Below the pieces are notes generated by a model. It had not been told where the DNA came from. It did no database searches and saw only the letters and a program-made list of their open reading frames with translations. This document shows, in pieces, positions 1 through 20,000 of a stretch of 20,000 nucleotides of DNA. This stretch comes from an uncultured virus (IMG/VR IMGVR_UViG_3300032167_000055). Taxonomy: Duplodnaviria > Heunggongvirae > Uroviricota > Caudoviricetes. Within the stretch, counting starts at the first letter, position 1, and every line of letters starts with the position of its first letter. The translations under genes were made by a program, and so were the position numbers. Where the stretch lies: the IMG/VR virus record IMGVR_UViG_3300032167_000055; one strand, given 5' to 3'.

Positions 1-103
1 CAACCGGATCATCATTGATCTTGTTGATAGATTCGTCTAAAGAACGCTGCTTATTAACTTCGTCAATGAAATTGATTACGGAGTTATTCATTAAAGGATC
101 CAT
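1..103 (-). CDS. Hypothetical protein, 5' part (MDPLMNNSVINFIDEVNKQRSLDESINKINDDPV...), runs off the window
   Basis: ATG at 103 with an AAAGGA RBS upstream, an AACA-N6-TA motif at 145..134, and an open frame to the window edge. Confidence 0.7.
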   Translation of the reverse strand, partial: MDPLMNNSVINFIDEVNKQRSLDESINKINDDPV

Positions 104-169
104 AGTCTTTATCATCCTTTCGTTTTAATAGTTTAGTATAATGTTTTTATTTGTAGTATTTATGTGGAA

Positions 170-209
170 AAATAAATGAGAATGAAGATATCTTCATTCT
201 CATTTATTT
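170..209. terminator. Intrinsic terminator downstream of cassette 1 (perfect 40-bp palindrome)
   Basis: aaataaatgagaatgaaga-ta-tcttcattctcatttattt, immediately after the stop at 211. Confidence 0.75.
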
Positions 210-210
210 A

Positions 211-498
211 TTATACTGAATTTAACTCAAATAAATATATTACACAACTGCACTGTTGAGATGATCCGTATAAATTATATAATGTAACTGTTACTGAAGT
301 TGCCGATGTATTAGATATAGTAACTGAACATAAAAAAGTTGAAGAAATAAATGCATGTGGACTTTTTGTATAATTATATGAAGACAAATCTAGGGTGATT
401 ATTTCATAAGCGTTTACCGCAATAGGATTTGTACTTTTAACTGAAAATGATCTAAAATTTCTAAAAACAATTCCCGATTTATCCACCTTACTATTTAG
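211..498 (-). CDS. Silent tail-fibre C-terminal cassette 1 (LNSKVDKSGIVF...FELNSV, 95 aa)
   Basis: Frame opens inside repeat copy 1 right after a TAG; no RBS before the GTG at 486; Ser/Thr-rich beta-type sequence. The tail-fibre call is mainly by analogy with the other five cassettes. Confidence 0.65.
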   Translation of the reverse strand, partial: LNSKVDKSGIVFRNFRSFSVKSTNPIAVNAYEIITLDLSSYNYTKSPHAFISSTFLCSVTISNTSATSVTVTLYNLYGSSQQCSCVIYLFELNSV

Positions 499-567
499 CT
501 AAATAAAGAATCTGTAAGTCCCGAGAAATATCGAGACTTACAGAAATTTTACTTAACTAAATTCCGT
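488..567 (-). repeat. 80-bp cassette-junction element, copy 1 (putative recombination site plus terminator)
   Basis: ttactatttagctaaataaagaatctgtaagtcccgagaaatatcgagacttacagaaattttacttaactaaattccgt; near-identical to five other copies. Confidence 0.97.
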
Positions 568-589
568 CCCCACACTCCAAAAAATCATA

Positions 590-725
590 CAAAAAGAACG
601 GAGCTGGTGAGAGTAGGTAGCCAAATCCTACTCTCACCAGAACAAAAGTTATTACATGCAAGTTTACCTCTAAATAATGAGTAATCTGCTCTATTATTGG
701 AATTTTCATATGGATATTATCCATT
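590..725 (-). ncRNA. Candidate small RNA A (~135 nt)
   Basis: AACA-N6-TA at 736..725, 5' hairpin atggat-aat-atccat, motif tatgaaaattccaat (710..696), 14-bp terminal hairpin at 604-640 followed by a U-tract; no RBS-led ORF. Confidence 0.5.
604..640 (-). terminator. Intrinsic terminator upstream of cassette 1
   Basis: ctggtgagagtagg / cctactctcaccag, 14-bp perfect stem; T-rich tail on the minus strand. Confidence 0.7.
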
Positions 726-748
726 AAAGATTTGTTATACTAATAAAA

Positions 749-779
749 AAATAAAGGGATCCAAAAGATCCCTTTATTT
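749..779 (-). terminator. Terminator of the DHH gene
   Basis: aaataaagggatc-caaaa-gatccctttattt directly after the stop at 784. Confidence 0.8.
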
Positions 780-783
780 CGTC

Positions 784-2157
784 TTACTTATAATCATCCA
801 TATTAGCTTTATCTGTATTCCAGAATAAAGTTAAGATATTAATAAACTTATCCTGAGACAAAACAGCACCAGCAGCATGTTTGTGACCACCACCATTTAA
901 ATCTAAAGTAGCAATCTTACCACAATCAGGAGCATCATCAATAAGATTACTACTCCTGAAAGATGCAGTACGAGAATTTGTAAATAACATAATAACTAAT
1001 TTGATTTTTGGATAATCTTTTAAGAGAGTATTTCCTACAAAAGACGCATCCGTGACATCCTGAAGAATTACGGCTACGTTATCTTCATATTTAAGCTCTT
1101 CATTACATTCAAGATTCAACGCATATTTAATTCGTTCGTATGGAAATACTCTTATACCTTTAGTCACTCCTCTGTATTCTGTCTTTCTCTGATCAAACAA
1201 GAAAGACAATTTCAAAAGTTCTGATTTCGGAAGAGTTGGAAGATATTCATATTCACCAACTAAAGGTATATCATCTAATGAATCATAAACCATATTTAAG
1301 AATCTGAAGAAATCTCCTTTATAGCTTTTCCATAAAACAGTTAAAGCATCCATGTAATCATGGTCAATAACACAATCTCTATCTTTCTTTGAAAACTCAA
1401 AGGTATCATACATAGATGTATGATATACAAGTTTGATCAAGTTTATCATGAAATTTAAATCATGAAAATCAAATAATCCCATATCAAGAAGAAATCTAAA
1501 GTATACATATGCGGCAGACCTTTCTGCAACAGAAAGACCACCATCGAGTTTATATTGTACAATCAATTCTTCAATTTCTCGTTTTATATCTTTTGCACCA
1601 CATAATTTATTAAATGTAATATCTAATTCCGGAACTTTACACTTTCCATGTGTTTTGAAATAGTTATCGCAGATACATACTCTTTCAGGAAGATAAAATT
1701 CATCTTCATTGAAATTATATGTAAATTTACCAAATTCAGGGTTTGATGCGTGATGATCAAATTCCCAAAATCCAATATGTGAATCAGGATAGCAATCAGT
1801 GATAACTTTCTTCACATAATCAATAAATACAGTAGGTACATGTAAATCAGTTACAATAATAAGGTATTCAAGGTTTTCACCTTCTATTGTGTCTGATGTA
1901 TAATGTGAACTGCATGCATATTCAGTATAGTCTGTAATATTTTTATGCGTAATCTTTTCTTGTATAATAGATTCCATCTGCTCTGTATTAGCAGGCATTC
2001 CAATTATAAATGGTTTAGCAAAATAAGCATCACCACAATTTACACCACCAAGACATATAGAATTGGTTAAGATTCCACACACAATACCATCGATGTCTGC
2101 ACTATGTGTGAAGTTAATAGGGATAATAATTTTAGTGTTTTCTACAGTAGTTTCCAT
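784..2157 (-). CDS. DHH/DHHA1-family phosphoesterase
   Basis: Motifs THSADIDG, VTDL, FDHH, YDTF and C-terminal GGGHKHAAG; AAGGAG RBS. Confidence 0.9.
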   Translation of the reverse strand: METTVENTKIIIPINFTHSADIDGIVCGILTNSICLGGVNCGDAYFAKPFIIGMPANTEQMESIIQEKITHKNITDYTEYACSSHYTSDTIEGENLEYLIIVTDLHVPTVFIDYVKKVITDCYPDSHIGFWEFDHHASNPEFGKFTYNFNEDEFYLPERVCICDNYFKTHGKCKVPELDITFNKLCGAKDIKREIEELIVQYKLDGGLSVAERSAAYVYFRFLLDMGLFDFHDLNFMINLIKLVYHTSMYDTFEFSKKDRDCVIDHDYMDALTVLWKSYKGDFFRFLNMVYDSLDDIPLVGEYEYLPTLPKSELLKLSFLFDQRKTEYRGVTKGIRVFPYERIKYALNLECNEELKYEDNVAVILQDVTDASFVGNTLLKDYPKIKLVIMLFTNSRTASFRSSNLIDDAPDCGKIATLDLNGGGHKHAAGAVLSQDKFINILTLFWNTDKANMDDYK

Positions 2158-2168
2158 TTTGTCCTCCT

Positions 2169-2510
2169 TTAAAATGTAAATCTGTAACCACCTTTTACAG
2201 CAGCTCCATTTCCTTTTTCTAAAACCTGTATTTCAGTAAGGTATTTAATAGATTTTTTTATTTTCTTTACTTTGATTCCTAATTCTTCACTCATTAGATC
2301 TATATGGATCTTTGTAAAATTATTAGGATCAGGTCCTGGATTTGTCGTATTAATACGACGGGTTTTGTTATAACCACTTAATACTGTAAGCAAATAGCAA
2401 ATTACTTTAAGATCTACAAAACTCAGATCATATAATGTAATAAGTTCTCTAAATGCTTCTTTTGGGACGTGAAAATTTTGTCTAAATTGTGCTACATCCA
2501 CTGTACTCAT
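2169..2510 (-). CDS. Hypothetical protein, possibly winged-helix DNA-binding
   Basis: AAGGAG RBS; basic 113-aa ORF with an HTH-like segment (IDLMSEELGIKVKKIKKSIKYL) and a wing-like end (GGYRFTF). Confidence 0.6.
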   Translation of the reverse strand: MSTVDVAQFRQNFHVPKEAFRELITLYDLSFVDLKVICYLLTVLSGYNKTRRINTTNPGPDPNNFTKIHIDLMSEELGIKVKKIKKSIKYLTEIQVLEKGNGAAVKGGYRFTF

Positions 2511-2537
2511 TTTAAATCTCCTTTACTATAAAAATTT

Positions 2538-2575
2538 ATAGTTGAGAAGGTTTTTACTATATCCTTCTCAACTAT
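2538..2575 (-). terminator. Stem-loop after the helicase gene (terminator or processing site)
   Basis: atagttgagaagg / ccttctcaactat, 13-bp stem. Confidence 0.6.
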
Positions 2576-2597
2576 TTCAAATAAATAATATACTTCT

Positions 2598-3782
2598 TTA
2601 AATTGCAAGTGTGACAGATTCACTTGCTCTTGTAACCATTGTGTATAATACCTTCCTCTTAAAATCTTCAGCACCATAAAGTTCGGCAAGAGCAGTTACA
2701 TTAGGCCACTGAGATCCTTGAGATGAATATACAGTGATAGCATATGCAAATTCAAATATATTCATTCCAAAGCTCATGGCTGCTTGTGATTCACTCTTTT
2801 CAAGTCTCATCAAGTGCTTATAATCAATAGGAAGATTTCTAAATGTTTTAGGTGTAAAATCTGGTCTAAAATCGCATTCAATACTTCTACCATTATAAGT
2901 TTCTTTATTGACATAATCTAGGAAACCTGTGGTTCCGTTTGTAAGAAATAAATTATCTCCAACAGATTTAGACCAATCGTTTCGTCTACATATTACTTTT
3001 TCTCCAACATATGGAAGATCAAGTCTTGTAAATCCACAAAATTCCTCACGGAATAAGTTGTTTATATGTTGCTTAAGGTTATTTGTTACAGTTAATACAA
3101 TATCTGCATTTTTAAGCTGATATGGATCTAAATCTTTCTTTCGTATAATTGCACTAGAACCATATACACCGGGTCTTAAATCATAACCATCAAGAATTCT
3201 ATGAGCAATATATACAATTGGATTGTCTTCAGCCTGTCTCATGAGTTTTCGTAACGTTACATTAGGATCAACCAAAAATACAGATTTTCCAAATACTGGA
3301 GGTAACTGATTTGTATCACCTAATGCGAAAATAGGTAATCCAAAATTAGTTATGTCAGTTTTCATCTCTTGATTAATCATCGTAGCTTCATCAATACAAA
3401 TAGCTTTATAACGTTTTTTAAGATGATCTTTCGGTCTGAAAACGCCTTTTAATTTAGGTTTTCCATTAGGAAGTATAATAGCTCTTCCATCTTCATCTCT
3501 ATCTATTTCTTTTATATATTCGTAAAATGCTGAATGACATGTAATAGCAGGTAAACTATTTCGGGCTAACTGTGTAGCAGCTTTACCTGTATATGCAACA
3601 AATAACACATCATGAAAAGGATCAAGACCTAATTCTTGTAATATGTATTTTATAGAAGTCGTCTTTCCTGTACCAGCAGCGCCAGATATTTCAAATATCT
3701 GATCTGAACTGGCAGAATGCCACCATCTACTTGCTTCAATACCAGCAAATATCTGGTCTGAATTTAATTCAATTCTTCCCAT
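2598..3782 (-). CDS. Dda/RecD-like superfamily 1B DNA helicase
   Basis: Walker A GAAGTGKTT, AYTGKAA, DEATM, GDTNQLPPV, MRQA, YAITVYSSQGSQW, YTMVTRA; AAGGAG RBS. Confidence 0.92.
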   Translation of the reverse strand: MGRIELNSDQIFAGIEASRWWHSASSDQIFEISGAAGTGKTTSIKYILQELGLDPFHDVLFVAYTGKAATQLARNSLPAITCHSAFYEYIKEIDRDEDGRAIILPNGKPKLKGVFRPKDHLKKRYKAICIDEATMINQEMKTDITNFGLPIFALGDTNQLPPVFGKSVFLVDPNVTLRKLMRQAEDNPIVYIAHRILDGYDLRPGVYGSSAIIRKKDLDPYQLKNADIVLTVTNNLKQHINNLFREEFCGFTRLDLPYVGEKVICRRNDWSKSVGDNLFLTNGTTGFLDYVNKETYNGRSIECDFRPDFTPKTFRNLPIDYKHLMRLEKSESQAAMSFGMNIFEFAYAITVYSSQGSQWPNVTALAELYGAEDFKRKVLYTMVTRASESVTLAI

Positions 3783-3824
3783 AAAATAATCTCCTTTTAA
3801 GATTTTATGGGACTGTCACTATAA

Positions 3825-3940
3825 TGAAAAATGAAAGTGAGATAGGATACAAAAATGTATCCTATCTCGAAAGGTACTTTGTGTTCGATTTTGATTCTTT
3901 AAAAAGACCAAATTAGTATTTTTATATGGAATTATCCATT
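3825..3940 (-). ncRNA. Candidate small RNA B (~115 nt)
   Basis: AACA-N6-TA at 3951..3940; the 5' end aatggataattccatat resembles candidate A; 13-bp terminal hairpin at 3839-3868. Confidence 0.4.
3839..3868 (-). terminator. Intrinsic terminator downstream of cassette 2 / candidate RNA B
   Basis: gagataggataca-aaaa-tgtatcctatctc followed by a T-rich tract on the minus strand. Confidence 0.75.
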
Positions 3941-3964
3941 ACAAATCTGTTTATCATTTATTAA

Positions 3965-4567
3965 TTATTTATACATAATGAAATATGATCTCATATTTGT
4001 ATTTGTTAATCCTAACCAATAAGGAGATTTTATGATTACTGATGTTGAAGTTTTTTCATATACATCTGAAGCACTAACAAATTTTCTATTAGTACCATTA
4101 CTTGTATGCCAGTTTGACACTGAATAAGTTCCATCTGACATTAAGAAACAAGCTGTTCCTACGGCACCACTCTTAGCTTCAACAATATATCCTAGTAATT
4201 GATTAAAATCAGATGGTGAAATATATGATGTTACATCAGTAGTCCAAGGTTTATATATAACAAACTTAGCTTCAATTTCCGCTTGTATCCATTTACCATC
4301 ATGTAAACTTTTAAAAGGGGTTACTGTATCAGCACCGCTTGGTATGTATCCCCAATTTCCTTCCGGATCTTGTCCAAATGAAATATTAGTTAAACTATTA
4401 TGAGTATGACTCTCAAATGAGAACCCACCTAAGTCATACCATCCATCTATTGTACATTTTAACTTTGAACCAGTCCAACCAATATTAACCGTATTAGAGC
4501 TTTGATCTACACCGCCTCCTTGTCTAACAGGAACAAATCCTAGTGAATTTTGCTTGTTACTATTTAG
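3965..4567 (-). CDS. Silent tail-fibre C-terminal cassette 2 (200 aa, start-less, absent from the ORF track)
   Basis: Hand translation LNSNKQNSLGFVPVRQGGGVDQSSNTVNIGWTGSKLKCTIDGWYDLGGFSFESHTH...FGQDPEGNWGYIPSGADTVTPFK...YFIMYK*; the LGFxPVxQGGG..IGW.GS.LK.T.D and WGYIPSGADTVTPF segments are recurrent phage tail-fibre motifs. Confidence 0.85.
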   Translation of the reverse strand, partial: LNSNKQNSLGFVPVRQGGGVDQSSNTVNIGWTGSKLKCTIDGWYDLGGFSFESHTHNSLTNISFGQDPEGNWGYIPSGADTVTPFKSLHDGKWIQAEIEAKFVIYKPWTTDVTSYISPSDFNQLLGYIVEAKSGAVGTACFLMSDGTYSVSNWHTSNGTNRKFVSASDVYEKTSTSVIIKSPYWLGLTNTNMRSYFIMYK

Positions 4568-4636
4568 CTAAATAAAGAATCTGTAAGTCTCGAGAAATAT
4601 CGAGACTTACAGAAAACTTACTTAACTAAATTCCGT
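4557..4636 (-). repeat. 80-bp cassette-junction element, copy 2
   Basis: Same sequence as copy 1, with the perfect 14-bp inner stem tctgtaagtctcga/tcgagacttacaga and the aaactt variant. Confidence 0.97.
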
Positions 4637-4735
4637 CCCCCCTGTCACCACTCTTCACAAAGTCAATATATCATATCTATAAATCAATCGCAAGAGATAT
4701 GATTTTACTATATAACTAACCTATACATTCATATG

Positions 4736-5350
4736 TTAAGGTTTTATAACAACACTCGTTAATGTTAATTTACCATAACCAGTACCATCAAAATATCCTT
4801 CAGTGTCATATCGGATTCTCAGTTTATATGTGCCTGATAATGATGGTAATGTAAATGTTTTATTAACAGCTGTAGATTGAAGTACTCCTCTACCATCAGC
4901 ACTGCCACTTATACTTGCAAGACTCATAACAGTAGTTGTTGCTCCTGTTGATGTATTGTATAATTCTACTGCCATCTTATTAACACCATAATGGTTACCA
5001 TTCCAATATACAGTACCAGTTATAGTTAATCTTTGTCCTGATGGAGTAAAGGTATTTGTTGAAAGTAAGTACGCATATCCATAACCATTATATCCACCAC
5101 CAGCATCAATTTGAATAGTGATACTATTACCAGATAAAACTATAGGATTAGAAGGACGGTCATAATCAATCCAACCATCAGTATAACCACTTGATTGAAG
5201 AGTGTATGACGTAATATTAATGTCAGTAATCTTTTCCCATACTGTAGTAGTTGTAGAACCTTTTACAACATTTACTTTTGTTACATTAGTATTACCAACT
5301 TTAATCGTTCCTGATGAAGGTATAGTGGTTCCATTTACAATAATAGACAT
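4736..5350 (-). CDS. Putative tail-fibre tip adhesin / receptor-binding partner of cassette 3
   Basis: GGAGGT RBS; N-terminus MSIIVNGTTIP..G.I.V....VT.V...VW shared with 5989..6474 and 11436..12338; variable Thr/Gly/Tyr-rich C-terminus. Confidence 0.7.
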   Translation of the reverse strand: MSIIVNGTTIPSSGTIKVGNTNVTKVNVVKGSTTTTVWEKITDINITSYTLQSSGYTDGWIDYDRPSNPIVLSGNSITIQIDAGGGYNGYGYAYLLSTNTFTPSGQRLTITGTVYWNGNHYGVNKMAVELYNTSTGATTTVMSLASISGSADGRGVLQSTAVNKTFTLPSLSGTYKLRIRYDTEGYFDGTGYGKLTLTSVVIKP

Positions 5351-5379
5351 ATTATACCTCCCTAAATTGTAATAGTAAG
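5318..5379. repeat. 62-bp exact direct repeat spanning the fibre/adhesin gene junction (copy 1)
   Basis: aggtatagtggttccatttacaataatagacatattatacctccctaaattgtaatagtaag is identical to 6442..6503. Confidence 0.92.
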
Positions 5380-5883
5380 TGTTGTACCGGATAATGACGC
5401 TCTACAAAGTGTAAAATCTGTAGTATCTACTCTACATACAATACTGGATCCATTCCATCCTAAATACATTATATTTGAATAAGATGGATGCCTTCTGACC
5501 AAGTTTCCATTAGATTCTACTCCAGTCATTGTTGCATAATTTAGAGATGACAGATATGTTATATCTACAAGTTGTCTCCATGTAAATATTTCATGACCAG
5601 CTGAAATAACTCTATAATGAATACCATTATCATTAACCATTGGAAATGCTACTTCAGTATAGTATCCATCTCCATTTGCATGATTCATTCGTATTTTATG
5701 AAACCATGTATTTGCAACAGGTGTTGAATTCTTCTTTGGACCTGACGTTGTTCCATCTCCGGTCGTATTCATATATTCTAATCCAGATTTACCATATACT
5801 GGAGCATTAGAACCTGAATGTAATAGATATGCTAATCCTACAGCAGTTTCTCCAGAAATAACTTTATTTACGTTACTATTTAG
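5362..5883 (-). CDS. Silent tail-fibre C-terminal cassette 3 (173 aa, start-less)
   Basis: ORF 5362..5772 extends upstream in frame to the repeat (LNSNVNKVISGETAVGLAYLLHSGSNAPVYGKSGLEYMNTT...); contains MYLGWNGSSIVCRVD, resembling cassette 2; ends LSGTTLTITI. Confidence 0.82.
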   Translation of the reverse strand, partial: LNSNVNKVISGETAVGLAYLLHSGSNAPVYGKSGLEYMNTTGDGTTSGPKKNSTPVANTWFHKIRMNHANGDGYYTEVAFPMVNDNGIHYRVISAGHEIFTWRQLVDITYLSSLNYATMTGVESNGNLVRRHPSYSNIMYLGWNGSSIVCRVDTTDFTLCRASLSGTTLTITI

Positions 5884-5952
5884 CTAAATAAAGAATCTGT
5901 AAGTCTCGAGAAATATCGAGACTTACAGAAAACTTACTTAACTAAATTCCGT
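5873..5952 (-). repeat. 80-bp cassette-junction element, copy 3
   Basis: Identical to copy 2. Confidence 0.97.
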
Positions 5953-5988
5953 TATAACTAACCTAGAAATATAAAATATCTTTGATTT

Positions 5989-6474
5989 TTATGTGAAAGT
6001 ACATGTCAAAGATGTCGTTATAGTATGCGTAGATCCTATATCTCCACCAGATACTCCTATAGTAACGGAAGATTTTCCAGAAATATTTATTTCTAAAGTT
6101 TTTGTATATGTAGAACCTTGAGATGTTCCATCCCATTGTGTTCGTTTGTATAAAGAATAAACAGTTCCATCAACAACAACATTAGCATCTACTCCGTTAC
6201 CATCCCAGCTATTCCATGAAGCAGTTTTTACAGAAGCACTTATAGTTAATTTAGTATGACCACTAAGTGATACTGTATCTAACGTAGAACTATAAGTTCT
6301 GTATTCTTGATCATCACTTGAATTATCCGTATATGAATATGTTTTAGTTATTGGTGTTGCTGATGATTTCCATACACTAGTTCCATTACATTTAACTTCT
6401 GTTATTTGCACACCATTAACTACAATTTTACCCTTTGATGTAGGTATAGTGGTTCCATTTACAATAATAGACAT
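5989..6474 (-). CDS. Putative tail-fibre tip adhesin / receptor-binding partner of cassette 4
   Basis: GGAGGT RBS; N-terminus MSIIVNGTTIP identical to 4736..5350, divergent C-terminus. Confidence 0.7.
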   Translation of the reverse strand: MSIIVNGTTIPTSKGKIVVNGVQITEVKCNGTSVWKSSATPITKTYSYTDNSSDDQEYRTYSSTLDTVSLSGHTKLTISASVKTASWNSWDGNGVDANVVVDGTVYSLYKRTQWDGTSQGSTYTKTLEINISGKSSVTIGVSGGDIGSTHTITTSLTCTFT

Positions 6475-6503
6475 ATTATACCTCCCTAAATTGTAATAGT
6501 AAG
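6442..6503. repeat. 62-bp exact direct repeat spanning the fibre/adhesin gene junction (copy 2)
   Basis: Identical to 5318..5379. Confidence 0.92.
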
Positions 6504-6821
6504 AGTAGTTCCAGATAATGTCATATGACCTATATTCCTCATGTTTTTATATCCAAAATTACCATCACTTTTCTTATATCTGAATAGTAAATCATAACCA
6601 TTATTTGCATCAGTATAAATATATGGTCCTAAACCACTAGCTGAGCCTAAATGGATACTTGCAAAAAATGGAGAAGAACCTGTGGCAGGGCGTGATTGTG
6701 AATCCCATATAGCGTTATTGGATGAATTATATAATACAAGATTTCCATCACTTTGTAATATAAATGTATATCCGTTTTGTGCAGATTTAAAACAAGCACC
6801 ACTAGGTCCATTACTATTTAG
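6486..6821 (-). CDS. Silent tail-fibre C-terminal cassette 4 (111 aa, start-less, absent from the ORF track) with a bulb-type-lectin-like motif
   Basis: Hand translation LNSNGPSGACFKSAQNGYTFILQSDGNLVLYNSSNNAIWDS...GHMTLSGTTLTITI*; QSDGNLVLY fits QxDxNxVxY. Confidence 0.82.
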   Translation of the reverse strand, partial: LNSNGPSGACFKSAQNGYTFILQSDGNLVLYNSSNNAIWDSQSRPATGSSPFFASIHLGSASGLGPYIYTDANNGYDLLFRYKKSDGNFGYKNMRNIGHMTLSGTTLTITI

Positions 6822-6890
6822 CTAAATAAAGAATCTGTAAGTCCCGAGAAATATCGAGACTTACAGAAAACTTACTTAACTAAATTCCGT
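6811..6890 (-). repeat. 80-bp cassette-junction element, copy 4
   Basis: Consensus with the gtcccgag and aaactt variants. Confidence 0.97.
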
Positions 6891-6956
6891 GACGACCACC
6901 CTACTCTCCAAAAATATAGAAAAATCTTATACCTATCTAGATTTTCTTAATTTTTC

Positions 6957-6968
6957 AACATTTTTGTA
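6957..6968 (+). promoter_or_regulatory. Putative phage-RNAP late promoter AACA-N6-TA
   Basis: aaca-tttttg-ta upstream of the RBS of 6992; near-identical context at 13776. Confidence 0.65.
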
Positions 6969-6991
6969 ATGTATAGAAAGGAAGTGAAAAA

Positions 6992-7711
6992 ATGAACTTA
7001 TCTTCTCTTATTACAAGAATAAAATTAGAACTCGGTATATATGCTATAGCATTACCTATTGAAGATATAGATGGAACTATTAGTAAAGTAATTAAAGATA
7101 TAACTTTAAGAACTTATTCCCAGTATTTTCCACAATATGATATTATAAGAAAACCTAGTGCTGAAATAGAAAAGGCTTCTAGAAATCTTGAATATACTGA
7201 TTTGATTTTAGAGGTTCCTACAGGTCAAGAAATAGTTTTTGTTGCTGATGTATATTATGATGCATCTGATGTCAGTGGCATTGGTTATTATGGTGCAGGT
7301 ATGCCTATATACACACCAAATATGTTAGCAGATGTTTTAACTACTAATGTAGGAGCTGATTTAACAAATATGATGTTTCCTAAATTAACATGGAGATTTG
7401 ATACTCCTAATAGGCTTAGAGTATGGCATTTATATGGAGGAAGCATATTTATTAAATATGCTAAACTTCATGATCAATCACTTGCATCTATTCCTGTATC
7501 TCAAGAAGAAACTTTCTTTAAAATTGCATTAATTGATGTAAAGAAAGTATTATATAGTGTACTTAAACACTACAACGAACTTGAAACTGCTCACGGACGT
7601 ATCAGTTTAAAAATTGATGACTGGGCTGAAGCAGATAGTAAACGTGAAGAATTGCTAAGAGAGTGGGATGATAATTTCCACTTAGAGCAAAAGACCATTT
7701 ATTGGGCATAA
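6992..7711 (+). CDS. Probable virion structural protein (head-tail neck, T4 gp13-like)
   Basis: GAAAGGAAG RBS, late-type promoter; the N-terminus LITRIKLELG...ID and the helical C-terminus resemble myophage neck proteins (by eye only). Confidence 0.5.
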   Translation: MNLSSLITRIKLELGIYAIALPIEDIDGTISKVIKDITLRTYSQYFPQYDIIRKPSAEIEKASRNLEYTDLILEVPTGQEIVFVADVYYDASDVSGIGYYGAGMPIYTPNMLADVLTTNVGADLTNMMFPKLTWRFDTPNRLRVWHLYGGSIFIKYAKLHDQSLASIPVSQEETFFKIALIDVKKVLYSVLKHYNELETAHGRISLKIDDWAEADSKREELLREWDDNFHLEQKTIYWA

Positions 7712-7715
7712 AAAT

Positions 7716-7745
7716 ATCCCTTGGAGAAATTACTCTCCAAGGGAT
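7716..7745. terminator. Bidirectional terminator between convergent genes
   Basis: atcccttggaga / tctccaagggat between the stops at 7711 and 7749. Confidence 0.8.
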
Positions 7746-7748
7746 TAT

Positions 7749-8195
7749 TTAAAGCAAATATTCATATCCGCGTCTTGTTATATCAGAATAATTTAATTCT
7801 AACATACCATAAAAAGTTAATTCTGTTTCTTCATTTGTTTTTGGGTCTTTATACATTATATGAAATAATAACTTCTTTTCTTGTAAATATAAACGTAACC
7901 ATAAAAAGAAAAATCGTTCATTTACAGGAAGAATATCAATATGTAATTCCTTTTTAAATTCAGGATTATTAAGTTCATATACTATAAGACCTAAAATAGG
8001 AAGATCGAATATTTCAAGACCAAATATAGGTCTAATAAAAGTCTGATCTCCAATAGTTTCATTTTTATAATAACCTGTAAAATTCTTATTATCTAATATT
8101 TCAAGAACGTGTTCTTCTACAAACGGAACTATTCGTTTATTAAGTATGCATGAAAAAATCGTTTTAAATCTATCTATATCCATTTTTCCTATCAC
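7749..8195 (-). CDS. Hypothetical protein
   Basis: 148-aa ORF, GTG start with AGAAGG upstream, ends at the shared terminator. Confidence 0.7.
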   Translation of the reverse strand: MIGKMDIDRFKTIFSCILNKRIVPFVEEHVLEILDNKNFTGYYKNETIGDQTFIRPIFGLEIFDLPILGLIVYELNNPEFKKELHIDILPVNERFFFLWLRLYLQEKKLLFHIMYKDPKTNEETELTFYGMLELNYSDITRRGYEYLL

Positions 8196-8264
8196 AATAA
8201 AACCTTCTTTCTAATAATAGTTTTAACTTATAGTTAAAATAAATATAGAAAGAGAGTTTATATT

Positions 8265-8729
8265 ATGATACCTATTTTACCTATAATACTAGGAAATAAA
8301 ACGAATGAAGTTACTACTGATACTATTAATCGTAGAAGGTGTGAAGAAATAAAAAATAAAGAAATTAAAAAAAACAAAACACCAACTAATGGTGTAACTT
8401 TACATAAAACTCCAGGACCTGAAATAGATTTTGAGGATCCTTTTTTAAAAACTTCCATGGAATTATTGAAAGATATGGAAGAAGAATTAAATGAAGATTA
8501 CGATCCAAATATTGAACTTGAAGAACGTATTCTTGATATGGAGACATTTTTAGTTGACACTTATGCAAATCAAATGTCATTGGTTCAACTTCTTATTAAT
8601 AAAGGTATGATATCATCTGGTGAGTACTTAGAATATAAAAAACTCATAAAGAAACAAGAAGATATTAATGCATTATATTCCGATATTCAAACTCGGAGAA
8701 AAATTTTAAATGAAAGGAAAGAAATATAA
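8265..8729 (+). CDS. Hypothetical protein (charged, helical)
   Basis: 154-aa ORF with AGAAAGAGAG upstream; stop abuts the next ATG (taatg). Confidence 0.75.
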   Translation: MIPILPIILGNKTNEVTTDTINRRRCEEIKNKEIKKNKTPTNGVTLHKTPGPEIDFEDPFLKTSMELLKDMEEELNEDYDPNIELEERILDMETFLVDTYANQMSLVQLLINKGMISSGEYLEYKKLIKKQEDINALYSDIQTRRKILNERKEI

Positions 8730-8730
8730 T

Positions 8731-9189
8731 ATGTTAAATTATGATTCAACTGTAGATGCATTGGAGCATAAGAAAATTGTTGAGAAAACAATGAAAGTTA
8801 TAATTGAAGATCTTGTTTATAGAGCAAGTATTCATGATAACTCTAAGTTAGAATCTCCTGAAAGGGAAGGATACGATAGTTTGATTCCTGAACTTAGAAA
8901 AGCAAAATACGGATCAGAAAAGTATAATCAGATTCGTAAAGATATGATGGATAGATGTTTATCTCATCACTATGAGGTAAACAGGCATCATCCAGAACAT
9001 TTTGAAAATGGTATTGAAGAATTTACTTTAGTCGATTTAGTCGAATATTTCGTTGATACCTATTCAGCGTCAACTAAATCAGATACACCTTATTCAGAAG
9101 GTGTTAAAATCAATGCTAAAAAACATAATCTTCCTGATGTATTGGTCAAAATATTTGAAAATACAGTAACGGAGTATTTTCCGAAATAA
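8731..9189 (+). CDS. DUF5662-like HD-type putative metal-dependent hydrolase
   Basis: Motifs H..HDNSK, HHYEVNRHHPEHF, DLVEYFVD; the ATG at 8731 follows AAAGGAAAG and is preferred over 8710. Confidence 0.7.
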   Translation: MLNYDSTVDALEHKKIVEKTMKVIIEDLVYRASIHDNSKLESPEREGYDSLIPELRKAKYGSEKYNQIRKDMMDRCLSHHYEVNRHHPEHFENGIEEFTLVDLVEYFVDTYSASTKSDTPYSEGVKINAKKHNLPDVLVKIFENTVTEYFPK

Positions 9190-9198
9190 CAAATATTT

Positions 9199-9308
9199 AA
9201 ATCAGAATTTGTGGTCTGATATGAATATTCCATCTGATTGGTTTTGTTTGACATTTTGACCTCTTAAAATATGACCTTGTAGAGAAATCTACAAGGTCAT
9301 ATATGTTT
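9199..9308 (+). ncRNA. Candidate small RNA D (~110 nt)
   Basis: aaca-aatatt-ta at 9188..9199, motif tatgaatattcca at 9220..9232, terminator at 9269..9302. Confidence 0.45.
9269..9302. terminator. Bidirectional terminator
   Basis: atatgaccttgtaga-gaaa-tctacaaggtcatat, 15-bp perfect stem. Confidence 0.85.
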
Positions 9309-9706
9309 TATGCATCAAGTTTTGCAAAAAGTTCTGCTCTTTCTTCAGCAGTAATTTCACCATTCTTTTCGCTCTCATAAATCATAAGAGCGATTTCATC
9401 TCTAGTGAAACCCTCATCAATAGCAGATTCAACTACAGACTCTTCTGCAGTAGGATTTTCTACAACAGGTTCCTCAGATGCACCCTCAACTACAGACTCT
9501 TCTGCAGTAGGTTCAGTAGTAGCATCCACGGATTCTTTTATATTGATAAGAGTCTGAGTGATATCAGCAAGCATCTTAACATCTTCCTCCTTCTGCATAT
9601 CAGCAGACTCACAGAAGTTAAGCATACTTTCAGAAAGATCTTTATCAATAAGATTTTCATCAACTGCTTCAAAAACAGCTAATTTAACTCTTTTAACATT
9701 ATCCAT
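9308..9706 (-). CDS. Acidic protein with an internal duplication, possibly prohead/inner-head protein
   Basis: AGAAAGGAAG RBS, AACA-N6-TA at 9747..9736; PTAEESVVE twice (26-bp direct repeat at 9429-9454 and 9486-9511); similar N- and C-terminal helices (LAVFEAVDENLI / LMIYESEKNGEI). Confidence 0.65.
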   Translation of the reverse strand: MDNVKRVKLAVFEAVDENLIDKDLSESMLNFCESADMQKEEDVKMLADITQTLINIKESVDATTEPTAEESVVEGASEEPVVENPTAEESVVESAIDEGFTRDEIALMIYESEKNGEITAEERAELFAKLDA

Positions 9707-9893
9707 GATTGATTACTTCCTTTCTATAAGTTTATTAATACCTTGTTTTGGTATAAAAAAGAAAAAAAAATAAATTGCACCAAAGGTGCTGTACGAATAA
9801 ACACCATACAACTATGTACAAGCACCTTGTACACGAAAATAATATACTTTTATAAATCGTTACTTTTACAAAGTAAATACTAATTTTTTCATT

Positions 9894-9904
9894 GATATAT
9901 TATT
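9894..9904 (+). promoter_or_regulatory. Putative early promoter motif GATATATTATT
   Basis: Same 11-mer at 19733..19743; GTATATTATT on the minus strand at 9847..9838 and 2593..2584; all are intergenic. Confidence 0.55.
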
Positions 9905-9934
9905 TTAATAGATAAAAGAAAGGAGTGATCGTTA

Positions 9935-10780
9935 ATGAATTACTGGTCAAAAAAGACACTAAACAAACAACATGCAATTGAACACCTTACAGAAGTATGT
10001 AAGTATTTCGCAAAAGAAATCTCAAAAAGTATTGAAAATACCGAAGAATATACAGAAGATGATTGTAGAATGTTTCTTATTCGTAACTTAGAGAGTGAAG
10101 ACTCTATGGGTTATTGTATTTCTGTAGATTTTGAAAGAAAAGGTATCATCGAAGCAGTTCTCGATAATAAAAGTAAATCGAAAATTGCAATACTCAATTT
10201 TGCATCTTATAAAAATCCTGGTGGGATGTATCTCAATGGTTCTTCTGCTCAAGAAGAGTGTATTTGTCATTCCAGTACATTATTTCCAGTATTAGAATCG
10301 TTCAATGATACGTTCTATCATTTCAACAGAGAAAATAAAAACAAAGCACTCTATACGAATAGAATGCTGTATAGTCCTGATATAGTGATTATGGAAGGAA
10401 ACAAAAAACGATTAGTAGATGTTATCACTATTGCAGCACCTAATAGAGGAGCTGCACTTAAAAACGGAGTATCCGAAGATGAAATTGAAACTACTATGAG
10501 AGAACGAATAATTTGTACACTCGAGGTTGCTAAATCTCATGGTGTTAAAACATTATTCCTTGGAGCATTCGGTTGTGGAGTCTTCAAAAACAATCCTGAA
10601 GTAGTTGCAAGAATATTTTGTGATGAACTTAAAAAGTATCCAGAGATGAAATTCGTATTTCCTATTCCTGATGAAGAGAATTACAATGCATTTTCATCAA
10701 TATTAACAGAAACATTTGTTAGAGGATTGCTTGGAGATAATCCATCAGGGAAAGATCCAATATCAATAACTGAATTTTAA
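9935..10780 (+). CDS. TIGR02452/DUF2263-family macrodomain protein (microbial PARG-like ADP-ribosyl hydrolase)
   Basis: LNFASYKNPGGMYLNGSSAQEECIC (GGx6-8QEE-type catalytic loop), LYSPDI, VDVITIAAPN, LGAFGCGVFKN; AGAAAGGAG RBS. Confidence 0.9.
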   Translation: MNYWSKKTLNKQHAIEHLTEVCKYFAKEISKSIENTEEYTEDDCRMFLIRNLESEDSMGYCISVDFERKGIIEAVLDNKSKSKIAILNFASYKNPGGMYLNGSSAQEECICHSSTLFPVLESFNDTFYHFNRENKNKALYTNRMLYSPDIVIMEGNKKRLVDVITIAAPNRGAALKNGVSEDEIETTMRERIICTLEVAKSHGVKTLFLGAFGCGVFKNNPEVVARIFCDELKKYPEMKFVFPIPDEENYNAFSSILTETFVRGLLGDNPSGKDPISITEF

Positions 10781-10781
10781 G

Positions 10782-10815
10782 ATAAGAGGGTGGTGGTTAT
10801 TCATCACCCTCTTAT
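10782..10815 (+). terminator. Intrinsic terminator
   Basis: ataagagggtggtg / catcaccctcttat followed by a T-run. Confidence 0.85.
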
Positions 10816-10885
10816 TTTTTTTTCTATAAAGACGTTTTCGTAAATTATCACATTATTATAAGAAAAATGAAAGGGATGGTTTAAA

Positions 10886-11377
10886 ATGAATAGTGTGTTA
10901 TTAAATGATGAAAGAACCGATCTCTGTTTATCTTTACCTCCGTTATTAAAACGGCTCGCAATTATGTCATATAAGTTATCTTCTAAATTCTTTGATTCTC
11001 TCAAAGTTAGATGCTTATCCCATGGTATTGAATATCCAGGGGATGACTTTTTGTCTGATGTAGCAGTACTGATGTACTTGTTACCTGGTAAAGTTATGAC
11101 AGAAGAGGAACTTTCTATACGTTATACCGCTTTAAACTATTCTATACATATTAATGAATTTTTACGTATCATGAAAGTAATGAATGAATTCATTCTTCTT
11201 GATAAGAGTAATGCATTAAAGATGTATACTGTAATAGAAAAAGCGAAACATGAAGACCCTATTCTGTTTATCCTCTGTACATTAGACTATGCTTCGAAGC
11301 TTAAAGTATATCTTAACCACAGATACGACGACGTCGGTTGTGTGTTGTCTGATTGTATGGATCATTTTCTTGAATAG
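10886..11377 (+). CDS. Hypothetical protein
   Basis: 163-aa ORF with an AAAGGGA RBS and a downstream terminator. Confidence 0.75.
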   Translation: MNSVLLNDERTDLCLSLPPLLKRLAIMSYKLSSKFFDSLKVRCLSHGIEYPGDDFLSDVAVLMYLLPGKVMTEEELSIRYTALNYSIHINEFLRIMKVMNEFILLDKSNALKMYTVIEKAKHEDPILFILCTLDYASKLKVYLNHRYDDVGCVLSDCMDHFLE

Positions 11378-11378
11378 G

Positions 11379-11414
11379 AAAAGACCAGTGAGTGTTTTTA
11401 CTCACTGGTCTTTT
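11379..11414. terminator. Bidirectional terminator
   Basis: aaaagaccagtgagt / actcactggtctttt. Confidence 0.85.
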
Positions 11415-11435
11415 AACTAACCTATTTTCATAAAT

Positions 11436-12338
11436 TTAGACTAATGTAATTTTAGCCCAACCATTTCCATCTCGAACACCATTTTCCATAGAACCTGATG
11501 TGACTCCTCCTATATATCCAGAACCACCACCAGCTCCAGACCATCCTCCACCAGGACCACCACCATATAATCCGCCTCCGCCACCAGCAGAATTATGGAT
11601 ATCACTATTAGCTTTTCCGAAAAATCCTCTATATAGGTCAGGGGTTTCACCTATATCATTATAACCACCGGCAGTTTGTGTACCGCCAGTTCCATATGAA
11701 AAGTAATCATCTGAAACATAATCTCCTATAACGGTTCCATTTCCACCAGTAGTTCCACCACCAGTACCACCAACACCATAATGCGTATCATCGTGATATG
11801 AAGCGCCTCCTCCACCACCAGCTACAATAAATAATCCGTTTGTAGATCCATGATCAGCTAACGTTGAGTTGAATGTACCTATATGAGTACATCCTCCTCC
11901 ACTTCCATTATAATATAATACTGTAGGTGCATTAGCACCACCATTATATCCACCAGGGTAAGTTATTGGCTGAGTGTTTATTTCACTACCTCTTTGACTA
12001 CAATCTGTTCCTTGTCCACCCACACAGACATATATAGTTTGACCTGCTGTAAGATTTGCATATCCTTTAGCATATCCTCCAAAACCACCTGCAATATGGT
12101 TAGTTACATGACCGCCTCGTGCACCCTTAACTTCAAGAAGGTATGTACCTGTAACAGGTACAGTAAACGCTTGTACTCCTCCTGTATAATTAAATTCTTT
12201 AGATGAAAAACTAGAAACTTGCCATACAGTTGTTGTTACTCCATCTTTCACCACATTAACTTTAGTTATTTTAGTAGATCCAACTTTTAAACTACCTTCT
12301 GTAGTTGGTATAGTAGTATTTCCAACTTTAATAGCCAT
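11436..12338 (-). CDS. Glycine-rich-domain adhesin / receptor-binding partner of cassette 5
   Basis: GGAGGT RBS; N-terminus related to the MSIIVNGTTIP proteins, then FNYTGGVQAFTVPVTGTYLLEVKGARGG, GGYNGG, IVAGGGGG, GGGGGLYGGG, GGGSGYIGGV, GNGWAKIT (polyglycine domain). Confidence 0.82.
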   Translation of the reverse strand: MAIKVGNTTIPTTEGSLKVGSTKITKVNVVKDGVTTTVWQVSSFSSKEFNYTGGVQAFTVPVTGTYLLEVKGARGGHVTNHIAGGFGGYAKGYANLTAGQTIYVCVGGQGTDCSQRGSEINTQPITYPGGYNGGANAPTVLYYNGSGGGCTHIGTFNSTLADHGSTNGLFIVAGGGGGASYHDDTHYGVGGTGGGTTGGNGTVIGDYVSDDYFSYGTGGTQTAGGYNDIGETPDLYRGFFGKANSDIHNSAGGGGGLYGGGPGGGWSGAGGGSGYIGGVTSGSMENGVRDGNGWAKITLV

Positions 12339-12351
12339 ATCACAATACCTC

Positions 12352-12999
12352 CTATAAAGTAATAGTTAATGTTGTACCACTTAAAGAAAAATGCGAAGAT
12401 CTCATTATTTTTGATATAGTTCCACTATTATTAATATATTTAAGATTTCCATCATTATCTAAATATAATATGCCTGCAACAACTCCAGAATTATGAAAAC
12501 CATAACTAGCTCTATTTGAAGTTGTACTAGCATTACTAGCCTCTGCTGAAAAATGGGCTGCAGTATAGTTATTATTAGCTGGGGCAAATGCCATAGATAC
12601 TTTTTGTGCTCCAGTGAATGAATTCGATGTTTTTACTGCTTTTGCATTAAGTTGTGTTTGTATATCGCTGGTAACATTTGATAAATATCCAAGTTTATCA
12701 ATAGTAGTTTTATTATTTATTTTATAATTGCTATCAATTGTCATTGTTTTATTAAATGGGTGAATCTGAATCATTGCAGATTCACCTACTACTGTCGTAC
12801 CATCTTCAGATTTAAGTCCAAATAATCTAAAATATCCTTTATAGTTATCCAAAGTTAAATTAGAATACTTCTTTCCATCGTCAGCTGCACTTAACTGTAA
12901 TTCACCACCTTCAGCACCATCAGTTCCACCTGTTAAAGGTTTCAATTGAAGATTGCCTTTCATTCGTCCGCCATGTACAGTCACCATATTACTATTTAG
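12352..12999 (-). CDS. Silent tail-fibre C-terminal cassette 5 (215 aa)
   Basis: In frame from the repeat: LNSNMVTVHGGRMKGNL (GGxMxGxL fibre motif); internal LGYLSNVTSDIQTQLNAK; ends LSGTTLTITL; the ATG at 12987 has no RBS. Confidence 0.85.
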   Translation of the reverse strand, partial: LNSNMVTVHGGRMKGNLQLKPLTGGTDGAEGGELQLSAADDGKKYSNLTLDNYKGYFRLFGLKSEDGTTVVGESAMIQIHPFNKTMTIDSNYKINNKTTIDKLGYLSNVTSDIQTQLNAKAVKTSNSFTGAQKVSMAFAPANNNYTAAHFSAEASNASTTSNRASYGFHNSGVVAGILYLDNDGNLKYINNSGTISKIMRSSHFSLSGTTLTITL

Positions 13000-13068
13000 C
13001 TAAATAAGAAATCTGTAAGTCTCGAGAAATATCGAGACTTACAGAAATTTTACTTAACTAAATTCCGT
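12989..13068 (-). repeat. 80-bp cassette-junction element, copy 5
   Basis: Consensus with the taaataagaaatctg variant. Confidence 0.97.
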
Positions 13069-13100
13069 CCACTCCCACATGATATAAAATTATTAATTAT

Positions 13101-13649
13101 TTATAAAAAAGATAGACGTTTTTCATGATCCTGTAAAATTTTAAGAATTGGTGTGACCAATTTAGCATAATCTAAACCTTCAATTACATTTTCGCTAAAA
13201 ATAACTGGATACGAAATATAATCATACACTTCTTCTGCTATAAGACCTACACAATTAATTCCGTTTTCTTTATTTTTATAATCATACGTTACAGGTCTTA
13301 ATTTTAAAATTTGTTTAGCATATTCTAAATCAAGATCTTTGACATTTTCTTTATATCGTATACTACTAGGATTTGTAAATGCAGATGCATATATAGGTAC
13401 ATTAGCAGTCACACCTGTATTATTACAATGAATTTCCTTAGCACAAAGTCTCGCGACATATGAATTAGATGCTGATACTAAATATACATCTCTATTATCT
13501 AACGCTCTATATTGACTAGCCTTTATATTGTTATTTACAATAACAACACCTGTACACGTTCCACCACCAAGCGGTAAATAACTATGAGTGTGAGAACTCG
13601 TTGCATATCCACTATGAGTATGATTAGTATCTGCTTTGTTACTATTTAG
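13101..13649 (-). CDS. Silent tail-fibre C-terminal cassette 6 (182 aa) with an intramolecular chaperone (peptidase S74-like) domain
   Basis: In frame from the repeat: LNSNKADTNHTHSGYATSSHTHSYLPLGGGTCTG..., continuing into ORF 13101..13412 with SSIRYKENV, LRPVTYDYK, GLIAEEV, LDYAKLV. Confidence 0.88.
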   Translation of the reverse strand, partial: LNSNKADTNHTHSGYATSSHTHSYLPLGGGTCTGVVIVNNNIKASQYRALDNRDVYLVSASNSYVARLCAKEIHCNNTGVTANVPIYASAFTNPSSIRYKENVKDLDLEYAKQILKLRPVTYDYKNKENGINCVGLIAEEVYDYISYPVIFSENVIEGLDYAKLVTPILKILQDHEKRLSFL

Positions 13650-13718
13650 CTAAATAAAGAATCTGTAAGTCCCTAGAAATATCGAGACTTACAGAAATTT
13701 TACTTAACTAAATTCCGT
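13639..13718 (-). repeat. 80-bp cassette-junction element, copy 6
   Basis: Consensus with the gtccctag variant near the loop. Confidence 0.97.
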
Positions 13719-13775
13719 CAACCCACCCAACCTTATTACAAGGTTAACACAATACTCTCATATTTTAACTATTAA

Positions 13776-13787
13776 AACATTTTTTTA
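13776..13787 (+). promoter_or_regulatory. Putative phage-RNAP late promoter AACA-N6-TA
   Basis: aaca-tttttt-ta followed by atgtataggaagg, matching the context at 6957. Confidence 0.65.
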
Positions 13788-13809
13788 ATGTATAGGAAGG
13801 TGGATTATT

Positions 13810-14196
13810 ATGTTAACAGATACTAAGCATATATTTAAAATAAAGGATAAAGAACCAGCATACCTTTCTAAAACAGGTATTGCTCCTACAGTTGGTAAAA
13901 CTTATCCTTTGTATATACCACATTTAATGCCTAAAATTAAAATGGGTGAACCTAAAACAGGTGCTGTTTTTTCTAAAGGAGTTATTTGCTTCAAAAATGC
14001 TCCTGAATGTAAAATACTTACAGCAACTTTATTAAAAAACCAAAATTATTTGGATGTTCCTTTTGAACGAAATAAATCTTGGGAAGGTCAAGGTATTAAA
14101 AATCCAGACAATACATATACTATTAATAAAAATACGAAAGTAATTTGTAATTGTCCGAGTAATTCATTAAATGACCTTACATTCTCGAATGATTAG
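13810..14196 (+). CDS. Hypothetical protein, possibly baseplate-associated
   Basis: GGAAGGTG RBS, late-type promoter, apparently co-transcribed with the gp53-like gene. Confidence 0.7.
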   Translation: MLTDTKHIFKIKDKEPAYLSKTGIAPTVGKTYPLYIPHLMPKIKMGEPKTGAVFSKGVICFKNAPECKILTATLLKNQNYLDVPFERNKSWEGQGIKNPDNTYTINKNTKVICNCPSNSLNDLTFSND

Positions 14197-14208
14197 AGGT
14201 GACAAACA

Positions 14209-14628
14209 ATGGCTACAAAAAATTACGATACAATACAACTTCAAGTACAAGATGAACAAACGTATGAACTTGGGTTTAGACAAATGACAGATCCCCTCAA
14301 AATAACAGATTCGAAGAGTGGTGATTCTATTGTTGTTCCATATAATTCATTAATCAATAAATATAGATATTATCTTGAAGATTATATAGAAACTATTGAA
14401 CTTGACGAAGTTCAGTATGAAACGTTTAGACAAAATCCTCAAGTTCTATCAGAAGCTTTATATGGAACAGTTCATTTCTGGTTTACGTTACTTGAACTTA
14501 ATAACTGTATAAGTAGAACCAAATTCAATGTAAGAAAGGTGAAATATTATTCACCTTCAAAGATTCATCAAATACTGAATGAGGTTTTACTTAAAGTTGA
14601 ACAAGAAAAAGAAATAAATATTTATTAA
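14209..14628 (+). CDS. Baseplate wedge protein, T4 gp53-like (LysM-like fold)
   Basis: PQVLSEALYGTVHFWFTLLELNN matches the P..ls..lYG....wW.il..N pattern; GAGGTG RBS. Confidence 0.7.
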   Translation: MATKNYDTIQLQVQDEQTYELGFRQMTDPLKITDSKSGDSIVVPYNSLINKYRYYLEDYIETIELDEVQYETFRQNPQVLSEALYGTVHFWFTLLELNNCISRTKFNVRKVKYYSPSKIHQILNEVLLKVEQEKEINIY

Positions 14629-14662
14629 TTTAGAGATATGGTATAAAACCATATCTCTAAAT
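14628..14662 (+). terminator. Intrinsic terminator
   Basis: atttagagatatggt / accatatctctaaat followed by cttttt. Confidence 0.85.
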
Positions 14663-14711
14663 CTTTTTAGACAATTATGTAAAGCTTTTGACGAAGGAGG
14701 GTATGGTAGTC

Positions 14712-15104
14712 ATGCTTATGTTTGAAGAAACCGTTAAATTTATTCATGATAGTGGGATTAAAAGATTTTCAAGAGACATGGAAAGTCTTAGAAAAGATTT
14801 GAATCATATTATCAATCTATTCACAAATGAATGTGATCTAAATCTTATCTATGGTCATTACAACAGAAACGCTCTTGTTATTCGAGCTATTTTAAGAGCT
14901 AAATTACACATTGTAACAAAGAATCAGGAAAGCATTAAAAATGCAGATATTAATAACTTTTTCACCTCACTTGCTAAATTTTTATCTAGTGAATTCAATG
15001 AATTCTTTATTATTCAAGATTCACGTGACATAAAAATAATTTCTATAAGTGCAAAGGAAATTGGAATTGGTTATGAAGATTTCCTTAAATTCGTAAATAT
15101 ATAA
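14712..15104 (+). CDS. Hypothetical protein
   Basis: AAGGAGG at ~14694-14700 favours the ATG at 14712 over the TTG at 14688; GACA-N6-TA at 14670. Confidence 0.7.
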   Translation: MLMFEETVKFIHDSGIKRFSRDMESLRKDLNHIINLFTNECDLNLIYGHYNRNALVIRAILRAKLHIVTKNQESIKNADINNFFTSLAKFLSSEFNEFFIIQDSRDIKIISISAKEIGIGYEDFLKFVNI

Positions 15105-15115
15105 TGAGGTGAATT

Positions 15116-15505
15116 ATGATTATCGGATATTTTAAAGAGTATCGTGGTTACAGAGGATCAATTGAACATACTCCTGTTCATTTATTAGTTAATGATCCAA
15201 AAGATGATGAATCCAAAATCAGTAAAGATTTACGATCACGGTTTAGATATTATGGTAGACTTCTTGATTGCAAAAGTGATTCAATATTTTATTTTTCAAA
15301 TGATATAGTTTGTCTTCATAAGATGTTTAAAACGATCGTGAATAATTACATAGCAGTGAATGAAGGAATTATTCAGTGCAACGAAGATACTACTGAATGT
15401 AATTATATGTGTCATTGCTGTTGTAAAGATTCTTCGAAGATTGATAAACATGTTGAATACGAGAAGATAAAAGATGCTAAAAATTTCTATGAGAAGATAG
15501 AGTAG
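15116..15505 (+). CDS. HicB-like protein with a Cys-rich C-terminus
   Basis: YRGYRGSIE...YYGRLL....IFYFSNDIVCLHKMFKTIVNNYI resembles the HicB N-terminal pattern YKGYxGSVE..GKvl..ItyegxxxxeLxxxFxxaVDDYL; GAGGTG RBS. Confidence 0.55.
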   Translation: MIIGYFKEYRGYRGSIEHTPVHLLVNDPKDDESKISKDLRSRFRYYGRLLDCKSDSIFYFSNDIVCLHKMFKTIVNNYIAVNEGIIQCNEDTTECNYMCHCCCKDSSKIDKHVEYEKIKDAKNFYEKIE

Positions 15506-15521
15506 TTATACTCTATCTTCT
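15492..15521 (+). terminator. Intrinsic terminator overlapping the stop codon
   Basis: agaagatagagta / tactctatcttct followed by tatttt. Confidence 0.75.
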
Positions 15522-15567
15522 TATTTTCCTTTTGACAAAAAATTAAGTAACTGAAAGGAAGTTAACT

Positions 15568-18150
15568 ATGAAAATTTTAGAATTAGTTTTAGAGAACTTC
15601 GAGGGTGTATTAGTAGCTATGCATACTAATTACATCAAACTCGATTTAAGAAGTTCAAAAAATAATATTTGTTTGATAACAGGACCCAATGGTCATGGAA
15701 AAACTGTATTACTTTCGCAGTTAAATCCATTTGCAACATTGGGTACTTTAGATGAGAGAGATGCATTACCTCTTATAATAAAAGAAAAAACAGGTCATAA
15801 AAAGATTATTATCCTTGATGATGGTAATGAATATGAGATTGACCATTTCTATACGCCATCGAAGACTTCACATACTGTAAAAAGTTATATTAAGAAAAAT
15901 GGAGAAGAACTAAATCCAAACGGTAATGTGACATCTTTTAAAGAGATGGTAAAAATTGAACTTGATATGGACCAAGATTATATGAAACTTATAAGACTTG
16001 GAAATAATGTAATTAATATGATAGACTTAAAGAGTGCTGAAAGAAAAACCTTTATGTCTAAACGTCTTGAAGAAGTAAATGTGTATTTGCTTCATTATAA
16101 GAAAATTAATTCAGAACTTAATGCATTAAAAACCATGATTTCTATGGTTATGGATAAAATAAAGAAAACTGAAATAGAAGACTTCGATGATGCCAAAGAT
16201 GAACTTAAAACAAGAAAAGAAGAACTTGATGCAATTGAATCTTCTATTATTTCTATATCAGACAGTATAGGAAAAACAACTTATCAGTTATCTCAGATTC
16301 CTTCGGATATAGTTGAAACTATGAGAGATGCTGAAAAGAAATTGAATAAATTGATGAAGGGTTCTGATGGTTCATTTGAAACTTTAGAATCATTAAAATT
16401 AAAAGAAAAAACCTTAGAAACATCAATAATATCAGGAAGGGAAAAGAAGAAAACCCTTACAGAAAACCTTGGTATATATTTAGAATCTATTGATGAAAAA
16501 CGAAATGAAATAGATTCTACTAAGGTGAAAATCGATCATATCATGTCCGAATCTGATCTTGAAGGTTTGAAAGGATTAATTCAAACATTAGAGATTCAGA
16601 TAAAGAATGAAGAAGGTAAATATAATAAAATAGAAGAAATTAATTACACAAAAAAAGATGTTGAAGAAGTTTTATCTTTCCTTAAAGAAAAACAGGAAGC
16701 TTTAAATTCAACATATGAATTTGGTATAGAACCTATTAAACGTGTAGTTGATCTTATGATGAAAGGTGTAAATGTACCTGTTTATATTCAAGATCATTTA
16801 AAGAGAGTAATTGAAGATGAAGAAATAGAAAGTGGAAGAAGTTTATTAAATAGACTTTTGTTACAATATAATCCAACTGTCCCTAAAGGATGTCCTAAAA
16901 GTTGTTCTTTTATAGAACTGTGGGATACGTTAAATTCACTATCATCTTCAGTTAAAGATCACGACAGCATAGGAAGAGAATTCTATTCGTATATGTCATT
17001 AGCATATACAAATATAAAAAATGTGATGTTGTCATTTTCAGATAAAAGAGATTTATTTGAACGAATGCCAGATCATATTAAAACTGGATTTAAAACTGAT
17101 GTGTTATTTCATAAAATTAGATCCACCGAATTTATTTATGATCAAAAAATATTTTTTGATGAATTATCTTTTATTACTGAATATGAAAATTTCAAAGAAA
17201 TGAAAGAAACCTTAGAAGTTAAAAAGAAGGAACTTAAAAACCTTTTAAAAACATCACCAATTACATTACTGCAGGTTCATTTAAATGAAGCTGAAAAATC
17301 TTTAGAAGATTATATTAATAAATTAGCTGAAACGAAAGAAGAAATAAGAGTTCTTGAAGGAAATATACGAAGGGATGAAGCTACATTAGATGATGTAAAA
17401 TCATTAATGGAAATCGTTGAAAAGAAACAAGAACTTGAAGAAACTTATGAATCATCTAAGAAGCAGGTTTCATTAAAGCAGGAATTGCTTGAAACTAAAT
17501 TCAAGGAAGAAAATATTCTTAATTCTTATAAAAACGAGAAAGTTAGATTACAGAATCTTATTTCAAAACTTTCTCACAATATTGAGCAATTAAAACAATA
17601 TAGACAAGAATTATCAGTATATCAAAAATTTTATGATGATTGGGTTGTACTTAAAGAATCATTATCATCAAATACAGGAATTCCTCTTATATTCATTGAT
17701 CTTTATCTTAAGAAAGCAAAAGCTGTAGTTAATGCTTTACTCGATCAAATTTATGGAGGTAAAATATTTGTAGAAAAATTTGATATTAAAGATGATAGTT
17801 TTACAATTCCTTTTAACAAAGAAGGAAAATCTATTCAGGATATCAGATATGCGTCTCAAGGAGAAAGATCATTCTTCTCTATTGCATTATCATTTGCAAT
17901 TTCATTTGAAAGTATGAGTAGATATAATATCATGCTACTTGATGAATTGGATTCTGTATTGGATGAATCCAATAGATCTCATTTCATAGCATTAATTGAA
18001 AAGTTAAGAGAACTAATTGAGGCAGAACAAATTTTCTGTATATCACATAATAACATGTTCTCAATGTATCCAGTAGATGTAATATCTGTAATAAATAAAA
18101 AACCTGAAGATCATAGAATGGCTAATTTTATTGAACTTAAATATAATTAA
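15568..18150 (+). CDS. SbcC/Rad50-like (T4 gp46-like) SMC ATPase of a recombination nuclease
   Basis: Walker A GPNGHGKT, long coiled coils, central CPKSC (hook-like), signature ASQGE, Walker B LLDELD, H-loop ISH. Confidence 0.92.
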   Translation: MKILELVLENFEGVLVAMHTNYIKLDLRSSKNNICLITGPNGHGKTVLLSQLNPFATLGTLDERDALPLIIKEKTGHKKIIILDDGNEYEIDHFYTPSKTSHTVKSYIKKNGEELNPNGNVTSFKEMVKIELDMDQDYMKLIRLGNNVINMIDLKSAERKTFMSKRLEEVNVYLLHYKKINSELNALKTMISMVMDKIKKTEIEDFDDAKDELKTRKEELDAIESSIISISDSIGKTTYQLSQIPSDIVETMRDAEKKLNKLMKGSDGSFETLESLKLKEKTLETSIISGREKKKTLTENLGIYLESIDEKRNEIDSTKVKIDHIMSESDLEGLKGLIQTLEIQIKNEEGKYNKIEEINYTKKDVEEVLSFLKEKQEALNSTYEFGIEPIKRVVDLMMKGVNVPVYIQDHLKRVIEDEEIESGRSLLNRLLLQYNPTVPKGCPKSCSFIELWDTLNSLSSSVKDHDSIGREFYSYMSLAYTNIKNVMLSFSDKRDLFERMPDHIKTGFKTDVLFHKIRSTEFIYDQKIFFDELSFITEYENFKEMKETLEVKKKELKNLLKTSPITLLQVHLNEAEKSLEDYINKLAETKEEIRVLEGNIRRDEATLDDVKSLMEIVEKKQELEETYESSKKQVSLKQELLETKFKEENILNSYKNEKVRLQNLISKLSHNIEQLKQYRQELSVYQKFYDDWVVLKESLSSNTGIPLIFIDLYLKKAKAVVNALLDQIYGGKIFVEKFDIKDDSFTIPFNKEGKSIQDIRYASQGERSFFSIALSFAISFESMSRYNIMLLDELDSVLDESNRSHFIALIEKLRELIEAEQIFCISHNNMFSMYPVDVISVINKKPEDHRMANFIELKYN

Positions 18151-18360
18151 AAATAAATTCCCTAGGTGGATAATCCACCTAGGGAATCTTTTGCCCAAGT
18201 AATTAGAAATACCCAGAAAGGAGTTAACATTGGAATTTTCATAAAGTAATCTCGAAAAGATTACAATCCGCATCTATACATAATCATACAGGAGGTGTTA
18301 CCCATACATAACAAAACGTGTCCGTATTGCAAAAGAAATACTGCAGCTTTCTAATTACTT
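18150..18360 (-). ncRNA. Candidate structured small RNA C (~165-210 nt)
   Basis: AACA-N6-TA at 18371..18360 puts +1 at the first base of a perfect 13-bp closing stem (18348-18360 with 18197-18209); inner hairpin gtaatct/agattac; motif tatgaaaattccaat; terminators on both sides. Confidence 0.62.
18157..18187. terminator. Bidirectional terminator
   Basis: attccctaggtgga-taa-tccacctagggaat with A/T-rich tracts on both sides. Confidence 0.85.
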
Positions 18361-18383
18361 ATAAGTTTGTTTTAATAATAAAA

Positions 18384-18413
18384 AGTAAGGTATGAACTTA
18401 ATCATACCTTACT
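18384..18413 (-). terminator. Terminator of the endolysin gene
   Basis: agtaaggtatga / tcataccttact with a T-tract on the minus strand. Confidence 0.8.
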
Positions 18414-18425
18414 CAAAAAATCAAG

Positions 18426-19367
18426 TTATTTAAACATCTGATACAATGTAGCAGGACCTGCAAGTCCATCAACTTTAAGTCCACGTGTATCATTCTGGTA
18501 TTCGGATACATACAACTTAGTATAGTCGTTATATGTTTTAGATACCTTGGTTACGTTAATAATACCTTCCATCTCATATTTACATACAGCATATAAATAT
18601 ACATGAACGATGTATGTAATCATTTCAAATGCCTCTGCATTTTTCTTCAATACAGAATAACCAGGGCAAGCTTTCTTTGTTTTAGGTCCATAAGAACCAT
18701 CTTCAACAAGCTTAGTACCATAGTATGTATTAAAGATATGCTGAAGCAGTCTTACTGTCTGTTTCTTTGTCTTAGGTCCCCAAACACCATCAGCATTGAT
18801 ATCGGAACCGTCAAGAATAGAATTGACCCATTTCTGATATTCACAAATAACTACATTAGCTGCAGCAATTTCAGTTTCAAGAGTTTCAACAGGAGTTGAA
18901 TAATCGATGAAATCTGCCAAACCAAAGTAATACCATCTGCTTGTTTTAAGTTTCTCTTTATATACATTGAGCTTAGAACTTCTCATCTCAATAGTATATC
19001 CATTACCGAGATAACAACCAACATGTGTCAAATTCTTGTTAAATACAAGACATACTTTGTCCTTAGGAATAGAAGCAATTCTTCCAGTCTTAGTACAGTT
19101 CTTGTAGTATCCTTTAGCTGTTCTATCAACACCGGATAATTTAAAGAACGCACCAGAGCAGTCTGCTCCAATTTTTCCTTTTCCTTCTGCTAATTTAGCA
19201 TTATAATAGTCTTTGTTATAGGTTGCTGATCCATAACATGCATAGAGCTTATCCATTAAGGTCTTAGTGATATTATCACCATTAGCACCCCAAACATAAA
19301 CAGCTCCCGTAGCATACAGTTTTTCAAACCAATCAACAACCTGGTTCTGTGAAACAACATTTGCCAT
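18426..19367 (-). CDS. Endolysin: NlpC/P60-type catalytic domain plus peptidoglycan-binding repeats
   Basis: YVWGANG, ADCSG, HVGCYLGNGYTIE; three PG-binding-like motifs (DGVWGPKT, DGSYGPKT, DGLAGPAT); AAAGGA RBS. Confidence 0.9.
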   Translation of the reverse strand: MANVVSQNQVVDWFEKLYATGAVYVWGANGDNITKTLMDKLYACYGSATYNKDYYNAKLAEGKGKIGADCSGAFFKLSGVDRTAKGYYKNCTKTGRIASIPKDKVCLVFNKNLTHVGCYLGNGYTIEMRSSKLNVYKEKLKTSRWYYFGLADFIDYSTPVETLETEIAAANVVICEYQKWVNSILDGSDINADGVWGPKTKKQTVRLLQHIFNTYYGTKLVEDGSYGPKTKKACPGYSVLKKNAEAFEMITYIVHVYLYAVCKYEMEGIINVTKVSKTYNDYTKLYVSEYQNDTRGLKVDGLAGPATLYQMFK

Positions 19368-19373
19368 TATTGT

Positions 19374-19556
19374 TTACCGTCCTTTCTTTTTAAGAAGTTC
19401 TTCATACTCTTTGATAAGGTTTCTACCGTTATCTAAATGGTATGGTTTTCGTTCCATTGTTTTTAATGCTGCTTTAGATAAGAAAAATGGATTACAAAGA
19501 TTTTCTAAGTATCCACTATACTGACTAGCAGCACTCTTTTCAGATAATACCATCAC
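19374..19556 (-). CDS. Small hypothetical protein
   Basis: AGAGAGG RBS upstream; ends 6 nt before the endolysin ATG; no transmembrane segment. Confidence 0.55.
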   Translation of the reverse strand: MMVLSEKSAASQYSGYLENLCNPFFLSKAALKTMERKPYHLDNGRNLIKEYEELLKKKGR

Positions 19557-19620
19557 TGTAACCTCTCTTTTGATACATTTAAAAATAACTTGATTTTTAT
19601 TATAATGTGGAATAAATAAA

Positions 19621-19652
19621 TATCTCTAATAGATCAATTTCTACTAGAGATA
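19621..19652 (-). terminator. Stem-loop / probable terminator
   Basis: tatctctaataga / tctactagagata; the single mismatch is G-U on the minus strand. Confidence 0.6.
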
Positions 19653-19781
19653 CTTATTATCAAAAATTACAATGAACATTGGAAGAACTTCACCATGACC
19701 CCAAGACACCTGATAAAATCTGTATTTTGAAAGATATATTATTTATATAGAATATATGAAAATACCAAGGAGGGCTATACC

Positions 19782-20000
19782 ATGTTTGATTTTATGAAGA
19801 ATTTCGATTTTAATAGTTATTTAACTCAAGAGATTACACAATCTCTCAAAACTATGCATTCGTCAACACGAATACCTAGTAAATATATTAATTACGATGA
19901 TATGGATGATTTTGAGTCTATTCATCATCTATCATTCAAAGAAATAAAACAACGAAATCGTATTGAACTAATTGATAGTTTTAATTGTGATAGAATGGTA
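19782..20000 (+). CDS. Hypothetical protein, 5' part (MFDFMKNFDFNSYLTQEITQSLK...), runs off the window
   Basis: AAGGAGGG RBS, GATATATTATT motif at 19733, open frame to the window end. Confidence 0.75.
   Translation, partial: MFDFMKNFDFNSYLTQEITQSLKTMHSSTRIPSKYINYDDMDDFESIHHLSFKEIKQRNRIELIDSFNCDRMV

Follow-up and report, generated by a model that had tools for sequence, protein, structure and literature searches.

A repeated 80-bp hairpin element as the probable vacant docking site of tail-fibre tip switching in a jumbo phage

Why a hairpin-forming element of 80 bp should stand, again and again, directly ahead of an open reading frame that has no start of its own is the question raised by the phage DNA considered here (the window, 20,000 nucleotides analysed in full). 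The window covers positions 111838-131837, minus strand, of one virus record (G000; 278,849 bp, 32% G+C), which is complete according to CheckV and has no tRNA genes; with a tubulin and split homologues of the RNA-polymerase subunits beta and beta', the virus looks like a phiKZ-type jumbo phage. A preliminary description of the window had placed one such element at 488-567, with its sense strand on the minus strand, and both details are correct. The answer proposed below, to which we give a probability of roughly 0.6, is that the element marks an unoccupied docking site in a DNA-level switch between tail-fibre tips, in which one module is exchanged with short plugs.

Regarding its distribution, the element occurs six times in the window, always in one orientation (Table 1), and 18 times in the whole genome, from 19309 to 171783; of these, 16 are intact, another has a 1-base insertion in its last 11 bases, and the remaining one is truncated after position 61. 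On the minus strand of the window, the element is composed of a left end, ACGGAATTTAGTTAAGTA (L), a 51-bp core, and a right end, CTAAATAGTAA (R). L contains the stop codons TAG and TAA. R corresponds to the 11 conserved bases already recognized on the coding side; it is invariant in 16/16 intact copies and is also found in frame within the complete fibre gene, forming a short conserved repeat at the junction between constant and variable parts. The perfect 14-bp palindrome reported at this boundary, TATTTAG/CTAAATA, is present in all six window copies and in 15 of the 16 intact genome copies, the exception (genome 56879) having A in place of G. The in-frame stop, likewise anticipated, occupies element positions 67-69 and is TAG in 15 copies and TAA in one, and TAA in 35/35 copies of the related phage G007 described below; with both codons in frame, stop-codon recoding was discarded. 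Core polymorphisms occur in all four combinations, for positions 20-21 with 47 as for 47 with 60-61, which indicates that exchange also takes place inside the cores; such internal breakpoints fit homology-driven conversion. As for its occurrence elsewhere, a search of a phage collection gave no match to the element, an exact-hairpin scan of IMG/VR returned fragments of the source phage only, and a search with a 16-base L pattern gave 64 loci, 33 from the source phage and 31 unrelated chance or coding matches.

Table 1. Positions of the elements and of the silent tip ORFs in the window, counted from its first letter.
Feature	Position	Strand	Remarks
Silent tip ORF 1	211..498	-	95 codons from CTA
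Element copy 1	488..567	-	Vacant docking site (proposed); hairpin folded
R end of copy 1 (positions 70-80)	488..498	-	CTAAATAGTAA, LNS+N/K; invariant; right crossover region
Core ("plug") of copy 1 (positions 19-69)	499..549	-	51 bp; inner hairpin, U-rich tail, in-frame TAG at 499-501
L end of copy 1 (positions 1-18)	550..567	-	ACGGAATTTAGTTAAGTA; invariant; kept at the occupied site; left crossover region
Silent tip ORF 2	3965..4567	-	200 codons; first start-type codon not before codon 142
Element copy 2	4557..4636	-	
Silent tip ORF 3	5362..5883	-	173 codons
Element copy 3	5873..5952	-	
Silent tip ORF 4	6486..6821	-	111 codons; weak B-lectin match, E 0.004, below cut-off
Element copy 4	6811..6890	-	
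Silent tip ORF 5	12352..12999	-	215 codons
Element copy 5	12989..13068	-	
Silent tip ORF 6	13101..13649	-	182 codons; Peptidase_S74 chaperone domain, 2.9e-09
Element copy 6	13639..13718	-	Stem mismatch variant CTAGGG

The copies had been thought to head silent cassettes read on the minus strand, and this proved right: start-less tip ORFs lie behind the 16 intact copies, and in every one of them the frame in phase with TAG/CTA AAT AGT AAn is open over 90-453 codons, against at most 53 codons in either of the other two downstream. In the copy with the 1-base insertion, the open frame is displaced correspondingly. A start-type codon is found within 5 codons of the junction in 4/16 copies, and elsewhere the first one appears at 10 to 142 codons. 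Coding runs directly from the end of the element, since in the two homologous tip pairs that were found the synonymous differences start right at the junction; over the first 15 codons, 4 and 5 differences are synonymous and 5 and 2 non-synonymous. Judged by their domains and motifs, the products resemble tail-fibre tips: of the 15 that were scanned, three have the Peptidase_S74 intramolecular chaperone and one an H-type lectin domain, and the motifs HTHS and YLPLSGGT recur. Ordinary genes that have a ribosome-binding site and an ATG of their own stand behind several of the tips. Translational bypass from a mini-ORF was also considered and rejected, as one copy has no upstream start codon and a DNA-level fusion explains the data.

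Outside the element copies, the whole genome has two further occurrences of the 11-base end and one of the 5' end. The first of these 11-mers, at 102745, matches the chance level (by our estimate, about 0.9 are expected); the other, at 137332, is in frame in a complete fibre gene (genome 136210-138090, 626 aa), in which the junction reads ...LLQNQIDT-LNSN-MSSYLPLSGGTLTG... and CTAAATAGTAA provides codons 375-378. The lone 18-base L is located at 135681, 1,651 bp upstream of this R, and the expression locus extends from 135681 to 138090, outside the window. Between L and R lies a module of 1,633 bp, made of a promoter region and a 374-codon N-terminal anchor; it contains, in detail, a hairpin terminator, a 55-aa antisense ORF (without a match in any of three collections, NCBIfam, PHROGs and the protein atlas), an intergenic region that includes a ribosome-binding site, and the 374 fibre codons. 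The anchor is single-copy in the genome. From its layout, the complete fibre gene looks like an element whose 51-bp core gave way to 1,633 bp, and conversely the 80-bp element is probably the unoccupied form of a two-ended recombination site that stands ahead of every spare tail-fibre tip.

Support for this reading comes from five IMG/VR fragments of the same phage, assembled from other metagenomes and compared whole with G000, to which they are 99.995-100% identical outside the sites in question; all these variants are metagenome assemblies, and recombination is known here from sequence arrangements. The first, G001 (86,578 bp), is collinear with G000, with 4 scattered single-base differences in 77,776 bp followed by 8,751 identical bases, and in it exactly 135699-137331 is replaced by 51 bp, which leaves a perfect 80-bp element before the NMSSYLPLSGG tip; the replacement core is identical, letter for letter, to the core of site 153792 in G000, G004 and G005, which is unique for its loop, TATCTC. 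The second, G006 (33,012 bp), has the left flank of the expression locus, the module, the 11 bases, and then the tip of site 153792. It lacks 16.5 kb, including an RNA-polymerase beta-like gene of 1,612 aa, and therefore it is not read as a viable genome and is taken as a path through a mixed population, or as a defective or intermediate molecule; reads with its junction must, we infer, be present, because the 11 shared bases are shorter than any assembly word. In G002, 4 differences from G000 were counted in 107,724 bases, all of them in the core of site 153792 (positions 20, 21, 41 and 47), and the contig starts at the first base of the expression-locus R 11-mer.

Taken at the level of sequence arrangements, these variants make it very probable that the inserts, be they module or core, are exchanged between sites at L and R with the flanks fixed; since inserts are swapped while flanks stay put, the crossovers are placed within the 18 left and 11 right bases. 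The right breakpoint of the real DNA rearrangements, in G001 and G006, is exactly at G/CTAAATAGTAA, and on this side it falls within the AGCTAAATAGTAA core that had been indicated as the crossover. The preliminary description had also regarded RNA-level joining as a less likely alternative, and indeed it is unlikely, because the joined forms are present in the DNA of near-identical genomes; trans-splicing was rejected on the same ground. Two features are absent from that description, namely the second, left crossover region in the first 18 bases, and the identity of the moving part, which is the promoter-plus-anchor module rather than the cassettes.

As a side observation on raw-data contigs, those of runs X4, X7, X8 and X10 were mapped, and the joints, among those listed, had sides of 21-29 letters. 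One Logan contig of run X4 begins at the same first base of R as G002, which is a weak hint; contigs of runs X8 and X10 leave L031 17343-18009, which is the tip portion of the complete fibre gene, uncovered and cover the anchor bin, an observation that, coming from contigs, is not evidence.

Further information came from an anchor search of 5.8 billion proteins, which returned relatives with anchors 95% to 65% identical; all of them end with LLQNQI..LNS[NK] or LNCN and continue with unrelated tips. In P0001 (anchor 95%), the tip is 67.5% identical to the tip silent at 171783 in the source phage, and P0006, P0007 and P0008 have one common anchor with three different tips. P0007 was located on G007, a complete record of 275,512 bp with terminal repeats, which has 35 copies of a diverged 80-bp element in 22 distinct sequences: positions 1-17 are invariant in 34/35 copies and positions 67-80 in 35/35, and the variation occurs only at positions 21-60, bar one change at position 11. 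ORFs of 86-272 codons follow in the same phase behind all 35 copies. This phage has a single occupied site, which combines an L half (at about 185926), an anchor-bearing module of about 1.3 kb and, in frame, the R core AAACTGCAAC; the tip of P0006 is 99% identical to the one silent at G007 185506, and the recombinase homologue is 74% identical to that of the source phage. Both the layout and the recombinase are accordingly conserved, by sequence, in a second phage. Distant anchor homologues (25 loci, L040-L064) are without the element, and the repeats found there are coding repeats.

As for the fold, the inner stem described earlier (14 pairs, positions 24-37 with 44-57, and a 6-nt loop) was recovered, with TTCTTTATTT or TTTCTTATTT behind it on the minus strand; so were the outer arms, which add 15 pairs across a 3x3 internal loop, for a total of 29 pairs and about 32 nt per arm. 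Within the source phage, the strand-biased G-U pairing is indeed present, with standard pairs in 98.7% of the pair cells on the sense strand versus 89.7% on the other; wobbles are found at 12-69, 16-65, 20-61 and 34-47, of which 34-47 is the ctc/ccc variant of copies 1, 4 and 6. RNA folding gave -35.4 and -37.7 kcal/mol for the sense versus -23.7 and -28.5 for the antisense strand, with z-scores of -5.8 to -8.5 and none of 200 shuffles equally stable, and DNA folding parameters had the same strand direction. No pair (0/29) changed on both sides within the source genome.

Two functional readings had been attached to this fold. The proposal that it is selected on the sense strand does not extend to G007, where the antisense strand folds better in 35/35 copies, with a mean of -23.3 versus -18.0 kcal/mol and with more G-U pairs (antisense versus sense, per copy on a fixed structure: 2.9 versus 1.5 in G007, 0.25 versus 2.9 in the source phage). 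Regarding the terminator, a pattern scan found a terminator-like arrangement on the minus strand of 5/6 window copies, within a window that has 26 such sites versus 5.6 ± 2.7 in shuffles; it is not a conserved trait, as the G007 copies, read by eye, have no U-rich tail after the stem, and the tail is A-rich or mixed. Neither the sense-strand RNA fold, with its G-U bias, nor the terminator, with its U tract, is conserved across both phages, and the two readings are accordingly unproven; the terminator of the source phage, predicted from its pattern, may still function there. When 8 distinct source-phage copies and 22 distinct G007 copies were aligned, standard pairs filled 81.6% of the pair cells and five pairs changed on both sides between the phages, including 10-71 (A-U to U-A), 31-50 and 33-48; the covariation score was 0.125, with slid controls at or below 0.051 and 0/500 shuffles reaching it. 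These compensatory changes indicate that the inverted repeat is maintained, through independent events that are few, coming from two lineages. Conserved in both phages is an inverted repeat that is symmetric between the strands, fixed at its ends and variable in its middle, and that has a stop codon immediately ahead of the junction.

The enzyme had been sought among the serine recombinases; a six-frame search of the whole genome with PF00239 gave no matches, and the control search matched in 12/14 genomes. Pfam and a six-frame search found instead one tyrosine recombinase gene (PF00589), at 64172-65194, and its product has the core-binding and catalytic domains only (PF00589, 5.5e-37, and Phage_int_SAM_4). 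It scored 231 bits with the NCBIfam XerA model, versus a cut-off of 220, and it aligned to the Pyrococcus XerA structure 4a8e with 9.4e-32; the alignment, read by eye, has the catalytic R, K, HxxR, H and Y. Its scores were far below the cut-offs of the integron-integrase models (TIGR02249, 82.7 bits versus a cut-off of 265; PRK15417, 50.6 versus 435). The gene adjoins a tail-fibre-like gene and is about 71 kb from the expression locus, and a 38%-identical relative (L099) has no repeat family nearby. The link between this enzyme and the sites would come from its being the sole candidate and from its co-conservation in one relative, and that this Xer-like tyrosine recombinase performs the exchange is, in our judgement, a little better than an even bet. 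The Pfam scan covered 220 ORFs of at least 120 aa, with 10 ORFs across tile borders and all shorter ORFs left out; no reverse-transcriptase family was found among these 220 ORFs, which speaks against a diversity-generating retroelement, nor was any transposase family, and the idea that the element is a MITE of a transposon was dropped on this account.

Starting from the anatomy of the element, the phase lock of the tips and the alternative DNA arrangements, all documented above, the following mechanism can be proposed. At a vacant site, the 51-bp plug would leave the tip without promoter, start codon or anchor, and it would bring stop codons and, in the source phage, a terminator-like stem with a U tract; a silencing role of the plug is suggested by these features. 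At a single site, the module would sit between L and R, and one complete fibre would be made. DNA recombination at L and at R would then swap the module with the plug of another site, after which a different tip would be expressed and the vacated one plugged; the likeliest enzyme would be the single Xer-like tyrosine recombinase of the phage, and two unlike short overlap sequences would stop L from recombining with R. As for these, on the left the occupied and vacant forms are identical up to and including AGTTAAGTA and no further, and on the right their identity resumes at AAATAGTAA or immediately ahead of it; the counterparts of these stretches in G007 are TGTTAAGT and AAACTGCAA; given these limits, stretches of about 9 bases are suggested as the overlap regions whose difference may separate L from R.

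Regarding the order of events, it might be one double exchange, or an excision at R followed by re-entry at L. If the sites are in direct orientation, the new tip would be joined to the anchor by recombination at R, which would also free the intervening DNA, as in the junction of G006; recombination at L would then restore the DNA and leave the plug at the old site, as in G001. For inverted sites, the same two steps would be two inversions that cancel out, and a concerted double exchange would give the same result. Several points count against this explanation: R has no conserved arm on the tip side, the 11 and 18 bases common to the occupied site are short for a classical core site, and the module was not found behind the left flank of site 153792 ("site B"); to these are added points given above, namely the exchange inside the cores, the about 71 kb between recombinase gene and expression locus, the 16.5 kb lacking in G006, and the terminator-like tail and sense-strand bias, which G007 does not conserve. 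On a wider scale, and at a little short of even chances, a clade of gut jumbo phages would keep 16-35 scattered silent tips plugged by hairpins, with one recombinase swapping the module, in a natural exchange that resembles recombinase-mediated cassette exchange; on the same tentative footing, exactly one tip would be expressed at a time and the gene order would be kept, whatever the orientation or the distance of the sites.

The same exchange might also occur with no dedicated enzyme, by general recombination or replication, that is, by gene conversion or template switching at the repeats; the repeated elements and the 18- and 11-base identities would prime it, and host availability would select the rare products. 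The four core-variant combinations, with breakpoints also inside the 80-bp repeats, agree with this possibility, as does a genome that encodes RusA, an SMC/SbcC-like ATPase and a helicase, and the hairpin could stall replication forks. Identities of 18 and 11 bases are, however, very short for homologous exchange, and L and R are invariant (16/16 here; in G007, 34/35 for L and 35/35 for R) while the cores drift, which indicates sequence-specific recognition; moreover, the Xer-like recombinase would be left with no evident role in a seemingly lytic jumbo phage. On balance, an exchange of this kind is unlikely, and it is still the strongest competitor of the docking-site reading. Somewhat less probable again is the possibility, raised in the preliminary description with attC as its model, that the folded single strand is itself the recombination substrate, like integron attC or the CTX-phage hairpin used by Xer, with conserved boxes at the base of the hairpin and a variable terminal structure above. 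The tyrosine-recombinase family does include members that use hairpins, and in the element the outer helix and the base of the inner one are conserved, the hairpin tip is variable, and five pairs change on both sides between phages (0.125 versus at most 0.051 in controls). Yet the preferred strand flips between the two phages, the recombinase is far under the integron-integrase model (82.7 bits versus 265), and the occupied site could pair only about 7 bases across 1.6 kb; in addition, inverted protein-binding sites in double-stranded DNA predict compensatory changes equally well, and the two lineages provide few independent events.

A role of the element mainly as an RNA or transcription signal, be it a terminator or a hairpin for processing, with the tips joined at the RNA level or translated alone via an unusual start, is very improbable. 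The strong RNA hairpin on the sense strand and its U-rich tail in the source phage would suit such a role, but the joined forms exist in DNA, in the G007 copies the U tract is absent and the antisense strand gives the better fold, and for 12/16 tips the first 5 codons from the junction include no start codon. The earlier remark that intron motifs were missing from the element also stands: a whole-genome Rfam scan at gathering scores matched no RNA family at any 80-bp element, with the group I and II covariance models matching none there; it found no group II intron or other Rfam RNA, and the single group I intron of the genome (170908-171185) is unrelated to the element.

Among the described systems, the closest is the Rin shufflon of Bifidobacterium prophages (Mavrich et al. 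2018, PMC6109161): it is phage-encoded and has an XerD-like tyrosine recombinase without arm-binding domain, and in it the receptor-binding protein has one constant N-terminal part, to which several variable C-terminal genes without a start correspond, with an asymmetric repeat of 11 bp at every junction; the locus is compact, sits beside the recombinase and works by inversion between inverted sites. The same account lists Gin, Cin and Min (phages Mu, P1 and p15B; PMC6109161), which give alternative tail-fibre C-termini by inversion within the coding sequence with serine recombinases. Rin and the present system have in common an armless Xer-type enzyme, a constant N-part, start-less C-terminal variants and an 11-bp junction repeat. 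Unlike Rin, the tips here are 16 (35 in the relative), spread over 152 kb with 12/16 in the orientation of the anchor; an 80-bp hairpin element with a second conserved end heads each of them, and in the variant state a 51-bp core takes the place of a 1.6-kb module, collinearly and without inversion. Likewise, differently from Gin, Cin and Min as portrayed there, the source genome has no serine recombinase and the change is a replacement, not an inversion. More generally, the clustering and inversion typical of a shufflon were not found, as the sites span genome 19309-171783 and G001 is collinear.

Alternative C-termini for one adhesin are also produced by the R64/IncI shufflon, where the Rci tyrosine recombinase acts on crossover sites conserved on one side only; it is a clustered plasmid pilus system that uses inversions only, and it differs from the present one, which has a hairpin plug and a moving promoter module. 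In the vsa/HvsR and vpma/Xer1 surface-protein systems of Mycoplasma, one promoter-bearing 5' region serves many silent genes through an Xer-like enzyme; these are, in contrast, clustered, inversion-based cellular loci. Integrons have promoterless cassettes, a tyrosine recombinase, and, in attC, an imperfect inverted repeat whose ends are conserved and whose middle varies; the element is similarly an inverted repeat of comparable size, conserved at its ends and variable in the middle. Unlike an integron, the phage has no integron integrase and no attI-Pc platform beside the recombinase gene, the latter being at 64172-65194 and the expression locus at 135681-138090; in addition, the fusions are in frame, the expression module moves, and the strand preference is not conserved. 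In engineered recombinase-mediated cassette exchange, two unlike sites flank interchangeable inserts and the flanks are unchanged, and here, too, unlike L and R flank swappable inserts; to our knowledge, this exchange between heterospecific sites has no known natural counterpart. A full-text literature search, mostly of listings and abstracts, gave no description of such a system, and the portion of PMC12386605 considered concerns retroelement cassettes. With respect to Rin, the added traits are the two-ended 80-bp element, the dispersed library and a mobile expression module that is replaced.

What a phage can do in a community, and how it can be used, is limited chiefly by its host range, and the known programmed switches offer few tips, chosen by flipping a local DNA segment. 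In the present case, a jumbo phage of the lytic type appears to draw on a library of 16 tips (35 in its relative) via a moving expression module, and tip switching probably alters the range of bacteria that it attacks; judging from the assemblies, natural populations already exist in several states. If true, this would represent a new geometry of site-specific recombination, in which inserts are replaced between two unlike sites across distances of tens of kilobases; it would account for the Xer-like recombinase of such phages, and it would mean that their metagenome assemblies break or are mis-joined at these sites. The element itself offers a simple sequence handle for locating tip libraries.

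In the expression module, the insert carrying the promoter and the anchor at site A, the left end contains the L-like word GTTAAGTAA a second time, approximately 20-26 bases inside the module; this is seen both in the window phage and in the related phage G007, and in both the inner copy is preceded by the shared sequence TAAACAAAAC. The inner GTTAAGTAA copy may be a binding arm specific to the module. As for the elements themselves, every one is preceded on the sense strand by 12-18 bases rich in G and nearly devoid of C, and the G007 copies have the same feature. In the window phage these stretches contain 38-46% G and 5-6% C, versus 16% each for the genome, while the G007 values are 56% and 1%, respectively; the actual base sequence is not conserved. 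The G-rich stretch might belong to the left binding arm, or it might be a feature of the transcript.

Locations of the features discussed in the text
Feature	Coordinates	Strand
Left end of expression module	genome 135699-135745 (L024 4699-4745); G007 185943-185985	
G-rich stretches immediately 5' of elements	window 568-590, 4637-4655, 6891-6910, 13069-13085, 13719-13735	minus
41-bp motif, two places	window 6941-6981, 13760-13800	plus
Decayed element copies	genome 41439-41518, 96095-96175	
Group I intron (82 bits)	genome 170908-171185 (L033 10908-11185)	
MSIIVNGTTIP... family members after tips	window 4736-5350, 5989-6474	minus
	genome 172333-172920	
Glycine-rich repeat protein, directly 3' of tip 5	window 11436-12338	minus

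Two element copies are decayed: one has lost all sequence beyond position 61 and has no tip, and the other carries a 1-base insertion within its 11-base end, which would place its 95-codon tip out of frame upon fusion. Regarding the recombinase, its gene in G001, the near-identical record with a vacant site A, has a C-to-T change at genome position 64461 (Ser97Leu), one of only four scattered differences over 77.8 kb.

The group I intron is preceded by an HNH endonuclease ORF and splits a gene taken, from its context, for the large terminase; it is not related to the elements. The two blocks of genes on the plus strand that run divergently from element copies 4 and 6 share a 41-bp motif at their 5' side, whose 3' end reads TAATGTATAG(A/G)AAGG; it may act as a promoter of the phage or as a leader.

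Finally, the 300 aa glycine-rich protein that follows tip 5 has matches among phage protein families to which no function is assigned (PHROG 5811, 1.1e-27). Three tips have, on their 3' side, a gene belonging to a single small family (MSIIVNGTTIP...) that matches no known family. These three genes each carry a ribosome-binding site of their own and are 94% conserved over an 85-bp stretch where the gene starts; their products may be tip-specific helpers or second subunits.

Follow-up and report, generated by a model that had tools for sequence, protein, structure and literature searches.

Alternative tail-fibre tips and a candidate mobile expression module in the genome of a gut jumbo phage

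In the phages Mu (Gin, G segment) and P1 (Cin, C segment) and in p15B (Min), a serine invertase lies beside a compact invertible segment, and its activity changes the host range. The R64 shufflon (Rci) and the Rin shufflons of Bifidobacterium prophages are clustered next to their recombinase and rearrange by inversion only. Mycoplasma pulmonis uses the tyrosine recombinase HvsR for inversions at its vsa genes, within one locus of the bacterial chromosome. The attC sites of integrons have the consensus order RYYYAAC ... GTTRRRY around a foldable imperfect palindrome. Host-range switches known from phages provide between two and a handful of tips at one small invertible locus, whereas the system described here comprises 17-36 ready-made tips. 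Programmed inversions favour targeted genes that lie close to one another, according to a systematic survey (PMC9881135). The first-pass annotation of the DNA analysed here had concluded that simple local inversion is inadequate for its layout, and we agree.

The analysed stretch of 20,000 nt (the window) comes from an uncultured virus (IMG/VR record IMGVR_UViG_3300032167_000055). It belongs to a gut jumbo phage with a genome of 278,849 bp (~279 kb), here called phage A.

The 80-nt element and the silent tip cassettes

Six copies of an 80-nt element are present in the window, all on the minus strand: copy 1 at 488..567 (genome 131271-131350), copy 2 at 4557..4636 (127202-127281), copy 3 at 5873..5952 (125886-125965), copy 4 at 6811..6890 (124948-125027), copy 5 at 12989..13068 (118770-118849) and copy 6 at 13639..13718 (118120-118199). 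They are 85-100% identical across 93 nt. On the minus strand every copy ends in ...TAG CTA AAT AGT AA, and the similarity between copies breaks off right after the 11 bases CTAAATAGTAA. Position and orientation of the six copies, their minus-strand ends, the abrupt loss of identity and the open frames of 95-215 aa behind them had been described in the first-pass annotation and were all confirmed. Its library of six holds for the window, but the genome contains 18 copies in total, which range from 19 to 172 kb on both strands, so that only 6/18 lie inside the window.

Each element consists of an L arm, a 51-nt hairpin stuffer and an R core. Site L, ACGGAATTTAGTTAAGTA, is preceded by a degenerate G-rich tract; the core of site R, CTAAATAGTAA, encodes LNSN. 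The stuffer is formed by a 14-bp hairpin and a T-run, and stop codons are found in all three frames across the element. Hairpin and T-run were scored as terminator-like, pointing into the cassette, in 5/6 window copies. In copy 1 this signal lies on the minus strand; it is also present in copies 2-5, and copy 3 folds as an imperfect palindrome with -17.7 kcal/mol (z -7.3). Copy 6 has one stem mismatch and carries a CTAGGG variant. Stuffers combine a small number of variant positions in mosaic fashion, and among the reference copies a TATCTC loop is present only in the one at genome site 153792.

Genome-wide, 16/18 elements are continued, in the same reading frame, by fibre-tip frames of 94-457 aa that contain no stop codon. 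Post-stop frames that stay open for at least 94 codons make up 416/37,987 (1.1%) of the genome-wide background, and the proportion behind the elements is thus far above chance. Ten of the cassettes lie beyond the window, where the first-pass annotation had considered more of them possible, and 12/16 are oriented in the same way as the expression site described below. That annotation had also regarded the tips as fused to the element. The frame does run on across the core, but since every frame of the element contains a stop and its hairpin is terminator-like, it is non-coding and the tips are preceded by it, not fused to it.

The six window tips comprise 95, 200, 173, 111, 215 and 182 aa, are all encoded on the minus strand and all open with LNSK or LNSN. 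Tip 1 (211..498, LNSKVDKSG...) has a GTG right after LNSK, without a Shine-Dalgarno match. Tip 2 (3965..4567, LNSNKQNSLGFVPVRQGGG...) contains no ATG, GTG or TTG in its first 40 codons, and a start codon is likewise absent from the first 40 codons of tip 4 (6486..6821, LNSNGPSG...) and tip 6 (13101..13649); the frames of tips 2 and 4 are missing from the ATG/GTG/TTG ORF list, as previously noted. Tip 4 shows a weak B_lectin match (E 0.004, below the cut-off), and tip 6 contains HTH repeats and a Peptidase_S74 intramolecular chaperone. LSGTTLTIT is found at the ends of tip 3 (5362..5883, C-terminus LSGTTLTITI), tip 4 (LSGTTLTITI) and tip 5 (12352..12999, LNSNMVTVHGG..., C-terminus LSGTTLTITL), the latter with an internal IQTQLNAK. 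Of the features reported at first pass, Peptidase_S74, LSGTTLTIT and IQTQLNAK were recovered.

Three tips are followed on their 3' side by a partner ORF on the same strand. The ORF behind tip 3 (4736..5350, 204 aa, MSIIVNGTT...) has its own Shine-Dalgarno sequence and ATG and is probably co-expressed with the tip once an expression module arrives (see below). The ORF behind tip 4 (5989..6474, 161 aa) also begins with MSIIVNGTT..., and Pfam returned no family for either of these two. Behind tip 5, an ORF of 300 aa (11436..12338) contains a glycine-rich ALK_LTK_GRD domain (E 1.3e-23).

Some other candidates were set aside. An orphan 11-mer at genome 102735, which lies outside coding sequence, matches by chance. 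Recoding of TAG was dropped because the element holds TAA as well as TAG in the cassette frame. Insertion of a MITE was dropped because it leaves the in-frame placement before fibre tips at 16/18 copies, and at 35/35 copies in a sister phage, unexplained.

The complete fibre gene, its module and the recombinase

The only complete fibre gene of phage A is located ~4 kb outside the window (genome 136210-138090, 626 aa). Its constant part ends in ...QIDTLNSN, followed by MSSYLPLSGG, with the core CTAAATAGTAA in frame; a fibre gene elsewhere with the core in frame and free of hairpin and TAG is what the first-pass annotation had predicted. The 18 nt that open every element recur 530 nt upstream of the fibre ATG. 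With the L arm at this position and the core in frame, the expression site (genome 135.7-138.1 kb) thus looks like an element in which the 51-nt middle has been swapped for a module of 1,633 bp. Besides a promoter-like region and an RBS, this module contains the constant N-terminal portion of the fibre (377 codons). It is bounded by site L on the left and site R on the right, and 16 other places in the genome share the same L and R. The module is present as a single copy in both complete genomes, that of phage A and that of the sister phage G011.

For the identification of candidate enzymes, the 259 ORFs of at least 90 aa covering the genome were scanned with Pfam. One tyrosine recombinase (P0002, 341 aa, Phage_integrase match 5.5e-37) was found, in line with the recombinase expected at first pass, while the serine recombinase families (Resolvase/Recombinase) and the reverse transcriptase family RVT gave no match in the 259 ORFs. 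P0002 is XerA-like: it reaches 231.1 bits with NF040815 (curated cut-off 220), the XerC and XerD equivalogs stay below their cut-offs, its catalytic residues align to those of XerA (4a8e), and its PDB matches are XerA and XerD. With the integron-integrase models it scores 82.7 bits (TIGR02249, cut-off 265) and 50.6 bits (NF011946, cut-off 435). The gene (64172-65194) lies ~70 kb from the expression site and 5-7 kb from the nearest elements. Conservation of the enzyme in the sister phage amounts to 73%. With 54-60% identity, its closest relatives are ordinary XerD-like proteins of bacteria, and they point to a host among the Lachnospiraceae. A search with P0002 returned only the same phage and one 38% relative, and a third lineage, sought via the 60%-identical recombinase P0157, was not found in viral contigs.

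Alternative DNA states and their explanation

Public contigs of phage A were compared with the reference, and 22/23 loci of 3,035 bp were 100% identical. In contig G001 the module is gone from the expression site (site 137) and 51 nt are found in its place, a net change of -1,582 bp. The stuffer now present there has the TATCTC loop and shows 0/80 differences to the reference copy at 153792. Site 137 retains its own tip, and the contig is collinear from 57.9 to 146 kb despite the loss of the module. In contig G002, genome 133210-137342 is joined to 153861-156869 through the 11-nt core, which combines the module with the tip of site 153792 and would correspond to a 16,529-bp deletion. Contig G003 carries a different stuffer at site 153792, and all 4 mismatches in 3,035 bp lie within this stuffer. 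Three DNA states of phage A are thereby observed; the break points are exact in every case, and other positions show zero point differences. A clean relocation of the module, with both flanks from one cassette, was not seen among the contigs examined.

The sister phage G011 (275,512 bp) has 35/35 elements followed by open frames of 89-275 aa. Its module lies at 186 kb, on the strand opposite to that in contig L106, a ~96% relative of G011. In L106 the module has relocated: one end adjoins the flank of cassette B143297, the other the tip of cassette B142827. G002 and L106, each with the L junction at one site and the R junction at another, could reflect genuine deletions or else routes taken by an assembler through a 1.6-kb module common to mixed states. 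In one sister-phage contig, 2 sites carry stuffers of other sites between flanks with 0 mismatches, and 32 site comparisons were unchanged. Such stuffer replacement could alternatively be due to gene conversion among the 80-nt repeats.

Public proteins with constant regions of 95%, 74%, 71% and 66% identity carry unrelated tips after LNS[N/K] or LNCN, and the tip of the public protein P0008 is 99% identical to the silent cassette B185509. Other tips on the constant part, as anticipated at first pass, are therefore found both in G002 and behind the 95%-identical public constant regions. A comparable repeat family was absent from the distant fibre relatives G006, G007 and G008. The 29-nt junction gave 0 matches in a metagenome scan, the same pattern occurred among viral contigs only in G002, and INPHARED phage records contained no match for a 1.6-kb cassette region. 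Four of 24 sequencing runs were examined, as Logan contigs, and within-sample heterogeneity was judged from contig start points. The contigs of these four runs were fragmentary, with joints that had sides of 21-30 nt and none at the cores; the tip-137 contig started 19 nt left of the core in one run and exactly at the core in another.

Taken together, we consider it likely that tail-fibre tips are switched at the DNA level by means of one mobile expression module. The stuffer would keep the tip behind an element silent. Conservative recombination of L with L and R with R would trade module for stuffer, and promoter and fibre shaft would land in frame before the new tip and any partner gene 3' of it, while the stuffer would move to the old site and the remaining genome would stay collinear. 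A two-site exchange of this kind would suit cassettes in either orientation, also among essential genes, and if only one exchange took place, the intermediates would be deletions, circles or inversions. The reaction is probably carried out by the only recombinase of the phage, the Xer-like tyrosine recombinase, for which we infer the link to L and R. Switching would presumably be frequent and programmed, and the tips would be expected to alter the host range. At first pass, the constant gene had been proposed to take on the dispersed tips. The fusion at the core agrees with this, but the mobile part appears to be the promoter-plus-constant module, with two boundaries and not one.

Unlikely in our estimation is an exchange independent of the recombinase, by general recombination or by repair after a homing-endonuclease cut, which would rely on the short stretches of homology at L and R or on the 80-nt repeats and produce mosaicism or gene conversion instead of a programmed switch. 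Phage A encodes RusA, an SbcC-like protein, helicases and three HNH/NUMOD4 endonucleases, the stuffers are mosaic at a few variant positions, and stuffer swaps alone do not need the module. However, homology at the boundaries of the module extends over no more than 18 and 11 nt in phage A and 19 and 10 nt in the sister phage, with break points that are always exact and zero point differences elsewhere, and the module is single copy. Furthermore, the presence of the TATCTC stuffer at site 137 coincides exactly with the observed junction of the module to site 153, in agreement with a reciprocal exchange. The element arms are conserved between phage A and the sister phage and their 34-nt spacing is fixed, although the fibre constant regions share only 66% protein identity.

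A dispersed shufflon that uses site R only, with core recombination joining the constant part to tips by inversion or deletion and an incidental L arm, is improbable. G002 is indeed the exact product of one R-with-R event between direct repeats. Yet the collinearity of G001 in the absence of the module from site 137 and the different left flank joined at L in L106 argue against it. In addition, because 12/16 cassettes are co-oriented with the expression site, events at R alone would delete up to 66 kb, including structural and replication genes.

That the cassettes are expressed alone, from a non-canonical start or by RNA-level joining, with the element as promoter or leader, appears very improbable. 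Two window cassettes have a GTG or ATG right after LNS[K/N], and the element heads two minus-strand transcription units. The fusions are, however, present as DNA, for which reason translational bypass and trans-splicing were also dropped; the stops in all frames and the hairpin directed into the cassette also argue against it, as does the absence of any ATG, GTG or TTG within the first 40 codons of 6/16 cassettes together with weak Shine-Dalgarno matches. Rfam returned nothing at gathering level for the window, only sub-threshold chance matches. Assembly artefacts are hardly credible as the source of the alternative junctions. Repeats do cause breaks and false joins in the assembly of metagenomes, and the ends of several contigs coincide with elements. 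However, the shared sequence at a junction (10-11 nt and 18-25 nt) falls short of the k-mers customary in assembly, and junctions of these kinds recur in collections that are independent of each other (IMG/VR contigs of several samples, one metagenome record and ENA/Logan-derived proteins).

For the switch by a mobile module, literature searches found no description of this kind of host-range switch. Some tips come with a lectin or chaperone domain and with partner genes of their own, the phages appear strictly lytic, and the exchange logic would preserve genome integrity. If active, the switch would account for the ability of large gut phages to deal with hosts that are diverse and changing, it would provide a natural two-site exchange with defined short sites that may be useful as a tool, and single reference assemblies would report one of many host specificities. 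We see an even chance for a more specific reading, namely a natural recombinase-mediated cassette exchange in a virus, in which one promoter-plus-shaft module moves between dispersed tips, 17 in phage A and 36 in the sister phage (phage B), via paired exchanges at two heterospecific sites, swapping places with a self-silencing palindromic stuffer. If this is true, a virulent, nucleus-forming-type jumbo phage would be able to re-target its tail fibre at high frequency without rearrangement of the rest of its genome. Exchanges that pair one element's L with the R of the following one would then shift whole cassettes, which would account for the scattering of the library.

Comparison with known recombination systems

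As in the Gin, Cin and Min systems, a short crossover site links a constant fibre N-terminus in frame with alternative tips. In contrast to these systems, a serine recombinase was not found in the 259 ORFs, the orientation is direct in 12/16 cassettes, and the layout is genome-wide, with cassettes between 19 and 172 kb. With the Rci and Rin shufflons the phage shares a tyrosine recombinase and several alternative C-termini. The shufflon recombinases act on sites of which only one arm is conserved between partners, a feature that can be likened to the system described here. Unlike in shufflons, the recombinase gene (64172-65194) does not lie beside a clustered set of invertible segments.

The vsa system of M. 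pulmonis resembles the phage in having one expression site with promoter and 5' constant region, silent genes devoid of promoter and 5' end, and a short junction site, at which site-specific recombination brings the expression site before another silent gene. The differences are that the host of the system is a virus, that the cassettes are distributed across ~150 kb on both strands with unrelated genes between them, and that the observed exchange is collinear. Moreover, the exchange would involve two distinct boundary sites, and the module would give way to a hairpin stuffer.

Similar to integrons, the phage has promoterless cassettes, foldable imperfect palindromic sites, an Xer-related recombinase and a promoter-bearing platform, and the GTTAAGT within the L arm fits GTTRRRY. 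However, the order of motifs is GTTRRRY...RYYYAAC, the reverse of attC on both strands, and the recombinase remains far below the integrase cut-off (82.7 versus 265 bits). The cassettes are also not arrayed at the platform, which supplies two thirds of the protein beyond the promoter. In silent-cassette gene conversion (pilE/pilS, vlsE, tprK) cassette sequence is copied non-reciprocally into an expression site that stays fixed, whereas here the module relocates and the stuffer moves reciprocally. A diversity-generating retroelement differs in that no RVT match was obtained in the 259 ORFs.

Engineered recombinase-mediated cassette exchange likewise employs two heterospecific sites that flank alternative inserts, and a double exchange spares the rest of the molecule. 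This engineered exchange is a laboratory method, and the system described here would be its natural counterpart.

The dispersed element and its silent tips

All six repeats described in the first-pass annotation were confirmed, with copies at window positions 488, 4557, 5873, 6811, 12989 and 13639 in a single orientation. Read on the minus strand, the 80-nt copies all end in ...TAG CTA AAT AGT AA, and each runs into its own stop-free frame starting with LNSK or LNSN (95, 200, 173, 111, 215 and 182 aa). Similarity between copies breaks off immediately after the core CTAAATAGTAA, as had been noted, and the two frames described as invisible to the ORF track are indeed missing from the ordinary ORF list. 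Direct reading of the sequence shows stops in all three frames near both element ends. The element is centred on a 14-bp hairpin, after which comes a T-rich run, and in a terminator scan five of the six window copies were terminator-like on the cassette strand. Folded as single-stranded DNA, the whole element forms two nested 14-bp stems, outer and inner, separated by a 4x4 internal loop (-17.7 kcal/mol, z = -7.3), a stability reached by none of 200 shuffles. The 10 nt upstream of the left arm site (L) are G-rich (0.4-0.8 vs a background of 0.16); speculatively, they may form a weak second arm of this site.

The genome of phage A is a single contig of 278,849 bp (32% G+C), whose positions 111838-131837 make up the window, read on the minus strand. 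This is a phiKZ-like jumbo phage, with Pfam matches among its 259 ORFs to pieces of a split multisubunit RNA polymerase, tubulin, an S80 prohead protease, gyrase, NAD ligase and tail tube proteins. It is probably nucleus-forming, and it occurs in sequencing runs of metagenomes from animal gut and faeces. Further cassettes had been anticipated beyond the window, and the genome was found to carry 18 elements between 19 and 172 kb, 13 on the plus and five on the minus strand. In-frame open frames of 94-457 aa follow 16 of them; genome-wide, only 416 of 37,987 frames (1.1%) after any stop triplet are open that long. The other two copies (41518 and 96095) are degenerate. Of this pair, located outside the window at genome 41439-41518 (-) and 96095-96174 (+), one lacks the R half; in the other, the core carries one inserted nucleotide (CTAAATTAGTA) and leads into no tip frame. 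Six of the 16 cassettes are free of ATG, GTG and TTG over the first 40 codons, and a 5-of-6 Shine-Dalgarno match precedes only one cassette candidate start, compared to at least 5 of 6 at 116 of the 259 ordinary ORF starts.

The tips are highly diverse, most pairs having no detectable similarity. Three contain a Peptidase_S74 intramolecular chaperone and one an H-type lectin domain (E 8e-07); a further weak B-lectin match in one tip lies below the cut-off. Three window tips end in LSGTTLTIT, each followed by an SD-led partner gene of its own. The same C-terminus occurs in the distant fibre homologues P0012, P0013 and P0015, and it may act as a strand on which the downstream protein docks. An 85-nt repeat (window 5312-5396 and 6436-6520, 94% identical) covers two such tip ends, LSGTTLTITI and stop, and the starts of the partner ORFs (MSIIVNGTT...). 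The fifth tip (window 12352-12999, minus strand) contains an internal ...SDIQTQLNAKAV..., which is similar to the junction motif of the constant part, QNQIDTLNSN, and may be left over from an earlier junction. The cassette islands are separated by unrelated genes, namely those for a UvrD-like helicase (2598-3782, -), a DUF5662 protein (8710-9189, +), a microbial-type PARG (9935-10780, +; E 1.2e-25) and an 860-aa SbcC/SMC-like ATPase (15568-18150, +).

The expression site and its alternative occupants

The sole complete fibre gene lies at genome 136210-138090 (626 aa), about 4 kb past the left edge of the window. Its ATG is preceded by AAAGGAGG, and the protein reads ...QGYLLQNQIDT-LNSN-MSSYLPLSGGTL..., where CTAAATAGTAA is read in frame at 137332 and the hairpin is absent, as the first-pass annotation had predicted for an expressed fibre gene elsewhere. 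The opening 18 nt of the element (ACGGAATTTAGTTAAGTA) are found one extra time at 135681, 530 nt upstream of the fibre ATG. Thus, the expression site has the same L and right core site (R) as the cassettes. Between them lie 1,633 bp, as compared to a 51-nt stuffer in the cassettes, comprising a promoter-like region, a small opposite-strand ORF, an RBS and 377 constant fibre codons. This module is present once in the genome. The small ORF (genome 135847-136017, minus strand, outside the window; 56 aa, strong SD MSYIDNLRKLYNEM...) would travel with the module and is missing from the sister-phage module, which is shorter. A AAAACATTnTTTTAAT-like motif is found upstream of the module RBS, of five other phage A genes and of six sister-phage genes, and may, by inference, be a phage promoter consensus. 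A similar repeated motif, AAAACATTnTTTTAATGTATAG followed by an RBS, is present at window 6941-6981 and 13760-13800 (+), in front of two plus-strand genes at 6992 and 13810.

IMG/VR fragments of phage A from several samples were compared with the reference at 23 loci of 3,035 bp, of which 22 were 100% identical, and all differences between phage A contigs are confined to the L-R interval. Contig G001 matches genome 57.9-146 kb collinearly except at site 137, where it is shorter by 1,582 bp: the module is missing, and the tip MSSYLPLSGG has an ordinary 80-nt element in front of it. This element is identical to reference copy 153792, the only one of the 18 with a TATCTC loop. In contig G002, genome 133210-137342 is linked via the 11-nt core to 153861-156869, with both sides 100% identical, and the encoded protein is the constant part fused to the tip of cassette 153792 (KNYPPTWTF...). 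In contig G003 a different stuffer type occupies site 153792, all four mismatches of its 3,035-bp locus lying inside the stuffer; the remaining element sites compared across contigs are unchanged.

Judged from these contigs, the module loss and the stuffer in G001 together with the junction in G002 are consistent with a single reciprocal exchange in which the module and the TATCTC stuffer traded sites 137 and 153. As G002 is otherwise collinear, 16,529 bp are missing from it. It could be the deletion product of a single exchange, or the assembler may have traced a path through the module common to two states in a mixed population. Under either reading, reads spanning module, core and tip 153 must exist, because the shared 11 nt are shorter than usual k-mers. 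In Logan contigs from four runs, the tip-137 contig begins 19 nt left of the core in one run and exactly at the core in another, a pattern that branch points of a k=31 graph would give and no more than a hint of mixed states.

Module position in the sister phage and other relatives

The constant region was searched against 5.8 billion proteins. As had been expected of relatives, homologues carry unrelated tips directly after LNSN, LNSK or LNCN (P0003 and P0004, 95% identity; P0005 and P0006, 74%; P0007, 71%; P0008-P0011, 66%). P0009 led to the complete sister phage B (G011; 275,512 bp with terminal repeats), whose fibre constant part ends in ...QIDELNCN with the core AAACTGCAAC. It contains 35 elements (L arm GGAACCAATTTTGTTAAGT, R arm ACTTAACAAAACTG), all 35 followed by in-frame open frames of 89-275 aa. 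In both phages the L and R arms are mutually inverted repeats and the spacing from GTTAAGT to ACAGA is 34 nt, while the middle sequence differs. One arm position differs between the phages, with a compensating change on both sides, which would fit either hairpin formation or symmetric protein binding. A search of IMG/VR for the gapped two-arm pattern returned 77 stretches, all in contigs of the phage A or sister-phage types.

The tip of P0008 is 99% identical to the silent phage B cassette B185509. Furthermore, in contig L106, from a relative about 96% identical to phage B, the module is preceded by the flank upstream of B143297 and followed by the tip of B142827; in phage B itself it is at 186 kb on the opposite strand relative to this placement. 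The break points in L106 are exactly at L and the core. Since the left junction has moved as well, this arrangement is not producible by recombination at R only. One phage B contig carries stuffers from other sites at two sites, with 0 mismatches in the flanks, and 32 of 34 site comparisons are unchanged. No such repeat family was found in the distant fibre relatives G006-G008. G007 and G008 (L077-L086), from one sample, both end within a homologue of the fibre constant region and share six short dispersed repeats (25-58 nt, 91-100% identical, opposite orientation), which may belong to a different switching system.

Recombinase, mode of exchange and known systems

A serine or tyrosine recombinase had been expected, and the sole recombinase-family match in the 259 ORFs is the 341-aa tyrosine recombinase P0002 (genome 64172-65194, plus strand, outside the window). 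It scores 231 bits against an XerA-like model (curated cut-off 220) and keeps the Arg, Lys, His-x-x-Arg, His and Tyr positions when aligned with XerA and XerD structures. Pfam families for serine recombinases, reverse transcriptases and RNA ligases gave no match in these ORFs. Phage B has a 73% identical counterpart, and G006, which is without elements, only a 27% relative. The closest cellular relatives are Lachnospiraceae proteins labelled XerD or integrase (54-60% identity); that such ordinary XerD-like proteins are this close weakens any claim of a specialised enzyme. By sequence relationship they hint at a clostridial (Lachnospiraceae) host. P0002 is also 54-60% identical to proteins on contigs of 180-270 kb, hinting that other jumbo phages may carry the same enzyme.

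Each genome has a single module with boundaries exactly at L and R. Module and stuffer are alternative occupants of one site, stuffers change place, and the constant part becomes fused to tips that are silent elsewhere. We infer conservative site-specific recombination of L with L and R with R. Such a double exchange would amount to a natural cassette exchange, in which the genome would stay collinear and either orientation would be workable.

In function, the system corresponds to the tail-fibre tip switches of Mu Gin, P1 Cin, p15B Min and the Rin shufflons, whereas its logic is closest to the expression-site switching of Mycoplasma pulmonis vsa. Unlike Mu, P1 and p15B, phage A has no serine invertase among its 259 ORFs, and it is without the compact invertible locus beside the recombinase of shufflon and inversion systems. 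Programmed inversions favour short distances between targeted genes, according to a systematic survey (PMC9881135). In contrast to integrons, the phage A recombinase scores far under the integron-integrase cut-off and the order of the core motifs is reversed relative to attC. In contrast to silent-cassette gene conversion, nothing is copied into a fixed expression site. Each known family tested has defining features that this system lacks. The word 'cassette' is absent from a 2026 review of jumbo-phage biology, and tip switching is not mentioned in its relevant passages (PMC13282480); full-text literature searches of main texts turned up no account of dispersed tip libraries or of a fibre expression module that moves. 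Overall, our results support and extend the earlier interpretation: the system is best read as recombinational tail-fibre switching of a form that departs from the known ones in being genome-dispersed and two-sited, with a mobile expression module and self-silencing stuffers.
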